DNA of 64,000 bases, from NCBI GenBank assembly GCA_964016885.1, contig OZ024742.1:368900001-368964000 (forward strand), read 5' to 3'. Positions 1 to 64,000 of this stretch are shown piece by piece. The stretch comes from Eledone cirrhosa. Lineage: Eukaryota. How positions within the stretch are numbered: the first letter of the stretch is position 1; every line of letters begins with the position of its first letter. A model generated the notes under the pieces. The model saw nothing but the letters and a program-made list of their open reading frames with translations. It ran no database searches and had not been told where the DNA came from. The position numbers were made by a program, and so were the translations under genes.

Positions 1-193
1 TTGAAATCATAGATAGTGGATTTCATTAAAAATGGTACGTGATATTGGAGAGTTAGGTTTGTTAATTCCAACAGGATAAACAAACACATGTTAAGCAGTT
101 AACAATAGAGCTTCTAATAGTAAAAACGGCTGCTAATTATATAACAACCAAAAGAACATTCTTCAGAGGATATAAGAAATTTGATGTAAAATA

Positions 194-443
194 TTGACCC
201 TTTTGTTACCATATTTCTATTAAAATTTATTGATTTTCAAGAGATTTTGAAAATAATTTTTAAAATTGATGTATTTAGCAAACTAACTTTCTCATTATTA
301 AGTTAGTGTGTAGAACATTAAGAAATGGTTCTTATGAAAAAAATTATAAACGAAGGATTTTAAATATAAAGTTAATCACTTTAAAAAAAATGGTTCTTCT
401 TGAGAGAACCAGAGCTAGGTTTGGTTGGTATCAGAAATATTAA
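194..443. mobile_element. piggyBac-like (TTAA) MITE, family A, decayed
   Basis: Starts ttga-cccttttgttaccatatttct and ends ttggtatcagaaata-ttaa. Both ends match, in reverse complement, the ends of the TTAA-bounded 66-bp element at 28160-28225. Confidence 0.55.
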
Positions 444-616
444 AAGATAAAAAAGTAAATAATGAATAGAATAAAAATAACAAAAAGGTTTATTTTGTTT
501 TCAATCTGTCAAATTCTACCAATGTTGGTTTAATTTAAGTCAATAAAATGTCAGGTGGTAACACCTGTTGATATAACAGCCAGATAATGGAATATAAGGT
601 GAACAACTGTAAAGCA

Positions 617-3600
617 GAGTACAATCTAAACGACACCAAACTACAGTATAGAGTACAGTCTACATGACAACACACTACAGTATAGAGTACAGTCACATGA
701 CACCACACTACAGTATAGAGTAGTCTACATGACACCACACTACAGTATTGAGTACAGTCACATGACACCACACTACAGTATAGAGTAGTCTACATGACAC
801 CACACTAGAGTATAGAGTACAGTCTACATGATACCAGACTACAGTATAGAGTAGTCACATGACACCACACTACAGTACAGTTCACATGACACCACACTAC
901 AGTACAGTCACATGACACCACACTACAGTATAGAGTAGTCACATGACACCACACTACAGTACAGTCCACATGACACCACACTACAGTACAGTCACATGAC
1001 ACCACTACAGTATAGAGTAGTCTACATGACACCAGACTACAGTACAGTCACATGACACCAGACTACAGTATAGAGTAGTCACATGACACCACACTACAGT
1101 ACAGCCCACATGACACCACACTACAGTATAGAGTACAGTCTACACGACACCACACTACAGTATAGAGTAGTCACATGACACCACACTACAGTCACATGAC
1201 ACCACACTACAGTATAGAGTATAGTCTACATGACACCACACTACAGTATAGAGTACAGTCACATGACATCACACTACAGTATAGAGTACAGTCTACATGG
1301 CACTATACTACAGTATAGAGCAGTTCACATGACACCACACTACAGTATAGAATACAGTCTACATTACACTACACTACAGTATAGAGTACAGTCTGCATGG
1401 CACTATACTACAGTATAGAGCAGTTCACATGACACCACACTACAGTATAGAATACAGTCTACATTACACTACACTACAGTATAGAGTAGTCACATGAAAT
1501 ACTAGCGTATAGAGTACAGTCTACATGACACGATACTACAGTATAGAGTACAGTTTACATGACACCACACTACAGTATAGAGTACAGTCACATGACACCA
1601 CACTACAGTATAGAGTACAGTCCACATGACATCACACTACAGTATAGAGTACAGTCCACATGACATCACAATGCAGTATAGAGTAGTCTACATGGCACCA
1701 CACTACAGTATAGAGTACAGTCTACATGACATCACACTAGAGTATAGAGTAGTCTACATGACAGACTAGAGTATAGAGTACATTCTACATGACATCACAC
1801 TAGAGTATAGAGTAGTCTACATGACAGACTAGAGTATAGAGTACAGTCTACATGACAGACTACAGTACAGTCTACATGACACCACACTACACTATAGAGT
1901 AGTCACATGACACCACACTACAGTATAGAGTACAGTCACATGACACAACACTACAGTATAGAGTACAGTCACATGACACCACACTACAGTATAGAGTAGT
2001 CACATGACACCACACTACAGTATAGAGTACAGTTTACATGACACCACACTACAGTATAGAGTACAGTCACATGACACCGCACTACACTATAGAGTAGTCA
2101 CATGACACCACACTACAGGATAAAGTAGTCTACATGGCACCACACTACAGTCCACATGACACCACACTACAGTATAGAATACAGTCTACATTACACTACA
2201 CTAGAGTATAAAGTACAGTCACATGACAAACTTGAGTATAGAGTACACTCTACATGACAGACTAGAGTACAGTCTTCATGACACCACACTTCACTGCAGT
2301 ATAGAGCAGTCTATATGACAACACACTACACTAGTCCACATAACACCACACTACAGTATAGAATACAGTCTACATTACACTACATTAGAGTATAGAGTAG
2401 TGACATGACAGACTAGAGTATAGAGTACAGTCTACATGACATACTAGAGTACATGACACCACACTACCGTATAGAGTAGTCACATGACACCACACTACAG
2501 TATAGAGTACAGTCTACATGACACCACACTACAGTATAGAGTAGTCACATGACACCACACTACAGTATAGAGTACGGTCCACATGACACCACACTTCACT
2601 ACAGTATAGAGCAGTCCACATGACACCACACTACAGTATAGAATACAGTCTACATTACACCACACTTCACTAGTTACACTACACTACAGTATAGAGTACA
2701 GCCTACATGACACTGCACTACAGTATAGAGTACAGCCTACATGACACTGCACTACAGTATAGAGTACAGCATACATGACACTGCACTACAGTATAGAGTA
2801 CTGTCACATGATACCACATTACATTATAGAGTACAGTCACATGACACCACACTACAGTATAGAGTAGTCACATGACACCACACTACAGTATAGAGTACAG
2901 TCACATGACACCACACTACAGTATAGAGTACAGCCTACATGACACTGCACTACAGTATAGAGTACAGCCTACATGACACTGCACTGCAGTATAGAGTAGT
3001 CACATGACACCACACTACAGTATACAGTACAGTCACATGACACCACACTACAGTATAGAGTACAGTCACATGACACCACACTACAGTATAGAGTAGTCAC
3101 ATGACACCACACTACAGTATAGAGTAGTCACATGACACCACACTACAGTATAGAGTACAGTCACATGACACCACACTACAGTATAAAGTAGTCACATGAC
3201 ACCACACTACAGTATAGAGTACAGTTTACATGACACCACACTACAGTATAGAGTACAGTCACATGACACCACACTACACTATAGAGTAGTCACATGACAC
3301 CACACTACAGGATAAAGTAGTCTACATGGCACCACACTACAGTCTACATGACACCACACTACAGTATATAATACAGTCTACATTACACTACACTAGAGTA
3401 TAAAGTACAGTCACATGACAAACTTGAGTATAGAGTACACTCTACATGACAGACTAGAGTACAGTCTTCATGACACCACACTTCACTGCAGTATAGAGCA
3501 GTCTATATGACAACACACTACAGTATAGAGTAGTCACATGACACCACACTACAGTATAGAGTACAGTCACATGACACCACACTACAGTATAGAGTACAGC

Positions 3601-4725
3601 CTACATGACACTGCAGTATAGAGTAGTCTACATGACACTGCACTACAGTATAGAGTACAGCCTACATGACACTGCACTACAGTATAGAGTACAGCCTACA
3701 TGACACTGCACTGCAGTATAGAGTACAGTCACATGACACCACACTACAGTATAGAGTACAGTCACATGACACCACACTACAGTATAGAGTACAGTCACAT
3801 GACACCACACTACAGTATAGAGTAGTCACATGACACCACACTACAGTATAGAGTACAGTCACATGACACCACACTACAGTATAGAGTACAGTCACATGAC
3901 ACCACACTACAGTATAGAGTACAGTCACATGACACCACACTACAGTATAGAGTAGTCACATGACACCACACTACAGTATAGAGTACAGTCACATGACACC
4001 ACACTACAGTATAGAGTAGTCACATGACACCACACTACAGTATAGAGTAGTCACATGACACCACACTACAGTATAGAGTACAGTCACATGACACCACACT
4101 ACAGTATAGAGTACAGTCACATGACACCACACTACAGTATAGAGTAGTCACATGACACCACACTATAGTATAGAGTACAGTCACATGACACCACACTACA
4201 GTATAGAGTACAGTCACATGACACCACACTACAGTATAGAGTACAGTCACATGACACCACACTACAGTATAGAGTAGTCACATGACACCACACTATAGTA
4301 TAGAGTACAGTCACATGACACCACACTACAGTATAGAGTACAGTCACATGACACCACACTACAGTATAGAGTACAGTCACATGACACCACACTACAGTAT
4401 AGAGTAGTCACATGACACCACACTACAGTATAGAGTACAGTCACATGACACCACACTACAGTATAGAGTAGTCACATGACACCACACTACAGTATAGAGT
4501 AGTCACATGACACCACACTACAGTATAGAGTACAGTCACATGACACCACACTACAGTATAGAGTACAGTCACATGACACCACACTACAGTATAGAGTAGT
4601 CACATGACACCACACTATAGTATAGAGTACAGTCACATGACACCACACTACAGTATAGAGTACAGTCACATGACACCACACTACAGTATAGAGTACAGTC
4701 ACATGACACCACACTACAGTATACA
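617..4725. repeat. 31/33-bp minisatellite, about 125-130 copies
   Basis: Unit cacatgacaccacactacagtatagagta(ca)gt, read directly. It is degenerate on the left and homogeneous from about 3700. Confidence 0.97.
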
Positions 4726-4738
4726 GAACATAATCAAG

Positions 4739-4967
4739 TTAACCTGTTACCATTCACATTACTCTATATATAGTATTACATTTTCATGGTAAAGGCTTTA
4801 CTTTACATAAATATCTCACATAATATCGCATCTATGAGATTTTGATATTTTTTATTTTGAGAACAATACCTTAACATAAGTATGAGCAGCCAGTTACAGG
4901 TGGTTTAAACAGAAGGAAGTGAGAGAATGCTGGCTGGATACGGCCAATTTAAATGCTAAAATATTAA
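4739..4967 (-). mobile_element. piggyBac-like (TTAA) MITE, family B
   Basis: TTAA at both ends. Aligns in reverse complement along its full length with 60013-60236 (ttaaccctttagca...ggtaatgggttaa). Confidence 0.7.
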
Positions 4968-5019
4968 GTTGAGTCAATAAGATCCATGAGTATGTTCAGA
5001 AAATTGTTGGCTATTGCAT

Positions 5020-5210
5020 AATAATGTTTCTACTATTGGCACAAGGCCAGCAATTACCCAGTGTATTACTGGTACTTTATTTTATCGAACCCGTAAGGAT
5101 GAAAAGCAAAGTTAACTTCGGCGGGATTTGAACTCAGATCATAAAGGGCCGTAACTCTCTGCTGCAAAGCATGGCGGCAGACCCTCTACCGATACTGCCA
5201 ATCCACTGCC
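5020..5210 (-). mobile_element. tRNA-derived SINE, family 1
   Basis: Minus strand has an A-box-like head (ggcagtggattggcag), a B-box (gagttcaaatccc), the core actttgcttttcatccttacggg and an ATT-rich tail. Several copies occur in the window. The core resembles the Meta/MESC SINE domain (from recollection, unverified). Confidence 0.85.
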
Positions 5211-5225
5211 ATATTTCTATGTCAA

Positions 5226-5332
5226 ATAATTGTTTCTACTTTTGGCACAAGGCCAGCAATTACTCAGTGTATTACTGGTACTTTATTTTATCGACCCTGT
5301 AAGGATGAAAGGCAAAGTTAACTTCGGCGGAT
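5226..5332 (-). mobile_element. SINE family 1, head-truncated copy
   Basis: Near-identical to the 3' half of 5020-5210; it stops before the B-box. Confidence 0.8.
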
Positions 5333-5630
5333 GGAAGATAATGTAAATAGGAGCCTTTTAGAAATGTGAAGTGGTGGGCAAAAGAGAAGACTGCACTGGT
5401 GTCGACATGTGGTGAACATGGATGGTGATTATTCAGTGAAGAAGTGCCAGGAAATCCCAGTGGAAGGAAGCCACAGTCGAGGTAGACCAAGGAAGACCTG
5501 GGCAGAGGTGTTGAGAGCTGATCTCAAATTGCTGAGATTCACAGAGGAGATGAAGAAATGCAGTGGTGAAACGAACCTATGCAACCCACAAGAACATGGA
5601 AAAACAGATGGCGACAGCAATGATGGGTAG
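5333..5630 (+). mobile_element. RTE LINE 3' fragment
   Basis: Translates RRLHWCRHVVNM..KKCQEIPVEG..RGRPRKTWAEVLRADL, homologous to the C-terminus of the RTE at 20304-20792. Confidence 0.85.
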
Positions 5631-6147
5631 TGTTGTTTCATAGAATTGAAAGGAGGTTTTCATCAAACTAGTATGAAAAGGGTTACAGTAGAGTTACAAT
5701 AACTACACAAACACAGAGGAAGAGCTAAGGATATTTTATTTTCTGATCAACAATTTTCTGAGCAACAATCAATAAAAGCTCGATCAAAAAAAGAAAAGCA
5801 AGAAAAAAGAAAGCGAGAAAGCAGAAATTGTTAGGAACTTTCCAAAATAAATATATCAAGGAAATAATCAGCAATAAGATCAAAAGACAGCTGAATGTTA
5901 TATTGAAGTTCAATACAAGAGAGATGTTTAAAAAGAAAACACAGAGATACAATAGCAGAGCTTTGATACCATCTGACAAATATTTTAGATGCCAGTATAT
6001 TCTAAAACTTAGAAAAACACTGAATACAAGAGAAAAAAAACAACCTTTCTACAGAATTGCAAAGATTCTTGTGAAACTTAATCAACTGAAGAGCTCGTAG
6101 TATGGTACCACCAAACAACCTTTCATATTTACAAATACATGTCTGTA

Positions 6148-6710
<563 letters not shown>

Positions 6711-6789
6711 TAATAATAATAAATTTGAAGACTAAAATCCAAAGAGGGCTCAATAAGGATAAATATATATCAAATATATAAGAACCGTA

Positions 6790-7025
6790 GAATATTAGTC
6801 TACGACTTCTTTTATACCATAAACATGGTTTGTCTTTGCGTGTAATTGTTTTTTCCCATTCTTTGCCAGGGAACATGTCCACGAACCAAAGTATCGTCTT
6901 CCTGTCTTCCTCTGGTTGCAATGTTTTTTGAAATATTCACTTCTGCGTTCACAGATTGACTTTGTTAGTTTCAGAAGAACCCGTTAAGGGTGAAAGCAGT
7001 GATTCTTTGCATAAACTTTAATCTG
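6790..7025 (-). mobile_element. highly decayed RTE-like LINE fragment
   Basis: Minus-strand frames give LKFMQRITAFTL and GHV..RM, resembling RTE C-terminal motifs, with frameshifts. Confidence 0.4.
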
Positions 7026-7028
7026 TTA

Positions 7029-7059
<31 letters not shown>

Positions 7060-7164
7060 GTATACATTTTTATGTGTATGTGTGCCCAAACACACACACA
7101 CAGATATACATATGTCTACATATATTATCAATAGCACTAATATAGCATGATACATGAAGGGATG

Positions 7165-7214
7165 TATACGAAGGCATATACTATATGTTTACATATAGTA
7201 TATGCCTTCGTATA
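7165..7214. repeat. perfect 24-bp inverted repeat with 2-nt spacer
   Basis: tatacgaaggcatatactatatgt TT acatatagtatatgccttcgtata. Confidence 0.95.
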
Positions 7215-7384
7215 ATAAACATATATATTAGTCTAGCTATGAATATTCTAAGCTGGGATCATGTCACAGTTATCTCAGTGCCTAGTTCATATGTGAGAAT
7301 GCCAGACACATACTTCTGTACTGTTACCTGTCATTGGTGACGGTACTAAGACAAGAATACTCTATGGTATGACGGTCATGTTCC

Positions 7385-10300
7385 TGTCACTGGTACAGCC
7401 AGTAGGTGGGGTGCCACTGGTACAGCTAGTAGTTGGGGTGTCACTCTAGATGTGCCACTGGTACAGCCAGTTGTTGGGGTGCCACTCTAGATGTGCCACT
7501 GGTACAGCTAGTAGTTGGGGTGTCACTGGTACAGCCAGTTGTTGGGGTGCCACTCTAGATGTGCCACTGGTACAGCTAGTAGTTGGGGTGTCACTGGTAC
7601 AGCCAGTAGTTGGGGTGTCACTGGTACAGCCAGTAGTTGGGGTGACACTGGTACAGCCAGTTGTTGGGGTGCCACTCTAGATGTGCCACTGGTACAGCCA
7701 GTTGTTGGGGTGCCACTGGTACAGCCAGTTGTTGGGGTGCCACTGGTACAGCCAGTTGTTGGGGTACCACTCTAGATGTGCCACTGGTACAGCCAGTAGT
7801 TGGGGTGTAATTCTAGATGTGCCACTGGTACAGCCAGTAGTTGGGGTGCCACTCTAGATGTGCCACTGGTACAGCCAGTAGTTGGGGTTCCACTCTAGAT
7901 GTGCCACTGGTACAGCCAGTAGGTGGGGTGTCACTCTAGATGTGCCACTGGTACAGCCAGTAGTTGGGGTGTCACTCTAGATGTGCCACTGGTACAGCCA
8001 GTAGTTGGGGTGCCACTCTAGATGTGCCACTGATACAGCGAGTAGCTGAGGTGACACTCTAGATGTGCCACTGATACAGCCAGTAGTTGGGGTGACACTC
8101 TAGATGTGCCACTGGTACAGCCAGTAGTTGGGGTTCCACTCTAGATGTGCCACTGATACAGCCAGTAGTTGGGGTGCCATTCTAGATGTGCCACAGATAC
8201 AGCCAGTAGTTGGGGTGTCACTCTAGATGTGCCACTGGTACAGCCAGTAGTTGGGGTGCCACTCTAGATGTGCCACAGATACAGCCAGTAGTTGGGGTGC
8301 CATTCTAGATGTCCCACAGATACAGCCAGTAGTTCGGGTGCCACTCTAGATGTGCCACTGATACAGCCAGTAGTCGGGGTGCCACTCTAGATGTGCCACT
8401 GGTACAGCCAGTAGTTGGGGTGTCATTCTAGATGTGCCACTGATACAGCCAGTAGTTGGGGTGTCACTCTAGATGTGCCACTGATACAGCAAGTAGTTGG
8501 GGTGCCACTCTAGATGTGCTACTGGTACAGCCAGTAGTTGGGGTGCCACTCTAGATGTGCCACTGGTACAGCCAGTAGTTGGGGTGTCATTCTAGATGTG
8601 CCACTGGTACAGCCAGTAGTTGGGGTGTCACTCTAGATGTGCCACTGATACAGCAAGTAGTTGGGGTGCCACTCTAGATGTGCCACCGGTACAGCCAGTA
8701 GTTAGGGTGTCACTCTAGATGTGCCACTGATACAGCCAGTAGTTGGGGTCCCACTCTAGATGTGCCACTGGTACAGCCAGTAGTTGGGGTGCCACTCTAG
8801 ATGTGCCACTGGTACAGCCAGTAGTTGGGGTGCCACTCTAGATGTGCCACTGGTACAGCCAGTAGTTGGGGTGTCATTCTAGATGTGCCACTGGTACAGC
8901 CAGTAGTTGGGTGTCATTCTAGATGTGCCACTGGTACAGCCAGTAGTTGGGGTGCCACTCTAGATGTGCCACTGATACAGCCAGTAGTTGGGGTGTCACT
9001 CTAGATGTGCCACTGATACAGCCAGTAGTTGGGGTGTCACTCTAGATGTGCCATTGGTACAGCCAGTAGTTGGGGTGCCACTCTAGATGTGCCACTGATA
9101 CAGCCAGTAGTTGGGGTGTCACTCTAGATGTGCCACTGATACAGCCAGTAGTTGGGGTGACACTCTAGATGTGCCACTGATATAGCCAGTAGTTGGGGTG
9201 ACACTCTAGATGTGACACTGGTACAGCCAGTAGTTGGGGTCCCACTCTAGATGTGCCACTGGTACAACCAGTAGTTGGGGTGCCACTCTAGATGTGCCAC
9301 TGATACAGCCAGTAGTTGGGGTGACTCTCTAGATGTGCCACTTGTACAGCCAGTAGTTGGGGTGTCATTCTAGATGTGCCACTGGTAGAGCCAGTTGTTG
9401 GGGTGCGACTCTAGATGTGCCACTGATACAGCCAGTAGTTGGGGTGTCACTCTAGATGTGCCACTGATACAGCCAGTAGTTGGGGTGTCACTCTAGATGT
9501 GCCACTGATACAGCCAGTAGTTGGGGTGACACTCTAGATGTGCCACTGATACAGCCAGTAGTTGGGGTGCCACTGATACAGCCAGTAGTTGGGGTGCCAC
9601 TCTAGATGTGCCACTGGTACAGCCAGTAGTTGGGGTGTCATTCTAGATGTGCCACTGATACAGCCAGTAGTTGGGGTGTCACTCTAGATGTGCCACTGAT
9701 ACAGCAAGTAGTTGGGGTGCCACTCTAGATGTGCCACTGGTACAGCCAGTAGTTGGGGTGCCACTCTAGATGTGCCACTGGTACAGCCAGTAGTTGGGGT
9801 GTCACTCTAGATGTGCCACTGGTACAGTCAGTAGTTGGGGTGTCACTCTAGATGTGCCACTGGTACAGCCAGTAGTTGGGGTGCCACTCTAGATGTGCCA
9901 CTGATACAGCGAGTATCTGAGGTGACACTCTAGATGTGCCACTGATACAGCCAGTAGTTGGGGTGCCACTCTAGATGTGCCACTGATACAGCCAGTAGTT
10001 GGGGTGCCACTCTAGATGTGCCACTGATACAGCCAGTAGTTGGGGTGACACTCTAGATGTGCCACTGGTACAGCCAGTAGTTGGGGTGCCACTCTAGATG
10101 TGCCACTGGTACAGCCAGTAGTTGGGGTGCCATTCTAGATGTGCCACAGATACAGCCAGTAGTTGGGGTGCCACTCTAGATGTGCCACTGATACAGCCAG
10201 TAGTTGGGGTGCCACTCTAGATGTGCCACTGGTATAGCCAGTAGTTGGGGTGACACTCTAGATGTGTCACTGGTACAGCCAGTAGTTGGGGTGCCACTCT

Positions 10301-11000
10301 AGATGTGCCACTGATACAGCCAGTAGTTGGGGTGCCACTCTAGATGTGCCACTGGTACAGCCAGTAGTTGGGGTGCCACTCTAGATGTGCTACTGGTACA
10401 GCCAGTAGTTGGGGTGCCACTCTAGATGTGCCACTGGTACAGCCAGTAGTTGGGTGTCATTCTAGATGTGCCACTGGTACAGCCAGTAGTTGGGGTGCCA
10501 CTCTAGATGTGCCACTGATACAGCCAGTAGTTGGGGTGTCACTCTAGATGTGCCACTGATACAGCCAGTAGTTGGGGTGTCACTCTAGATGTGCCACTGA
10601 TACAGCCAGTAGTTGGGGTGTCACTCTAGATGTGCCACTGATACAGCCAGTAGTTGGGGTGTCACTCTAGATGTGCCACTGATACAGCCAGTAGTTGGGG
10701 TGTCACTCTAGATGTGTCACTGGTACAGCCAGTAGTTGGGGTGCCACTCTAGATGTGCCACTGATACAGCCAGTAGTTGGGGTGCCACTCTAGATGTGTC
10801 ACTGGTACAGCCAGTAGTTGGGGTGCCACTCTAGATGTGCCACTGATACAGCCAGTAGTTGGGGTGACACTCTAGATGTGTCACTGGTATAGCCAGTAGT
10901 TGGGGTGACACTCTAGATGTGTCACTGGTACAGCCAGTAGTTGGGGTGCCACTCTAGATGTGTCACTTGTACAGCCAGTAGTTGGGGTGCCACTCTAGAT
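7385..11000. repeat. 41-bp minisatellite, about 90 copies
   Basis: Unit ctctagatgtgccactggtacagccagtagttggggtgcca, with shorter variants at the left end. Confidence 0.97.
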
Positions 11001-11160
11001 ACTGTTGCAGCCATCACCACTGGTCTCTATTTTCCATAATACATAGAAGGGTCTCGATGTAGGGATCAGTCCAGTTTTTGATGTTGTCAGACCAGTTCTA
11101 CACCGCTTCTTCACTCTCGACTGTGTCCTGAAGGATGGTATTTAGACAAGAAGTGGTGTA
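10990..11160 (-). mobile_element. RTE LINE 3'-terminal remnant between two arrays
   Basis: Minus strand translates TILQDTVE..NWSDNIKNWT..IETLL..MENRDQW, matching the RTE C-terminal pattern KTILQGTVEG..W.DNIKEWT..DR..W. Confidence 0.8.
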
Positions 11161-12048
11161 ATATAGGACCCTACCAGGCAAGGAGTTATGGTGTAATATA
11201 GGACCCTACAAGACAAGGAGTTGTGGTATAATATAGGACCCTGCCAGGCAAGGAGTTGTGGTGTAATATAGGACCCTACCAGACAAGGAGTTGTGGTGAA
11301 ATATAGGACCCTACCATGCAAGGAGTTGTGGTGTAATATAGGACCCTACAAGACAAGGAGTTGTGGTGTAATATAGGACCCTACCAGACAAGGAGTTGTG
11401 GTGTAATATAGGACCCTACCAGACAAGGAGTTGTGGTGAAATATAGGACCCTGCCAGACAAGGAGTTGTAGTGTAATATAGGACCCTACCAGGCAAGGAG
11501 TTATGGTGTAATATAGGACCCTACCAGACAAGGAGTTGTGGTGAAATATAGGACCCTACCAGGCAAGGAGTTGTGGTGTAATATAGGACCCTACAAGACA
11601 AGGAGTTGTGGTGTAATATAGGACCCTACAAGACAAGGAGTTGTGGTGTAATATAGGACCATACCAGACAAGGAGTTGTGGTGTAATATAGGACCCTACA
11701 AGGCAAGGAGTTGTGGTGTAATATAGGACCCTACCAGGCAAGGAGTTATGGTGTAATATAGGACCCTACCAGGCAAGGAGTTGTGGTGTAATATAGGACC
11801 CTACCAAGCAAGGAGTTGTGGTGACATATAGGACCCTACCAGGCAAGGAGTTGTGGTGAAATATAGGACCCTTACAGGCAAGGAGTTGTGGTGAAATATA
11901 GGACCCTACCAGACAAGGAGTTGTGGTGTAATATAGGACCCTACCAGGCAAGGAGTTGTGGTGTAATATAGGACCCTACCAGGCAAGGAGTTATGGTGTA
12001 ATATAGGACCCTACAAGACAAGGAGTTGTGGTGAAATATAGGACCCTA
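11145..12048. repeat. 35-bp minisatellite, about 26 copies
   Basis: Unit ggaccctaccagacaaggagttgtggtgtaatata. Confidence 0.97.
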
Positions 12049-12110
12049 GGAAAGTTTCCTCATATTGTTAATACATTTACAAATAAAAGAAACTGGGGGT
12101 GCTCATTTGC

Positions 12111-12300
12111 ATTGTTTCTACTTTAGGAACAAGGCCAGCAATTATCCCAGTGTATTACTGGTACTTTATTTTATCGACCCTGTAAGGATGAAAGGCAAAG
12201 TCAACCTCGGCGGGATTTGAACTTAGATTATAAAGGGCCGTAACTCTATACTACAAAGCATGGCGTCCGACCCTCTACCGATACTGCCAATCCACCGCCC
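12111..12300 (-). mobile_element. SINE family 1, full length
   Basis: Same head, B-box, core and tail as 5020-5210 and 61209-61391. Confidence 0.88.
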
Positions 12301-12589
12301 GTTGCATATAATGCTAGCTTGACAGGCTAGGATTAATTATTAGTAACACTAACATAGCGTCATTCCTAATAGAGGTGTATATGCAGACATATACTATTGT
12401 GTATGTATATTTATATACATCTCCTTATAATATATAACCAGCAATTTCTCTCTGTCTGTCCGACAGTGGAAACACGTGCGCGCGTGCAAATTTTTTTTGT
12501 ACACGCGACGCGTAGAGTGAGAGTGAAAGAAAGAGACAGACTACAAGAGGGGGATAGCGGGAGAGAGAGAGGGGGGAATTGAGGAGTGC

Positions 12590-12787
12590 TACAGAAACAT
12601 ATATACATTTCTGTGTGTGTGTAATATATATATACACACACAGAAATATATATATATACACACATAAATATATATACATTTCTGTGTGTGTAATATATAT
12701 ATATATATATATATATATAAACACACACACACACAGAAATATATATACATTTCTGTGTGTGTAATATATATATATACACACACACAG

Positions 12788-12847
<60 letters not shown>

Positions 12848-13065
12848 CACACACAGAAATGTACATATATTTCTGTGTGTGTGTGTGTTTATATATATAT
12901 ATATATATATATAACACACACAGAAATGTATATATATTTCTGTGTGTATATATATATATATATATATAACACACACAGAAATGTATATATATTTCTGTGT
13001 GTATATATATATATATATTACACACACAAATGTATATATATATACACACAGAAATATATATACAT
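12590..13065. repeat. self-complementary TA/CA minisatellite with an orientation switch
   Basis: Unit cacacagaaatatatatacatttctgtgtgtg lies left of the (TA)n run at 12790-12845. Its reverse complement (cagaaatgtatatatatttctg) lies to the right. Confidence 0.85.
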
Positions 13066-13304
13066 CCCTTAGCTACTGTACTGTATCTGTTGCTATCTCT
13101 CTCTCTCTCCAGCTATCCCTCTCTTTTAGTCTGTCTGTTTCTCTCACTCTCACTCTTTCTCTTTGTAACACATTAACATTCCTCCCCTCTATCGCTGTGA
13201 CGAATGGGGAGATGGAGGAGGAGGAGGAGGAGAGAGTCACTTCGTCACTTCACCTCTGCCTTTTTTTCTCTCCCCTCTCCCTCCCTCATTACGTACAGAC
13301 ATTA

Positions 13305-13497
13305 GGGCGGTGGATTGGCAGAATCTGTAGAGAGTCGGACACCATGCTTCATAGCATGGAGTTACGTCCCTTTACGGTCTGAGTTCAAATACCGCCGAGG
13401 TTAACTTTGCCTTTCATCCTCACGGGGTCGATAAAATAAAGTACCAGTAATGTACTGGGTAATTGCTGGCCTTGTGCCAAAAGTAGAAACAATTATT
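13305..13497 (+). mobile_element. SINE family 1, full length
   Basis: gggcggtggattggcag...gagttcaaataccgccgaggttaactttgcctttcatcc...gtagaaacaattatt. Confidence 0.88.
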
Positions 13498-13614
13498 AGA
13501 AACATTGCTTCATTTTTACATATCTAAGCATTAGTAAAATAACTAATAATTTCAAAAGTAATTTTTCAATTCCAATTGTTATGAACAGCAAAACATTAAT
13601 AATAATTTTGTTCC

Positions 13615-14780
13615 AAGAAATATATATACATTTCTGTGTGTGTAATATATATATATATATACACACACAGAAATATATATATATTTCTGTGTGTGTAATA
13701 TATATATATACACACACAGAAATATATATACATTTCTGTGTGTGTAATATATATATATATACACACACAGAAATATATATATATATATACACACAGAAAT
13801 ATATATACATTTCTGTGTGTGTAATATATATATATATATATACACACACAGAAATATATATATATATACACACAGAAATATATATACATTTCTGTGTGTG
13901 TAATATATATATATATAAGGCTTCTCCCTCAGAATGAAAGGCAGACTGTATGATGCGTGTATCCGAACAGCGATGTTACATGGTAGTGAGACCTGGGCGC
14001 TGAAGGTGGAAGACTTATGTAGATTAGAGAGAAACGAAGCCTGCATGCTCCGATGGATGTGTAACAGTAATATACGTGAACGACAAAGCATAAATGAATT
14101 GAGAGAGAGACTGAGCATAAGAGGAATCAAATGCCGTGTGCAGGAGAGGCGGTTGCGCTGGTATGGACATGTGATGCGTACGAAGGATGACAGCTGCATA
14201 AAAAGGTGCAGAGCACTAGAAGTTGATGGAAACCGCAGAGTGGGGAGACCCAAGATGACCTGGGATGAGGTGATAAAAGCCGACCTTACCCAATTACACC
14301 TCTCAAAGGCAATGACACACGACCGTGACATCTGGCGTCACGCAGTAATACAGAGTACCCGACTTCCCATGGGTACAAGCTGAAGCATATAGACAATATG
14401 CCCCACACCCCCCACTGCAAGGTGGTCGTGGAGGTACCACGGCAAAAAAGCACCCAGCCCACACTGTAAAGTGGACGTGTAGGCGCCACGAAAAAGCACC
14501 CAGCACTCACTGTAAATGAGGTTGGTGTTAGGAAGGGCATCCAGCTGTAGAAATCAAGCCAGATCAGTTCCTGTATGAGCAAGGCATGGTCAGCCGACCA
14601 GACACTGCCCACAACAGGACAACCCGTCTAACCCATGCTAGCGTGGAAGAACGGACGTAAAACGGTGATGATGATGATGATGATGATATATATATACACA
14701 CACACACAGAAATATATATACATTTCTATGTGTGTAATATATATATATATACACACACACAGAAATATATGGACATTTCT
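13615..14780. repeat. second block of the self-complementary TA/CA minisatellite, interrupted by an RTE
   Basis: The same unit as 12590-13065 occurs on both sides of the 13918-14687 insertion. Confidence 0.85.
13918..14687 (+). mobile_element. 5'-truncated RTE LINE with long 3'UTR and (GAT)n tail
   Basis: ORF 13934-14383 reads KGRLYDAC..MLHGSETW..RLRWYGHVMR..GRPKMTW. The 3' end is aacccatgctagcgtgg...gacgtaaaacg(atg)n. Inserted in (TA)n. Confidence 0.93.
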
Positions 14781-15253
14781 CTGTTTGTCTGTCTGTCTGT
14801 CCTTCCCTAAAACTCAAATGTAGGTGCTACAGAAATATTACCTTCCCCTTCCTTTCTCCACTTTGGTACTACCAAGAGAAACACTGTCGCTATAGAAATA
14901 TTACCTACCCCTCTCCACTGACTTTGGTCACTGAGGCAGAGGGAATCGCTGGTTGCTATAGAGACACCTTGCACAAGCCAGAAGTAACCAGTTCGAGGCG
15001 GTTCTGACTTGACACCATGCCAAGGACCATTTGAAGATATATTTCCATCGTTATATCATAACGTTTATATTTCCGTCACTAATCTCTTTGTCTCCTTTTT
15101 CGTTTTAACATATATTTATTTCAAAGATTTCACCGTATAGATAACATATATATTTATACATGCATAAAAGACACACCGAGAGACGGTGAACATGTGGTGC
15201 CGAAAACATTTCTCATCCAAATCTCAACAATATCAGTATATACACTAGATTTG

Positions 15254-15290
15254 CTAGCAGAAAACCGCCCACCAGGTGGTTTTCTGCTAG
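15254..15290. repeat. 13-bp inverted repeat bounded by CTAG
   Basis: ctagcagaaaacc-N11-ggttttctgctag, abutting the Helitron-like 5' end. Confidence 0.85.
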
Positions 15291-16907
15291 TCTATATATA
15301 TAAAACTGAGGATGTCTGTCTGTGTGTGAGTTTGAATCCCTAAAACTAGAGAACCACCCAACCGACTGTTTTCAAACTTTACACATATAATACTTCTGTT
15401 TCAGGGAGTGTTCTGAGCAAAAACAATTTCAAATTTTCAATGCCTTAGGGACCGCATTAGGCGATTTAGCGATCTCTCTATATAATTCTTAGTCTTTCTC
15501 TTTTTAGATAGATACATATATCGTCGCACCCTTATAATATCTGTCTGTATGTCTGGCTGTCTGCACTACGTCACTTCCCACAATTCCCTCTTCATCCAGA
15601 ACTCGCCCTTATAATATCTGTCTGTATGTCTGACTGTCTGCATTGTACTCGGCGCGTCAATGTATGGCTGTTAAAAGGGCCGCGAACGCATTCTGCTTCA
15701 TTCTAAAGGCTACCAGTGGAAGCAACCGTAACACCCTCCTTCAAATGTCAGAGAATGCAGTCAAAGTCACTATTGAGGGCTACAAGTGAAGGCTCACATG
15801 GCCTTTTTAGGGCCACCACTTGAAATTGTTGATGGTTACCTCTCTTTACTGGGGTGTCAGTGAATGGCTTACACGGCCCTTTTAAGGGCCCTTGAAATAG
15901 CTGATGGTGAACCTTTCGTTTAGGGCTGCCAGTGAACGCGCACACGCCTCGGAGCCCATTTTATTGCACCATTCCTCTTTAAATTTATAAAATTATACCC
16001 CCAGTTTGGTAAACATTTGTCCAGTTGTGTTTACTTACTAAGGTGCGGTGGACTCCTTCGAGAAGGCTCCACATGCTGTCCGATTGCATGTCATGCCTTG
16101 CTCAAGCATTGCAGACTTCCCTCTGACATAAGTGGTGACATCTGTCCTGCTGACTCATGCCACTTTATTAACGTACAAAAGCACCAAGCCGATTTTCTCC
16201 ACGTGGAAGGAGAAGCATACCTAATACTAATTGAATCAGAGTATTCGGTTTATTTTCTTTACATATTGTCCAGGCATGCAGTTTTCCCACGATTAGGTCT
16301 GTTGGTGGCCTGCGTTATGTTTCAGGGAGTGTTATGCACATAAAAAATTCAACTTTTTGATCCCCTAGGGTCCACATTAGGTGAAAAACTGCATTTTTTT
16401 CAGCTTTTTAGGGGTATTTTGAGGCGTTACATCAGACCGATTTGGGTGAAAAACTGCATTTTTCAGGTTTTTAGGGGTTATTTAAGGCGTTACGTCAAAC
16501 CGATTTCCTTGAAATTGTAACTATGTATTAGTCAGTCTCTTCTTCATACCATGAGCAAAGAAAATCCAACTTTTTTATGGCCTAGGGCCCGCATTAGGTG
16601 AAAAACTTCATTTTCTCAGCTTTTTAAGGCTTTTTTGGGACTTAACATCTAGCCGATTTTCCTGAAATGTTAAGGCATACTATAAACATTAAAAAAATTC
16701 ATTTTCTTGATGCCCTAGGGCCCACATTAGGTCAAATGCATTTTTCCTGCTTCATTGAGGAAAATCTTAAAGATTATCCAGCCATCAGAATATTCGGTTT
16801 ATTTTCTTTGCATATTATCGAGGCATGCAGTTTTTCCACGATTAAGTCAACTGGCGGTCTGCATTCCAAAATACCTTATCCCGTGCAACGCCGGGTACCA
16901 TTGCTAG
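15291..16907 (+). mobile_element. non-autonomous Helitron
   Basis: 5' end TCtatatatataaaactgaggatgtctgtctg. 3' end has a GC-rich hairpin (cccgtgcaacgccggg) followed by CTAG then T. Internal subrepeats cctagggcccacattagg occur near 15443, 16364, 16581 and 16713. Confidence 0.7.
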
Positions 16908-16974
16908 TGTATATTATTTATTTATATATATATATATATATGTGTGTGTATATGTATGGATGCGACCAGATTTC

Positions 16975-17290
16975 AACACAGCAACAACTACAACAACAAC
17001 AGCAGCAACACCACCAACAACAACAGCAGCAACAACGGCAACAACACCATTGTCTGTGTTGAATGTGTGTGTATGTCTGTGTTTGTATATATGCGACAGC
17101 AATAACAGCATCAACACCATTGTCTGCAGCAACAGCAGCAGTGAAATGAAGAACAACAACAACAGCAACGACAACAACTACAATAACAACTACAGCACCA
17201 ACAACTGCCACCACCATCACTGACCATCCACCACCACCACACTGACACCATCCACCACCATTCACCACCACCAACGCCATTACCAGCGTA
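16975..17290. repeat. (CAA/CAG/CAC)n low-complexity tract
   Basis: Direct reading. Confidence 0.85.
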
Positions 17291-17572
17291 AAGCAAACAA
17301 TTATTATTATTGTTATTATATACAAGCTGAACTGGACTGGGAAAGGTCAACAGTTGACATAATATTGATTTTGATTTTGATGATTTTGATTTTGATGATT
17401 TTGATTTTGATGATTTTGATTTTATATTTGTATCAGTACTGTCAGTAATATATGTATATATATGTGTGTTTGTGAGTGGTGTGTGTGATTGTATGCATGA
17501 ATGAGTGTTGGTGTGTGAGTGTTTGTGTGTGCGTCGTGTCAATAAGTTGTTTTTTTTTGTTTTGTTTTTTTA

Positions 17573-20500
17573 TGACCATACTGTAAAATGGAGGGGTAGA
17601 GAGGGCCCTTGAGTCTAGTAAGACATCCTCTCTAGTGCTGGTGGCACAAATAAAAGCACCCAGTCCATGCTGTAAAGTGGCGCTGGTGTTAGGAAGGGCA
17701 TCCAACCAGTGTATCAATGCCAAAACTCTTATCAGCACAGCAACAAATAGGAACAACAACAAAATATGAAGACGTCGCATCTCAGAGTTGCAACACTTAA
17801 TGTTGGCACTCTCAGAGGTAGATCTGCTGAAATAGCGGAGATGCTGGAGAGAAGGCAGGTGGATGTGTGCTGCGTGCAAGAGGTGAGATGGAGAGGTGCC
17901 TCTGCGAGACTAGTCGTAGGCAAGCGTCTTAGCTATAAGCTATTCTGGGTAGGTAAGGATGATGGGCTAGGGGGAGTAGGCATTTTCCTGGCTGAGAAAT
18001 GGATCAATAAGACAATAGTGGTAGTTCGAGTTAGTAATCGAATAATTAAGCTTAGATTAGTTGTAGGTAGGAGACTACTGACAATCATCTCGGCCTATGC
18101 TCCCCAAGCAGGCCTAGGCAAAGATGAGAAAGACTGCTTTTATGAGCAACTTTTGCAAACAACCGCAATGACAGAGGACGGAGACATTGTTATGCTAGCA
18201 GGAGGCTTCAATGGTCATGTTGGACAGCTCCAGGATGATTACACTGGGGTACATGGTGGGCACGGTTATGGTTCAAGAAATGAAGGAGTGAGACTTCTTG
18301 AATTTTGTGATGCGGGTACATTGACTATTTGCAACACAAACTTCCAGAAACCTGCCAATCACCTAATAACCTACAAATCTGGTGAGCACATAAGCCAGAT
18401 TGACTTCCTGCTAGTTAGGCAGCGGGACAGGCAGATAGTGTCTAATACCAAGGCATACCCTGGGGAAGAATGTACCCCACAGCATAGGTTAGTTGTTAGT
18501 GATATCTCAGTAAGCAAGAGATGGAATGAGACATATAGGAAGGTGTGGAGAAGAAAGGTCTGGAAGCTAAAAGACCTTTCACTAAAATACAAATTTAGGA
18601 AAGCCCTTCAAGATGTATATGACGAAAAAGAAGACGATTTAGAGACGTATGACATAGATAATAACTGGAATTTCTTACGTGAAAACTTGCTGCAGGCTAC
18701 TGATGAAACCTGTGGCTGGAGCAGAGCTGGTGGTGGAACAGCACAGTAGATAAGGCTATTAGAGACAAAAGACTAGCATGGAAGGCTTGGAAAAAGGGTG
18801 GGAGTAGGGAAGAATATACAGCCACTAAGAGAGAAGCTAGACGTCAGGTGTACTTAGCACGCAGGGAGGCAGAGAGTAGGAGGTTTGCCAATGTTCTGCG
18901 ACGGGAAGATCAGAGGCGTGCGGTGTTCCACATTGCAAGGCAGTGTGTCAATGCAAATCAGGATGTTGTTGGAGATAAATGTGTCCGGGATGATGCCGGT
19001 GTACTTAGTGTCACGAATGATCAGAAAAAGGAGGCCTGGAAATGTCATTATGAGAGACTGATGAATGTGGAGAACGAATGGGAGTGAGAGAAATTACCCT
19101 TGGTGGATCCGACAGAGGGACCAGCTATTGAGATTGACGAATATAGGGTCCAAGAGGCGATTAGGGAAATGAAAAATGGTAAGGCTGCCGGACCATCGGG
19201 AATAGTTGCAGAGATGCTGAAGGCATCAGGGGACGTAGGCACTAAACTGGTTGCACGCATCATCAATCAGGCTATATATGGTGGTGTCATACCCAAAGAC
19301 TGGTGCAGCAGTATTCTCATAAATTGCTACAAAGGTAAGGGGGATGCTTTGGAGAGGAGCAATTATAGGGGTATAAAACTGATAGATCAGGTTATGAAAG
19401 TGGCAGAAAGGATTTTAGCACAACTAATTAGAGAAAGGGTCAAACTAGATGAGATGCAGTTTGGTTTTGTGACTGGGAAGAGTACAACAGATGCCCTCTT
19501 CTTGGTGAGACAATTGCAAGAGAGGTTCTTAGAGAAGAATAAGCCACTATACTTAGCCTTTGTTGACCTAGAGAAGGCCTTTGATAGGGTACCTCGATCT
19601 GTCATCTGGTGGTGCCTAAGGAAGCTAGGTGTTGAGGAATGGCTTGTGAGGACAGTGCAAACTTTGTACAGAGGTACTCTCAGTAAAGTCAGGGTAGGAA
19701 TGGAGTTTAGTGAGGAATTCCAGATACATGTAGGAGTACATCAGGGTTCGGTCCTCAGCCCGCTCTTGTTTATTATAGTCCTCCAAGCCATAACAGAGGA
19801 GTTTAAGACTGGCTGTCCATGGGAACTTCTCTACGCTGACGATCTGGTTCTTATAGCATAATCAGTAGAGGAGCTAGAGAATAAATTATGGCTATGGAAA
19901 CAGCAGTTGGAAGCAAGAGGACTGAGAGTGAATATAGCTAGGACACAAGTGTTGATGAGTAAAAAAGAGGACAAAACCCTGATTCCGTCAGGGAAATGGC
20001 CATGTTCGATATGCAGAAAAGGAACTGGCATAAACTCTATAAAATGCACACAATGCAGATCCTGGGTACACAAGAAATGTAGCGGGATAGCAGGCAAACT
20101 AACAGGTAGGGAGAAATATGTATGCAGTAGATGTACAGGGAAATTAGACAGTAGAAGTCGCACTGATAGACACATTTTTCAAATGCAAGAGGGCGCTATA
20201 GAAGTGGTGGATAGCTTCCGGTACCTAGGAGATCAGATTAGCATGGGAGGAGGGTGTTCCGAGGCCATAGTATCTAGAATAAGGACGGGAGCTGTTTCCT
20301 CTGTTGATGAAGAAGGGTTTCTCCCTGCGTACAAAAGGCCGGTTGTATGATGCCTGTGTGAGGAGCGCGATGCTGCATGGTAGTGAGACATGGGCAGCAA
20401 CTTCAGAGGATATGCGACGGCTGGAGAGAAATGAGGCAAGCATGCTCCGTTGGATGTGCAGTGTAAATGTGCGTGAACGACCCAGCATAAATGTGTTGAG

Positions 20501-20793
20501 AGGGAAACTGTGTCTGAGAGGGATAGAATGTAGTGTACGGGAGAGGAGACTGAGGTGGTATGGACATGTGATGCGCATGGAGGATGACCGATGGGTGAAG
20601 AAGTGCCAGGAATTGCCAGTTGAAGGAAGACGTGGTAGAGGTAGACCACGAAAAATATGGGCGGAGGTGGTGAGAACAGACCTCAGATCATTGAAGCTCA
20701 CGGTGGAGATGACGAGGGACTGTGACGAGTGGAGAGATGCTGTGCTGAATAAGACCCGTCCCACCCTTGCTAGCAGGGAAAAGCTGACGTAAA

Positions 20794-20828
<35 letters not shown>
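17573..20828 (+). mobile_element. near-full-length RTE-clade LINE (APE + RT + PHD-like finger), disrupted
   Basis: APE motifs (TLNV, VQEVRW, SAYAPQ, SQIDF, QHRLV) at 17766-18749. RT motifs (AFVDLEKAFD, GVHQGSVLSPLLF, YADD) at 19100-19861. C-terminal RLRWYGHVMR..GRPRK and a (GAT)n tail. The 5' boundary is approximate. Confidence 0.95.
17766..20792 (+). pseudogene. disrupted RTE endonuclease/reverse-transcriptase ORF
   Basis: One ancestral ORF broken by a frameshift near 18725, stops near 19086 and 19860, and a deletion/frameshift near 20290. Confidence 0.9.
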
Positions 20829-21479
20829 ATATACATACACACAATTGTTTGAGAATGAGACAGAGTGCACATTTTTCATCATTCTTTTGTACCATTATAG
20901 CATTGAGTCCTTCATTTTAATTGTGATTTCCCTTCTACTTATGCACAATTGTGTGTGTGTATGTATATATTTATGTGTGTGTATCTATATGTGTGTGTGT
21001 GTATCTATATCAGTGTGTGTATACATACATAGAAAATAAAAATAACAACCACTGAAGAGTATAATGAAATGGAGACACCACTCCCTAACAAGAATCTTTT
21101 GAAATGAGATTCTGTGGAAGACTTTAAATAAAAAGAAATGAAAAAGGTAGACATGAGATTATACAACTGGAAAAACTAAAAGTTTAAACTAGTAAAAGCA
21201 AACAAAAGAAAGCGGGATAACTTTCCATTAAATGACTTAGAATTCTATTTCTATCATTAAAAGAGAATAAACTAAGCCATTTGTATGGCAACCAATGTAG
21301 AATCTTATATAATTTACTCAGTCATTTGTCAAGTTAGTGAAGTTTATGCTTCAATTATGAGGTCAGAATAAGAAGGAAACATGCTTGGGTCATTTCCACA
21401 CACAAACTAAAAAAAAAGGAAAATTGTTTTAATATTGGTCATTAATTGATATTGTTTGTTTTCTTTGTTGTAATTGTTG

Positions 21480-21780
21480 TTGTTGGACGTCTGTTGGTTC
21501 CAACAGCAAGTGTTCCAGTGGATTGATCATCCAAGCAGCCTGTTTATGAAATAAACACAAGTGGCTAAGCATAACACAGATATAGTCTTAACATAGTTCT
21601 CAAGGACACTGTGACACAATACATGGTAAAGATGGTCCTCCTTTGAATTACATGAACTCTTTTTTGTCAGCTGAGTGGACTGGAACAATTTAAAATAAAG
21701 CTGAAGAACACAACATGCTGCTAGGAATTGAACTCATGACCATACAATTGATAACCAAACAACCTAACTACTAAGCCATC
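21480..21780 (-). mobile_element. tRNA-derived SINE, family 2, decayed
   Basis: cagctgagtggactggaacaat..aaataaag..gaacacaac..ggaattgaactc..ctaagccat is shared with 22440-22530 and 63850-63995. The minus strand has a B-box (gagttcaattcc). The left boundary is approximate. Confidence 0.65.
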
Positions 21781-21835
21781 CAGTTTTACTTCATAACATA
21801 TATAATTAATTCAATTTAGTTATTTTTAATGTAAG

Positions 21836-22535
21836 AGTAAGATCCCCTTTAGTCACGAATGACCATGGGATTTACACCTAGAAAGTTCCCCTCCATGGCC
21901 CAAGTCCAGGCAAGGTAGTTTGTGGAAGACCAGCAATCTCCCATGTATACGCTGCCGACGCGTTGATCGGGTACCTACCACCAGTCTTCGTCTTCGCCTG
22001 AATCTTCGACCTCTTCCTTCAGTGCTTCTGCAACGGCGCTTGAGATGGTTTGGTCACGCGGCCCGGCGCCCTGAGGGTGAGCTGATCCGCGATGTTCTCC
22101 TCCCACCTCCACTCCCTAACTGGCGCAAGCGCGTTGGCGGGCAGCTGAAGACCTGGGCAACGATGATCAAGGAGGACGACTCCGAACTCTCAAGTCCGCA
22201 GGTGGTCAGCCTGCGCCGATGGAACTGTGACCGGCTCGCTATCTCCAATGACCTAGCCCGGGACCGTCGTGCGTGGGCTGCCATGGTTCGGGATGCTGTC
22301 AGGACAAGGGAAGAAGCCGGCTCAACCCGTCCAGGGTGAATGTCGACACAAGTACAAGTACATGTATACCAGTCTCCTCCTCTCCACCGATGTTGTCCAA
22401 GAGTAAGGCAAAGGTTGCTACAGCTTGGTACCAGTGATGTTACAACTCATTTCTACAGTTGAGAGAACTGGAGCAACATGAAATAAAGTGTCTTGCTCAA
22501 GAACACAAAGTCCTGTCCAAGAATCAAACTCAATG
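21836..22535 (-). mobile_element. SINE family 2 copy split by an RTE insertion
   Basis: The right part matches family 2, and the sequence is continuous across the 9-bp target-site duplication catgtatac. Confidence 0.6.
21951..22360 (+). mobile_element. 5'-truncated GC-rich RTE with (CAAGTA)n tail and 9-bp TSD
   Basis: RRLRWFGHAARRPEGELIRD..GGQLKTW..DRRAW..AGSTRPG stop. Tail caagtacaagta. TSD catgtatac at 21942-21950 and 22361-22369. Confidence 0.92.
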
Positions 22536-23017
22536 TACTACACATTAAACATGTTAACACTAACATTACTATACCTCATAAATCTTTTTATCTACAAATA
22601 TTATCAATGATTTCTCATAAATTAAAAACATAACTAGCAATACTGGAATTCTTCAAAATCTGTCAGTTTATAAAACAAATGTATAGTACAGGGTGTCCTT
22701 AAAATCTGGACAGAAATGTGGAGTTAATGCAGTGGGTTTACTTGAATCTCACTAAGTACATCATTCTTTGCATCACAAATGTTGGAAATCACGTTTTTCC
22801 ATGCTCACATGGGTTGGATGGGTTCCCCTCCAGCAAATCTGTCCACTTACCACATTTCTTCATCATCTCTGTAAATCTCAGCAATTAATATATCAATTAA
22901 ATAAGATCTTTATTGAAAATATGTATTTTGCCTGTGTCCAGGCTTTAGGAAGCCTTGTAGAGGGAATGAACACTTGAACATTCTCGAAATTAGCAAATCT
23001 AACTCCGGTTATATCAT

Positions 23018-24860
23018 TTGGTAAGTGTAAATGTGAAACATTTAGTAAGTGTAGATGTGAAGAATTTGGTAAGTGTAAATGTGGACGGTTTAGTAAGTGT
23101 AAATGTGAGATTTAGTAAGTGTAAATGTGGAAATTTAGTAAGTGTAAATGTGAGAGATTTAGTAAGTGTAAATGTGAAATATTTAGTAGGTGTAGATGGA
23201 GATTTAGTAAGTGTAAATGTTAAAAGTTTAGCAAGTGTTGATGTGGAAGATTTGATAAGTGTAGGTGTGGAAGATTTGATAAGTGTAGGTGTGGAAGGTT
23301 TGGTAAGTGTAGATGTGGAAGGTTTAGCAAGTGTAGATGTGGAAGATTTTATAAGTGTAGATGTGGAAGGTTTAGCAAGTGTAGATGTGGAAGATTTTAT
23401 ACGTGTGGATGTGGGCGGTTTAGCAAGTGTGGATGTGGACGGTTTAGCAAGTGTAGATGTGGAAGGTTTAGCAAGTGTAGATGTGGAAGATTTTATAAGT
23501 GTAGATGTGGAAGGTTTAGCAAGTGTAGATGTGGAAGGTTTAGCAAGTGTAGATGTAGAAGGTTTAGCAAGTGTAGATGTGGAAGATTTTATAAGTGTAG
23601 ATGTGGAAGGTTTAGCAAGTGTAGATGTGGAAGGTTTAGCAAGTGTAGATGTAGAAGGTTTAGCAAGTGTAGATGTGGAAGGTTTAGCAAGTGTAGATGT
23701 GGAAGATTTTATAAGTGTAGATGTGGAAGGTTTAGCAAGTGTAGATGTGGAAGATTTTATACGTGTGGATGTGGACGGTTTAGCAAGTGTGGGTGTGGAC
23801 GGTTTAGCAAGTGTGGATGTGGACGGTTTAGCAAGTGTAGATGTGGAAGGTTTAGCAAGTGTAGATGTGGAAGGTTTTATAAGTGTAGATGTGGAAGGTT
23901 TAGCAAGTGTAGATGTGGAAGGTTTAGCAAGTGTAGATGTGGAAGGTTTAGCAAGTGTAGATGTAGAAGGTTTAGCAAGTGTTGATGTGGAAGGTTTAGC
24001 AAGTGTAGATGTAGAAGATTTGGCAAGTGTAGATGTAGAAGGTTTAGCAAGTGTAGATGTGGAAGGTTTAGCAAGTGTAGATGTGGAAGGTTTAGCAAGT
24101 GTAGATGTGGAAGGTTTAGCAAGTGTAGATGTGGAAGGTTTAGCAAGTGTAGATGTGGAAGGTTTAGCAAGTGTAGATGTGGAAGGTTTAGCAAGTGTAG
24201 ATGTGGAAGGTTTAGCAAGTGTAGATGTGGAAGATTTGGCAAGTGTAGATGTAGAAGGTTTAGCAAGTGTAGATGTGGAAGGTTTAGCAAGTGTAGATGT
24301 GGAAGGTTTAGCAAGTGTAGATGTGGAAGGTTTAGCAAGTGTAGATGTGGAAGGTTTAGCAAGTGTAGATGTGGAAGGTTTAGCAAGTGTAGATGTGGAA
24401 GGTTTAGCAAGTGTAGATGTGGAAGGTTTAGCAAGTGTAGATGTGGAAGGTTTAGCAAGTGTAGATGTGGAAGGTTTAACAAGTGTAGATGTGGAAGGTT
24501 TAGCAAGTGTAGATGTGGAAGGTTTAGCAAGTGTAGATGTGGAAGGTTTAGCAAGTGTAGATGTGGAAGGTTTAGCAAGTGTAGATGTGGAAGATTTGAT
24601 AAGTGTAGATGTGGAAGATTTGATAAGTGTAGATGTAGAAGATTTGATAAGTGTAGATGTAGAAGATTTGATAAGTGTAGATGTAGAAGATTTGATAAGT
24701 GTAGATGTAGAAGATTTGATAAGTGTAGATGTGGAAGGTTTAGCAAGTGTAGATGTGGAAGATTTGATAAGTGTAGATGTGGAAGGTTTAGCAAGTATAG
24801 ATGTGGAAGATTTGGTAAGTGTAAATGTGAAAGGTTTAGTAAGTGTAAATGTGAAAGATT
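23018..24860. repeat. 24-bp minisatellite, about 76 copies
   Basis: Unit gcaagtgtagatgtggaaggttta, with degenerate ends. Confidence 0.97.
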
Positions 24861-24877
24861 AATTAAAAGATAATTAC

Positions 24878-25173
24878 CCGATATCCGTTAATGGTGGCTT
24901 TTCCCTGCCTCTTCGGTAACAAATATACATTTCTGAACAACGTATGCTACCATGATTGAGGTCTGCTAGAAAGCCAGTTTGTGTTCGTTCAAGACAAACA
25001 TAACCTTTTGGTTCCTTTTCAGCTAAAGATTTATTGATAACACATATGTCAGTGATTGGATCTTGCTTATGTGTTGGTTTAATAACAGTTTCATTTGTGG
25101 ATTCTTCTAGTGGTAATGGGGTTTCAGGTAGTCCAGCTACCACAAAATAATCTGCAACTCTGCGATCATCCAT
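24878..25173 (-). CDS. DENND4: first coding exon of a DENND4/Crag-family Rab GEF (N-terminal MABP region)
   Basis: [52 protein letters not shown] matches the DENND4A/B/C and Drosophila Crag N-terminus ([26 protein letters not shown]). Acceptor tcttattttag directly precedes the ATG. A phase-2 donor GG|gtaatt follows at 24877. Confidence 0.95.
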
Positions 25174-25474
25174 CTAAAATAAGATAACAATTATTAATTA
25201 TTTCAGACAATGTAAAGAGTTTTGCAATGGAATTTACAAAATTAAAGAACAAACTGAAACAGGTCAAAAGTTAATGATTTTTTTCTACATTTTTTTTCTT
25301 TCAACTGTTCAGTTGGAGAGAGAAAAGCAGGGCTCATGGACCTTTCCATGAGTCTCTGTGATTTATAAGAGGCACAACTGGAGATTATTTTCAAACTGGA
25401 AAACTGGACAGAGCGCTTGTAATGAAGTAGACTCTAAAGGCACCCTACAAATTATATATATATATATATCTATA

Positions 25475-25650
25475 TCATCATCAGTTTAATGTCTATCTTT
25501 CCAATGCTTGCATGGGTTAAACAAGTCATCCACATTATGAGACAAGTCTGGCCAGTTGGCTGCACCATACCTTGCTCAAACGGAACTCTGTTTTGGCTGG
25601 GGATTTTACAGCTAGATGCCCTTCCTAACACCAACCACATTTACAGCTGA
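25475..25650 (-). mobile_element. non-coding RTE-tail element (GGAAGGGCATC module + 3' end)
   Basis: Reverse complement reads gttggtgttaggaagggcatctagctgtaaaa...aacccatgcaagcattgg...(tga)n, like the 3'UTRs at 14520-14687 and 57235-57379. Confidence 0.75.
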
Positions 25651-25659
25651 TTAGGGAAT

Positions 25660-25995
25660 GAGGTTACTCAATAGAGTGCATAGCTCAGAGAGTCACTACA
25701 GGTAGAACCGCTACTACTCCAAATTGAGAGATATTCTGAGATATTCTAACCACATGCCCAATACTATGGGCATGTGGCTAGAATATCTCAGGAAAGAATC
25801 ACTGGACAGATTTTACGGGCAAAACCAGCTGGCAAGAGACCCAGGGGTAGATTCCGAGTAAGATGGTTGGATGGTCTTGCTTGGGGATCCAGCCAGATCA
25901 GTTGGAAATGGATGCTTCTGACAGGACCCACTGGAAGGAGTGTTTGAGGACTCTGCCCCTATGACCCTTTCAGGAATAAGTGGGAGAAGAAGAAG
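25660..25995 (+). mobile_element. RTE (Expander/Rex3-like) 3' fragment
   Basis: ESLQVEPLLLQIER..YYGHVARISQERI..GKRPRGR..RWLD, with a (GAA)n-like end. Homologous to the reverse complement of 61450-61730. Confidence 0.8.
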
Positions 25996-26770
25996 ACTCT
26001 TTCATACTCCATAGCCTTTATTTTAGGAACACACAGTACAGCGAATCACTTATAGTCAAAAGGCTAAACTTCGTTTGTAATAATACAAGCTTTTATTTTG
26101 TGGTTTATTTACTTTTACAGATACAATATTTATATTTGTTAAAGCTAGAAAACCATGTGGGCGCACACAGAAATTCACATTTATTTTTATAGATCGTGTA
26201 TACACACACATTGTTTGTAAGCAACAAACCAAATATACATAGAAAACTATGTATAAATACCAAACTTAGAATATCTACTGTCAAACCCAGAAATACCATA
26301 ATTTTATAGGTTTGCACGTTTCAAACAGTTCTCCTAGTCACAAGTTTATCCTAAAGTGCAAAAAGAAGTCATAAGTTTGTTCCTCTCTCTCTCTAGCACC
26401 ACAGTTCATGACATTGAATTAAGCAATGTTTATTAATTAGTCTCATTAGAATGTCATCAAGAGATTATAATATTCAGGAATATAGTGCCTAACTAAAACA
26501 CAGGCAACATGTAATCCATATCGGATTAGCCAGAGATGGGCGCCAGTAACACTTGTTCTACAGTTTGATTTTAAAATGTTTTTACAAAATTAAAAACAAA
26601 GGACAAATAAATGAAAGAAAAAATAACAAAACAGATAAGGAAACCGTTTGATTGGTTTTAGTTAGATTATCTAATTATTTAGATAAAGCAGTTTTATTTA
26701 TCCAGTCTTAGCATTTATTAAATTTATTTCCTTCTATGCTCATCATAAAATGGGGTTTCTCTTTAACATG

Positions 26771-26980
26771 TGCAAGAGGGTGCTGAAAATCTCTTGACTT
26801 TGGGTAAAAGAAAATACAGGAGGATCAGTTTATTATGATTTTATTCAACATCTTCCCCTCTCAGATTCACACACTTATTGCAGGGGTCCTTCAGTTTTTC
26901 TAAGTCCTGTAAAAAGACGGTTGAGCCTCCTGGCTTCTGTAGCAGTGATAAGCCAGGAACCTTTCAGCACCTCCCTCGTA
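26771..26980. mobile_element. mariner-type MITE
   Basis: The left end caagagggtgctgaaaatctcttgactt matches the reverse complement of the right end (tacgagggaggtgctgaaaggttcctggctt). TA-CGAGGG is a typical mariner terminus. Confidence 0.7.
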
Positions 26981-27689
26981 TATATTCTTCCAACAATAAT
27001 TTTCCAGCATTTTATACATATTTTATATTTAGTATATTTCTTGCAAAAACACAACAAGCATTTTAAACCGTTTTCCCTGCCATAGCAGGGGTTAGCTTTG
27101 CAGACCCCATCACAAGTTTCTCCATATTGCCCTCTTGTCTACATCCCTCTTCACCAATCCTTTAACTTTCTCTTTCTCCTACATCATCTTTAGCCATGTT
27201 TTTCCTCCCAAATAAATCTTTATTTAAGTTACTCTGCATCTCTGAGGCTGAACATTACATTAGATAAAAGTTTGTTTGATTTTTGTGCTAAGCTTATTTT
27301 TTAATTTATCAATATAAAATAGGGGTGAATTTTTAACCCTAGGCTTGAGAATACAGGTGAACAGGGACAGATTTTAAATCAACCAATAAATTGTTATCTT
27401 CTAGTTAGTGCAGTTTGTTATTTCAGTAGATTCCACTTTCTCTGTTTTTAACCAGTACTGCTACCAAACAAGAGTAGTACAGACATGTAGGAGACCAGCT
27501 AAACCTACACAGGTGGAAGTCATGTATTGGGACCAATATCATCAATTAAACTCTTTGCCAACATGTCTTATCCCACTGCAAGGTACAATTAGCTAGTTCT
27601 AAAAAGAGGAGAAATAGCAGCCATAGCCCTTTGTAAGTCCCTTACCCTACCTACTGAGAAGGATGCAGTTGATTATATTTTATTAGCTT

Positions 27690-28085
27690 GCAGTTAAATA
27701 ATAATAATGACATTTTTTGTACAGTGATCAGGTGCACTACAACTCATCAAAAAGTGTATGCATAGGGTAATGTACAAACGTAGGAAAATGGACAGTGCAT
27801 GAGTCATGATATACACGTGTGCATGTGTATGGAAGGGGTACAGCAGGTGTAGTTTTGGCGAATGTTGGGAAGCATGAGGGTTTTAAAGGATGCAGTGTCT
27901 CGGCAGCTAACAACTGACGCAGGCAGTTTGTTCCATGCTTCAGCAACTCTAAGCGTGAAAAAATGTTTCCGAAAGTCCTGGGAGCTGTGCTGTTTTCTGA
28001 TTTTGTAGGCATGTTCACGTGTGTTAGACACATGGAGATCAAAAAGGTGCTCAGTGTTGTTGTTGGCGAGATGGTTAATAACTTT
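27690..28085 (-). mobile_element. CR1-group LINE 3' fragment
   Basis: TREHAYKIRK..RKHFFTLRVAEAWNKLPASVV..SFK is the CR1 ORF2 C-terminal signature, followed by an (ATT)n-type tail. Confidence 0.88.
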
Positions 28086-28159
28086 GATGGTTAATAACGT
28101 TGCTAGACTAAAATCTTTATTATAATCAATAGTAACATTCCTGTCTAAGAAATAAGATC

Positions 28160-28225
28160 TTAACCTTTTAGATACCAACCCACCTGCCCAGGGCTTCTTT
28201 AGAAATATGGTAACTAAAGGGTTAA
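28160..28225. mobile_element. 66-bp internally deleted TTAA MITE, family A
   Basis: ttaa-ccttttagatacc...ggtaactaaaggg-ttaa. Confidence 0.65.
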
Positions 28226-28561
28226 TTGATCATTTTATTAGAATAATGGAAGTAACATCACAACATAAACTTGTAAAAGACATAAGGAGGGATGTCACAA
28301 TAAAATATACATGATAAAGTGTGGGGTGGTATGTAGAGACTCTGACCCACCTGGAGGTCAGAGGCTCTCCTTAAATAGTGACCAGTTCAAGCATGGGAAA
28401 ATGGATGTTAAACAATGATGATGTCATGACACCAGTATCAACACTCCCAATTTTTCAGCAGGAACCTAATGCTGTGTCCCTTCAGACATTATACTTTCTC
28501 CAGAATATTATATCACATCTTTAGCTTGAGACTCAGTTAGACTAGCTAACTTGCTATTAAC

Positions 28562-28723
28562 ATGGATTGGCAGTATTAGTGCAACATTGGACACCATGGT
28601 CCACGCCACAGATTTACGGCCCTTTACATTCTGAGTTCAAATCCCTCCAAAGTTACCTTTGTCTTTCATCATTACGGGGTCGATAAAATAAAACACCAGT
28701 AATATACTGGAGGCGATTTAATC

Positions 28724-28755
<32 letters not shown>

Positions 28756-28785
28756 ATAAAATAATTACTGGCCTTGTGCTTGAAT
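28562..28785 (+). mobile_element. SINE family 1, diverged, with an internal (GT)n
   Basis: atggattggcagt...gagttcaaatccc...ctttcatcattacggggtcgataaaata. Confidence 0.75.
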
Positions 28786-28810
28786 CAAAAACCATTATTA
28801 TTATTATTAT

Positions 28811-28990
28811 TGTGGATCGGCGGTATCGGTAGAGGGCTGGACGTCATGCTTAGCAGCACAGAGTTACAGCCCTTTAACTTTAACCCGCTGAGGTTAACTT
28901 TGACTTTCATCCTTACAGGGTCGATAAAATGAAGTACCAGTAATGCACTGGGTAATTGCTGGCCTTGTGCCAAAAGTAGAAATAATAATT
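28811..28990 (+). mobile_element. SINE family 1
   Basis: gtggatcggcggtatcggtagaggg...ctttcatccttacagggtcgataaaa...gtagaaataataat; tandem with the previous copy. Confidence 0.82.
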
Positions 28991-29152
28991 ATTGTTATTA
29001 TTGTTGTTGTTATATATCATTCTAAGTGTACTCAGTTCTCAGTGATATTTAATCTCCCAATCAAGTCAAATGACCTCAGATTGAAATCACTTTTCACAGA
29101 ATACAACTCCCAACAATGCAGATCTTTACAGAGTTGTTATATTTAGTGAAAT

Positions 29153-30649
29153 GCCCTCCGATGGCGTCGTCGGACGCTGGACGGAGGGCCCGGTGAAGTT
29201 GCTCGGGGTCTGGTTCGGACCGGACCTCCAGGTGGAGAAAAACTGGGCGGAGGTTACGAACAGGGTGTTTGCACTGACCCAGAAGTGGGCCAGTTGCAAA
29301 CTATCCCTGAAAGGTCGGGCGGAGGTGGCGAACACTTATATAGCGTCCGTCATCTACTACCGCCTGACCGTAGTGCCCTGCCCAAGGGAAACCCTCACCA
29401 AGATGGAGCGCGCGCTCTTCCAATTCCTTTGGAAGAGGCGGGCTCCTATGGTGAGGAGATCCATCTGCTGTCAACACCCTTCGAAAGGAGGGCTGGGGAT
29501 GCCGTGGCTAATGATGCGTAAACACGCATTAAGGCTACGGCACCTCTACGTATTCCTCACCGGACAACCGGTGTGGGCCTCGTTTGTGAGACGAACCTTT
29601 CCCAGACTCGTCTCACTCACCGAGCTGCAATCCTGGGTCAAGCAAAGACCGAGAAAACTGGGCGCCTGGCACACTGAGTGTGCCCAGGCGCTCACCGCCC
29701 TCTGGCAGGCGGATCCGGTTATCAGTGGAGACTCCACCGCAACATTCTATAGAGGGCTGGTACGCAGCAGGTGCGACGACGCCCTCGGAGAAGCCCTAGA
29801 CATGGAGGAGGACGAACTGGCCAGCCTGTTCAGTAGGACATTCAGCCCGGGACCTATGGACAACTTCCAGAAGTCCCTGGCCTGGCAGTGCTACCGAGGG
29901 GCTTTACCCGTTCGAGAAAGGCTCTACAGACACGAGCGCCCGGGTAGGGACCCCGCCAAAAAGATCTGTCCCAGATGCGTGTGCGACGAGGAAACCGTTG
30001 CACACGCATTGGTACACTGCTCGGGCATTGCCGATCTGTGGGGTTATGTCGAACAACTGCTGTCAAGGGTGGGACCGATCCGGTTGACCACCGAGTCTAT
30101 TGTAATGATCAAGCCGCCTCCCCCCTTCAAAGATGAAGCAGAGGCGGTGTTTCTGTGCGTAATAGCCATGGCGAAAGAGGTTGTATGGTGGACGCGTCTG
30201 AAAGGACTGAGGTCAGGCACCTTTCTCTCTGGCCAACAACTGGTCCGTTTCTTCCGATATCATTTCGGAAGAAGGATCAGGATGGAGAGAGAGGTGCTGC
30301 ACCCCAGTCGTTTTTATGAAAGGTGGGTGAAAGTGGCGAGAATGGCCCGTGTGAATGGGCCTTCTCTTTACATAAGCCTGTAGGTGGAAAGGAGGAAGGA
30401 ACGAGGGAGCACCCCCTCTCTGTGCTCCTGAGGAAAAGGGTTGCACACTTTTTTCGGGGGGGTGTGCGACCCCCCCAAGGCGCCTCCTCTCTATTGAGGA
30501 TTTTGTTATAAATTTTATTTTTTGTTATATCTTATTTTATTTTTATATATTGTTATTGCCTCCTCCTTATTGAGGACGCCTTTTTGTGTAAACTCCCCCC
30601 CATTGTACTTGTCCCACTTTTGATGCCCTAGTGGCAAATAAAAGAAACA
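29153..30649 (+). mobile_element. young 5'-truncated Tx1/L1-clade LINE with 15-bp TSD
   Basis: Uninterrupted 410-codon ORF2 C-terminus (KLLGVWF, LSLKGR, FLW, GGLG, CxxC..ET..H..C zinc knuckle). TSD tatatttagtgaaat at 29138-29152 and 30650-30664. Confidence 0.93.
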
Positions 30650-31519
30650 TATATTTAGTGAAATACCAAGTTCCTTCAAATAACAAACACACTTAAGTTT
30701 TCGGTGACCCTCTCATCACTACTCCTATCATTTTCCTGTTTTATCCCACACCCTAGCAATTTTCAAAATGTAACTTATATTAAATCATTGCTTCAGGCCC
30801 TTTCAATAATTTCTAACTGGTTTACTCAAATATCTCTTGACCTAAAAACATTTCACTGACAACCATCAAACTTTCTTCCTCCTGATACACATCCTTGTGT
30901 CTCTAACATTATTTCATTCAACTTGCTGGAATCAGTGATGCTTTTAAAAAGCTATGGGCTTTAACCAGCCATTTACAATGAAAGTAACACATACCATGAA
31001 TGGATCATTCACAACTCTTTCCACTTCAGTGAACACAAGCCTTCTTCACATGCTTCACTGACATTTACTGTCATACATTCAATATACAACCTAGTCTTCT
31101 ATACAAGCTGCATTGTATCACTCCACAACCACACCAACCACTCCTCCCACCACCCAGACCCACCCACCCACCACCATGTCCCCACCCACTCCAACCACCA
31201 CCACCCTGCCCCCACCCAACACTAAACTAAACCACTTTAGATAATAGGTCAGTGTTTCTTCTTTTAACCCACTTTGATGTTACAAAAACAAAAAACAAAC
31301 CTAAAAGAAAGACAAAACTGTGCCCCACCCCCACCATTATAGCCACTAGTTACCCCCACATAGTAGACATTCTCAAGCCCCCCCCCCCTTCACCAAAATA
31401 CCCCCCCCCCAATAAACACTGTGATAGACATCACAATGGATCTAGGCCTTCACATCACAGCCACTCCTCATATACAACTCCAATCACAGCTCAACTATAA
31501 ATACTATAATTCAACCACC

Positions 31520-31820
31520 AGTGTATGTATATGTCTGTGTGTATATATGTGTGTGTGTGTATGTATATGTGAATAAGTGGGTGTATGTGTGTATGTATAT
31601 GTGAGAGAGAGTGTGTGTGTGAGTATGTATGTATGTGGGTGTATATGTGTGTGTGTATGAGTATATGAGAGAGTGTGTGAGTATGTATGTGGGTGTATAT
31701 ATATGTGTGTATGAGTATGTATATGTGAGTGTGTGTATGAGTATGTATATGTGAGTGAGTGTGTGTGTATGTGTGTGTAAGTGTACGTGCATGAGTGGGT
31801 GTATATGTATTGTATATATG
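31520..31820. repeat. (GT/AT)n low-complexity tract
   Basis: Direct reading. Confidence 0.85.
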
Positions 31821-32739
31821 GGAGCTGTGTAAGTTATCTGAACTTTATCAATGAGGTCAAGTTTAAAACTATTTTAGAAGAGGTGAGGAGTTAGAAGATA
31901 GAAAAGATACCCTTGGGGTAGGGGAGACAATTACCATATATCTCATAAAATACACTATATTTTAATTAATCAGTGAAGAGTTTGGAGGGATTTACTAAAT
32001 TATTTCAATCAAGATAGTATAACACTATGGGACGCAACTCCAGGTAGGAAGACCAACGGAAACATTGTTTCTTCGGTCCCATTTGACGAAAGTGGATCAA
32101 CAATTTTTTATAACACTAGGAATTTTTTCAACACGCTGACGGATATGTGTGTATGTGTGTGTATGTGTGTGTATGTGTGTGTGTGTATGTGCGTGCGTGC
32201 GTGCGTGCATGCGTGCGTGTGCGTGTGTGTAAATATAAACATGCAAACACAGACATACAAAAATACACTCACAGATATACATTCACACAAAGCGTAGCAA
32301 ATGGAACGCCACCGACTGTTTTGCTATAGTTATTTCACCATCCCCTTTCTTCCATTTACACACAGACACACACACACACACACACACACACATTGTGTAA
32401 TGGACAGACAGATGGAAGTTACTCAAATTTATAGATAACAGACAAAAAGACTTTTTCTATATTTAACATTATTTTGGAAGATTGTAATTTGAAAGGATGG
32501 TTTGGTTCCACAGAACTTTTGGTAGGTTAATGATGTGTGAAGTGTTTGTGGAGACTGGGAAGCGCACAGTGTAGTACTCAATACATGTTGAGTTAGAGGT
32601 AACATACTTAGATCCAACTGTGTTGGTCAAAGAAGGGAGGAAAACAGAGAATTTAATAAATATTAATATTTCACTGAAACCTGACTTGAAACACAGGGAG
32701 TTTCATGGGGAGTAGAATAATGAAGGGGTTAAAGTATAG

Positions 32740-33210
32740 TGGGGTGGTATTGGTGGAGTGGTATTGCTGAAGTGGTATTGGTGGAGTGGTATATAGACTG
32801 GAGTGGTATTGGTGGAGTGGTATTGGTGGAGTGGTATATAGACTGGAGTGGTATTGGTGGAGTGGTATTGGTGGAGTGGTATTGGTGGAGTGGTATATAG
32901 ACTGGAGTGGTATTGGTGGAGTGGTATATAGACTGGAGTGGTATTGGTGGAGTGGTATATAGACTGGAGTGGTATTGGTGGAGTGGTATTGGTGGAGTGG
33001 TATATAGACTGGAGTGGTATTGGTGGAGTGGTATATAGACTGAAGTGGTATTGGTGGAGTGGTATATAGACTGGAGTGGTATTGGTGGAGTGGTATATAG
33101 ACTGAAGTGGTATTGGTGGAGTGGTATATAGACTGGAATGGTATTGGTGGAGTGGTATATAGACTGGAGTGGTATATTGACTGGGGGAAATATGGTGGAG
33201 TGGTATATAT
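32740..33210. repeat. 14/17-bp compound minisatellite
   Basis: Mixed units ggagtggtattggt and ggagtggtatatagact. Confidence 0.9.
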
Positions 33211-33229
33211 GGATATAAGACTATGTTGT

Positions 33230-33630
33230 GCCTGTGTATATATGCCAGTGTGTATATATGCCAGTGTGAAGGTATGTGTGAGTGTGAATTTATAGGTGTA
33301 TGTATGTGTGTGTATGTGAATGTATATATGTGTGTATGTGTGTATGTGTGCATGTGAATGTATATATGTGTATGACTGTATATGTGTGTATGTGAATGTA
33401 TATGTGTGTGTGCATGTGATTGTATATATGTGAATGTATGTATATGTGTGTGTGAATGTATATATATGTGTGTGTGAATGTATATATATGCGTGTGTGTG
33501 TGAATGTATATATATATATGTGTGTATGCGCGTGTGTGTGAATGTATATATATATGTGTGTGCGTGTGTGTGAATGTATATGTGTGCGTGTGTGTGAATG
33601 TATATCTATATGTGTGTGTGTGTGTGTACA
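33230..33630. repeat. (GT/AT)n low-complexity tract
   Basis: Direct reading. Confidence 0.85.
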
Positions 33631-33702
33631 TGAAGTAATTCATTAATGTATTTCTTCATGTTATTCTACCATGTAGTATGTGACTAATCTGTGGCAAACT
33701 GC

Positions 33703-33737
33703 GTTGTTAGGGAAACCTGTTTGGTTACCATAGTAAC
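33703..33737. promoter_or_regulatory. tandem RFX X-box-like motifs
   Basis: GTTGTTAGGGAAAC (33703-33716) and GTTACCATAGTAAC (33724-33737). The second fits the X-box consensus GTHNYY-AT-RRNAAC. Both sit in a short unique island. Confidence 0.4.
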
Positions 33738-33798
33738 TGTCTAGAGCAGGGAACAACAACAACAACCTGTATGTTGAATTGATGAATGACCTTCAGTC

Positions 33799-36700
33799 TG
33801 TAGTTAATGTGGTGTGTGTAGTTAATGTGGTGTGTGTAGTTAATGTGGTGTGTGTGTGTAGTTAATGTGGTGTGTGTGTGTAGTTAATGTGGTGTGTGTG
33901 TGTAGTTAATGTGGTGTGTGTGTGTAGTTAATGTGGTGTGTGTGTGTAGTTAATGTGGTGTGTGTGTAGTTAATGTGGTGTGTGTGTGTAGTTAATGTGG
34001 TGTGTGTGTGTAGTTAATGTGGTGTGTGTGTAGTTAATGTGGTGTGTGTGTAGTTAATGTGGTGTGTGTGTGTAGTTAATGTGGTGTGTGTGTAGTTAAT
34101 GTGGTGTGTGTGTGGAGTTAATGTGGTGTGTGTGTAGTTAATGTGGTGTGTGTGTAGTTAATGTGGTGTGTGTGTGTAGTTAATGTGGTGTGTGTGTAGT
34201 TAATGGGGTGTGTGTGTGTAGTTAATGTGGTGTGTGTGTGTAGTTAATGTGGTGTGTGTGTGTAGTTAATGTGGTGTGTGTGTGTAGTTAATGTGGTGTG
34301 TGTGTAGTTAATGTGGTGTGTGTGTGTAGTTAATGTGGTGTGTGTGTGTAGTTAATGTGGTGTGTGTGTAGTTAATGGGGTGTGTGTGTAGTTAATGTGG
34401 TGTGTGTGTAGTTAATGTGGTGTGTGGGTGTAGTTAATGTGGTGTGTGTGTAGTTAATGTGGTGTGTGTGTAGTTAATGTGGTGTGTGTGTGGAGTTAAT
34501 GTGGTGTGTGTGTAGTTAATGTGGTGTGTGTGTAGTTAATGTGGTGTGTGTGTGTAGTTAATGTGGTGTGTGTGTAGTTAATGGGGTGTCTGTGTGTAGT
34601 TAATGTGGTGTGTGTGTGTAGTTAATGTGGTGTGTGTGTGTAGTTAATGTGGTGTGTGTGTGTAGTTAATGTGGTGTGTGTGTAGTTAATGTGGTGTGTG
34701 TGTAGTTAATGTGGTGTGTGTGTGTAGTTAATGTGGTGTGTGTGTAGTTAATGTGGTGTGTGTGTAGTTAATGTGGTGTGTGTGTAGTTAATGTGGTATG
34801 TGTGTAGTTAATGTGGTGTGGGTAGTTAATGTGGTGTGTGTGTGTAGTTAATGTGGTGTGTGTGTGTAGTTAATGTGGTGTGTGTGTAGTTAATGTGGTG
34901 TGTGTGTGTAGCTAATGTGGTGTGTGTGTAGTTAATGTGGTGTGTGTGTAGTTAATGTGGTGTGTGTAGCTAATGTGGTGTGTGTGTAGTTAATGTGGTG
35001 TGTGTAGTTAATGTGGTGTGTGTGTAGTTAATGTGGTGTGTGTGTAGTTAATGTGGTGTGTGTAGTTAATGTGGTGTGTGTGTGTAGTTAATGTGTTGTC
35101 TGTGTAGTTAATGGTGTGTGTAGTTAATGTGGTGTGTAGTTAATGTGGTGTATGTAGTTAATGTGGTGTGTGTGTGTGTAGTTAATGTGGTGTGTGTGTA
35201 GTTAATGTGGTGTGTGTAGTTAATGTGGTGTGTGTGTGTAGTTAATGCAGTGTGTAGTTAATGTGGTGTGTGTGTAGTTAATGTAGTGTGTGTAGTTAAT
35301 GTGCTGTGTAGTTAATGTGGTGTGTGTGTAGTTAATGTGGTGTGTGTAGTTAATGTGGTGTGTGTGTAGTTAATGTGGTGTGTGTAGTTAATGTGCTGTG
35401 TAGTTAATGTGCTGTGTGTAGTTAATGTGGTGTGTGTGTAGTTAATGTAGTGTGTGTAGTTAATGTGGTGTGTGTAGTTAATGTGGTGTGTGTAGTTAAT
35501 GTGGTGTGTGTAGTTAATGTGGTGTGTGTGTGTAGTTAATGTGGTGTGTGTGTAGTTAATGTGGTGTGTAGTTAATGTGGCGTGTGTAGTTAATGTGGTG
35601 TGTGTAGTTAATGTGGTGTGTGTAGTTAATGAGGTGTGTGTGTGTAGTTAATGTGGTGTGTGTGTGTAGTTAATGTGGTGTGTGTAGTTAATGTGGTATG
35701 TGTAGTTAATGTGGTGTGTGTAGTTAATGTGGTCTGTGTGTGTAGTTAATGAGGTGTGTGTGTAGTTAATGTGTTGTGTGTGTAGTTAATGTGGTGTGTG
35801 TGTGTAGTTAATGCAGTGTGTAGTTAATGTGGTGTGTGTGTAGTTAATGTAGTGTGTGTAGTTAATGTGCTGTGTAGTTAATGTGCTGTGTGTAGTTAAT
35901 GTGGTGTGTGTGTAGTTAATGTAGTGTGTGTAGTTAATGTGCTGTGTGTAGTTAATGTGGTGTGTGTAGTTAATGTTGTGTGTGTAGTTAATGTGGTGTG
36001 TGTCTAGTTAATGTGGTGTGTGTGTAGTTAATGTGGTGTGTGTAGTTAATGTGGTATGTGTGTGTAGTTAATGTGGTGTGTGTAGTTAATGTGGTGTGTG
36101 TGTAGTTAATGTGGTGTGTGTGTAGTTAATGTGGTGTGTGCAGTTAATGTGGTGTGTGTAGTTAATGTGGTGTGTGTGTAGTTAATGTGGTGTATGTGTA
36201 GTTAATGTGGTGTATGTGTAGTTAATGTGGTGTATGTGTAGTTAATATGGTGTATGTGTAGTTAATGTGGTGTGTGTAGTTAATGTGGTGTGTGTGTGTA
36301 GTTAATGTAGTGTGTGTGTAGTTAATGTGGTGTGTGTAGTTAATGTGGTCTGTGTAGTTTGTGGCGTGTGTGTGTAGTTAATGTGGTGTGTGTGTAGTTA
36401 ATGTAGTGTGTGTAGTTAATGTGGTGTCTGTGTAGTTAATGTAGTGTGTGTAGTTAATGTGGTGTGTGTAGTTAATGTGGTGTGTGTAGTTAATGTGGTG
36501 TGTGTGTAGTTAATGTAGTGTGTGTAGTTAATGTGGTGTGTGTGTAGTTAATGTAGTGTGTGTAGTTAATGTGGTGTGTGTAGTTAATGTGGTGTGTGTA
36601 GTTAATGTGGTGTGTGTAGTTAATGTGGTGTGTGTGTAGTTAATGTGGTGTGTGTGAGTAGTTAATATGGTGTGTGTAGTTAATGTGGTATGTGTGTAGT

Positions 36701-39700
36701 TAATGTGGTGTATGTGTAGTTAATGTGGTGTATGTGTAGTTAATGTGGTGTGTGTGCGTAGTTAATGTGGTGTGCGTAGTTAATGTGGTGTGTGTGTAGT
36801 TAATGTGGTGTGTAGCTAATGTGGTGTGTTTAGTTAATGTGGTGTGTGTAGTTAATGTGGTGTGTGTGTAGTTAATGTGGTCTGTGTGTAGTTAATGTGG
36901 TGTATGTGTAGTTAATGTGGTGTATGTGTAGTTAATGTGGTGTGTGTGTAGTTAATGTGGTGTATGTGTAGTTAATGTGGTGTATGTGTAGTTAATGTGG
37001 AGTGTGTGTAGTTAATGTGGTGTATGTGTAGTTAATGTGGTGTGTGTGTAGTTAATGTGGTGTGTGTGTAGTTAATGTGGTGTGTGTAGTTAATGTGCTG
37101 TGTAGTTAATGTGCTGTGTGTAGTTAATGTGGTGTGGGTGTAGTTAATGTGGTGCGTGTAGTTAATGCGGTGTGTGTAGTTAGTGGTGTGTGTGTAGTTA
37201 ATGTGGTGTGTGTGTAGTTAATGTGGTGTGTGTGTAGTTAATGTAGTGTGTGTAGTTAATCTGGTGTGTGTATTTAATGTGGTGTGTAGTTAATGTGGTG
37301 TGTGTAGTTAATGTGGTGTGTGTAGTTAATGTGGTGTGTGTGTGTAGTTAATGTGGTGTGTAGTTAATGTGGTGTGTGTAGTTAATGTGGTGTGTGTAGT
37401 TAATGTGGTGTGTAGTTAATGTGGTGTGTGTGTAGTTAATGTGGTGTGTGTAGTTAATGTGGTGTGTGTAGTTAATGTGGTGTGTGTGTAGTTAATGTGG
37501 TGTGTAGTTAATGTGGTGTGTGTGTAGTTAATGTGGTGTGTGTAGTTAATGTGGTGTGTGTAGTTAATGTGGTGTGTGTGTAGTTAATGTGGTGTGTGTA
37601 GTTAATGTGGTGTGTGTAGTTAATGTGGTGTGTGTGTAGTTAATGTGGTGTGTGTAGTTAATGTGGTGTGTGTAGTTAATGTGGTGTGTGTGTAGTTAAT
37701 GTGGTGTGTGTAGTTAATGTGGTGTGTGTGTGTAGTTAATGTGTGTGTGTAGTTAATGTGGTGTGTGTGTAGTTAATGTGGTGTGTGTGTAGTTTGTGGT
37801 GTGTGTGTGTAGATAATGTGGTGTGTGTGTAGTTAATGTGGTGTGTGTGTAGCTAATGTGGTGTGTGTGTAGTTAAGGTGGTGTGTGTGTAGTTAATGTA
37901 GTGTGTGTGTAGTTAATGTAGTGTGTGTGTGTGTAGTTAATGCAGTGTGTGTAGTTAATGTGGTGTGTGTGAGTGTAGTTAATGCGGTGTGTGTAGTTAA
38001 TGTGGTGTGTGTAGTTAATGTGGTGTGTGTAGTTAATGTGGTGTGTGTAGCTAATGTGGTGTGTGTAGTTAATGCGGTGTGTGTGTAGTTAATGTGGTGT
38101 GTGTGTAGTTAATGTGGTGTCTGTAGTTAATGTGGTGTGTGTAGTTAATGTGGTGTGTGTAGTTAATGTGGTGTGTGTAGTTAATGTGGTGTGTGTAGTT
38201 AATGTGGTGTGTGTAGTTAATGTGGAGTGTGTAGTTAATGTGGTGTGTGTGTAGTTAATGTGGTGTGTAGTTAATGTGGTGTGTGTGTAGTTAATGTGGG
38301 GTGTGTGTGTAGATAATGTGGTGTGTGTGTAGTTAATGTGGTGTGTGTAGTTAATGCGGTGTGTGTAGTTAATGCGGTGTGTGTGTAGTTAATGTGGTGT
38401 GTGTAGTTAATGTGGTGTGTGTAGTTAATGTGGTGTGTGTGTAGTTAATGTGGTGTGTGTAGTTAATGTGGTGTGTGTAGTTAATGTGGTGTGTGTGTAG
38501 TTAATGTGGTGTGTGTGTAGTTAATGTGGTGTGTGTGTAGTTAATGTGGTGTGTGTAGTTAATGTGGTGTGTGTAGTTAATGTGGTGTGTAGTTAATGTG
38601 GTGTGTGTGTAGTTAATGTGGTGTGTGTGTGTAGTTAATGTGGTGTGTGTAGTTAATGTGGTGTGTGTAGTTAATGTGGTGTGTGTGTAGTTAATGTGGT
38701 GTGTGTGTAGTTAATGTGGTGTGTGTAGTTAATGTGGTGTGTGTAGTTAATGTGGTGTGTGTAGTTAATGTGGTCTGTGTAGTTAATGTGGTGTGTGTGT
38801 GTAGTTAATGTGGTGTGTGTAGTTAATGTGGTGTGTGTGTAGTTAATGTGGTGTGTGTGTGTAGTTAATGTGGTGTGTGTAGTTAATGTGGTGTGTGTAG
38901 TTAATGTGGTGTGTGTAGTTAATGTGGTGTGTGTAGTTAATGTGGTGTGTGTAGTTAATGTGGTGTGTGTGTAGTTAATGTGGTGTGTGTGTAGTTAATG
39001 TGGTGTGTGTGTAGTTAATGTGGTGTGTGTAGTTAATGTGGTGTGTGTAGTTAATGTGGTGTGTGTAGTTAATGTGGTGTGTGTGTAGTTAATGTGGTGT
39101 GTGTAGTTAATGTGGTGTGTGTAGTTAATGTGGTGTGTGTGTAGTTAATGTGGTGTGTGTAGTTAATGTGGTGTGTGTAGTTAATGTGGTGTGTGTAGTT
39201 AATGTGGTCTGTGTAGTTAATGTGGTCTGTGTAGTTAATGTGGTGTGTGTGTGTAGTTAATGTGGTGTGTGTGTAGTTAATGTGGTGTGTGTGTGTAGTT
39301 AATGTGGTGTGTGTAGTTAATGTGGTGTGTGTAGTTAATGTGGTGTGTGTGTAGTTAATGTGGTGTGTGTAGTTAATGTGGTCTGTGTGTAGTTAATGTG
39401 GTGTGTGTAGTTAATGTGGTGTGTGTAGTTAATGTGGTGTGTGTAGTTAATGTGGTGTGTGTGTAGTTAATGTAGTGTGTAGTTAATGTGGTGTGTGTAG
39501 TTAATGTGGTGTGTGTGTGTAGTTAATGTGGTGTGTGTGTAGTTAATGTGGTGTGTGTGTAGTTAATGTGGTGTGTAGTTAATGTGGTGTGTGTGTGTAG
39601 TTAATGTAGTGTGTAGTTAATGTGGTGTGTGTGTAGTTAATGTGGTGTGTGTGTAGTTAATGTAGTGTGTGTAGTTAATCTGGTGTGTATTTAATGTGGT

Positions 39701-42180
39701 GTGTAGTTAATGTGGTGTGTGTAGTTAATGTGGTGTGTGTAGTTAATGTGGTGTGTGTGTGTAGTTAATGTGGTCTGTAGTTAATGTGGTGTGTGTAGTT
39801 AATTTGGTGTGTAGTTAATGTGGTGTGTGTGTAGTTAATGTGGTGTGTGTAGTTAATGTGGTGTGTGTAGTTAATGTGGTGTGTGTGTAGTTAATGTGGT
39901 GTGTAGTTAATGTGGTGTAGTTAATGTGGTGTGTGTGTAGTTAATGTGGTGTGTGTAGTTAATGTGGTGTGTGTAGTTAATGTGGTGTGTGTGTAGTTAA
40001 TGTGGTGTGTGTAGTTAATGTGGTGTGTGTGTAGTTAATGTGGTGTGTGTAGTTAATGTGGTGTGTGTGTAGTTAATGTGTGTGTGTAGTTAATGTGGTG
40101 TGTGTGTAGTTAATGTGGTGTGTGTGTAGTTTATGTGGTGTGTGTGTGTAGATAATGTGGTGTGTGTGTAGTTAATGTGGTGTGTGTGTAGCTAATGTGG
40201 TGTGTGTGTAGTTAAGGTGGTGTGTGTGTAGTTAATGTAGTGTGTGTGTAGTTAATGTAGTGTCTGTGTGTGTAGTTAATGCGGTGTGTGTAGTTAATGT
40301 GGTGTGTGTGTGTGTGAGTGTAGTTAATGCGGTGTGTGTAGTTAATGTGGTGTGTGTGTAGTTAATGTGGTGTGTGTAGTTAATGTGGTGTGTGTAGTCA
40401 ATGTGGTGTGTGTAGTTAATGTGGTGTGTGTAGTTAATGTGGAGTGTGTGTAGTTAATGTGGAGTGTGTAGTTAATGTGGTGTGTGTGTAGTTAATGTGG
40501 TGTGTAGTTAATGTGGTGTGTGTGTGTAGATAATGTGGTGTGTGTAGTTAATGTGGTGTGTGTAGTTAATGCGGTGTGTGTGTAGTTAATGCGGTGTGTG
40601 TGTAGTTAATGTGGTGTGTGTGTAGTTAATGTGGTGTGTGTAGTTAATGTGGTGTGTGTAGTTAATGTGGTGTGTGTGTAGTTAATGTGGTGTGTGTAGT
40701 TAATGTGGTGTGTGTAGTTAATGTGGTGTGTGTGTAGTTAATGTGGTGTGTGTAGTTAATGTGGTGTGTGTAGTTAATGTGGTGTGTAGTTAATGTGGTG
40801 TGTGTGTAGTTAATGTGGTGTGTGTGTAGTTAATGTGGTGTGTGTAGTTAATGTGGTGTGTGTAGTTAATGTGGTGTGTGTAGTTAATGTGGTGTGTGTG
40901 TAGTTAATGTGGTGTGTGTAGTTAATGTGGTGTGTGTAGTTAATGTGGTGTGTGTAGTTAATGTGGTGTGTGTAGTTAATGTGGTCTGTGTAGTTAATGT
41001 GGTGTGTGTGTGTAGTTAATGTGGTGTGTGTAGTTAATGTGGTGTGTGTGTAGTTAATGTGGTGTGTGTGTAGTTAATGTGGTGTGTGTGTGTAGTTAAT
41101 GTGGTGTGTGTAGTTAATGTGGTGTGTGTAGTTAATGTGGTGTGTGTAGTTAATGTGGTGTGTGTAGTTAATGTGGTGTGTGTAGTTAATGTGGTGTGTG
41201 TGTAGTTAATGTGGTGTGTGTGTAGTTAATGTGGTGTGTGTAGTTAATGTGGTGTGTGTAGTTAATGTGGTGTGTGTAGTTAATGTGGTATGTGTGTAGT
41301 TAATGTGGTGTGTGTAGTTAATGTGGTGTGTGTAGTTAATGTGGTGTGTGTAGTTAATGTGGTGTGTGTAGTTAATGTGGTGTGTGTAGTTAATGTGGTG
41401 TGTGTAGTTAATGTGGTGTGTGTAGTTAATGTGGTCTGTGTAGTTAATGTGGTGTGTGTGTGTAGTTAATGTGGTGTGTGTGTAGTTAATGTGGTGTGTG
41501 TGTGTAGTTAATGTGGTGTGTGTAGTTAATGTGGTGTGTGTAGTTAATGTGGTGTGTGTGTAGTTAATGTGGTGTGTGTAGTTAATGTGGTCTGTGTGTA
41601 GTTAATGTGGTGTGTGTAGTTAATGTGGTGTGTGTAGTTAATGTGGTGTGTGTAGTTAATGTGGTGTGTGTGTGTAGTTAATGTAGTGTGTAGTTAATGT
41701 GGTGTGTGTAGTTAATGTGGTGTGTGTAGTTAATGTGGTGTGTGTGTAGTTAATGTGGTGTGTGTGTGTAGTTAATGTGGTGTGTGTGTAGTTAATGTGG
41801 TGTGTGTAGTTAATGTGGTGTGTGTGTGTAGTTAATGTAGTGTGTAGTTAATGTGGTGTGTGTGTAGTTAATGTGGTGTGTGTAGTTAATGTGGTGTGTG
41901 TAGTTAATGTGGTCTGTGTAGTTAATGTGGTCTGTGTAGTTAATGTGGTGTGTGTGTAGTTAATGTGGTGTGTGTGTAGTTAATGTGGTGTGTGTGTAGT
42001 TAATGTGGTGTGTGTGTAGTTAATGTGGTGTGTGTAGTTAATGTGGTCTGTGTAGTTAATGTGGTGTGTGTGTGTAGTTAATGTGGTGTGTGTAGTTAAT
42101 GTGGTCTGTGTAGTTAATGTGGTGTGTGTAGTTAATGTGGTGTGTGTGTAGTTAATGTAGTGTGTAGTTAATGTGGTGTG
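33799..42180. repeat. 8.4-kb (GT)n-based satellite, unit mostly 18-22 bp
   Basis: Unit agttaatgtg(gt)n with variable dinucleotide number. Confidence 0.97.
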
Positions 42181-42403
42181 GTGGTATCCATACGTAACAT
42201 ACAGTGATATACACAGATACACACATGTAGACCACACACACCTGTTCACATTCATGTGTGTGTATGTACACCCCCGTCTCCCCTCCCCTCCTACCTGTAT
42301 GTACACCCCCATCTCCCCTCCCTTCCTAACTGTATGTACAACCACAGGTATTTACATGATTGATTTTTCAATTGATGTACATGTTGTCATGTCAACATCT
42401 TAC

Positions 42404-42441
42404 CTGCTTCAGCTATTCTGATGCAATCAGACAGTTGCTAC
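42404..42441 (-). other. candidate 38-bp non-coding 5'UTR exon of DENND4
   Basis: Minus strand reads tgtctctattcag|GTAGCAACTG...GCTGAAGCAG|gtaaga. Good acceptor and donor, same strand as DENND4 and upstream of it. Confidence 0.4.
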
Positions 42442-42537
42442 CTGAATAGAGACAGGTGGCATTTAATTGCTACATTCAAACACGCATCATTGAATCTACA
42501 CAAAACAAAATACAAAAACATCCTCTTCTAATCATTG

Positions 42538-43412
42538 CCATTACCACCACCACCACCACCACCACCACAACCACCACCATCACCACCGCCATCACTATCA
42601 CCACCACCACCACCACCACAACCACCACCACAACCACCACCGCCATCACCACCACAACCACTACCATCACCACCGCCATCACCATCACCACCACCACCAC
42701 CATCACAGCCATCACCACCATCACCACCACCACCATCACAACCATCATCACCATCACCACCACCATCATCATCATCACAACCATTACCACAACAACCAAC
42801 AACACCACCATCATCATGACAACCATCACCATCATCATCATCACAACCATCACCACCACCATAACATCCATCACCATCATGACCACCACCACCATTACTA
42901 TCATAACATCCATCACCATCACTGTCATCACCATCATAACATCCATCATCACCACCACTATCATCACCACCACCACTATCATCACCACCACCACTATCAT
43001 CACCACCACCACACATCATCACCACCACTACCACTACCATCACTACCACCACCACCATCATCACCACCATCACCATTACCACCACCATTACCACCACTAC
43101 CACCACCATTACCACCACCATTACCACCACCATCACCACCACCACCATCACCACCACTACCACCACCATTACCACCACCACCACCATTACCACCACCACC
43201 ACCACCATCATCACCACCATCACCATTACCACCACTACCACCACCACCACCATTACCATTACCACCACTACAACCACCATCACCACCACCATCATAACAT
43301 CCATCACCACCACCACCATCACCATTACCATCTCCATCATAACATCCACCACTACCACCACCATCACCATTACCACCACCACCATCACCACCATTGTCAT
43401 CATCATCATCAT
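42538..43412. repeat. (ACC/ATC)n triplet repeat
   Basis: Direct reading; it explains the poly-T/H/P ORFs. Confidence 0.95.
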
Positions 43413-43509
43413 ACGTTTGTTTTCCACACCAATTTTAATAAATTTCTTAACAGGTAGTACATTTCAGAATAAAGATAAAGTACAGCAGATTAGTAAGATT
43501 GTTAAACAG

Positions 43510-46500
43510 AGTCCACCCTGGAAGGTGGTAGGACAGGTGCCCTGACAAAGATCACCCAGTCCATCCTGGAAGGTGGTAGTACAGGTGCCCTGACAAAGAT
43601 CACCCAGTCCACCCTGGAAGGTGGTAGGACAGGTGCCCTGACAAAGATCACCCAGTCCACCCTGGAAGGTGGTAGTACAGCTGCCCTGACAAAGATCACC
43701 CAGTCCACCCTGGAAGGTGGTAGGACAGCTGCCCTGACAAAGATCACCCAGTCCACCCTGGAAGGTGGTAGGACAGGTGCCCTGACAAAGATCACCCAGT
43801 CCACCCTGGAAGGTGGTAGTACAGCTGCCCTGACAAAGATCACCCAGTCCACCCTGGAAGGTGGTAGTACAGCTGCCCTGACAAAGATCACCCAGTCCAC
43901 CCTGGAAGGTGGTAGGACAGCTGCCCTGACAAAGATCACCCAGTCCACCCTGGAAGGTGGTAGTACAGCTGCCCTGACAAAGATCACCCAGTCCACCCTG
44001 GAAGGTGGTAGGACAGGTGCCCTGACAAAGATCACCCAGTCCACCCTGGAAGGTGGTAGTACAGCTGCCCTGACAAAGATCACCCAGTCCACCCTGGAAG
44101 GTGGTAGGACAGGTGCCCTGACAAAGATCACCCAGTCCACCCTGGAAGGTGGTAGGACAGGTGCCCTGACAAAGATCACCCAGTCCACCCTGGAAGGTGG
44201 TAGGACAGCTGCCCTGACAAAGATCACCCAGTCCACCCTGGAAGGTGGTAGGACAGGTGCCCTGACAAAGATCACCCAGTCCACCCTGGAAGGTGGTAGG
44301 ACAGGTGCCCTGACAAAGATCACCCAGTCCACCCTGGAAGGTGGTAGTACAGGTGCCCCGACAAAGATCACCCAGTCCACCCTGGAAGGTGGTAGGACAG
44401 CTGCCCTGACAAAGATCACCCAGTCCACCCTGGAAGGTGGTAGGACAGCTGCCCTGACAAAGATCACCCAGTCCACCCTGGAAGGTGGTAGTACAGCTGC
44501 CCTGACAAAGATCACCCAGTCCACCCTGGAAGGTGGTAGGACAGCTGCCCTGACAAAGATCACCCAGTCCACCCTGGAAGGTGGTAGTACAGCTGCCCTG
44601 ACAAAGATCACCCAGTCCACCCTGGAAGGTGGTAGTACAGGTGCCCTGACAAAGATCACCCAGTCCACCCTGGAAGGTGGTAGGACAGCTGCCCTGACAA
44701 AGATCACCCAGTCCACCCTGGAAGGTGGTAGGACAGGTGCCCTGACAAAGATCACCCAGTCCACCCTGGAAGGTGGTAGTACAGGTGCCCTGACAAAGAT
44801 CACCCAGTCCACCCTGGAAGGTGGTAGTACAGGTGCCCTGACAAAGATCACCCAGTCCATCCTGGAAGGTGGTAGTACAGGTGCCCTGACAAAGATCACC
44901 CAGTCCACCCTGGAAGGTGGTAGGACAGGTGCCCTGACAAAGATCACCCAGTCCACCCTGGAAGGTGGTAGTACAGGTGCCCTGACAAAGATCACCCAGT
45001 CCATCCTGGAAGGTGGTAGGACAGGTGCCCTGACAAAGATCACCCAGTCCACCCTGGAAGGTGGTAGGACAGGTGCCCTGACAAAGATCACCCAGTCCAC
45101 CCTGGAAGGTGGTAGGACAGGTGCCCTGACAAAGATCACCCAGTCCACCCTGGAAGGTGGTAGTACAGGTGCCCTGACAAAGATCACCCAGTCCATCCTG
45201 GAAGGTGGTAGTACAGGTGCCCTGACAAAGATCACCCAGTCCACCCTGGAAGGTGGTAGGACAGGTGCCCTGACAAAGATCACCCAGTCCACCCTGGAAG
45301 GTGGTAGGACAGGTGCCCTGACAAAGATCACCCAGTCCACCCTGGAAGGTGGTAGGACAGCTGCCCTGACAAAGATCACCCAGTCCACCCTGGAAGGTGG
45401 TAGGACAGCTGCCCTGACAAAGATCACCCAGTCCACCCTGGAAGGTGGTAGGACAGCTGCCCTGACAAAGATCACCCAGTCCACCCTGGAAGGTGGTAGG
45501 ACAGCTGCCCTGACAAAGATCACCCAGTCCACCCTGGAAGGTGGTAGGACAGGTGCCCTGACAAAGATCACCCAGTCCACCCTGGAAGGTGGTAGGACAG
45601 CTGCCCTGACAAAGATCACCCAGTCCACCCTGGAAGGTGGTAGTACAGGTGCCCTGACAAAGATCACCCAGTCCACCCTGGAAGGAGCTAGTACAGCTGC
45701 CCTGACAAAGATCACCCAGTCCATCCTGGAAGGTGGTAGGACAGCTGCCCTGACAAAGATCACCCAGTCCACCCTGGAAGGTGGTAGGACAGCTGCCCTG
45801 ACAAAGATCACCCAGTCCACCCTGGAAGGTGGTAGTACAGGTGCCCTGACAAAGATCACCCAGTCCACCCTGGAAGGTGGTAGTACAGCTGCCCTGACAA
45901 AGATCACCCAGTCCATCCTGGAAGGTGGTAGGACAGCTGCCCTGACAAAGATCACCCAGTCCATCCTGGAAGGTGGTAGGACAGGTGCCCTGACAAAGAT
46001 CACCCAGTCCACCCTGGAAGGTGGTAGGACAGCTGCCCTGACAAAGATCACCCAGTCCATCCTGGAAGGTGGTAGGACAGGTGCCCTGACAAAGATCACC
46101 CAGTCCACCCTGGAAGGTGGTAGGACAGCTGCCCTGACAAAGATCACCCAGTCCATCCTGGAAGGTGGTAGGACAGGTGCCCTGACAAAGATCACCCAGT
46201 CCACCCTGGAAGGTGGTAGGACAGCTGCCCTGACAAAGATCACCCAGTCCATCCTGGAAGGTGGTAGTACAGGTGCCCTGACAAAGATCACCCAGTCCAC
46301 CCTGGAAGGTGGTAGGACAGGTGCCCTGACAAAGATCACCCAGTCCACCCTGGAAGGTGGTAGGACAGCTGCCCTGACAAAGATCACCCAGTCCATCCTG
46401 GAAGGTGGTAGGACAGGTGCCCTGACAAAGATCACCCAGTCCACCCTGGAAGGTGGTAGTACAGGTGCCCTGACAAAGATCACCCAGTCCACCCTGGAAG

Positions 46501-49500
46501 GTGGTAGTACAGCTGCCCTGACAAAGATCACCCAGTCCACCCTGGAAGGTGGTAGGACAGGTGCCCTGACAAAGATCACCCAGTCCACCCTGGAAGGTGG
46601 TAGGACAGCTGCCCTGACAAAGATCACCCAGTCCACCCTGGAAGGTGGTAGTACAGGTGCCCTGACAAAGATCACCCAGTCCATCCTGGAAGGTGGTAGT
46701 ACAGGTGCCCTGACAAAGATCACCCAGTCCACCCTGGAAGGTGGTAGGACAGGTGCCCTGACAAAGATCACCCAGTCCACCCTGGAAGGTGGTAGTACAG
46801 GTGCCCTGACAAAGATCACCCAGTCCATCCTGGAAGGTGGTAGGACAGGTGCCCTGACAAAGATCACCCAGTCCACCCTGGAAGGTGGTAGGACAGCTGC
46901 CCTGACAAAGATCACCCAGTCCACCCTGGAAGGTGGTAGTACAGCTGCCCTGACAAAGATCACCCAGTCCACCCTGGAAGGTGGTAGGACAGGTGCCCTG
47001 ACAAAGATCACCCAGTCCACCCTGGAAGGTGGTAGTACAGGTGCCCTGACAAAGATCACCCAGTCCACCCTGGAAGGTGGTAGTACAGCTGCCCTGACAA
47101 AGATCACCCAGTCCACCCTGGAAGGTGGTAGGACAGGTGCCCTGACAAAGATCACCCAGTCCACCCTGGAAGGTGGTAGTACAGGTGCCCTGACAAAGAT
47201 CACCCAGTCCATCCTGGAAGGTGGTAGGACAGGTGCCCTGACAAAGATCACCCAGTCCACCCTGGAAGGTGGTAGGACAGCTGCCCTGACAAAGATCACC
47301 CAGTCCACCCTGGAAGGTGGTAGTACAGCTGCCCTGACAAAGATCACCCAGTCCACCCTGGAAGGTGGTAGGACAGGTGCCCTGACAAAGATCACCCAGT
47401 CCACCCTGGAAGGTGGTAGTACAGGTGCCCTGACAAAGATCACCCAGTCCATCCTGGAAGGTGGTAGGACAGGTGCCCTGACAAAGATCACCCAGTCCAC
47501 CCTGGAAGGTGGTAGGACAGGTGCCCTGACAAAGATCACCCAGTCCACCCTGGAAGGTGGTAGTACAGGTGCCCTGACAAAGATCACCCAGTCCATCCTG
47601 GAAGGTGGTAGGACAGGTGCCCTGACAAAGATCACCCAGTCCATCCTGGAAGGTGGTAGGACAGGTGCCCTGACAAAGATCACCCAGTCCACCCTGGAAG
47701 GTGGTAGGACAGGTGCCCTGACAAAGATCACCCAGTCCACCCTGGAAGGTGGTACACAGGTGCCCTGACAAAGATCACCCAGTCCACCCTGGAAGGTGGT
47801 AGTACAGCTGCCCTGACAAAGATCACCCAGTCCACCCTGGAAGGTGGTACACAGGTGCCCTGACAAAGATCACCCAGTCCACCCTGGAAGGTGGTACACA
47901 GCTGCCCTGACAAAGATCACCCAGTCCACCCTGGAAGGTGGTAGGACAGGTGCCCTGACAAAGATCACCCAGTCCACCCTGGAAGGTGGTAGTACAGGTG
48001 CCCTGACAAAGATCACCCAGTCCATCCTGGAAGGTGGTAGGACAGCTGCCCTGACAAAGATCACCCAGTCCACCCTGGAAGGTGGTAGTACAGCTGCCCT
48101 GACAAAGATCACCCAGTCCACCCTGGAAGGTGGTAGTACAGGTGCCCTGACAAAGATCACCCAGTCCACCCTGGAAGGTGGTAGGACAGCTGCCCTGACA
48201 AAGATCACCCAGTCCATCCTGGAAGGTGGTAGTACAGGTGCCCTGACAAAGATCACCCAGTCCACCCTGGAAGGTGGTAGGACAGGTGCCCTGACAAAGA
48301 TCACCCAGTCCATCCTGGGAGGTGGTAGGACAGGTGCCCTGACAAAGATCACCCAGTCCACCCTGGAAGGTGGTAGGACAGCTGCCCTGACAAAGATCAC
48401 CCAGTCCATCCTGGAAGGTGGTAGGACAGGTGCCCTGACAAAGATCACCCAGTCCACCCTGGAAGGTGGTAGGACAGCTGCCCTGACAAAGATCACCCAG
48501 TCCATCCTGGAAGGTGGTAGGACAGGTGCCCTGACAAAGATCACCCAGTCCACCCTGGAAGGTGGTAGTACAGGTGCCCTGACAAAGATCACCCAGTCCA
48601 CCCTGGAAGGTGGTAGTACAGCTGCCCTGACAAAGATCACCCAGTCCACCCTGGAAGGTGGTAGGACAGCTGCCCTGACAAAGATCACCCAGTCCATCCT
48701 GGAAGGTGGTAGGACAGGTGCCCTGACAAAGATCACCCAGTCCACCCTGGAAGGTGGTAGTACAGGTGCCCTGACAAAGATCACCCAGTCCACCCTGGAA
48801 GGTGGTAGTACAGGTGCCCTGACAAAGATCACCCAGTCCACCCTGGAAGGTGGTAGGACAGCTGCCCTGACAAAGATCACCCAGTCCATCCTGGAAGGTG
48901 GTAGTACAGGTGCCCTGACAAAGATCACCCAGTCCACCCTGGAAGGTGGTAGGACAGCTGCCCTGACAAAGATCACCCAGTCCATCCTGGAAGGTGGTAG
49001 GACAGGTGCCCTGACAAAGATCACCCAGTCCACCCTGGAAGGTGGTAGGACAGCTGCCCTGACAAAGATCACCCAGTCCATCCTGGAAGGTGGTAGGACA
49101 GGTGCCCTGACAAAGATCACCCAGTCCACCCTGGAAGGTGGTAGTACAGCTGCCCTGACAAAGATCACCCAGTCCACCCTGGAAGGTGGTAGGACAGGTG
49201 CCCTGACAAAGATCACCCAGTCCACCCTGGAAGGTGGTACACAGGTGCCCTGACAAAGATCACCCAGTCCATCCTGGAAGGTGGTAGGACAGCTGCCCTG
49301 ACAAAGATCACCCAGTCCACCCTGGAAGGTGGTAGGACAGCTGCCCTGACAAAGATCACCCAGTCCACCCTGGAAGGTGGTAGGACAGGTGCCCTGACAA
49401 AGATCACCCAGTCCACCCTGGAAGGTGGTAGGACAGCTGCCCTGACAAAGATCACCCAGTCCACCCTGGAAGGTGGTAGTACAGCTGCCCTGACAAAGAT

Positions 49501-51560
49501 CACCCAGTCCACCCTGGAAGGTGGTAGTACAGGTGCCCTGACAAAGATCACCCAGTCCACCCTGGAAGGTGGTAGGACAGGTGCCCTGACAAAGATCACC
49601 CAGTCCACCCTGGAAGGTGGTAGTACAGGTGCCCTGACAAAGATCACCCAGTCCACCCTGGAAGGTGGTAGGACAGGTGCCCTGACAAAGATCACCCAGT
49701 CCACCCTGGAAGGTGGTAGTACAGGTGCCCTGACAAAGATCACCCAGTCCACCCTTGAAGGTGGTAGTACAGCTGCCCTGACAAAGATCACCCAGTCCAC
49801 CCTGGAAGGTGGTAGTACAGGTGCCCTGACAAAGATCACCCAGTCCACCCTGGAAGGTGGTAGTACAGGTGCCCTGACAAAGATCACCCAGTCCACCCTG
49901 GAAGGTGGTAGGACAGGTGCCCTGACAAAGATCACCCAGTCCACCCTGGAAGGTGGTAGTACAGGTGCCCTGACAAAGATCACCCAGTCCACCCTGGAAG
50001 GTGGTAGTACAGCTGCCCTGACAAAGATCACCCAGTCCACCCTGGAAGGTGGTAGGACAGCTGCCCTGACAAAGATCACCCAGTCCACCCTGGAAGGTGG
50101 TAGTACAGGTGCCCTGACAAAGATCACCCAGTCCACCCTGGAAGGTGGTAGGACAGGTGCCCTGACAAAGATCACCCAGTCCACCCTGGAAGGTGGTAGG
50201 ACAGCTGCCCTGACAAAGATCACCCAGTCCACCCTGGAAGGTGGTAGGACAGCTGCCCTGACAAAGATCACCCAGTCCACCCTGGAAGGTTGTAGTACAG
50301 GTGCCCTGACAAAGATCACCCAGTCCACCCTGGAAGGTGGTAGGACAGCAGCCCTGACAAAGATCACCCAGTCCACCCTGGAAGGTGGTAGGACAGCTGC
50401 CCTGACAAAGATCACCCAGTCCACCCTGGAAGGTGGTAGTACTGGTGCCCTGACAAAGATCACCCAGTCCACCCTGTAAAGTGGTAGGACAGGTGCCCTG
50501 ACAAAGATCACCCAGTCCACCCTGGAAGGTGGTAGGACAGCTGCCCTGACAAAGATCACCCAGTCCACCCTGGAAGGTGGTAGTACAGCAGCCCTGACAA
50601 AGATCACCCAGTCCACCCTGGAAGGTGGTAGGACAGCTGCCCTGACAAAGATCACCCAGTCCACCCTGGAAGGTGGTAGTACAGCTGCCCTGACAAAGAT
50701 CACCCAGTCCACCCTGGAAGGTGGTAGTACTGGTGCCCTGACAAAGATCACCCAGTCCACCCTGTAAAGTGGTAGGACAGGTGCCATGACAAAGATCACC
50801 CAGTCCACCCTGGAAGGTGGTAGGACAGCTGCCCTGACAAAGATCACCCAGTCCACCCTGGAAGGTGGTAGGACAGCTGCCCTGACAAAGATCACCCAGT
50901 CCACCCTGGAAGGTGGTAGTACTGGTGCCCTGACAAAGATCACCCAGTCCACCCTGTAAAGTGGTAGGACAGGTGCCCTGACAAAGATCACCCAGTCCAC
51001 CCTGGAAGGTGGTAGTACAGCTGCCCTGACAAAGATCACCCAGTCCACCCTGGAAGGTGGTAGGACAGGTGCCCTGACAAAGATCACCCAGTCCACCCTG
51101 TAAAGTGGTAGGACAGGTGCCATGACAAAGATCACCCAGTCCACCCTGGAAGGTGGTAGGACAGCTGCCCTGACAAAGATCACCCAGTCCACCCTGGAAG
51201 GTGGTAGTACAGCTGCCCTGACAAAGATCACCCAGTCCACCCTGGAAGGTGGTAGTACTGGTGCCCTGACAAAGATCACCCAGTCCACCCTGTAAAGTGG
51301 TAGGACAGGTGCCCTGACAAAGATCACCCAGTCCACCCTGGAAGGTGGTAGTACAGCTGCCCTGACAAAGATCACCCAGTCCACCCTGGAAGGTGGTAGG
51401 ACAGGTGCCCTGACAAAAATCACCCAGTCCACTCTGAAAGGTGGTAGGACAGGTGCCCTGACAAAGATCACCCAGTCCACCCTGTAAGGTGGTAGTACAG
51501 GTGCCCTGTCAAAGATCACCCAGTCCACCCTGTAAGGTGGTAGTACTGGTGCCATGATGA
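43510..51560. repeat. 48-bp satellite, about 168 copies, highly homogeneous
   Basis: Unit gtcca(c/t)cctggaaggtggtag(g/t)acag(g/c)tgccctgacaaagatcaccca. Confidence 0.98.
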
Positions 51561-51855
51561 AATGCACTATCTACCCTCTAATATGGTAGTGTTGGTGCCA
51601 AGGTGAAAATCACCCAGTCTACCTTGTAAGGTACTAGTGCAGGTGCCATGAAGAAAAGCACACCCTGTTCACCCTGTAAAGTGCTAGTGCCACATTGAAA
51701 AGTATCGAGTCCATACTAAAAGGTGGAAGTGCTGGTATCACAACAAAAAGCCTCTAGTTCCCGCTATAAGAGGGTTGTGCCAGAGTCAGAATAAAATGCT
51801 GCCAGTACACTGTATTATGGTTGGTATTAGGAAGGACATCCAACTGTAGAGACCA
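51560..51855 (+). mobile_element. decayed RTE-UTR module continuous with the 48-bp array
   Basis: Degenerate units (aaaatcacccagtctaccttgtaaggt, aaaagcacaccc..ctgtaaagtg) end in ggttggtattaggaaggacatccaactgtaga. Confidence 0.75.
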
Positions 51856-52307
51856 CGCTCCTTGTATATGCTATAAAGTGTTTGGTATTAGGAAGAGTTA
51901 CCAACCCAGCCAAAACCATCTCTGCTTCTATGAACAAAAATTCTCATTTTAAAGGGTTCCTATTTAAATTAAAATCCTCCAACAGAATAGAGAATAGGAC
52001 AGTTTACAGGACAGAGGAGACTGGAGAGGACACAGGATAGGACAAAAGACAGAACAGAGGACAAATGTCATAGGATGGGACCAGACAGGACAAAATAGAC
52101 AGATGAACAGATAGAAAAGATTGAAAAATAACGTAAATTTTTAAGTTGAGGGTAAAGACATTATATTCATAGATTATCAAGAAGTGATTAAACTTTTTTA
52201 GTAGAGACAGAGCAACTTTGAGGCTAAACAAGGTTAAAAAGACACTTCAATTGTGTTGAGACTTAAATCTAACAAATATCTCAAGTAAACAAACATTCAT
52301 ATATTAC

Positions 52308-52785
52308 ATATCATCACTGTTTAATGTTTATTTTCCATGGTTAGATGGGTTAACAAATACAGGTGACCACATCTTGCTCATACTTTCCTCTTCTAGTTTG
52401 GTTTCTATGGTTGATTACCCTTCCTAACATCCTATACAGGGAACATTTTATTGTAACTCCAGCACTACCACCTTATCAAGGGGATTGGGTGCTTTTTTTT
52501 CTACAGAGCAGACAGTAGTTTTCATTGTGACATTAGTGGTACTACTTTACAGTGTAGGCCTGGGTGCTTTTTACTGTGACCACATTACAGGATATGTGCT
52601 TCTTGTCATGGCATCAGAATTACCACTTTACACTCTGGGCTGTTTTGCTGACACACCAGCACTACCACTTTAATGGTTAGAATAGGAACTTTTTGTTGTG
52701 ACACCAGCACAACCGCTTTACAGTGTAAGTCATGTTTTGCTGTGAGACCCACACTACCACCTACACTAAACCAGCACTACATTCA
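52308..52785 (-). mobile_element. decayed RTE-tail element with several internal ~48-bp subrepeats
   Basis: cccttcctaacat is followed by repeated cagcactaccactttaca...tgggtgcttttt, the reverse complement of the module subrepeat. Confidence 0.6.
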
Positions 52786-53156
52786 TAGTAGACCAAAATC
52801 TCTACATAGTTATAAAAAGGGTTATAAATATAACTAAAATATTTCAGTCATACGTCATATACAAATAATTAAATGGAATTCTAATACAGACTAAACTATG
52901 TGGAAATAATGTATTTCTAAAAATGTTGACAGAGACAAAGGCAGAGAGTGAGAGAGAGAGACAAAGGCAGAGAGAGAGAAAGAGATAAAGGCAGAGAGAG
53001 ATTGTACACATGTATATTTGCATGCAATCAACTAAAATATACAAATATTTAAAATGATAATAATAATTAATTATTTAATTATTAAATAAAGAAATATTTT
53101 TTTTTTTAAGGGCAGTGGATTATCAGTAATTGGTAGTGTCAGACAAGATGTAGGTA

Positions 53157-53920
53157 TAGTAATAACAGTAATGATAACAGTAGTAATAACAGTAATGATA
53201 ACAGTAATAACAGTAATGATGACAGTAATAACAGTAACAATAACAGTAATAACAGTAATGATAACAGTAATAACAGTAATGATAACAGTAATAACAGTAA
53301 TGATAACAGTAATAACAGTATTGATAACAATATTAACAGTAACGATACCAGTAATAACAGTAATAATAACAGTAATAACAGCAATAACAATAATGATAAC
53401 AGTAATGATAACTAATAGTAATAACAGCAATAACAGTAATGATAACAGAAATAACAGTAATGATAACAGTAATAACAGTAATGATAACGGTAATAACAGT
53501 AATGATAACAGAAATAACAGTAATGATAACAGTAATAACAGTAACGATAACAGTATTAACAGTAACGATAACAGTAATAACAGTAACGATAACAGTATTA
53601 ACAGTAACGATAACAGTAATAACAGTAACGATAACAGTATTAACAGTAACGATACCAGTAATAACAGTAATGATAACAATAATGATAACAGTAATGATAA
53701 CATTAATACCAGTAATAACAGTAATGGTAACAGCAATAACAGTAATGGTAACAGTAATAACAGTAATGATAACAGTAATAACAGTAATGATAACAGTAAT
53801 AACAGTAATGATAACAGTAATAACAGTAATGATGACAGTAATAACAGTAATGATAAGAGTAATAATAACAGTAATGATAACGGTAATAACAGTAACGAGA
53901 ACAGTAATAACAGTAACGAT
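53157..53920. repeat. 9/12/21-bp minisatellite, left of the RTE
   Basis: Dominant unit aataacagtaatgataacagt. Confidence 0.93.
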
Positions 53921-56900
53921 GCAAGTTTATTTCGGCCGCGGATGGCTAACATAACCCCATCCCCCTCACCTCGCCCTACGGTTCCCACCCACTAAACGCA
54001 ATCCAAAACTTCAGAGTTGGTACCATGAATGTAGGCACCTTAAAAGGTCGCGCTAACGAGGTTGTAAAAATGCTCGAACGCAAGGAGGTTGATGTTTGCT
54101 GTATCCAAGAGACCAGGTGGAGGGATTGGTCTGCTAGATTTATTGTAGGTAAAGAACGATGCTATAAGCTTTTCTGGGTGGGAAATGACAATGGGCTGGG
54201 TGGGTAGGAATCATGCTAGCAGCAAAATGGGCAGATAAGAAAATAGATGTAAATAGAGTGAACGACAGAATAATTAAAATAAGACTTGACCTAAATAGAG
54301 CTACTGTGACAGTAATATCTGCGTATGCACCCCAATCCTGACTACCTGGCGCTATGAAAGACAGATTCTATGAGACACTGATGCTCGCTACCTCCCAAAT
54401 AACCGACAGTGACTACATAATTATCGCTGGCGACCTAAATGGTCACGTTGGACAACATTGTGACAGCTATGACGGAATCCATGGAGGCTATGGGTTTGGT
54501 ACTAGAAATGAGGAAGGCTCCAGAATCCTGGAATTCCGTGACGCAAATAACCTAACTATCTGTAACACTAACTTCAAAAAACGAGAATCACTTGATCACC
54601 TATAGATCGGGGGAACACGCCAGTCAGATAGATTATATCCTTACCAGAAGACGTGACAGAGTGTCTGTTGTAAACACTAAATCCCTCCCCCATGAAGAAT
54701 GCACCTCCCAACATACTCATAGTTAGCGACCTCATAGTCAGGATGAGACGTACTCGACAACAGAGGAGGACTATCCTCAGGAGAAAAATATGGAAGCTAA
54801 AGGACCCCACAGCCAGTAATAAGTTTAAAAGCATATTACTTGATGCTTTTGACAGTAAGGAAGAGCAATTAGAGTCGTACAATATAGAGGAACAGTGGGA
54901 ATTCCTGAAAGCTAACCTGCTGAGGGCAACAGATGAAATCTGTGGCTGGAGCAGACCTATAGGCAGGAGGAGAGTAACTTGGTGGTAGAACAGTAAGGTG
55001 GAGGAGTCAATTAAGGCCAAAAAGCAGGCTTGGAAAGAATGGCGGGATGGGGGAAGTAGAGAAGACTATCAAGTGGCTAGGAGACAAGTGTACTTCGCAA
55101 GAAGGGAAGCAGAGGAAAGAAAGTTCAAGCATGTTCTACAACGCGAGGACCAAAAACGTGAGGTGTTCAGGATTGCAAGGCAATGTGTTAAGGAAAACTG
55201 TGATATTGTCGGGGAGAAGTGTGTCCTTAATGATGATGGTGTACTTGCCATCACCGATGCTGATAAGCAGGTAGCTTGGAAGTGTCACTACGAAAGGCTA
55301 CTAAATGAGGAGAATAAATGGGAGAAAGACAGTCTCCCCCACATCGATCCAATAGAGGGACCAGCAGTGCAATATGAAGGTAGTATAATAAGTAAGGCAA
55401 TCAAAGATATGAAGACAGGCAAGACGGCTGGGCCTACGGAAATAGTTGCTGAAATGCTGAAAGCATCTGGAACGGTGGGACACACTATGGTCAGCCGGAT
55501 AGTAAACCAAGTCATACAGAATGGGGTCGTACTGAAGGACTGACGTAACAGCATCATCATTAACTGCTACAAGAGTAAAGGAGATGCCCTAGATAGGGGA
55601 AACTATAGAGGCATTAAATTAATTGACCAGGTCATGAAGGTCACAGAAAAAATAATAGCGCAACTAATCAGAGAGCGAATTGATCTAGATGAAATGCAGT
55701 TCGGGTTTGTGTCAGGTAAAAGTACCACAGACGCTCTTTTCATTGTACGACAACTACAGGAGAAGTACCTAGCTAAAAGTAAACCCCTATACTTAGCTTT
55801 TGTAGACTTGGAGAAAGCCTTTGACAGAGTCCCAAGAAAACTAGGTGTTGATGAATGGCTTGTGAGAGCTATACAAGCCATGTATAAAGAAACAGTCAGA
55901 ATGGTTAGAATTATCAACGAATATAGTGAAGAGTTTAGCGTAAAAGTTGGTGTTCATCAGGGCTCCGTCCTTAGCCCCCTACTATTTATTATTGCCCTTC
56001 AGGCTATAACAGAGGAGTTCAAGACCGGCTGCCCATGGGAACTCCTATACGCAGATGATCTAACGCTCATAGCTGAATCAATGGCTGAACTAGAGAAGAA
56101 ATTCCAAACATGGAAGCATGGCCTAGAACCAAAAGGCCTTAAAGTTAACTTGTCTAAGACTAAAGTTCTAGTTTGTAGGAAGGAAAATAGGGCACCGGTC
56201 CCATCAGGGAAATGGCCATGCTCAGTGTGTAGGAAAGGAGTAGGCAGAAACTCCATTTTGTGTCCCAAATGCAAAGTATGGGTGCATAAAAGATGTAGTG
56301 GGGTCACAGGTAAGCTAACTAAGAATATAGATTTTATGTGGCCGGTGCTCTGGTGCAATAAGTAGCAGCAAGTGCCCAGAGAATACTAGCTCATTCCATT
56401 GCACAGATGGTTCTATAGAAATAGTGGACACCGTCCGTTACTTGGGTGACAAAATCAGCAGTGGTGGAGGGTGCTCTGAAAGTACAGTAGCTAGAGTCAG
56501 AACTGGGTGAAAAAAGTTCAGAGAGCTTATACCACTATTGGCCGCTAAAGGGTTCTCTCTAAAAATGAAAGGCAGGTTGTATGATGCCTGCATACGAACA
56601 GTAATGTTGCATGGCAGTGAGACCTGGGCATTGTGTGCAGAGGATATACGCAGACTGGAGAGAAACGAAGCTTGCATGCTCTGCTGGATGTGTAATAGTA
56701 ATATACGTGAACGGCAAAGCATAAATTAACTAAGTGAGAAATTAGGAATGAGAGGGATCAGATGCTGTTTACTCGAGAGAAGACTATGTTGGTACGGTCA
56801 CGTGATGCGCATGAAAGACAGCTGTATAAAAAAGTGCAGGGTGATCAAAATAGACGGTAGCCACGGAGTAGGCAGACCCAGAAAAACCTGGGACGACTTG

Positions 56901-57379
56901 ATAAATTCCGACCTCACACACTTACACCTCTCCAAGACAATGTCACTGGACCGAGATCTTTGGTGTTACACAGTAATAAAGAAGACCCGCCTTACCTAAG
57001 TGAAAAGTGAAACCTACTACAGTCAGTAGGCACCTCTAACAAATTACACCCCCGTCCCACTACCCCCACCTCATCCACACCACCCCTTTCAATGTAAACT
57101 TATGTTGGTACCACAACATCCAGTCCGAAACAAATGAGGTTGTGTAGGTGTCACGACAAAAAAACACAGTCCAAACTGTAATGTGACCGTGTAGGTAACA
57201 CGGTAAAAACCTCCCAGTCCACACTGTAAACGTGGTTGGTGTTAGGAAGGGCATCCAGCTGTAGAAAACCCGCCAGACAGTCCTATGCGAGCAAGACAAC
57301 CACTCTTTCCTCAAGTGGGAAAACTCCCGTCCAGACCCATGCAAGCGTGGAAGATGGACGTTTAAACGATGATGATGAT
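53921..57379 (+). mobile_element. near-full-length RTE LINE, disrupted, with long 3'UTR
   Basis: APE (MNVGTL, IQETRW, GDLNGHVG), RT (FVDLEKAFD, QGSVLSPLLF, YADD), Cys/His finger and WYGHVMR, with many stops and frameshifts. The 3'UTR carries the GGAAGGGCATCC module and a (GAT)n tail. Confidence 0.95.
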
Positions 57380-59948
57380 AACAGTAACGATAACAGTAAT
57401 AATAACAGTAACGATAACAGTAACGATAACAGTAACGATAACAGTAACGATAACAGTAACGATAACAGTAACGATAACTAACGATAACAGTAATAATAAC
57501 AGTAATAATAACAGTAACGATAACAGTAATGATAACAGTAATGATAACAGTAATGATAACAGTAACGATAACAGTAATGATAACAGTAACGATAACAGTA
57601 ATGATAACAGTAACGATAACAGTAATAATAACAGTAACGATAACAGTAACAATAACAGTAACGATAACAGTAACAAATAACAGTCACGATAACAGTAATA
57701 ATAACAGTCACGATAACAGTAATAATAACAGTCACGATAACAGTAATAATAACAGTAATAATAACAGTAACGATAACAGTAACGATAACAGTAACGATAA
57801 CAGTAATAAAAGCAGTAATGATAACAGTAACGATAACAGTAATAATAACAGTAACGATAACAGTAACGATAACAGTAACGATAACAGTAACGATAACAGT
57901 AACGATAACAGTAATAATAACAGTAACGATAACAGTAATAATAACAGTAACGATAACAGTAATGATAACAGTAACGATAACAGTAACGATAACAGTAACG
58001 ATAACAGTAATAATAACAGTAACGATAACAGTAACGATAACAGTAACGATAACAGTAACGATAACAGTAATAATAACAGTCACGATAACAGTAATAATAA
58101 CAGTAACGATAACAGTAATAATAACAGTAACGATAACAGTAATGATAACAGTAACGATAACAGTAACGATAACAGTAACGATAACAGTAACAATAACAGT
58201 CACGATAACAGTAATAATAACAGTAACGATAACAGTAATAATAACAGTAACGATAACAGTAATGATAACAGTAACGATAACAGTAATAATAACAGTAACG
58301 ATAACTAATAATAACAGTAACGATAACAGTAATAATAACAGTAACGATAACAGTAATGATAACAGTAACAATAACAGTAATAATAACAGTAACGATAACA
58401 GTAACGATAACAGTAACGATAACAGTAACGATAACAGTAACGATAACAGTAACGATAACAGTAACAATAACAGTAACGATAACAGTAACGATAACAGTAA
58501 CGATAACAGTAACGATAACAGTAACGATAACAGTAACGATAACAGTAACGATAACAGAAACGATAACAGAAACGATAACAGTAACGATAACAGTAACGAT
58601 AACAGTAACGATAACAGTAACGATAACAGTAACGATAACAGTAACGATAACAGTAACGATAACAGTAACGATAACAGTAACGATAACAGTAACGATAACA
58701 GTAACGATAACAGTAACGATAACAGTAATAATAACAGTAATAATAACAGTCACGATAACAGTAACGATAACAGTAATAATAACAGTAACGATAACAGTAA
58801 CGATAACAGTAATAATAACAGTCACGATAACAGTAACGATAACAGTAATAATAACAGTAACGATAACAGTAAGGATAACAGTAAAGATAACAGTAACGAT
58901 AACAGTAACGATAACAGTAATAATAACAGTAACGATAACAGTAATAATAACAGTAACGATAACAGTAATAATAACAGTAACGATAACAGTAACGATAACA
59001 GTAACGATAACAGTAACGATAACAGTAATAATAACAGTAACGATAACAGTAACGATAACAGTAATAATAACAGTAACGATAACAGTAAGGATAACAGTAA
59101 AGATAACAGTAACGATAACAGTAATAATAACAGTAACGATAACAGTAACGATAACAGTAACGATAACAGTAACGATAACAGTAATAATAACAGTCACGAT
59201 AACAGTAATAATAACAGTAACGATAACAGTAACGATAACAGTAATAATAACAGTAACGATAACAGTAATAATAACAGTAACGATAACAGTAACGATAACA
59301 GTAACGATAACAGTAACGATAACAGTAATAATAACAGTAACGATAACAGTAACGATAACAGTAACGATAACAGTAATAATAACAGTAACGATAACAGTAA
59401 TAATAACAGTAACGATAACAGTAACGATAACAGTAACGATAACAGTAATAATAACAGTAACGATAACAGTAATAATAACAGTAACGATAACAGTAACGAT
59501 AACAGTAATGATAACAGTAACGATAACAGTAATGATAACAGTAACGATAACAGTAATAATAACAGTAACGATAACAGTAACGATAACAGTAACGATAACA
59601 GTAACGATAACAGTAATAATAACAGTCACGATAACAGTAATGATAACAGTAACGATAACAGTAATAATAACAGTCACGATAACAGTAACGATAACAGTAA
59701 TAATAACAGTAACGATAACAGTAATGATAACAGTAACGATAACAGTAACGATAACAGTAACGATAACAGTAACGATAACAGTAACGATAACAGTAATAAT
59801 AACAGTAACGATAACAGTAACGATAACAGTAATAATAAGTCACGATAACAGTAACGATAACAGTAATAATAACAGTAACGATAACAGTAATAATAACAGT
59901 CACGATAACAGTAACGATAACAGTAATTATTATTACAGTAATGATAAC
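57377..59948. repeat. 12-bp minisatellite, about 210 copies, right of the RTE
   Basis: Unit gataacagtaac, with aataacagtaac and gataacagtaat variants. Confidence 0.97.
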
Positions 59949-60012
59949 AAAAGCAATAAATGTCAACTAGGAACAGTTCCCTAATAGAGGTGTGGGGGGG
60001 GGAGAACTACGT

Positions 60013-60236
60013 TTAACCCTTTAGCACTTAAACCGGCCGTATGCGGCCAGAATTATCTCACCTCTTTCTGTTCAAACTGGCCATAACTGACCCCTCATAC
60101 TGATGTTAAGGTATTGTTCTCAAAATAAATATCAAAAACTCAGATTTGATATTATGTGAGATAATTATGAGGGAGAAAGCTTTTACAACAAAAATACAGT
60201 AGTATATATAGAGTAATGTAAATGGTAATGGGTTAA
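60013..60236 (+). mobile_element. piggyBac-like (TTAA) MITE, family B
   Basis: ttaa-ccctttagc...gtaatggg-ttaa; paralog at 4739-4967. Confidence 0.72.
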
Positions 60237-60272
60237 GGGCTGGTCCAACCTCTCCTATTGGAGAAATGTTCT

Positions 60273-60708
60273 TACTCTTGAATCTTGAATAATCGCCACC
60301 TCACCCCACCCCTTATTAATTTTTCAGTTTTTTTCCACACCCCCACTCTTATCCCACTCCACCACCACCACACTCTTATCCCACCCCACCACCAGCCTGC
60401 TCTTATCCCACCCCCACCACCACCCCACTTATTAACTTTTGCTAATCTATCTCCAGTGAAATTTTATTTTAAGTTGTAGCATCCCTGCAACAATCAATTT
60501 TTCTTTATACATTAAAAAACATACATGACAAAAAAGAAATTCCATATGTTATAAAATAACTAAGATGGGTTGGGGTCTCAATAGGTAAACTAAATGACTA
60601 ATTCTGTTTTTTAAAAAAATCAAGACAACCTAGAAGAATTACAAATTTTGCATTCCCAAACCCCTTATTCCACCTCACCAACCCCCTATTATTTTGGACT
60701 TGGGAGTA
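60273..60708. mobile_element. possible TA-flanked MITE
   Basis: The left end tactcttgaatcttgaataat resembles the reverse complement of the right end (tactcccaagtccaaaataat). Internal cttatt/cttatccc subrepeats. Confidence 0.4.
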
Positions 60709-61208
60709 ATTTAATAATAATAATTTCTTCATTTATATTTTTTTTGTTGATTTCATATAAAATAATTGTTTATTTTTAGCACAAGGCCAGCAATTACTCA
60801 GTACATTACTGGTACTTTATTTATTGGGTGTTTTAATAATAGCCCCCCCCCCCCTTCTATCATGAACTGCAATGTGAAATAAAACGTCATGTTCAAGAAC
60901 ACAATATTCCACCCTTCCAGGAAGCAAACCTACAGTCATGTTACACATTTTACCACTGTTCTGTTTCCCATCAAATCTGCCGCCCCACTACAAAGTAATG
61001 ACTACTTAGATCAAAAGAAGGTCACACATTTTTGAAAAGGGTGAAGATGATTTAATAAGCTGAGTACTTTGCAGTGAGTGACTTTATCAAGACGAGAAGG
61101 CTGAAAGATAAAGCTATAGCCCGGTGGTATTTCAATGAGGAACATAAAGGGTATACTAAATACCACCAGTTATTTTAGTCTGACACTATTGTTTCTCATA
61201 ATAATAAT

Positions 61209-61391
61209 TTTCTACTTTAGGCACAAGGCCAGCAATTACCCAGTGCATTACTGGTACTTTATTTTATCGACCCCGTAAGGATGAAAGGCAAAGTGAACCT
61301 CGGCGGGATTTGAACTCAGATCGTAAAGGGACGTAACTATGCTGGAAAGCATGGCGTCCGACCCTCTACCGATACTGCCAATCCACCGCAA
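61209..61391 (-). mobile_element. SINE family 1, full length, with flanking direct repeat
   Basis: Intact A/B boxes and core. tttctcataataataat occurs at 61192-61208 and 61392-61408; this TSD overlaps the ATT tail. Confidence 0.9.
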
Positions 61392-61449
61392 TTTCTCATA
61401 ATAATAATGGTTTCTAAAATTATCACAAGTTCACAAATTTGTGGAAAAG

Positions 61450-63175
61450 ATATCTTCTACTTCTTTGCCCACATATTTCTGAGAGGGTCATGGGGTCAGA
61501 CACTCCTTCCAGCAGGTCCTGTCTCCAACAAATCCGGCTGGATCGCTGAGCAAGACCAGCCAAGCTCAGGAATGTTATCCAACCATCTTGCTCAGGATCT
61601 ATCCCTGGATCTCCTGCCAGTTGTTTTTGCCTGTAAAATCTGTCCAGCAATTCTTTCCTGAGACAATCTAACCATATGTCCATAGTATAAGAGCTGTGAT
61701 CTCTCAATTCAGAGAAGTAGGACTGACTCTCCGGTGATTCTTTCCTGAGACATTCTAACCACATGTCCATAGTATCAGAGAAGTAGCAGCTCTACCTGGA
61801 CTGACTCTCCGGTGATTCTTTCCTGAGACATTCTAACCACATGTCCATAGTATAAGAGAAGTAGCAACTCTACCTGGACTGACTCTCCGGTGATTCTTTC
61901 CTGACACATTCTAACCACATGTCCATAGTATCAGAGAAGTAGCAGCTCTACTTGGACTGACTCTCCAGTGATTCTTTCCTGACACATTCTAACCACATGT
62001 CCATAGTATCAGAGAAGTAGCAGCTCTACTTGGACTGACTCTCCAGTGATTCTTTCCTGACACATTCTAACCACATGTCCATAGTATCAGAGAAGTAGCA
62101 GCTCTACCTGGACTGACTCTCCGGTGATTCTTTCCTGACACATTCTAACCACATGTCCATAGTATAAGAGAAGTAGCAGCTCTACCTGGACTGACTCTCC
62201 AGTGATTCTTTCCTGACACATTCTAACCACATGTCCATAGTATCAGAGAAGTAGCAGCTCTACTTGGACTGACTCTCCAGTGATTCTTTCCTGACACATT
62301 CTAACCACATGTCCATAGTATCAGAGAAGTAGCAGCTCTACCTGGACTGACTCTCCGGTGATTCTTTCCTGACACATTCTAACCACATGTCCATAGTATA
62401 AGAGAAGTAGCAACTCTACCTGGACTGACTCTCCAGTGATTCTTTCCTGAGACATTCTAACCACATGTCCATAGTATCAGAGAAGTAGCAGCTCTACCTG
62501 GAGTGACTCTCCGGTGATTCTTTCCTGACACATTCTAACCACATGTCCATAGTATCAGAGAAGTAGCAGCTCTACCTGGACTGACTCTCCAGTGATTCTT
62601 TCCTGAGACATTCTAACCACATGTCCATAGTATAAGAGAAGTAGCAGCTCTACTTGGACTGACTCTCCAGTGATTCTTTCCTGACACATTCTAACCACAT
62701 GTCCATAGTATCAGAGAAGTAGCAGCTCTACCTGGACTGACTCTCCAGTGATTCTTTCCTGACACATTCTAACCACATGTCCATAGTATCAGAGAAGTAG
62801 CAGCTCTACCTGGACTGACTCTCTGGTGATTCTTTCCTGACACATTCTAACCACATGTCCATAGTATAAGAGAAGTAGCAGCTCTACCTGGACTGACTCT
62901 CTGGTGATTCTTTCCTGACACATTCTAACCACATGTCCATAGTATCAGAGAAGTAGCAGCTCTACCTGGACTGACTCTCCGGTGATTCTTTCCTGACACA
63001 TTCTAACCACATGTCCATAGTATCAGAGAAGTAGCAGCTCTACCTGGACTGACTCTCCAGTGATTCTTTCCTGACACATTCTAACCACATGTCCATAGTA
63101 TCAGAGCTGTGATCTCTAAATTTGGAGAAGTAGCAGCTTTACCTGGAGTGACTCTCTGATCTCCAAGCTATGCAC
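61450..63175 (-). mobile_element. RTE (Expander/Rex3-like) 3' fragment expanded by an internal array
   Basis: Right flank translates VHSLEIRESLQVKLLLLQI*RSQL*YYGH. Left flank translates IERSQLLYYGHMVRLSQERIAGQILQAKTTGRRSR..RWLDNI. Confidence 0.85.
61700..63105. repeat. 78-bp minisatellite, about 18 copies
   Basis: Unit gattctttcctgacacattctaaccacatgtccatagtatcagagaagtagcagctctacctggactgactctccggt. Confidence 0.97.
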
Positions 63176-63645
63176 CAAAGGAGAAGTAGTTTTCCTCTGT
63201 CTGGTGGCTATGGCGAAATAAGTGATATGGAAGACAAGATTGAAAGGACTGAGGGCAAACACCCTCTCCAGGAAACTCATCACCTTCTTCAAATATCATT
63301 TTAAAAGGAAGTTTAGAGTAGAGAGAGAGGTGCACCCCAGTAAATTCACTGAAAGGTAGGTGAATGTGACAAAAATGGCCTGAGTGAATGGGCCTTCTCT
63401 GTATATAAACCTGTAGGTTGAGGAAGACAAAAGAGAGAAGATGAGAGCACTTCCAAAACATGCTTCTAATGTCGTGAGTTGTTCTATCTACGGGGTGTAA
63501 ATGAATCTCGCAGTGAGGTGCCCCACCCTATTGGGGATTTAGATTGTTTATAATTGTTAAATTATTTACATGCTTCCATGTAAAACCCTGCCATTCCCTG
63601 TCTTGTAATGTTCCATTTCTTGTGCACCCTTGAGGCAAATATATA
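63172..63645 (+). mobile_element. decayed 3' fragment of the same Tx1-like family
   Basis: EVVFLCLVAMAK..TRLKGLR..FFKYHF..VERE..VNGPSLYINL stop aligns with the end of ORF 29151-30383. It ends gcacccttgaggcaaat(at)n. Confidence 0.85.
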
Positions 63646-63656
63646 TATATATATAA

Positions 63657-63830
63657 CATCATCATCATCATTTCATTTTACGTCCGCTTTTTCCTCGCTT
63701 GCAAGGGTGGGACGGGAACTGATTCTGGCTTGATTTCTACAGCTGGATGCCCTTCCTAACACCAACCTCATTTACAGTGAGTACTGGGTGCTTTTTTGCC
63801 GTGGCACCTCCACGACCACTTTGCAGTGGA
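63657..63830 (-). mobile_element. short non-autonomous RTE derivative (UTR module + RTE 3' end)
   Basis: The body is nearly identical to 14413-14570 minus one subrepeat. The tail cccgtcccacccttgc..gacgtaaaatg matches 20755-20800. Confidence 0.85.
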
Positions 63831-63849
63831 ATGATAGGGACCCCAGTCC

Positions 63850-63995
63850 TATCATCTCATTTCTACAGCTGAGTAAACTGGAGCAATGTGAAATAAAGTG
63901 TCTTGCTCAAGGAAACAACACATCACCCGGTCTGAGAATTGAACTCACAGCCTTTCGATTGCAAGGCCAATGCTCTAATCCCTAAGCCATGTGCC
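63850..63995 (-). mobile_element. SINE family 2, head portion
   Basis: ctcatttctacagctgagtaaactggagcaatgtgaaataaagtgtcttgctcaag...gaattgaactcac...ctaagccatgtgcc. Confidence 0.8.
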
Positions 63996-64000
63996 TCCAT

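What the first reader, a model, noticed from the sequence alone, without database searches (positions are those of the whole stretch)
7385..63175. Four large minisatellites appear to be in-place amplifications of RTE retrotransposon sequence
Seen: the 41-, 35-, 48- and 78-bp arrays each run collinearly into recognisable RTE sequence at their edges (detailed in separate findings). Together they turn a few hundred bp of LINE remnant into about 14 kb of one locus. The 35- and 78-bp arrays come from the same conserved (W/Y)YGHV.R region of two different RTE lineages, and a third RTE copy has a fold-back at that motif. Known: TE-derived satellites exist. Inference: RTE 3' regions are recurrent seeds for tandem expansion and may drive intron growth in this genome.
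Basis: partly seen in the sequence, partly recalled or inferred. Interest (0 to 1): 0.72.

Follow-up and report, generated by a model that had tools for sequence, protein, structure and literature searches.

The report
LINE-born minisatellites that spread between copies
Four long tandem repeats here are built from pieces of dead jumping genes, three of them from segments that are repeated inside many other copies, and one is nearly identical to an array in a separate copy 91 kb away, so these repeats likely spread from copy to copy by DNA recombination; they are, however, only a small share of this genome's many repeats.

Summary
Confirmed: the 41-, 35-, 48- and 78-bp arrays (13.9 kb) derive from the 3' ends of three RTE-type LINE families. 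But 'in place' is only part of the story. The 35-bp junction is unique to this window and sits on a short direct repeat. The other three seeds recur: family A's terminal duplication in 18 of 49 copies, family B's 99-bp junction at 64 loci, the 48-bp UTR subrepeat at about 20 sampled loci, all depleted from the interiors of the four big chromosomes. The 78-mer is a deleted 99-mer shared with a separate insertion 91 kb away (244/245 identical, unrelated flanks). Arrays within 5 Mb share variants three times more often than distant ones, while the elements' non-array ends do not. Best reading: inter-copy gene conversion spreads the junctions and local expansion follows. A general YGHV hotspot is not supported (hot in B, not in A), nor is RTE-driven intron growth: 5 of 77 random arrays are RTE-derived versus 18 of 385 control segments. 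The scan noted similar cases on other DNA of this genome. New variant of TE-derived minisatellites.

The parts
7376..12048 (-). Family-A RTE-type LINE 3' fragment (about 260 bp before expansion), 5'-truncated just upstream of the YGHV codons, holding two arrays
   Evidence: Alignment with 29 genomic copies; intact relatives are single 1,004-1,029-aa APE+RT ORFs ending WYGHV..VAP
7388..11000 (-). 41-bp array with 27-bp variants: the element's terminal VAPQ codons; the same seed is expanded in many other copies
   Evidence: 76 41-mers and 8 27-mers among 87 spacings; 18 of 49 other copies expanded
11001..11152 (-). Unexpanded family-A core between the two arrays
11153..12048 (-). 35-bp array over the WYGHV.R codons, bounded in the parent by the short direct repeat CTTG(C/T)CT; private to this locus
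   Evidence: both upstream and downstream versions of the repeat occur among the units; 10 of 10 junction matches lie in this window
43510..51557 (+). 48-bp array (168 copies, 96% match), 5'-truncated inside the array; amplified form of the 3'UTR subrepeat of family C and its SINE
51558..51865 (+). About five older degenerate 48-bp units followed by the family-C-type 3' terminus
61460..63176 (-). Family-B RTE-type LINE 3' fragment with GAA tail, holding the 78-bp array
   Evidence: 40% to a catfish RT-protein C-terminus, E=7e-14
61720..63106 (-). 78-bp array: the genome-wide 99-bp unit minus 21 bp; same derived unit as in the insertion L032, 91 kb away, which still has 99-mers
61500..61744 (-). 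Terminal unit plus downstream tract, 244/245 identical to L032; inferred gene-conversion tract
   Evidence: last 34 nt of the element 26/34, flanks unrelated; best of 121 other copies 131/146 over the downstream part
25682..25996 (+). Second family-B copy with a fold-back (25736-25791) at the YYGHV codons; single event
13917..14686 (+). Family-C 3' fragment with the native two-copy 48-bp UTR subrepeat (14409-14516)
17751..20828 (+). Near-full-length family-C LINE (APE endonuclease + RT), broken by stops and frameshifts
54011..57379 (+). Near-full-length family-C LINE (RT + PHD) with UTR subrepeat, broken
25006..25173 (-). First coding exon of the likely host gene (name DENND4 recalled); the 41/35 arrays lie downstream of it, the 48/78 arrays upstream
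   Evidence: Translation; DENN-domain exons on the same strand about 240 kb to the left; splicing between them not shown

Best explanation
The four arrays are made of 3'-end segments of three RTE-type LINE families, and the recurrent ones likely spread between already inserted, dead copies by inter-locus gene conversion before expanding locally. Step 1 (inferred): a rare tandem duplication arises in one copy at a short imperfect direct repeat; the 35-bp array is such a fresh, private event. Step 2 (shown as sequence sharing, mechanism inferred): a copy carrying the junction serves as repair template for another copy of the family, mostly within a few Mb, and transfers the junction or whole array, even into hosts that keep only part of the unit. 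Step 3 (inferred): the array grows and homogenises in place by unequal exchange or slippage, giving local derivatives such as 78 from 99 and 27/41 mixtures. All steps are concentrated on small chromosomes and distal regions, where minisatellites of any origin are 4- to 18-fold denser; high recombination there is assumed, not measured. No function is indicated.
For: Window 78-bp array and L032: different 5' ends and flanks, same derived 78- and 87-bp units, 244/245 and 103/106 identity at the two array ends. L293 and L294 (0.9 Mb apart) share 5 derived variants in internal units, although L294's host keeps only about 20 bp of unit upstream and about 27 bp downstream. Internal units of loci within 5 Mb share 0.47 variants per pair versus 0.15 (86 and 1042 pairs, permutation P=0.0005); the elements' non-array 3' part does not (0.71 vs 0.66, P=0.37). 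The effect persists after dropping top pairs or sites (P=0.0005-0.04). 99-bp junction at 64 loci versus 1811 native matches; 3 of 64 on C1-C4 versus 9 of 28 native loci (P=0.0009). Family A expanded in 6 of 31 copies on C1-C4 versus 12 of 18 elsewhere (P=0.002). 48-bp arrays 2 of 21 in big-chromosome interiors versus 52 of 94 family termini (P=0.0002). About 9 of 30 carriers have a truncated leading unit yet full internal units. At the junction CpG, the internal copy is CA with a different terminal state in 22 of 64 loci, the reverse in 4. Carriers form no clade and show no diagnostic site (29 changes versus 33 shuffled).
Against: The conversion tests were done only for family B; for the 41- and 48-bp seeds only recurrence and position bias were shown. 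The family-B tree is star-like, so a master element carrying the duplication cannot be excluded. In the ten two-unit loci, leading and terminal units share only 5 variants against 47 unshared, which fits inheritance as well as conversion. At 10 of 21 loci leading and terminal units do share private variants (mean 1.05 vs 0.15 across loci; one pair of loci is a duplicate), which fits local duplication or later homogenisation. Direction of transfer between the window and L032 is unknown. Near-pair sharing weakens to P=0.04 when three loci and two sites are dropped. Recombination rates were not measured.
Confidence: 0.68

Rival explanations
1. A master element already carried the duplication (two 99-mers, two 41-mers, several 48-mers); retrotransposition spread it and arrays then grew in place.
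For: Identical junctions without strong microhomology; truncated leading units at the native truncation rate (about 9 of 30 vs 8 of 30); CpG asymmetry; little sharing in two-unit loci. For the 48-mer, two native copies are standard (30 of 94 termini) and the window keeps old degenerate units, so this step is probably true for that seed.
Against: Carriers, including two-unit ones, avoid C1-C4; no carrier clade or diagnostic site; does not explain the window/L032 tract or near-locus sharing.
Confidence: 0.15
2. Each array arose independently in place by slippage at the same short imperfect repeats.
For: The 35-bp junction is unique and bounded by a short direct repeat; several different junctions exist in the same family-B region (65, 88, 93, 99, 123 bp); leading and terminal units share private variants at 10 of 21 loci; 27-bp family-A units sit on a short repeat. 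Best account for the 35-bp array.
Against: Cannot supply full units to hosts with truncated leading units; predicts no sharing between neighbouring loci and no CpG asymmetry; contradicted by window/L032.
Confidence: 0.12
3. The element's reverse transcriptase makes the duplication by template jumping at each insertion.
For: The family-A seed is the extreme 3' end where reverse transcription starts; two-copy insertions with normal termini exist (L002, L022, L234).
Against: Predicts no chromosomal bias and no exchange between old copies.
Confidence: 0.04
4. The shared arrays are assembly artefacts.
For: L306 and L342 look like one locus assembled twice; array lengths were not checked with long reads.
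Against: Loose ends matching the 99- and 123-bp junctions appear in raw reads of another sample of the species (484 and 1043 reads), and a 123-type loose end in 19 contigs of another organism; window and L032 flanks are unrelated and their arrays differ in unit order.
Confidence: 0.02

Closest known systems
TE-derived minisatellites in human (Ahmed and Liang 2012, PMC3389668; passages read)
   Same: Tandem repeats made from parts of TE copies, expanded by local duplication; hotspots at fixed positions of some families; most origins unexplained by flanking repeats.
   Different: Human cases mostly have two units and showed no genomic hotspots; here arrays reach 8 kb, share exact junctions at dozens of loci, are regionally biased and exchange between copies.
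SINE-derived satellites of squamates (Vassetzky et al. 2023, PMC10702118; abstract, background, passages and Discussion read)
   Same: Sub-element units in arrays with parent sequence left at the ends; a few dominant unit types over many loci; subtelomeric preference; homogeneity within and between loci.
   Different: Parent is a LINE ORF end or 3'UTR; in the parts read the paper invokes unequal recombination and concerted evolution but gives no locus-pair test of transfer between insertions.
Rsp-like spread into 1.688 clusters in Drosophila (Sproul et al. 2020, PMC7403614; abstract and one Discussion section read)
   Same: Repeat arrays colonising pre-existing repeats at new loci, with interlocus conversion or eccDNA proposed as the route.
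   Different: There a foreign satellite enters another satellite by microhomology; here the landing pad is a homologous dead LINE copy and the cargo is a duplication of its own sequence.
Maize CRM1TR/CRM4TR (PMC3648361; passages read)
   Same: Tandem repeats from similar regions of related retrotransposons; gene conversion invoked; a second locus 1.4 Mb away possibly seeded by intrachromosomal conversion.
   Different: LTR elements, centromeric, few loci, little movement between loci reported; here non-LTR, distal, dozens of loci.

Membership tests
RTE-clade LINE | Single ORF with APE endonuclease and RT (feature recalled; single ORF also stated in PMC9115989 passages) | tested here: met
   Family C: Exo_endo_phos and RVT_1 in window copies. 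Family A: intact relatives of 1,004-1,029 aa with both domains, up to 69% identical. Family B: only the ORF's C-terminal part was examined.
RTE-clade LINE | 3' end in short tandem repeats rather than poly(A) (recalled) | tested here: met
   A ends in (TGA)n, B in (GAA)n, C in (GAT)n.
RTE-clade LINE | RT phylogeny groups with named RTE elements | not tested
   No hit or 83 carried a clade name; the RTE label rests on architecture and recalled motifs.
RTE-clade LINE | 48-bp array's parent is a LINE rather than a SINE sharing the tail | tested here: inconclusive
   No ORF or SINE head adjoins the array in the window or in 20 loci examined (one has a separate SINE upstream); the subrepeat is native to family-C UTRs and a SINE.
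TE-derived minisatellite | Unit aligns to a TE better than shuffled controls | tested here: met
   0 of 1540 shuffled random-sample units hit the references.
TE-derived minisatellite | Array overlaps a TE copy and is collinear with its remaining sequence | tested here: met
sSat-like satellites (SINE-derived, squamates) | Parent is a SINE | tested here: not met
   41, 35 and 78 units come from a LINE ORF end; 48 undecided.
sSat-like satellites (SINE-derived, squamates) | Recurrent unit types with distal or subtelomeric bias | tested here: met
   telomeres themselves were not mapped.
Satellite spread by interlocus conversion (Rsp-like type) | Arrays at separate pre-existing sites share derived sequence not shared by their flanks | tested here: met
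   (family B only).
Satellite spread by interlocus conversion (Rsp-like type) | Empty orthologous sites in a relative; eccDNA intermediates | tested here: inconclusive
   Contigs of a second organism gave no piece spanning either flank; eccDNA could not be tested with these tools.

The most novel reading that the evidence does not exclude
Dead LINE copies form a network of landing pads through which a tandem-duplication junction spreads like a homing element: once made, it is copied by conversion into neighbouring copies of the family, even tiny fragments, and then expands, so that minisatellite birth at these sites is contagious rather than independent.
Probability: 0.55. Interest if true: 0.68.

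Novelty: new variant of a known kind. Interest (0 to 1): 0.5.

Why it matters
How minisatellites start is an open question: one human survey could explain only 6% of TE-derived cases by known routes (PMC3389668). Here parent, junction and dozens of replicate loci are all visible, so 'born independently', 'inherited from a master' and 'copied between loci' can be told apart, and the data favour copying for at least one family. That makes ectopic conversion among old LINE copies measurable. It does not make RTEs the engine of intron growth: arrays arise from all kinds of sequence in this genome.

Tried and rejected
RTE enrichment among array seeds: rejected at this sample size (5 of 77 arrays vs 18 of 385 control segments). 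The 77 include about 12 arrays of one locus, and the library held only families A, B and C; units matching any dispersed repeat were 17 of 77 versus 150 of 385 controls. General YGHV hotspot: not seen in family A. Recurrent fold-back: one exact match only; diverged cases would be missed. Hairpin as seed: family-A end z=-1.6, family-C UTR z=-0.4, 35-bp region z=+1.6; the family-B piece folded was the downstream part, not the unit. Carrier subfamily: no clade or diagnostic site, low power; 46 of 65 carrier rows had a usable 3' part. Conversion limited to the junction: no clear gradient along the unit. Orthologous unexpanded alleles: laying contigs on two flanks gave only dispersed-repeat pile-ups. 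Pfam gave nothing for the ORF C-termini. One search's leading-unit test had an offset error and was redone; one search's family-B references included flanks and were fixed. Literature: six searches listed no paper on LINE-derived minisatellites in cephalopods; the O. vulgaris repeat annotation (PMC13282606, passages) has 0 occurrences of 'satellite'. Subscription papers and supplements were not seen.
Full report
Observation. TRF finds the four arrays where stated: 41 bp with 27-bp variants (7388-11000), 35 bp (11153-12048), 48 bp (43510-51557) and 78 bp (61720-63106), 13.9 kb in all. The window lies in the last 10 Mb of a 379-Mb contig of a 3.0-Gb genome. That the animal is an octopod comes from earlier notes and recall, not from a test. 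About 18 kb of other arrays in the window match no RTE reference.

Parents. Three LINE families are involved. Family A (41/35): 29 other copies align through the window remnant; the 35-mer is the WYGHV.R codons and the 41-mer the terminal VAPQ codons before a (TGA)n tail. Intact relatives are single APE+RT ORFs of about 1,020 aa. Family B (78 and the fold-back) ends in (GAA)n. Family C has near-full copies in the window with APE, RT and PHD matches and a two-copy 48-bp subrepeat in its 3'UTR, also carried by a SINE. The RTE label rests on architecture and recalled motifs; no tree with named references was made. Units match parents beyond shuffles.

35-bp array. In the parent the unit is bounded by CTTGCCT and CTTGTCT, and both versions occur in the array. 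All 10 exact matches to its junction lie in this window.

41-bp array. Among 49 distinct other family-A copies (29 by similarity, 25 by an anchor pattern, 5 duplicates dropped), 18 have a terminal duplication, mostly 41 or 27 bp; 8 of the 25 anchor-picked copies do. Only one of the 49 has an array over YGHV, so this family's hotspot is its end. Expanded copies are 6 of 31 on C1-C4 and 12 of 18 elsewhere (P=0.002).

48-bp array. The window copy keeps about five degenerate units and a family-C-type terminus on its 3' side and starts inside the array. About 20 other loci have the same layout, none with an adjoining ORF or SINE head among 20 examined. Its majority unit is at most 40/48 identical to theirs, so the 8-kb expansion is local. 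These arrays avoid big-chromosome interiors (2 of 21, counted, versus 52 of 94 termini). The seed was already a repeat in the parent.

78-bp array. It is a 99-bp unit lacking 21 bp. The 99-bp junction matches at 64 loci against 1811 native matches; 0 of 30 anchor-picked copies on C1 carry it. Carriers are 3 of 64 on C1-C4 versus 9 of 28 native loci (34 matches, tandem ones merged; P=0.0009) and cluster on C6, C12, C15 and C27. A separate insertion 91 kb away (L032) has a different 5' end and unrelated flanks but the same 78- and 87-bp derived units, 244/245 identity over the terminal unit and 146 bp beyond, and 103/106 in the leading unit; the last 34 nt of the elements match only 26/34. That is the pattern of a conversion tract between two dead copies.

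Genome-wide test. Internal units of carriers within 5 Mb share 0.47 derived variants per pair versus 0.15 for distant pairs (49 loci, P=0.0005); the non-array 3' part shows no such effect (P=0.37). With 56 chromosome-placed loci and several exclusions P ranges from 0.0005 to 0.04. L293 and L294 share a five-variant haplotype although L294's host is a fragment of about 45 bp. About 9 of 30 carriers have truncated leading units but full internal units. The junction CpG is asymmetric, 22 versus 4 of 64. Carriers form no clade in a star-like tree. Against a single story: leading and terminal units share private variants at 10 of 21 loci, but two-unit loci share only 5 against 47, which a duplicated master would also give. 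Junction-type loose ends occur in raw reads of another sample and in contigs of another organism.

Base rate. In 140 random 10-kb stretches TRF covers 24%; 77 minisatellite arrays cover 110 kb. Five derive from A, B or C, which make up 6.4% of non-repeat DNA; 18 of 385 control segments hit the same references. RTE seeds are therefore not over-represented at this sample size, and arrays of any origin are 4- to 18-fold denser outside big-chromosome interiors. Four RTE-derived arrays in one distal window fit this background. The 41/35 arrays probably lie in an intron of a DENN-domain gene; the 48/78 arrays lie upstream of its first coding exon.

Comparison. TE-derived minisatellites with positional hotspots are known in human (PMC3389668, passages), subtelomeric SINE-derived satellites in squamates (PMC10702118, abstract, background and Discussion), satellite spread into existing repeats in Drosophila (PMC7403614, abstract and one section) and conversion-driven retrotransposon-derived repeats in maize (PMC3648361, passages). 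RTE elements are reported in octopus (PMC9115989, passages). Six searches listed no paper on LINE-derived minisatellites in cephalopods. Earlier scan notes on other parts of this genome propose recurrent RTE seeds and copying between sites; I had noted copying as an idea but ranked it low, and those notes prompted the tests and two of the papers. They are not independent support. Their motif-hotspot claim holds here for family B only.

Verdict. Origin confirmed; mechanism revised to rare birth, spread between copies (likely, shown for family B) and local growth; no function and no special role in intron growth. New variant of a known kind; interest 0.5.

Noticed in passing
window 53158-53920 and 57377-59926: Related 21-bp and 12-bp GATAACAGTAA-type arrays flank the family-C copy at 54011-57379; the 12-bp array starts right at its tail.
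   Followed up: no
window 616-4730 and 4739-4960: 33-bp array of 4.1 kb abuts a dispersed element that recurs at 60020-60236; no RTE match.
   Followed up: partly
window 33799-42180, 23023-24857, 42543-43393, 32740-33175: Further large arrays (18/38 bp, 24 bp, ACC, 31/45 bp); the 18-, 24- and 31-bp units were tested and had no RTE match.
   Followed up: partly
window 29085-30383 (+): 432-codon open frame with a zf-RVT match (E=3e-5), a LINE fragment of another clade.
   Followed up: no
window 5018-5330, 12111-12300, 13305-13498, 28563-28993, 61200-61429: Several copies of a dispersed element of about 190 bp.
   Followed up: no
window 63657-63995 (-): SINE-like element with a tRNA-like head (recalled) sharing the family-C 3' tail and one 48-bp subrepeat.
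   Followed up: partly
L006 395-1403 (C24) and L233 (C1): The same 42-bp family-A unit, about 330-370 nt from the 3' end, is amplified 24- and 30-fold on two chromosomes.
   Followed up: partly
G000 C21:16.9 Mb, C22:24.4 Mb, C24:27.5 Mb; L047, L058, L059, L306: A second recurrent family-B junction gives 123-bp arrays, in 3 of 28 subsampled native-pattern loci.
   Followed up: partly
L091-L230 (140 random 10-kb stretches from 23 contigs): TRF covers 24% of the sample; six stretches are one array end to end; minisatellite bases per 10 kb are 236 in big-chromosome interiors, 1000 on smaller chromosomes and 4152 in the distal 25 Mb.
   Followed up: yes
L178 1-1742 and L135 5537-6071: Family-B arrays of other registers (78 and 64 bp) that begin at or near the copy's 5' truncation point, as does the window's 35-bp array.
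   Followed up: no
L306 (C12) and L342 (C342): Apparently one locus present twice in the assembly.
   Followed up: partly
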